This document shows, in pieces, positions 1 through 15,722 of a DNA stretch of 15,722 nt (the stretch's first letter is position 1; the number at the start of each line of letters is the position of its first letter). The translations under genes and the position numbers were made by a program. This stretch comes from Candidatus Altiarchaeota archaeon (GTDB lineage Archaea > Altiarchaeota > Altiarchaeia > IMC4 > QMZM01), in assembly GCA_038891095.1 (NCBI GenBank), contig JAWAEV010000012.1:1-15722 (forward strand), written 5' to 3'. The notes beneath the pieces are model-generated. The model was given only the letters and a program-made list of their open reading frames with translations. It did no database searches and was not told the DNA's origin.

Positions 1-127
1 CCTATATGTGCTCGATAATACTCTCCAAGTTCATACTGCGAAGATAATTGAGAACAAGTAATCTGATAGGTATACCTCTCTCCAGGGCGCAGTTGGAATT
101 TTGTTGTATCTGCGCTGCAAAGAGCAT
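1..127. repeat. Terminal direct repeat, left copy (127 bp, identical to 15596-15722)
   Basis: Read directly: cctatatgtgctcgataatac...ctgcgctgcaaagagcat occurs at both 1-127 and 15596-15722. Confidence 0.98.
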
Positions 128-398
128 CACTTATATTCACTGCAACTCCTGTTATGTTCATTTTCAATCCTGCTTCGTTTGTAATGCTAAGTATAAATTT
201 ATTTGTGCTTTTTTGCGCTACCCAATCAATAGGTTTAATTTCAGAGAAGCCGCTACATCCTGGAGGTGGTTTTGGTGGAGAAAAAGCGCCAAATTGCCAA
301 AGTGCGACCCCTATAATTAAAACTGCTAAAATTGCCCATCCATATGTGATAAGATACTCCATCGCTGCTTGTGCTGTTTTGGCTTTTTTCTTTTCCAT
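1..398 (-). CDS. Archaeal type IV pilin-like protein with class III signal peptide, 5' part (continues across the end overlap to 15523)
   Basis: Manual translation from ATG at 398: MEKKKAKTAQAAMEYLITYGWAILAVLIIGVALWQFGAFSPPKPPPGCSGFSEIKPIDW...ITCSQLSSQYELGEYYRAHI, open to the window edge. Basic leader, then A|QAAME with Glu at +5, then a hydrophobic helix: the class III (prepilin) signal pattern. Absent from the ORF track because it runs off the edge. Confidence 0.88.
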   Translation of the reverse strand, partial: MEKKKAKTAQAAMEYLITYGWAILAVLIIGVALWQFGAFSPPKPPPGCSGFSEIKPIDWVAQKSTNKFILSITNEAGLKMNITGVAVNISDALCSADTTKFQLRPGERYTYQITCSQLSSQYELGEYYRAHI

Positions 399-434
399 TT
401 TATATAATGATTTTATTTTTTGGAATATATAAAC

Positions 435-797
435 TTAAAGAATTTCTAAGTTTACAGGAGTACCGTTTTGGTCATATGCATGAACATCCTCGATTGATTC
501 GTATGGATAAGAAACTATGATATGTAAAATGCCCGTTCTTTTAAAAAATTTTAGATCTTCGTTTGATGGCAAAAAATTTTTTCCTGGATGTGAGTGAATG
601 CTACCAATAATTGTTTTATCTATCGGCACCATATCCCTGCGTTGCATTGAAAAATTTTCTCCAAAGATAGTTCCTGGTAAAATTAAAATTTCCTTAATCT
701 CTTTTTTATTTCCTCTCAGCAAGCCTGAGAATTCTTTTGGATAAAAATTTTTCGAAGCGTTAAGTGCAAATTCTAATGCACTCTTACGAATTTTCAT
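435..797 (-). CDS. JAMM/MPN+ (Mov34/MPN/PAD-1) zinc metalloisopeptidase, archaeal type
   Basis: Catalytic Glu in YPKEFSGLL and the HSHPxxxxxPSxxD motif (IHSHPGKNFLPSNEDL); 120 aa. ATGA overlap with the nfeD stop at 794-797. Confidence 0.9.
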   Translation of the reverse strand: MKIRKSALEFALNASKNFYPKEFSGLLRGNKKEIKEILILPGTIFGENFSMQRRDMVPIDKTIIGSIHSHPGKNFLPSNEDLKFFKRTGILHIIVSYPYESIEDVHAYDQNGTPVNLEIL

Positions 798-2086
798 TCT
801 AAAGGCTCAACTATAAGCAAAGTTCCCTCTTTCCTAACAATTCTTACTTCTTCACCTTTTTTTATTTTTCTTTTTCCTTTTTCAACTTTTGCTTTCCAAA
901 GTTCTCCATTATAAAGAACAAAACCACCTTCTTTATCACTCATATCCTCTTCAGCTTTTGCTGTCTCACCACTTAATTCGCCAATGACCGGCTTCTTGAA
1001 TTTTATCTCAGCGACTTTAAATAGTGCAAATAATAAAAAAAGAGCCAGAATTACTGCAGGCAAAGAAATTGCAAAAAATAAACTCTCTTTAAATTCTCTT
1101 GAGAGAGACCAATTTGGTGAGGTTAAAGGACCAATTAGAATTATCCCCAAAACTACTGCTATAATTCCTGTGATACCCACTATACCAAAACCAGGTGTTG
1201 TAAATTCAAATAAAATTAAGATACCACCTAAAAAAATAAGTAATAAACCAATGAAATTTATATCAAAGCCAATTCCAATAAGTCCAAGTAATATCATGAA
1301 AATTCCAAAAATTTCAGAACCGAATCCAGGGGAAGAAAGCCCAAAAATTAATGCATAAATACCTATCATCAACAAAATTGAAGCTATTACAGGATCGGCA
1401 ACTATTGATAAGAATCCAACTTTCATAGATGGCTGAAATTTTTCCACTTTTACATTTCTTGTTTTTAGAGTTATTTCGCCAGTTGTTGTTTTTAATTTCA
1501 TACCATCAATTTTGTTCATTAGATCTGAGATATCTTCAGCTAAAATTTCTATAACGCCTGCATTCAGAGCTTGAACATCATTTAAATTCAAATTTTCAGT
1601 GATAAATTTTTTAGCAATTGTTATGTTTCTGTTATGCATTCTCATTCTCTCCTCAATGAAGGCAGTTAGAGCATTTATAATTTTTGACTCATTTATAGGT
1701 TGGGAACTTTCCAAGCCCAAAGATACAGGTTGAGATGAACCAATAACAGTATAAGGTGCCATTGCAGCAACATGAGTTGATAATAAGATAAAAGTTCCGG
1801 CAGACCATGCTTTAGAGCCTTTAGGATAAACATAGCCTACAAATGGAATCTCTGAATTTTCAATAAGCCTCATTATCTCCAGAGTTGCAGTTAGCTCTCC
1901 ACCTGTAGTATCTAATGTAAGAACGATAATATCTGGTTTCTCCTCAATTGCTTCTTTGATTAATTCTACATGCGCTTTAGTTATTACCTTGTCAATATTA
2001 ACAACTAATATATTAGTTGCTGCATTTACAAAAGAGATTGACAGGAGTATAAAAAATAAAAAAAGTAGAATTATTGTTTTTTTCAT
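794..2086 (-). CDS. nfeD: NfeD-family (long form) membrane-bound ClpP-class serine protease
   Basis: Signal peptide, LDTTGG, AWSAGTFI (catalytic Ser), MAPYTVIGS, ESKIINA (dyad Lys), multi-TM region with PGFG motifs and a C-terminal OB fold (GFVLYNGELWKA...VRIVRKEGTLLIV). Confidence 0.93.
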   Translation of the reverse strand: MKKTIILLFLFFILLSISFVNAATNILVVNIDKVITKAHVELIKEAIEEKPDIIVLTLDTTGGELTATLEIMRLIENSEIPFVGYVYPKGSKAWSAGTFILLSTHVAAMAPYTVIGSSQPVSLGLESSQPINESKIINALTAFIEERMRMHNRNITIAKKFITENLNLNDVQALNAGVIEILAEDISDLMNKIDGMKLKTTTGEITLKTRNVKVEKFQPSMKVGFLSIVADPVIASILLMIGIYALIFGLSSPGFGSEIFGIFMILLGLIGIGFDINFIGLLLIFLGGILILFEFTTPGFGIVGITGIIAVVLGIILIGPLTSPNWSLSREFKESLFFAISLPAVILALFLLFALFKVAEIKFKKPVIGELSGETAKAEEDMSDKEGGFVLYNGELWKAKVEKGKRKIKKGEEVRIVRKEGTLLIVEPLE

Positions 2087-2185
2087 TATAATTCTATTAT
2101 TTACCTTAAATCATAAAAAATAAGATAAATTCGAAACTATTTAAATTGTAGATCATAAATTATTAAAAGGACATTAGGTTTACAG

Positions 2186-2833
2186 ATGGATCCAGAATTT
2201 AAGAAAGGACTTAAGAAAGGACTTAAAAAAGGACTTATTGTTGGACTTATAATAGGACTAATACTCTCAATACCTTATATAATATTGTCGCAGTTTGGGA
2301 TATATAAGCCGGCAATATATCTTTATCCTAAGGAACCAACAAATGTTTCTGTAAAACTTATTACTAATGCAGCTATAACAAAGTCGATTCCTGAATATAC
2401 TAATGAGTGGCTTGTTTTTGCAACACCAGAAGGGAAAATAAACTCTAAGTATGATTATCTATACTATGAGGCAGATGCACATGGTAGAATAGATGTTAAA
2501 GATGGATGGATAATAGAAAAAAACAAGATACGAGAGTGGTTTAATGAGTATCTACCTAAACTTGGATTAAACGAACGTGAGAAATCAGATTTTATGGATT
2601 ACTGGTTGTACACTCTACCAAATGCAAATTATTATCTAATTACGCCGCTAACTCAAGAAGAAATTGATAATCTCATAAAACTTGAAATTAATCCAAAACC
2701 AGATACAGTAATTAGAGTAATGCTCTATTTCAAACCATTATCTCATAGGATTAATATTAAAGAACCAGAAGTGTCTACTCCAAAAAGAGAGGGATTTGTT
2801 GTAGTGGAATGGGGAGGTATAATGGACAAATGA
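2186..2833 (+). CDS. Conserved hypothetical membrane-anchored protein (KPxIYLYP...YLxYEA...DFxxYW...VVEWGG family)
   Basis: One N-terminal TM helix followed by YKPAIYLYP, YDYLYYEA, LGLNEREKSDFMDYW, PKPDTVIRV and REGFVVVEWGG. I recognise this as a widespread family of unknown function. Confidence 0.8.
   Translation: MDPEFKKGLKKGLKKGLIVGLIIGLILSIPYIILSQFGIYKPAIYLYPKEPTNVSVKLITNAAITKSIPEYTNEWLVFATPEGKINSKYDYLYYEADAHGRIDVKDGWIIEKNKIREWFNEYLPKLGLNEREKSDFMDYWLYTLPNANYYLITPLTQEEIDNLIKLEINPKPDTVIRVMLYFKPLSHRINIKEPEVSTPKREGFVVVEWGGIMDK
2201..2260 (+). repeat. 12-bp period in-frame tandem repeat (NNNNNNGGACT[T/A] x5)
   Basis: aagaaaggactt aagaaaggactt aaaaaaggactt attgttggactt ataataggacta, encoding KKGL KKGL KKGL IVGL IIGL. 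Confidence 0.85.
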
Positions 2834-3288
2834 AAAATAATAAAGAAAAAACTCAACAATATAAAATAGGATACCTTATGGGTCTTTGTATAGGTGTTTG
2901 TATTATGCTTCTTTCTACCATGCTTATAGTAGTAATACTAACTAGCAAACCATCTACTTCTACCTTCTCAAGAGGTTTTGGAAAAATAAAAGTACTTAAC
3001 CCAAGTATTAGTTATTCCGGTACAACCTTAAGATTTCGTATATTCAATGGTGTAGGCAAAACAATTACCGGAACTAACATTACAGTAGAAGGTTGTACTT
3101 GTGCCTCCAGCATATGTCAAAATATTAAAATAGGTGCAGGAGATTTTTACCAAATTAATGTAACTTGTCCTTTTAAAGACAGAGGAGAAAGTTTTTCTGT
3201 CTTTGTGAACATAACTTATTTTGAAAATGTTGGAGGTACACTAGTATTACATCAGGATAAAGGTATATTAATGGGTTCTGCTGACTAG
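2830..3288 (+). CDS. Pilin-like membrane-anchored protein, paralogue of the junction pilin, with no canonical class III cleavage site
   Basis: Start probably at ATG 2830 (ATGA overlap with the upstream stop) rather than 2809. After the TM helix it aligns by eye with the junction pilin: GFGKIKV/GFSEIKP, NGVG/NEAG, GAGD/RPGE, VTC/ITC, GESF/GEYY, ITY/INY, HQDKGILMGSAD/HSSRGDCWGVVE. Confidence 0.7.
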   Translation: MKNNKEKTQQYKIGYLMGLCIGVCIMLLSTMLIVVILTSKPSTSTFSRGFGKIKVLNPSISYSGTTLRFRIFNGVGKTITGTNITVEGCTCASSICQNIKIGAGDFYQINVTCPFKDRGESFSVFVNITYFENVGGTLVLHQDKGILMGSAD

Positions 3289-3299
3289 ATATAATTTTT

Positions 3300-4073
3300 T
3301 CACTCGTTAGTTTTCTTCCCTTTCCTGTCTAAAATTCCTTTAGCTAAGCCAGCAATTAATCCAGAATCACTTGAAGGCACAACAATCAAATTTTTTTCTC
3401 TTGCTATCTCAGTCAAAGTTTGGAATTCTCTCAGTTTAATTGCTATTGGTGTTTCCTCATATAACTTAGCTGCTTCTTGCATTTTCTTTGCTGCTTGGAA
3501 TTCACCATCTGCAATTATAATTCTTGCCCTTCTCTCTCTTTCAGCTTCTGCTTGTTTTGCAATTGCTCTTAGCATACTCTCTGGAAGAGCGACATCCTTT
3601 ATTGTAACACTACTAACTTTAACTCCCCATGGGTCAGTTCCAAGATCTAAAATTTCCTGTAATTTTTTATTTAATTCCTCTCTTTTAGATAGGAGATCAT
3701 CTAACTCAACTTGTCCGAGAACATCTCTAAGTGTTGTTTGTGCTAATAACATTGTTGCTAAGGAATAATTTTCAACTTTAACAACAGCATCATTTGGATT
3801 TGAAACTCTGTAATAAACAACAGCATCCACGCCAACTGAAACATTATCTTTTGTAATTACATTCTGTTTCTCAACATCCAAAACAACTGTCCTTAAGTCA
3901 ACTAAAACCATCTTGTCGATAATAGGTATAATAAAAAAAACTCCAGGACCCTTTGCTCCTACTAATCTCCCTAATCGGAATATAACACCTCTTTCATACT
4001 CTTTAACAATCCTCACAGCACTAAAAAAAATAAAAAACAAAACCAACAAAATTGTATAAAAAAACAAAGACAT
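3300..4073 (-). CDS. Stomatin-like SPFH/band 7 (slipin) protein
   Basis: [68 protein letters not shown]. Start moved from 4091 to ATG 4073 because a Shine-Dalgarno lies just upstream of it. Confidence 0.95.
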
Positions 4074-4077
4074 GTTT

Positions 4078-4085
4078 TCACCTCC
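4078..4085 (-). promoter_or_regulatory. Shine-Dalgarno GGAGGTGA for the stomatin gene
   Basis: Minus strand reads GGAGGTGA-AAAC-ATG (ATG at 4073). Confidence 0.8.
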
Positions 4086-4244
4086 TTCCATTATAATTTA
4101 TATCTCAATATAAATTTTCCAATATTTAAGTTTCACCTTACACTTTATATTCTTTTTTATTATTATATACTTACACTTATAAATTAATTCTTTAAGATAT
4201 ATAGGATAAGGAGGATAATTAGGAGAAAAAGCATTAAAAATTAA

Positions 4245-4733
4245 CTATACAACTTTCCCTCCTTGATATCTACCATTGTATGGTTTACCTCCTTCAGAAA
4301 CTTCCTCAAAGATTAATTGGGCAATTCTTGCTCCTTTTTCAAATTTAAATTCATTTTCTGAGAGATTTTTCAAACCTATTGTTAAAGTTCCTTTAAATCC
4401 AGGGTCAATTAGTGCAGTCTCAACTGAGCAACCCATTCTAAATAAAGATGATCTAGGTAAAATTCTTCCTGCTAAATTTTCAGGCATGTTTACTCTCTCT
4501 ATAGTTTCAACTAATAGATATTCATTTGGCTTTAATTCATACTCACTAAAATTTAGTTCCTCAATTTTTGGACTCTTATGCTTTTTACTACCAATAAAAC
4601 CAGGAGTTTTTATCTTATAAATTTTTCCAATTCTTAGATCATAACCAGAAGAGCTTAAGCACTCTAAGGAAAAATTTTCTATCAATGATTTTTCTTTTAC
4701 AAGTTTGAGAATTTTTTCATATGATAACAGCAT
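4245..4733 (-). CDS. Trimeric dUTPase / dCTP deaminase superfamily protein, probably an archaeal-type dUTPase
   Basis: GYDLRIG, ETIERV, PRSSLFRMG, IDPGFKG, RIAQLIF, YNGRYQ. The Glu expected after DPG in dCTP deaminases is absent (GTLTIGLKN). Confidence 0.85.
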   Translation of the reverse strand: MLLSYEKILKLVKEKSLIENFSLECLSSSGYDLRIGKIYKIKTPGFIGSKKHKSPKIEELNFSEYELKPNEYLLVETIERVNMPENLAGRILPRSSLFRMGCSVETALIDPGFKGTLTIGLKNLSENEFKFEKGARIAQLIFEEVSEGGKPYNGRYQGGKVV

Positions 4734-4734
4734 T

Positions 4735-7239
4735 TTAGCTTTTACTCAATTTTAAAATTTCAATAACTCTTCTCGTTATTACATCAATGAAAAATAATAG
4801 CAATGCAGCAAATATAAAATAATCTTGTAAATTTTCCCTACTGTTTACTTTCATGACAGATTTCTCTTTTGCATAATTCAAAATTTCTTCTATTGCAGAT
4901 CCCTTTTCTGTAAAGTTGTATAAATTGCCATTTGTCAGTTCTGAGATTTTTCTTAGTCTTTCAATGTCTATACCTAAGTTAAAGTATTCCTCTCTTTGAT
5001 TTACTGCAATTGCATCAATGTCTTTTCCAAATAAATTTTCAGCAGTGATTTCATAGATGCCCGAATTTTCTGGTGTAAAACTCAAGGAGAAAAGACCTAT
5101 GTCAACTTGTTTAGCATCAAACTCCTTAGTTGAATTTTTTTCTTTTATATAGACTTTTGGTTTTTCCTCTGTTTTTATCATGATACTTGCCTTATCCCCC
5201 AGGAAAATGTCATCAGTTGTTATCTTTAAAGGCTTTTTCTTTTCTAGATCATAAATTGCCCAATTCATTATTCTTGATATTAACTTTCCACCCTCAGCAG
5301 TGTAAAGATTTCCTGCCCAAAGAGCGCCATTATCAGTTGTTATAGCAGCAACTCTTCCTAAACCAAATCTCCAAACTGTGACAACAGGTTTTTTATCAAC
5401 TGTTGAAATTAAAACTTGTGCAACTGTTTTAGCACTAACACCATTTAAATCATTTATTTTAGTGTCAATCCTAAGCCCTTCTGTGATAAAATGATATGGA
5501 TTATAAATTTTCACTGTATGATAGCCAGAAGATTCTTCCTCTTCCCTAAAAACAGCGCTTAGTCTTTGGTTTTCTTCCATCCAGAAATAAAGTCCATTGC
5601 TTTCTCTTGCAATTTCTTGCATAAGTTCTTGGCCTTCTTTTGCTTGTGCTCTATCGCCAACAGAAACAGAATAAATTTTTATCCCTTTACTTGCAATACT
5701 TTTGACTTTTGATAAAATTGCTTCTTTTTTCTCACCACCTGGAACACCATCTGAAAGAAATATAATATAGGCTTCGTTTTCATATTCTTGAAGAATTTCT
5801 TCTGCCTTTGAGAGAGCAGGCAAAAAATTCGTGCCGCCAGTAGAAGAAGCTTTTAATTTTAAGATATTCTCCTCAATTAATTTTTTATTTGAACCAATTT
5901 TTGTTAAATCTATTATAGTATAAACAGGAACATTAAATGCAAGCACAGCAACTGAATCCTCAGAGCTTAGTTGTCTTAATAAATTTATTGCAATTGCTTT
6001 TTCTTCATCAACATATGTTTCATATGCTTGTGCTCCTTTATATCCCATAGATGCTGAGACATCAATTAAAAAAACTACAGCAATTGGCTTTCTCTTTTCT
6101 TTTGGTTTTTCACCTGAAATAACAGGTAAAATTCTTTCAAAATTTGAATTTTCATAATTACCTCGATCAAAAGAATTCTCACCTCCAATAACAACCAAGC
6201 CATTACCTGAGCTAAGGTAATTGCTAAGGGAATTTACTATATTAACAGAAAGATCCTCTATATTCTGATCGTCTAAAACAACAAGGTCATAATTCTGAAA
6301 GCCTTCTTCAAGTTTTTTTGAAACAAAAACCTTATAGTTCTTTTCTAAAACTCTTATCAATGGCGAATTTGAATTTTTGCTTATAACTAAAATTTGTGGT
6401 CTTTCAACAACCTCAACAATTTTTCTTACATAATTATTTTCAGTGAAAAAATCTTCACTATACGGAGTTACTTCTACAGCAATAGTATGTATCCCTGGCT
6501 TTACAAATGATATCATAAATTCAAATTCTCTGATATTTGAATCTTGCTCAACTCTTTCTGCTCTGAGAACATTGCCATCAACAATAAACTTTAAGCTATA
6601 GCCAGCCCTGCCACCAATTTTTGAAATTTTCACCAAGACCTTATATTCTGTGTTCATTGGAATTGTTCTCTCTCCTATAATTTCTGAAATGTAAATTTCA
6701 CTTTTATTGAGTTTTGGCATTATCGAAAAAATTTTTGTTGTATCAGAAAGTAATTTTGCAACATCTTCTGGTTTATGAGCATAGTTGTTATTTCCATCAG
6801 AAATTAATAGCAGTATATCACTTCTTAAATCTTTTATTGATTCCTGATATAGTGCATTTCCAATTTCTGTCCTCCCAGATGATTCTGAGAATCTCTCAAA
6901 TTTTAATTTATAAGAACTTTTGTTTTTTATTTTCTCTGAGATCTCATTATAAAGTTCTTCACCAAGTTTATTATAAATTTTCATGCTAGCTGAGGAATCC
7001 TCTAAAATTTTAATTGAAATTTCTCTTGGCTCTTCCTTAGTTGTAAATGTATAAGGAGAAGAAATTGCAATTATGATAAGTGAAAATAATACAAATCTTA
7101 TAAACAGGAAGAGCCATCTACCTAAGCTTAATTTTTTCTCCCTTCTGAAGTATAAAAATAAAGTAATTCCCAATACTAATGGAATTAAAAGTAAAATTGG
7201 CTGTTCAACTCCAAATTTTATACCATAAATCTCTATCAT
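4735..7239 (-). CDS. Membrane vWA-domain protein (vWA-like, Ig-like, glutamine-amidotransferase-like and vWA domains)
   Basis: N-terminal TM hairpin; DSSAS and ISDG (first vWA); GGENSFDRGNY (GATase-like); intact MIDAS DVSAS...GGT...LSDG; WRFGLGRVAAITTD; C-terminal TM helix. Confidence 0.85.
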   Translation of the reverse strand: MIEIYGIKFGVEQPILLLIPLVLGITLFLYFRREKKLSLGRWLFLFIRFVLFSLIIIAISSPYTFTTKEEPREISIKILEDSSASMKIYNKLGEELYNEISEKIKNKSSYKLKFERFSESSGRTEIGNALYQESIKDLRSDILLLISDGNNNYAHKPEDVAKLLSDTTKIFSIMPKLNKSEIYISEIIGERTIPMNTEYKVLVKISKIGGRAGYSLKFIVDGNVLRAERVEQDSNIREFEFMISFVKPGIHTIAVEVTPYSEDFFTENNYVRKIVEVVERPQILVISKNSNSPLIRVLEKNYKVFVSKKLEEGFQNYDLVVLDDQNIEDLSVNIVNSLSNYLSSGNGLVVIGGENSFDRGNYENSNFERILPVISGEKPKEKRKPIAVVFLIDVSASMGYKGAQAYETYVDEEKAIAINLLRQLSSEDSVAVLAFNVPVYTIIDLTKIGSNKKLIEENILKLKASSTGGTNFLPALSKAEEILQEYENEAYIIFLSDGVPGGEKKEAILSKVKSIASKGIKIYSVSVGDRAQAKEGQELMQEIARESNGLYFWMEENQRLSAVFREEEESSGYHTVKIYNPYHFITEGLRIDTKINDLNGVSAKTVAQVLISTVDKKPVVTVWRFGLGRVAAITTDNGALWAGNLYTAEGGKLISRIMNWAIYDLEKKKPLKITTDDIFLGDKASIMIKTEEKPKVYIKEKNSTKEFDAKQVDIGLFSLSFTPENSGIYEITAENLFGKDIDAIAVNQREEYFNLGIDIERLRKISELTNGNLYNFTEKGSAIEEILNYAKEKSVMKVNSRENLQDYFIFAALLLFFIDVITRRVIEILKLSKS

Positions 7240-9161
7240 ATTGCACCTCTAGATTTATAGAGTATTGCCTCAATCATGAGTAAAAGCAAAGAGAGAGAAA
7301 GCAGATATTGCCATATAAAATTTCTCTCCTTAATTCTCTCCTGAAAAATATTAAAATTTTTGTCATTTATTGTTTCTATGCCAACAGAGTTAAAGATGTT
7401 TGATTCTTCAGAGTTACAAAGGCTAACTACTATGGTTTCATTTTTTCTTGTAGTATTGCTTTCTATTGTTGCTTTGTAAATCCCAATTTCATCAAGGATA
7501 ATTTCTTTTGAGTATAAAACTTTTCCAGATGGTGTTGTTAAATTTGCTATGGATGGTAATATAAGATGCTCTCCAGAATTTAAATTTTTTGTTTGAATTA
7601 TCTCTTCTTTATTTAAAAATTCTATAAGCTGTGATATGAATATTGGAAATGAAGATGCTATATGAAAATTGCTCCACTCAGGCAATGGATTTATGCCAAT
7701 AAAAGCAACTTTCCCTTTGCCATAGTCTCTTAGTGCTATAACTGCAGAGTTTTTTGTTTTTGCAATAATAAGAGTATTATTCTTCTCCCTATTTTTTATG
7801 TATTTATTTAGGAGTACACTCTCAAGTGAAACATCATCAAGAATTTCATGCTTTTTTTCAATATTTATTGTGCTCGTTGCTTCTACTATAGAATCAACAT
7901 TCACAGGTAAAATATCAGCAAGATTTTCATCCTTAGTGTTAACAAGGTAGCTACTTGCAATTATAACTAATTTCCCACCCTTCGCTATATAATTTTTAAT
8001 TTCTGTAAATACTGTTTGTATTAAAAGCTCTTTATTAACATTGCCAAGTATAACTAAGTCAAATTCATTTATGTTTGGAATAACAGGCGGATTTGAAACT
8101 TTAACTGAAAACTTAGGATTAGATTCAAGAGCAATTTTTAAGTAGGGATCTGAATTTGTTATGAGCAAAATTTTATAATTTTTAACTTCTGGCAGAAGAA
8201 AGTATGCTAAGTTGTCCAATGCTAGGGCATCATCATTCTTTATCTTTACAGTTATTATGTGCTGATCATTTGAGCATTCACCTCTATAGTAGAATAACTC
8301 TTCAGAAAAAGGTCGAATTTTTTTTGAGATTTTGTTGTTTACGAGTTTATCATCAATATAAATCTCTGCTATAACCTCTTCAGAAAAATTGTTAAAATTT
8401 TCAACTGTGAATGCTGAATAAAATTCATTGATTTTAGTTAAAAATCTTTTTGCATTTATATTAGTTATAGCAAAATTTTTTCCACTACCTATAACTTTCA
8501 CAAATTTGACATCGATATTTTTATTTAACGAACTACTTTTTGCGAGTTTTACATCACCAACATTTGAGAAGTCTGAGAAAACATAAATTTTCTTTGGTTT
8601 TAACTCAGACGATGATAAAATATCATTTGCAAGCATTATTGCACTATATAAATCAGAATCTGAATCACTTGCAGAGAGTTCTTTTATCAGAGAAATTGCA
8701 GTTTCTTTATCAGAATTTTTTAAGAGCAATATCGGCACTCTCTCAGCAAAGATAATACTAATGTAGCTATCATAGCTTTCATCATTGAGAATTGAAATTG
8801 CTAATTCTTTGGCTTTTTCAAATCTACTTTCTTTAATATCATTTGACTGCATTGAGATAGCACCATCAATTATCATAGCTATGCTAGCTCTCTCTTTTTT
8901 TGATGTTTCTGAAATAAAAAAAGGATTTGCTATACTAAGTGCTAATAGCATAATGATAAAAATTTGTACTATAAGCAATGGATCCCTGATAAATTTCTTG
9001 AAAAAAGAGCTAAACCTCTTGCTCTTCTCTATGTGCATTATAAACATAATGCTCGGGAATTTTAAATTTTTTGGTTTTGGTTTTAGTAGATAAAGTATTA
9101 TTATTGGTAATAACAATAGTAACAATAATAGCGCATCAGGCCTCAATAGGTCAATTGGCAT
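7236..9161 (-). CDS. BatA (aerotolerance regulator N-terminal) plus vWA domain membrane protein
   Basis: N-terminal LLPIIILYLLKPKPKNLKFPSIMF...LLIVQIFIIMLLALSIANP is the BatA double-TM signature. Followed by a vWA domain (IIDGAISM, SRFEKAK, VFSDF), LALDN, GKGKVAF and a C-terminal TM helix. ATGA overlap with the downstream gene at 7236-7239. Confidence 0.85.
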   Translation of the reverse strand: MPIDLLRPDALLLLLLLLPIIILYLLKPKPKNLKFPSIMFIMHIEKSKRFSSFFKKFIRDPLLIVQIFIIMLLALSIANPFFISETSKKERASIAMIIDGAISMQSNDIKESRFEKAKELAISILNDESYDSYISIIFAERVPILLLKNSDKETAISLIKELSASDSDSDLYSAIMLANDILSSSELKPKKIYVFSDFSNVGDVKLAKSSSLNKNIDVKFVKVIGSGKNFAITNINAKRFLTKINEFYSAFTVENFNNFSEEVIAEIYIDDKLVNNKISKKIRPFSEELFYYRGECSNDQHIITVKIKNDDALALDNLAYFLLPEVKNYKILLITNSDPYLKIALESNPKFSVKVSNPPVIPNINEFDLVILGNVNKELLIQTVFTEIKNYIAKGGKLVIIASSYLVNTKDENLADILPVNVDSIVEATSTINIEKKHEILDDVSLESVLLNKYIKNREKNNTLIIAKTKNSAVIALRDYGKGKVAFIGINPLPEWSNFHIASSFPIFISQLIEFLNKEEIIQTKNLNSGEHLILPSIANLTTPSGKVLYSKEIILDEIGIYKATIESNTTRKNETIVVSLCNSEESNIFNSVGIETINDKNFNIFQERIKERNFIWQYLLSLSLLLLMIEAILYKSRGAI

Positions 9162-9207
9162 TTTATTTTAATAATTTTTATTATACTTGGTAGCTAATAA
9201 TAATATT

Positions 9208-9645
9208 ATGACAAATTATAAAAAGCACCTATTGGTTTATTTTTTCATCTCAGCAATAATATTTTCATTTTTTCTCCATTTTAAATTTTTTATAAATCCT
9301 GAAATTCTCTTAACTTCTTTCTTTGTTGGTATGGCATATACTTTCCTTCCTGATATTGATGTGCCAAGTTCTAAGATTAGAGTAATTGTAACAAAAATTT
9401 CACTTGCTGCAATACTTGTGGCTTTATTGCTATACGCTTTCTATATACCTAATAAGACATTAATTTTCATTTCAATTTTTTTGGCAGTTCTTCTATATCT
9501 CTTAGAATTTACTAAGCATAGAGGATTTTTTCATTCGATTTTAGCAGGAATATTTCTTTCTGCTCCCTTCTATTTTATAAATCTATACTCTTTTATTTTT
9601 GCTATGCTCGGATTTATTTCACATATATTAGCTGATAGAATATAA
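9208..9645 (+). CDS. Membrane-bound metal-dependent hydrolase (YdjM-like)
   Basis: Motifs LPDID, HRGFFHS and SHILAD plus an N-terminal His (KKH) in a multi-TM protein. ATG at 9208 preferred over the TTG at 9187. Confidence 0.85.
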   Translation: MTNYKKHLLVYFFISAIIFSFFLHFKFFINPEILLTSFFVGMAYTFLPDIDVPSSKIRVIVTKISLAAILVALLLYAFYIPNKTLIFISIFLAVLLYLLEFTKHRGFFHSILAGIFLSAPFYFINLYSFIFAMLGFISHILADRI

Positions 9646-9646
9646 A

Positions 9647-9665
9647 TGTTATATAAAATATAACA
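9647..9665. promoter_or_regulatory. Palindrome TGTTATAT-AAA-ATATAACA (copy downstream of the wHTH gene)
   Basis: 8-bp perfect arms; 18/19 identical to 10208-10226. Confidence 0.65.
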
Positions 9666-9671
9666 ATATCA

Positions 9672-10202
9672 TTAATAACTCCTTATTTTTTCTCTCCAAT
9701 ATAGAAATTCATTATAGAGCACTATTGTATCCTCATGCAAAATTTGATCTTTAATAGCTCTGAATTCACTTAAATTTAAAATTTTCATTATTTTTGATTC
9801 TGATAAGCTTTCACTTGAATAAGAGGTAATTAATATAACTTCAGAGTTTTTTCTATTATATAGAACAATTGCTGGCTCCCAAATTAAGGTCAAAATGTCA
9901 TTTGTTATGTCCTGTAGCTTTAATAGCGATGGATTTTTTCTGAAGAATTCTTGCCTTCTTTCTAACTCAAAATATTCAAAGATTTTCAATAAAAACTCAT
10001 TTTTTAAATTCGCTCTAAAAAAACTCCTATTCTTCTCTTTTCTAACATTCAGAAAGCCTTTTTTTAAGAAATAATGCAGGTATTTATGTGCATTGTCCAC
10101 AGGAATTTTTGCAATTCTTGAAATTTCCCTTAAATAATACTCCTTAAATGGTTCTTCAAAGAAAATTTTTAAAATCCTCTCCTTGCCTTTTTTCATTTCC
10201 AT
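9672..10202 (-). CDS. Winged-HTH DNA-binding protein with an apparently degenerate C-terminal nucleotidyltransferase-like region
   Basis: ILKIFFEEPFKEYYLREISRIAKIPVDNAHKYLHYFLKKGFL...KNRSFFRANL is the wHTH commonly fused to MNT domains in archaea. The C-terminal half lacks the GS...DxD motif. Confidence 0.75.
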   Translation of the reverse strand: MEMKKGKERILKIFFEEPFKEYYLREISRIAKIPVDNAHKYLHYFLKKGFLNVRKEKNRSFFRANLKNEFLLKIFEYFELERRQEFFRKNPSLLKLQDITNDILTLIWEPAIVLYNRKNSEVILITSYSSESLSESKIMKILNLSEFRAIKDQILHEDTIVLYNEFLYWREKIRSY

Positions 10203-10205
10203 ATT

Positions 10206-10228
10206 TTTGTTATATAATATATAACAAA
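10206..10228. promoter_or_regulatory. Operator-like palindrome TTTGTTATATA-A-TATATAACAAA directly upstream of the wHTH gene
   Basis: 11-bp perfect arms located between the start codon (10202) and a TATA-box-like TTTATAAA (10231-10238). Confidence 0.7.
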
Positions 10229-10271
10229 CATTTATAAATCAATCTATTCTTTTATGTTAACTAATTTAAGT

Positions 10272-10301
10272 TACAACAATGCCAATACAACAATGCCAAT
10301 A
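10272..10301. repeat. Perfect 14-bp tandem duplication (TACAACAATGCCAA x2, plus TA)
   Basis: Read directly at 10272-10285 and 10286-10299 in the divergent wHTH/taw3 intergenic region. Confidence 0.9.
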
Positions 10302-10390
10302 AATTTAAATTATTCTCCATTCATTTTCTGAGGAGTTCAAATTTTTTGATTTGTTTTTCTTTTAAATTTCTATAAATTCTATAATTTACA

Positions 10391-10987
10391 ATGAAAAATT
10401 CAGATAAGCGGTTTTCTGATCAAAAAAAATTTGCAATGAGTAGGTTAGAAAAAGCAATAAATAAGGGAGAAGTTGATCACGCTATACTATCTTTAATCAA
10501 ATATATCAACTCCTTAGATGATTTCTATACAACATCAACATGCTCAGGGAGAATTGCCCTTCTCCAAGATGTTGGCTCAAAAAAAGAAAATTTCCATTTA
10601 GCGAAGTGGCATAGAAATGTTAAATTTCCAGAGTTGAAAAGTGTTATAGTGGGGCTACCAACTAAGGGCATAACTTGGTTTATTCAGGAATCTAGCATTA
10701 TGCATATCGTTTCAAGAAATTTTGATGGAGGTGCAAATTTGCTTAGATTGGCTTTATCAAATGGTTTTAAGCATTCTGGTTTTCAAGGATTGAAAGATGG
10801 TAGGTTTGTTGTTGAAATATGTAGTAGTGAAAGGATGGAAGTGCCAATTGCATCTAATGGTAGTTTACTTGTTTCTGATGAGTATCTTAGATATCTCTTA
10901 AATTTAGCAAATAAAAAATTTTCAAAATCTCAGCAGAGATTAAAAAAATTTGAGAAAGTTCTGAAAAGAAAGTTAAGAGAGAGTTAG
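10391..10987 (+). CDS. taw3: tRNA(Phe) wyosine-derivative methyltransferase Taw3/TYW3
   Basis: VDxxI...INS, YTTSTCSGRI, KWH, HIVSR, GFKHSG, VEICSSERMEVPI and YLLNLANKK match the TYW3 family. Confidence 0.93.
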   Translation: MKNSDKRFSDQKKFAMSRLEKAINKGEVDHAILSLIKYINSLDDFYTTSTCSGRIALLQDVGSKKENFHLAKWHRNVKFPELKSVIVGLPTKGITWFIQESSIMHIVSRNFDGGANLLRLALSNGFKHSGFQGLKDGRFVVEICSSERMEVPIASNGSLLVSDEYLRYLLNLANKKFSKSQQRLKKFEKVLKRKLRES

Positions 10988-11020
10988 TTGATTTTTAAAT
11001 AAGAAAGATATAAAGAATAT

Positions 11021-12451
11021 ATGTCTAAAATGCTTCAAGCAAAACAAGTTCGTGAAGGTGTTTGGGAATTTTTTCCTGAAAATGCAAAGGTTCCTGTAAG
11101 AATTTATGCCACTGAAAAACTGCTTAGGCAGATGGAAGAAGGTGTTTTCAAGCAGGCGGAGAATGTTTCTAAACTACCAGGAATACAAAAAGCAAGTTTA
11201 GTTATGCCTGATGGTCATTATGGTTATGGTTTTCCTATTGGTGGAGTTGCTGCATTCTCTCTTGATGATGGAATTGTAAGCCCGGGAGGAGTTGGTTATG
11301 ATATAAATTGCGGCGTCCGTCTTTTAGCTACGCCATTATCAGAAAAAGAATTGAGGCCAAAATTGAATTCTCTTATTGAAAATTTATTCCGAAACATACC
11401 CTCAGGTGTTGGATCAGAGTCAAAGCTAAGGGTTTCAGATAATGAGTTAAAAGAAATTGCTATAAATGGGGCTCGTTGGGCAGTTGAGCATGGTTATGGA
11501 ACAGAAAAGGATTTACAGCATACTGAGGAGCTTGGATGCATATCTGGGGCAAATCCAGATAAAGTAAGTAAAAGAGCGGTTGATAGAGGTAAACCTCAAA
11601 TAGGAACTCTTGGTGCTGGGAATCATTTCTTAGAAGTGCAGAAGGTTGATAAAATTTTTAATTTTGAGATTGCAAAAAAATTTGGTATTGAATTTGAAGG
11701 GCAAATTACAGTGATGATACACTGCGGCAGCAGAGGTTATGGACATCAAATTGCTGATGACTATATAAAAGTGATGCTTTCTGCTGCAAGGAAATATAAA
11801 ATTTCTTTACCTGATCAAGAACTTTCATGTGCTCCTCTGAACTCAGAAGAAGCTAAAGCCTATATATCTGCAATGAAATGTGCTGTAAATTACGCATTTT
11901 GCAATAGACAAATGATAACTCATTGGGTAAGGAAAACATTTGAAAATTTATTTGGAGATACTGAAATCAACCTAATTTATGATGTCTGCCATAATATCGC
12001 TAAATTTGAAGAACATGAGATTAATGGCCATAAAGAAGAAGTTTGTGTTCATCGCAAAGGTGCGACAAGGGCCTTTGCATCTGGAAGAAAAGAAATTCCT
12101 CAAGAATATAGAGCTATTGGCCAACCTGTTATAATTCCTGGTAGTATGGGAACAGCCTCTTATCTTTTAATAGGAACTGAAAAGGCAATGAATGAGACTT
12201 TTGGGTCAACATGTCATGGTTCTGGTAGAGTCATGTCAAGACATGGTGCCCTAAGAGAAGTCCGTGGCGAAGAAGTCAAAAGAAAATTAGAAGCTAAGGG
12301 AGAAGTTATCAGAGCAGCATCATGGAAAGTTCTTGCGGAGGAGATGCCTGAGGCTTATAAAGATATTGATGAAGTTATTCAGTCTGTAGAAATTAGTGGA
12401 ATTTCAAAGCCAATAGCAAAAATGATACCGATAGGTGTTACTAAAGGTTAA
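11021..12451 (+). CDS. rtcB: tRNA-splicing/RNA repair ligase RtcB
   Basis: MPDGHYGYGFPIGGV, GVGYDINCG, GTLGAGNHFLE, HCGSRG, HNIAK, HRKGAT, PGSMG, STCHGSGR (His nucleophile) and EEMPEAYKD; 476 aa, no intein. Confidence 0.98.
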   Translation: MSKMLQAKQVREGVWEFFPENAKVPVRIYATEKLLRQMEEGVFKQAENVSKLPGIQKASLVMPDGHYGYGFPIGGVAAFSLDDGIVSPGGVGYDINCGVRLLATPLSEKELRPKLNSLIENLFRNIPSGVGSESKLRVSDNELKEIAINGARWAVEHGYGTEKDLQHTEELGCISGANPDKVSKRAVDRGKPQIGTLGAGNHFLEVQKVDKIFNFEIAKKFGIEFEGQITVMIHCGSRGYGHQIADDYIKVMLSAARKYKISLPDQELSCAPLNSEEAKAYISAMKCAVNYAFCNRQMITHWVRKTFENLFGDTEINLIYDVCHNIAKFEEHEINGHKEEVCVHRKGATRAFASGRKEIPQEYRAIGQPVIIPGSMGTASYLLIGTEKAMNETFGSTCHGSGRVMSRHGALREVRGEEVKRKLEAKGEVIRAASWKVLAEEMPEAYKDIDEVIQSVEISGISKPIAKMIPIGVTKG

Positions 12452-12689
12452 TTGTTCTTTATATCTAAAAAAAATTAATACAAAATTTGTTTTTATTTCA
12501 TTAATATGTTAGTATGTACTTATTTTTGCCATTTGTTTTTCATTATAAGTGACATTTTCAACTAAATTTATCAAAAAATTAAAAAAAATTTAAACAAAAT
12601 GCTTGCTCTATCTCATTTTTAAATATTAAATTCAATATTATATATCAATTTTTGTTCTAATATAAATCACATAAAATCACACATATATA

Positions 12690-15509
12690 ATGAAAATAAA
12701 CCTGCTATCGTTGAAGGCAATATTTATTAAATCGACCTCTATAATATTAATTTTATCCTTACTTCTCTCACTTTCTGAATATGCTTTTGCATTGGAAAGT
12801 AGCTTAAGCATAAGTTCAATTGCTTCATCATCTGCTAATGTACCTAATCTATCAATTTCTAGCTCTGTAATAAGCACAAAATCTACTGGTAGTATATCAA
12901 GCTTATCAGCTTCATCATCAACCCCAACACAAAAACTCTCAATAGCATCACAACCAACAAAACTCCAAATAAGCACAGCATCTACAGGCAGTATAGCAAC
13001 CTTAGCAAGCTCAACCCCAACACAAAAACTCTCAATAGCCTCACAACCAACAAAACTCCAAATAAATACTCCAACAATAGGCAGTATAGCAAGCTCAAGC
13101 TCAACACAAAAACTCTCAATATCACAACCAACAAAACTCCAAATAAGCACAGCATCTACAGGCAGTATAGCAACCTTAGCAAGCTCACAACAGACACCTC
13201 AGCTTAAAATCTCTCAACAACCAACAAAACTCCAAATAAATACTCCAACAATAGGCAGTATAGCAAGCACCTCAACCCCAACACAAAAACTCTCAATATC
13301 ACAACCAACAAAACTCCAAATAAACACTCCAACAATAGGCAGTATAGCAAGCACCTCAACCCCAACACAAAAACTCTCAATAAATCCTGGAAATTCAAAT
13401 ACTTTGCTTAGTGGTTTAACTATAGGAAATTCTAAAAAAGAAAATCGTCTAAGTATTGCCTCTATTTCTAAGCAGAAGGGTCAATTACAAATATCCCCTA
13501 AAGCAGGAAACAATATTGCTAAAATTATTGCTGACAATGGCGGTAAAATTGCTAAACTTTCATTAACAACTTCAAATAAAGTAGATAATCCTAACATTGC
13601 AACAACATTAAAGACAGCAGAAAATAAACTTAGTGAGTTAAGCATAGCTTCATTAGCCAATGAAAAAGTATCACAGCCAAAAAATAAACTAAGTATCGCA
13701 TCTCTAACTAATGGTACAAACTCAATGACGATATCTCAGATATCAATTCCAAAGTCTGAGATAAGTAAACTAAAAGTATCAGACACGCTTTCAGCAAACA
13801 AAATCAATAGCAAGTTTTCAATTGCAAAACTTAGTGAAAATATTGGAATAAAATATGATGCAAAACAAGATAATACTCTTACTACGGCATCTGTAGGTGG
13901 AGGAGTAGGCATATTTGCTCATGCGGCTAGTTCTGGGAGAATTGGAAAACCGATAACAACACCTAAGTTAGAGCTAGATCAACTTGTCGCTATTCATTTA
14001 ACTGATACTTTCCCCGAAAATGGTATAATAAAAACTACGGGCAATTATAAAACCTCTTTGAGTAGTATAGGAGGAAAAAAAGCAGTTGTTCCAAGAGAGA
14101 CAATTCACTTCTCACTTAATGGACCTGTTAATGCTCACATGGGAGGAGACTGGACCAAAAAAAGAATTGCAATTGTTGTCCCTCTCGAGGATATAAAAGA
14201 AAATGTAGTTAACCTATACTCAGTTGATACATTTACATTTGGAAATGTAAAACTTCCTACATCAGCGACGATACTTGTTAAAGAAAGTGGTCACTCTCTT
14301 ATAGGAAACCCTGGAAAAGCCAAAATTGTTGTTGTTCCTAATAATGTACCCATTCAAGAATCCGTAATAGAAGAAATTAAAAGAAAGGGCTACACTGTTG
14401 CAAGTGTTGGTGCTAATTATTGGACTAGAGTTGAGGCTGAAAATCCAATTTATTCAGCTGATGATATTGGCGATATCAGATACAATACAATGCATTGGAC
14501 TGACGAATTTACACGACTTTCAGAAGAACTTGGAAAATCAACTGGTTTACATGATCTTACTCCTTACTCTAATGTAGCGGATTATGCAGTAGATGCTTAT
14601 AGACTCCTAAATTTAGAAGGATATGAAGCAAATCCAAAGGGTGTTATAAACAGCCTAGCTGAGAACATGTTAGAAATTTATGATGATATAGACCTTTCAA
14701 TTCCAGAACAAAGAAGAGCATATGAAAGAATGGAAAGAGTTGTTAATGGGCTTATCAAAAATGTTGAAAATAAATTTGGAGTTAGACTTGATCCAGAACT
14801 TAAAAAACAACTTGAAGAAATTGCACCTGGCTCAGATTTAAGAAAAGCGAGAATTGCTGGCTTTAGACCAACTGGAACTAAAGCGTTAGTGCCAGTAGAA
14901 AAAGCAAATTTGCCAGTCGAAAAAACAAAAAATCCAATTGTTTTGAGCAAAATGCAACCTGCTGAAAATCCTAAAATAGGACTAATTCCAAAAGGTAATC
15001 CACAGATAACATCAACAGGGGTCATATCAAATATAGGAGGCAAAGTGCAAAATACTTTAAGCTCAGAAGCACTCCAAGTTGGTAGTAAAACATCTACCGG
15101 CGCATTTAGTGGGGGGGAAGTTTCAGTAGCGAAGAATATGTTGAGTAAAACCGGCATAATAAAGACTACGACACCTAAAGTCCCTATTGGAACATTAGTT
15201 GGTAAGTTTTTTGGAGTTGTAGGTTGGGTTGATATGGCTGCACCAATTGTAACATTTAAAGGTCAAGAATGGCAACAACCAACTAAGGCAGAAAAAGAGC
15301 TAGAAGCAAGACTTAAATATGATCCCAAATTTAGAAAAGCATATATAAACTCATTGATAAATAGAGAAAAAGAAGGGCAAAATGCCAGAATTGAAGCCTA
15401 TGCTTTTAAGGAGTTGACAGATGAAGAAATAGATCTTATGGTAAAAGACCCAATGAAATTTATAGAGAAAGTAAAAGCAGATATGGAGAAAGAAAATACG
15501 GAAAAGTAA
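12690..15509 (+). CDS. Large secreted protein: signal peptide, Ser/Thr-rich repeats, central globular domain (possibly ART/Tpt1-like) and helical C-terminus
   Basis: 939-aa uninterrupted ORF with a Sec-type signal ending YAFA|LE, about 350 aa of LSIAS-type low-complexity repeats, then LVAIHLTDxFP...PRETIHFSLNGPVNAHMGGDW. Function not established. Confidence 0.8.
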   Translation: MKINLLSLKAIFIKSTSIILILSLLLSLSEYAFALESSLSISSIASSSANVPNLSISSSVISTKSTGSISSLSASSSTPTQKLSIASQPTKLQISTASTGSIATLASSTPTQKLSIASQPTKLQINTPTIGSIASSSSTQKLSISQPTKLQISTASTGSIATLASSQQTPQLKISQQPTKLQINTPTIGSIASTSTPTQKLSISQPTKLQINTPTIGSIASTSTPTQKLSINPGNSNTLLSGLTIGNSKKENRLSIASISKQKGQLQISPKAGNNIAKIIADNGGKIAKLSLTTSNKVDNPNIATTLKTAENKLSELSIASLANEKVSQPKNKLSIASLTNGTNSMTISQISIPKSEISKLKVSDTLSANKINSKFSIAKLSENIGIKYDAKQDNTLTTASVGGGVGIFAHAASSGRIGKPITTPKLELDQLVAIHLTDTFPENGIIKTTGNYKTSLSSIGGKKAVVPRETIHFSLNGPVNAHMGGDWTKKRIAIVVPLEDIKENVVNLYSVDTFTFGNVKLPTSATILVKESGHSLIGNPGKAKIVVVPNNVPIQESVIEEIKRKGYTVASVGANYWTRVEAENPIYSADDIGDIRYNTMHWTDEFTRLSEELGKSTGLHDLTPYSNVADYAVDAYRLLNLEGYEANPKGVINSLAENMLEIYDDIDLSIPEQRRAYERMERVVNGLIKNVENKFGVRLDPELKKQLEEIAPGSDLRKARIAGFRPTGTKALVPVEKANLPVEKTKNPIVLSKMQPAENPKIGLIPKGNPQITSTGVISNIGGKVQNTLSSEALQVGSKTSTGAFSGGEVSVAKNMLSKTGIIKTTTPKVPIGTLVGKFFGVVGWVDMAAPIVTFKGQEWQQPTKAEKELEARLKYDPKFRKAYINSLINREKEGQNARIEAYAFKELTDEEIDLMVKDPMKFIEKVKADMEKENTEK
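12918..13382 (+). repeat. Intragenic tandem repeat of about 5.3 units of 81-93 bp, with two unit variants
   Basis: Recurring caaccaacaaaactccaaataa and acacaaaaactctcaata. Units encode TQKLSI(A)SQPTKLQI followed by either STASTGSIATLAS (A) or NTPTIGSIAS (B), in the order A-B-A-B-B. Confidence 0.95.
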
Positions 15510-15522
15510 AAAAGTTCCTGAG

Positions 15523-15722
15523 CTACTCGACCACACCCCAACAATCTCCTCTGCTGCTATGGCTTATCAAGGATTGCGGATTTGTGTAGTTTATCCCTAT
15601 ATGTGCTCGATAATACTCTCCAAGTTCATACTGCGAAGATAATTGAGAACAAGTAATCTGATAGGTATACCTCTCTCCAGGGCGCAGTTGGAATTTTGTT
15701 GTATCTGCGCTGCAAAGAGCAT
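15523..15722 (-). CDS. 3' part of the junction-spanning pilin gene
   Basis: Minus strand reads ...ALCSADTTKFQLRPGERYTYQITCSQLSSQYELGEYYRAHIGINYTNPQSLISHSSRGDCWGVVE* (TAG at 15525-15523), in the same frame as the 398->1 part. Confidence 0.85.
   Translation of the reverse strand, partial: ALCSADTTKFQLRPGERYTYQITCSQLSSQYELGEYYRAHIGINYTNPQSLISHSSRGDCWGVVE
15596..15722. repeat. Terminal direct repeat, right copy (127 bp)
   Basis: Identical to 1-127. Confidence 0.98.

Follow-up and report, generated by a model that had tools for sequence, protein, structure and literature searches.

The contig described here raises the question of whether a 15.6-kb block of archaeal genes exists as a circular molecule or only assembles as one. 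The window is the whole of contig C12 (15,722 nt), which belongs to a 0.96-Mb archaeal MAG of 15 contigs (G000) and is the only one of the 15 with an end overlap. Positions 1–127 and 15596–15722 are an exact 127-nt match, identity stops there, and closure of the contig on itself gives a unit of 15,595 bp with no N. Were the circle real, it would amount to a mini-chromosome that carries essential genes but no initiator, in an ultra-small archaeon, and would bear on the origin of multipartite genomes. The evidence points away from a real circle, and we think it likely that C12 is simply part of the one chromosome that this small-genome archaeon has, with no separate replicon involved.

The contig ends and the pilin-like gene

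A usual maximum k of assemblers is 127, and the first-pass annotation of this DNA took the overlap to be an assembler k-mer that marks a loop in the graph, with no biological terminal repeat. This reading holds, as independent contigs assembled at k=31 pass unbranched from 15595 to 1 in all four runs (X1 to X4), both flanks being at least 255 nt long in runs X1 and X3, compared to 49 nt for X2 and 76 nt for X4. The overlap thus equals k and is non-biological; it is present once per unit, and no second copy of it was found in G000 in searches with 25-mers and the 127-mer. It represents an arbitrary cut point in a looped contig and lies within a pilin-like gene. On the closed unit this gene is a minus-strand ORF of 156 aa, composed of 132 N-terminal codons (1–398) and the last 24 codons plus stop (15523–15595), the latter being convergent with a 939-aa gene 13 nt away. 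As had also been pointed out at first reading, the ORF is whole only with the ends joined, and the linear window splits it into pieces of 132 and 65 aa. The join within the pilin gene is real contiguous DNA and is not the weak point of the loop; the contig ends here, rather than in the tandem array described below, because an unbranched cycle gives such ends.

The pilin-like label was assigned by eye from an N-terminal charged and hydrophobic segment, which is common to about nine paralogues in G000 and to the hisS-adjacent genes of relatives; a class III signal peptide, as in archaeal type IV pilin-like proteins, has a short charged N-terminus ahead of a conserved hydrophobic helix. The 132-aa part has no Pfam match, even at E values up to 5. 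The location of the overlap within a gene with so many paralogues raised the prospect of a chromosomal segment with a near-identical pilin gene at either border. We give this essentially no credence: the k=31 contigs that run through the join in every run refute duplicated pilins as the repeats of the loop, the overlap has no further copy, and the paralogues share only 30–38% protein identity with the junction pilin. The kind of structure proposed, a segment between near-identical repeats, is nonetheless retained, with the repeats being tandem arrays in two surface-protein genes and not pilin copies.

Gene content

We counted 14 gene-like ORFs on C12, compared to roughly 13 in the first-pass annotation, and scans against Pfam, NCBIfam and PHROGs bear out its description of chromosomal, housekeeping-type content from which replication and mobility genes are absent. 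To the right of the N-terminal pilin part, and likewise on the minus strand, are genes for a 120-aa Prok-JAB/MPN domain protein (435–797), a 430-aa NfeD membrane protease-like protein (794–2086), an SPFH/Band 7 (stomatin-like) protein (3300–4091), a dCTP deaminase/dUTPase-like protein (4245–4733), an 834-aa vWA-domain membrane protein (4735–7239), and a 641-aa protein with a BatA N-terminal domain, a vWA domain and DUF7408 (7236–9161), all six of which were assigned by domain scan. These are followed by a plus-strand gene for a 152-aa YdjM-like membrane protein (9187–9645; Pfam-type scan) and a minus-strand gene for a 176-aa protein with a wHTH and a minimal nucleotidyltransferase-like domain (9672–10202; homologue search). 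The remaining genes are transcribed rightwards and encode a TYW3 tRNA methyltransferase (10391–10987), an RtcB RNA ligase (11021–12451), and a secreted protein of 939 aa as assembled (12690–15509), in which a signal peptide, a Ser-rich stretch, a tandem array, a linker, an alpha/beta plus helical domain (aa ~420–710) and a conserved tail can be distinguished. Neither tRNAs nor Rfam families were found on C12.

Within G000 the RtcB, TYW3, dCTP deaminase (dcd), JAB, NfeD and both vWA genes are found on C12 only, with JAB, dcd, TYW3 and RtcB each present in single copy. In each of the 12 relatives examined the RtcB gene sits on an ordinary contig of the chromosome, up to a single-contig genome of 1.39 Mb. 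The tetranucleotide make-up of C12 is typical of the genome, with 15 of 53 equal-size chunks lying farther from the genome mean.

A tandem array at the likely point of closure

Independent k=31 contigs bridge all of the circle except one stretch (gap 12947–13353), which falls in a plus-strand tandem array at 12918–13382, inside the 939-aa surface-protein gene (465 nt; 84–93-nt units, ~5.3 copies). Record 1 of X1 spans 13353–15595 and then 1–9318, and record 3 of X1 spans 9815–12947; record 16 of X3, a strain from another sample of the same study that is ~0.8–0.9% divergent over most of the block, spans ~13618–15595, 1–2022 and 3340–12523. The numbers of C12 k-mers that recur in G000 are 304, 152, 57 and 22 at k=31, 55, 77 and 99, respectively, and all of them start within 12918–13352; at k=127 there are none, each 127-mer of the circle being unique in the binned genome. 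The array k-mers (k up to 99) are shared with one other contig, at the 5′ end of C11, and the loop therefore traverses a repeat that is also present outside it. The X1 contigs of the array reach depths of 36.5, 69.1 and 51.5, compared to 10.7 for a flanking single-copy contig (a rough 3.4- to 6.5-fold excess to which other strains may add) and 10.7–12 for the unique parts of C12. By this rough measure the arrays are under-assembled, just one to three copies having been assembled despite the raised depth.

The 5′ end of C11 terminates within the same tandem array, with the protein frame preserved. Exact identity between the two contigs runs to 120 nt at most (C11 310–191 and C12 12918–13037), and the final 70 nt of C11 match C12 13242–13311. 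Overall, C11 1–353 and the array at 12918–13382 are 84–92% identical over alignments of 268–370 nt, and 80–93% identical over shorter pieces. The array is the likely point of false closure.

Probable chromosomal neighbors of the block

At its array end C11 carries genes for HDAC, a flavin reductase and hisS (C11 785–2071), the last being present just once in each of the 22 family genomes. A pilin gene adjoins the 3′ end of hisS in all 20 evaluable relatives, and a homologue of the C12 JAB gene (435–797) follows that pilin in three of them (G015, G005 and G016), so that the non-collinearity that would mark a separate replicon is not seen. When the hisS-adjacent pilins are compared to G000, the best match is the C12 junction pilin for 17 of the 20 and a paralogue on C1 for the other three. 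A tree built from 27 pilins, with 4 rows dropped, places the C12 pilin among the hisS-adjacent ones, of which it is the positional orthologue, and puts six further G000 paralogues in a well-supported clade of their own. From this conserved order HDAC, flavin reductase and hisS appear to be the ancestral neighbors of the C12 pilin and JAB genes; the relatives are at the family level, and synteny indicates ancestry and not present topology. Searches for a same-genus genome or metagenome contig found none.

Because C11 breaks off in the array and the hisS-pilin order is conserved in the family, we infer that C12 continues C11 on the chromosome, with the C11 array leading into 13383 onward. The same two observations, the array shared with C11 and the family order, suggest that the 939-aa gene is probably a composite, the start of one gene (12690–12917) having been joined to the body of another (13383–15509). 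The chromosomal order would then be HDAC, flavin reductase, hisS, surface-protein gene A, pilin, JAB and NfeD, continuing through to TYW3, RtcB, the start of surface-protein gene B and a further flank. Gene A would comprise a signal peptide, a Cys-rich domain, a tandem array and the body at 13383–15509, and gene B would start with 12690–12917 and the same kind of array. The two arrays would lie ~15 kb apart in direct orientation and be near-identical over runs that reach at least 120 nt, so that a path through the graph could leave array B for array A, and the intervening block would emerge as a loop. The true entry, C11, would be left as a dead end in the array, the true exit would be lost from the bin, and the overlap in the pilin gene would be merely the spot where the assembler cut the loop. 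Presumably, no circular molecule exists.

Several observations count against this explanation. First, the last 127 nt of C11 have no exact match in C12, although 70 nt do; because of this, and because no 127-mer is repeated, the binned contigs show no edge by which the graph would lead directly from C11 to the loop. Secondly, a false join needs identity of about k length in an unassembled part of the array, or a lost low-depth branch, and neither was seen. Thirdly, the same circular permutation recurs in the second strain, X3, where it is likewise open at the array. Of the two flanks, that provided by C11 is backed by synteny; the predicted exit flank, an array followed by a different gene body, is absent from the 15 contigs of G000.

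Possible recombination between the arrays

The same arrays could have acted in the cell and not in the assembler, with unequal or intramolecular homologous recombination between them generating a tandem duplication of the 15.6-kb block, or an excised non-replicating circle beside the integrated form, in all or part of the population. On this reading, the passage from the start of gene B via the array to the body of gene A would be genuine DNA. The repeats are direct, have exact identity of up to 120 nt and are 15 kb apart, closure at k=127 involves no 127-mer that the bin repeats, and two strains display the same permutation. Moreover, in Haloferax volcanii homologous recombination between near-identical genes split the chromosome (Ausiannikava et al. 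2018, PMC6063281). Such recombination is not required, however, as collapsed arrays alone yield the same graph, and we regard it as unlikely, albeit the most serious of the alternatives. An excised circle would hold the sole RtcB and dCTP deaminase genes with no recognizable origin or initiator, and for this reason it would not be the main form; excised circles and tandem amplifications may exist as minority or additional forms. That the block is a real circle in part of the population, freed by array recombination and either excised recurrently or kept by the host as a mini-chromosome with no initiator, we consider distinctly improbable.

An autonomous replicon?

The first-pass annotation also entertained a mini-chromosome or an excised chromosomal circle; neither has gained positive support, and gene order ties the pilin and JAB genes to the hisS end of C11. 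An autonomous 15.6-kb mini-chromosome that carries essential genes and relies on the host Orc1/Cdc6 for replication in trans would account for the closure of the contig with a k-length overlap and for the single-copy essential-type genes that it carries. However, no Rep, Orc1/Cdc6, MCM, primase, integrase, transposase or capsid gene was found among the 14 ORFs by the Pfam, NCBIfam and PHROGs scans and the wHTH homologue search, and C12 encodes no initiator of its own of the Rep, Orc1/Cdc6, RepH or primase-polymerase types. The only Orc1/Cdc6 above the cut-off in G000 is on C1, in a region with no clear origin motif to compare with C12. The 176-aa wHTH protein was considered as a replication initiator and rejected, since its homologues are MNT-nucleotidyltransferase-like (PF18765/PF01909 in 8 of 10, with weak TrmB/MarR wHTH matches).

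The one AT-rich candidate region on C12, which could be cited in favor of a mini-chromosome, is the intergenic interval separating the divergent wHTH and TYW3 genes (10203–10390; GC ~0.25). It contains a single 25-nt imperfect palindrome, whose left arm begins within the wHTH gene, at 10192, together with a 14-nt tandem repeat of 2.1 copies (10272–10301), with one unit fewer in the X3 strain. This interval probably holds promoters, and there is no evidence that it is a replication origin; no partition gene or origin-like ORB cluster was found on C12, and plasmid and phage collections gave no match to it. As the hisS-pilin-JAB order of the family also places the block beside C11 on the chromosome, and the closure hangs on the unbridged array, a mini-chromosome is very unlikely.

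Comparison with known systems

Haloarchaeal minichromosomes and megaplasmids are typically tens to hundreds of kb in size and have their own Orc1/Cdc6 or RepH-type initiators, and archaeal secondary chromosomes typically have initiators and origins of their own; haloarchaeal secondary replicons can hold essential genes, but C12 encodes no initiator. The spontaneous split of the Haloferax volcanii chromosome by homologous recombination (Ausiannikava et al. 2018, PMC6063281) indicates that recombination between near-identical repeats can in principle free a circle with essential genes. However, each Haloferax element contains chromosomal origins and rRNA loci and was shown physically, whereas C12 has no recognizable origin, initiator or rRNA.

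False circularization through a repeat that reads cannot span has been documented (Lui et al. 2021, PMC8172020), and C12 resembles such false-positive circular contigs of de Bruijn assemblers in its k-length overlap and in a loop closed through a repeat. It is also alike in having chromosomal content and no replicon genes, and its closing repeat ends another contig of the bin. It differs in that the repeat is an internal, imperfect array in two surface-protein genes and is not at the contig ends; the mechanism of the false join here is a proposed one. The lesson of this locus is a practical one. All that an exact end overlap of length k proves is a loop in the graph, and the site at which to test such a loop is an internal repeat common to another contig end, not the overlap; the gene order of relatives can expose the true chromosomal neighbor of a looped contig. 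Surveys of DPANN-type genomes should keep circular contigs of this type out of their tallies of plasmids, viruses or extra chromosomes.

Variation among strains

The block also varies between strains in the interval from NfeD to SPFH, where C12 contains a 1.3-kb insert (2023–3339, plus strand) with a 215-aa membrane ORF (2186–2833) and a 159-aa pilin-like ORF (2809–3288). The insert is absent from the X2 and X3 strains, in which 2022 and 3340 are joined with 101 different letters in its place.

Closure of the contig

End-to-end sequence comparison bears out the exact overlap described in the first-pass annotation: the contig (C12; 15,722 nt, 31.8% GC and free of N) carries an identical 127 nt at both of its ends, the identity goes no further, and dropping one copy leaves a unit of 15,595 bp. 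C12 belongs to an archaeal genome bin (G000) of 958,546 bp in 15 contigs (completeness 93.65, contamination 0.48), every one of which has a GC content of 31–32%, and none of the other 14 has an end overlap. Its tetranucleotide make-up is typical of the genome, with 15 of 53 equal-size chunks lying further from the genome mean.

The same annotation held that a 156-aa pilin-like ORF stays intact only when the ends are joined, and this is indeed the case; the ORF (15523–15595 joined to 1–398, minus strand) is cut in two by the linear window. Four public runs from one hot-spring study (X1–X4, examined as k=31 contigs; X1 may be the source sample) contain the sequence, the share of sampled words present being 0.98, 0.59, 0.58 and 0.24 respectively, and the join from 15595 to 1 is crossed by a contig in all four. 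In X1 an 11,561-nt contig spans 13353–15595 and then 1–9318, and in X3, whose strain differs by ~0.8–0.9% from the window, a 12,960-nt contig spans ~13618–15595 followed by 1–2022 and 3340–12523; in X2 and X4 the crossing contigs reach 49 and 76 nt, respectively, beyond the join on their shorter side. Parts of the window are without cover in X2–X4, e.g. 2101–2625 in all three, and these gaps are given no weight here. A repeat of at least 31 nt with other flanks would break k=31 contigs, and the junction pilin shares 30–38% protein identity with its paralogues; the suggestion that C12 lies between two near-identical pilin copies is therefore refuted. The join within the pilin gene reflects genuine, non-repeated sequence, and the position of the overlap is simply the point at which a looped contig was cut.

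A tandem array in the surface-protein gene

The sole stretch of the circle that independent contigs of X1 and X3 leave unbridged is 12947–13353. It sits within a tandem array (12918–13382; 84–93-nt units, ~5.3 copies) inside the gene for a 939-aa secreted surface protein, and this array is the only part of the circle with k-mers recurring elsewhere in the bin (304, 152, 57 and 22 at k=31, 55, 77 and 99, all starting within 12918–13352, and none at k=127). The second array copy forms the 5′ end of another contig of the bin, C11, where it is entered in the same protein frame from a different gene start, encoding a signal peptide and a Cys-rich domain, before the contig end cuts the gene. C11 and C12 share exact stretches of up to 120 nt, and the terminal 70 nt of C11 are identical to C12 13242–13311. 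In X1 the array contigs have depths of 36.5, 69.1 and 51.5, compared to 10.7 for the adjoining single-copy contig, with only 1–3 copies assembled. This points to array sequence absent from the assembly, even though depth is a rough measure to which other strains may add.

C12 is probably a piece of the chromosome flanked by two nearly identical arrays in direct orientation. The assembly graph would close by running from the gene start (12690–12917) through the arrays into the gene body (13383 onward), with C11 left as a dead end in the array. Three observations count against the chromosomal-segment reading: no branch enters the loop within the bin at k=127, the C11 end has no 127-nt match to C12, and the contig is cut in the pilin gene, as in an unbranched cycle. 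A false join accordingly needs either a shared stretch of about the k-mer length within unassembled array or the loss of low-depth branches, which is plausible at a k=31 depth of ~11, though neither was observed. Repeat-driven false circularisation is documented in PMC8172020, which requires an end overlap to be longer than every repeat in the genome.

The array could instead have mediated a real duplication, or an excised circle coexisting with the integrated form, which we regard as unlikely. The nearest biological precedent for a real circle is the chromosome split by homologous recombination in Haloferax volcanii, the products of which, as described in that report, possess their own origins (PMC6063281). 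Screening of inverted repeats, composition and the surroundings of orc1 turned up no convincing origin for C12, whose GC skew tracks transcription direction. No small circle lacking an initiator was reported for DPANN archaea in the literature covered by a limited search.

Repeat arrays are the chief cause of breaks in the G000 assembly. Many of its contig ends (C1 5′, C2 5′, C7 3′, C5 3′, C3 3′, C14 3′ and C11 5′) lie in repeats of their own. Several of these repeats are tandem, with periods including 291 nt (C1 5′), 180 nt (C2 5′) and 190 nt (C7 3′), and several such ends have open frames resembling surface proteins. Cys-rich modules like that of the C11 gene start are present at the C14 3′ end and at the C15 and C5 5′ ends. 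The array sequence itself was found at no other G000 contig end, and the flank past the second array is on no contig end in the bin. The C5 3′ end carries a 955-aa surface-protein ORF without a start, and its assignment as the exit flank is only a guess. X3 has one loose-end 30-mer downstream of RtcB that is absent from G000. A search for longer homologues of the C11 Cys-rich gene start that might display its usual C-terminus found none, which is weak evidence.

Gene order in related genomes

The neighbours of the broken gene on C11 are hisS (785–2071), a flavin reductase gene and a histone-deacetylase-family gene. In the family relative G015 the order is histone deacetylase, flavin reductase and hisS, followed 8 nt on by a pilin gene and a JAB gene, whose best G000 matches are the C12 junction pilin (45%) and the C12 JAB (58%), and whose orientation fits reverse-complemented C11 running into C12. 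The hisS gene is single copy in all 22 family genomes, and a pilin-like gene adjoins its 3′ end in each of the 20 evaluable relatives (of 21; G017 was left out, its gene being truncated by the end of a contig). The best G000 match of this pilin is the C12 pilin in 17 of the 20 and a C1 paralogue in the other three (G011, G006 and G013); JAB follows it in G015, G005 and G016. In a tree of 27 pilins, from which four partial or mis-started rows were left out, the C12 pilin, like two long-branch G000 paralogues, is placed among the hisS-adjacent genes, apart from a well-supported clade of six further G000 paralogues. In G000, hisS is followed by the gene start and array on C11, and an array and gene body are followed by the pilin on C12; judging from gene order, both layouts would follow from the insertion of a single surface-protein gene into the hisS–pilin interval.

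The G000 hisS (L105) is 33–38% identical to those of its own family despite occupying the same syntenic slot, 56–57% identical to those of three MAGs labelled Candidatus Micrarchaeota, and ~45% identical to those of CPR bacteria, where the gene neighbourhood is different. The pattern suggests that a foreign hisS has replaced the original in situ.

At the RtcB loci of 12 relatives, TYW3 is adjacent in eight, 3 kb away in one and missing from two, with one not evaluable, and no other C12 gene occurs in any of the 12. These loci lie on ordinary chromosomal contigs, the largest being a single-contig genome of 1.39 Mb. The gene pairs YdjM-BatA, dcd-vWA and NfeD-SPFH are retained in some relatives, and no C12 block is conserved across them. 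Searches of metagenome contigs gave no relative of the body of the 939-aa gene and 80 RtcB loci, all at 59% identity or less, and none of the 41 genomes searched is of the same genus, so the linear context cannot be read from a near relative.

Gene content

Profile and homologue searches support 14 gene-like ORFs in the window. Besides the junction pilin and the 939-aa secreted protein, they encode Prok-JAB, NfeD, SPFH/Band 7, dCTP deaminase, vWA, BatA/vWA/DUF7408, YdjM-like, TYW3 and RtcB proteins, a wHTH protein (wHTH/MNT) whose homologues bear nucleotidyltransferase domains (PF18765/PF01909), and two products without family assignment, one of them pilin-like. There is no tRNA or Rfam family in the window. 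None of the 14 resembles a replication initiator, integrase, transposase or capsid gene, in agreement with the first-pass annotation, and the sole Orc1/Cdc6 above cut-off in G000 is on C1. Within G000, RtcB, TYW3, dCTP deaminase, JAB, NfeD and both vWA genes are confined to C12, which is therefore an indispensable part of the genome. An autonomous mini-chromosome is very improbable, having no positive support from an initiator, a convincing origin, or a megablast match to plasmid and phage collections; as a replicon, the circle is most probably not real.

The wHTH/MNT protein has a homologue at 83% identity, encoded on a public contig of 8.7 kb. Between the wHTH/MNT gene and TYW3, the AT-rich divergent promoter region contains a 14-nt tandem repeat (10272–10301, 2.1 copies; one unit fewer in the X3 strain), adjoined by a 25-nt imperfect palindrome (10192–10242).

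Strain-variable regions

The central domain of the 939-aa protein (13903–14912, aa ~405–740) is strain-variable, being replaced by 650 other letters in the X3 strain. A 606-aa public homologue (P0012, 69%) is array-truncated and retains the linker and C-terminal tail around an unrelated middle. The G000-type domain occurs widely, in 617 proteins (E ≤ 0.001) of which some have lengths of 2,000–6,900 aa, with invariant T, P, G, H, N, D, G and H positions. Its predicted fold is confident (pLDDT 88.8), with no PDB sequence match, nothing from Foldseek at E ≤ 0.001, weak Atlas scores (≤0.84), and VIA-wide Z scores of 6.9 at most for the helical part only, giving no clear PDB match.

A 1.3-kb opposite-strand insert (2023–3339), containing a 215-aa membrane ORF and a 159-aa pilin-like ORF, parts the usual SPFH-NfeD pair; it is replaced by 101 letters in the X2 and X3 strains, and the two genes adjoin in G015. 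At ~9010–9320, the region upstream of BatA also seems variable among co-occurring relatives. Extra contigs in X2–X4, from other strains or species, match only ~9010–9184 (the BatA N-terminus) before continuing into dissimilar sequence. Loose ends occur at 9010, 9178, 9184 and 9282, with summed depth 2–3 times that of neighbouring bins, and the X1 contig at 9294–9823 has a depth of 6.6, compared to 10.7–12 for its neighbours.
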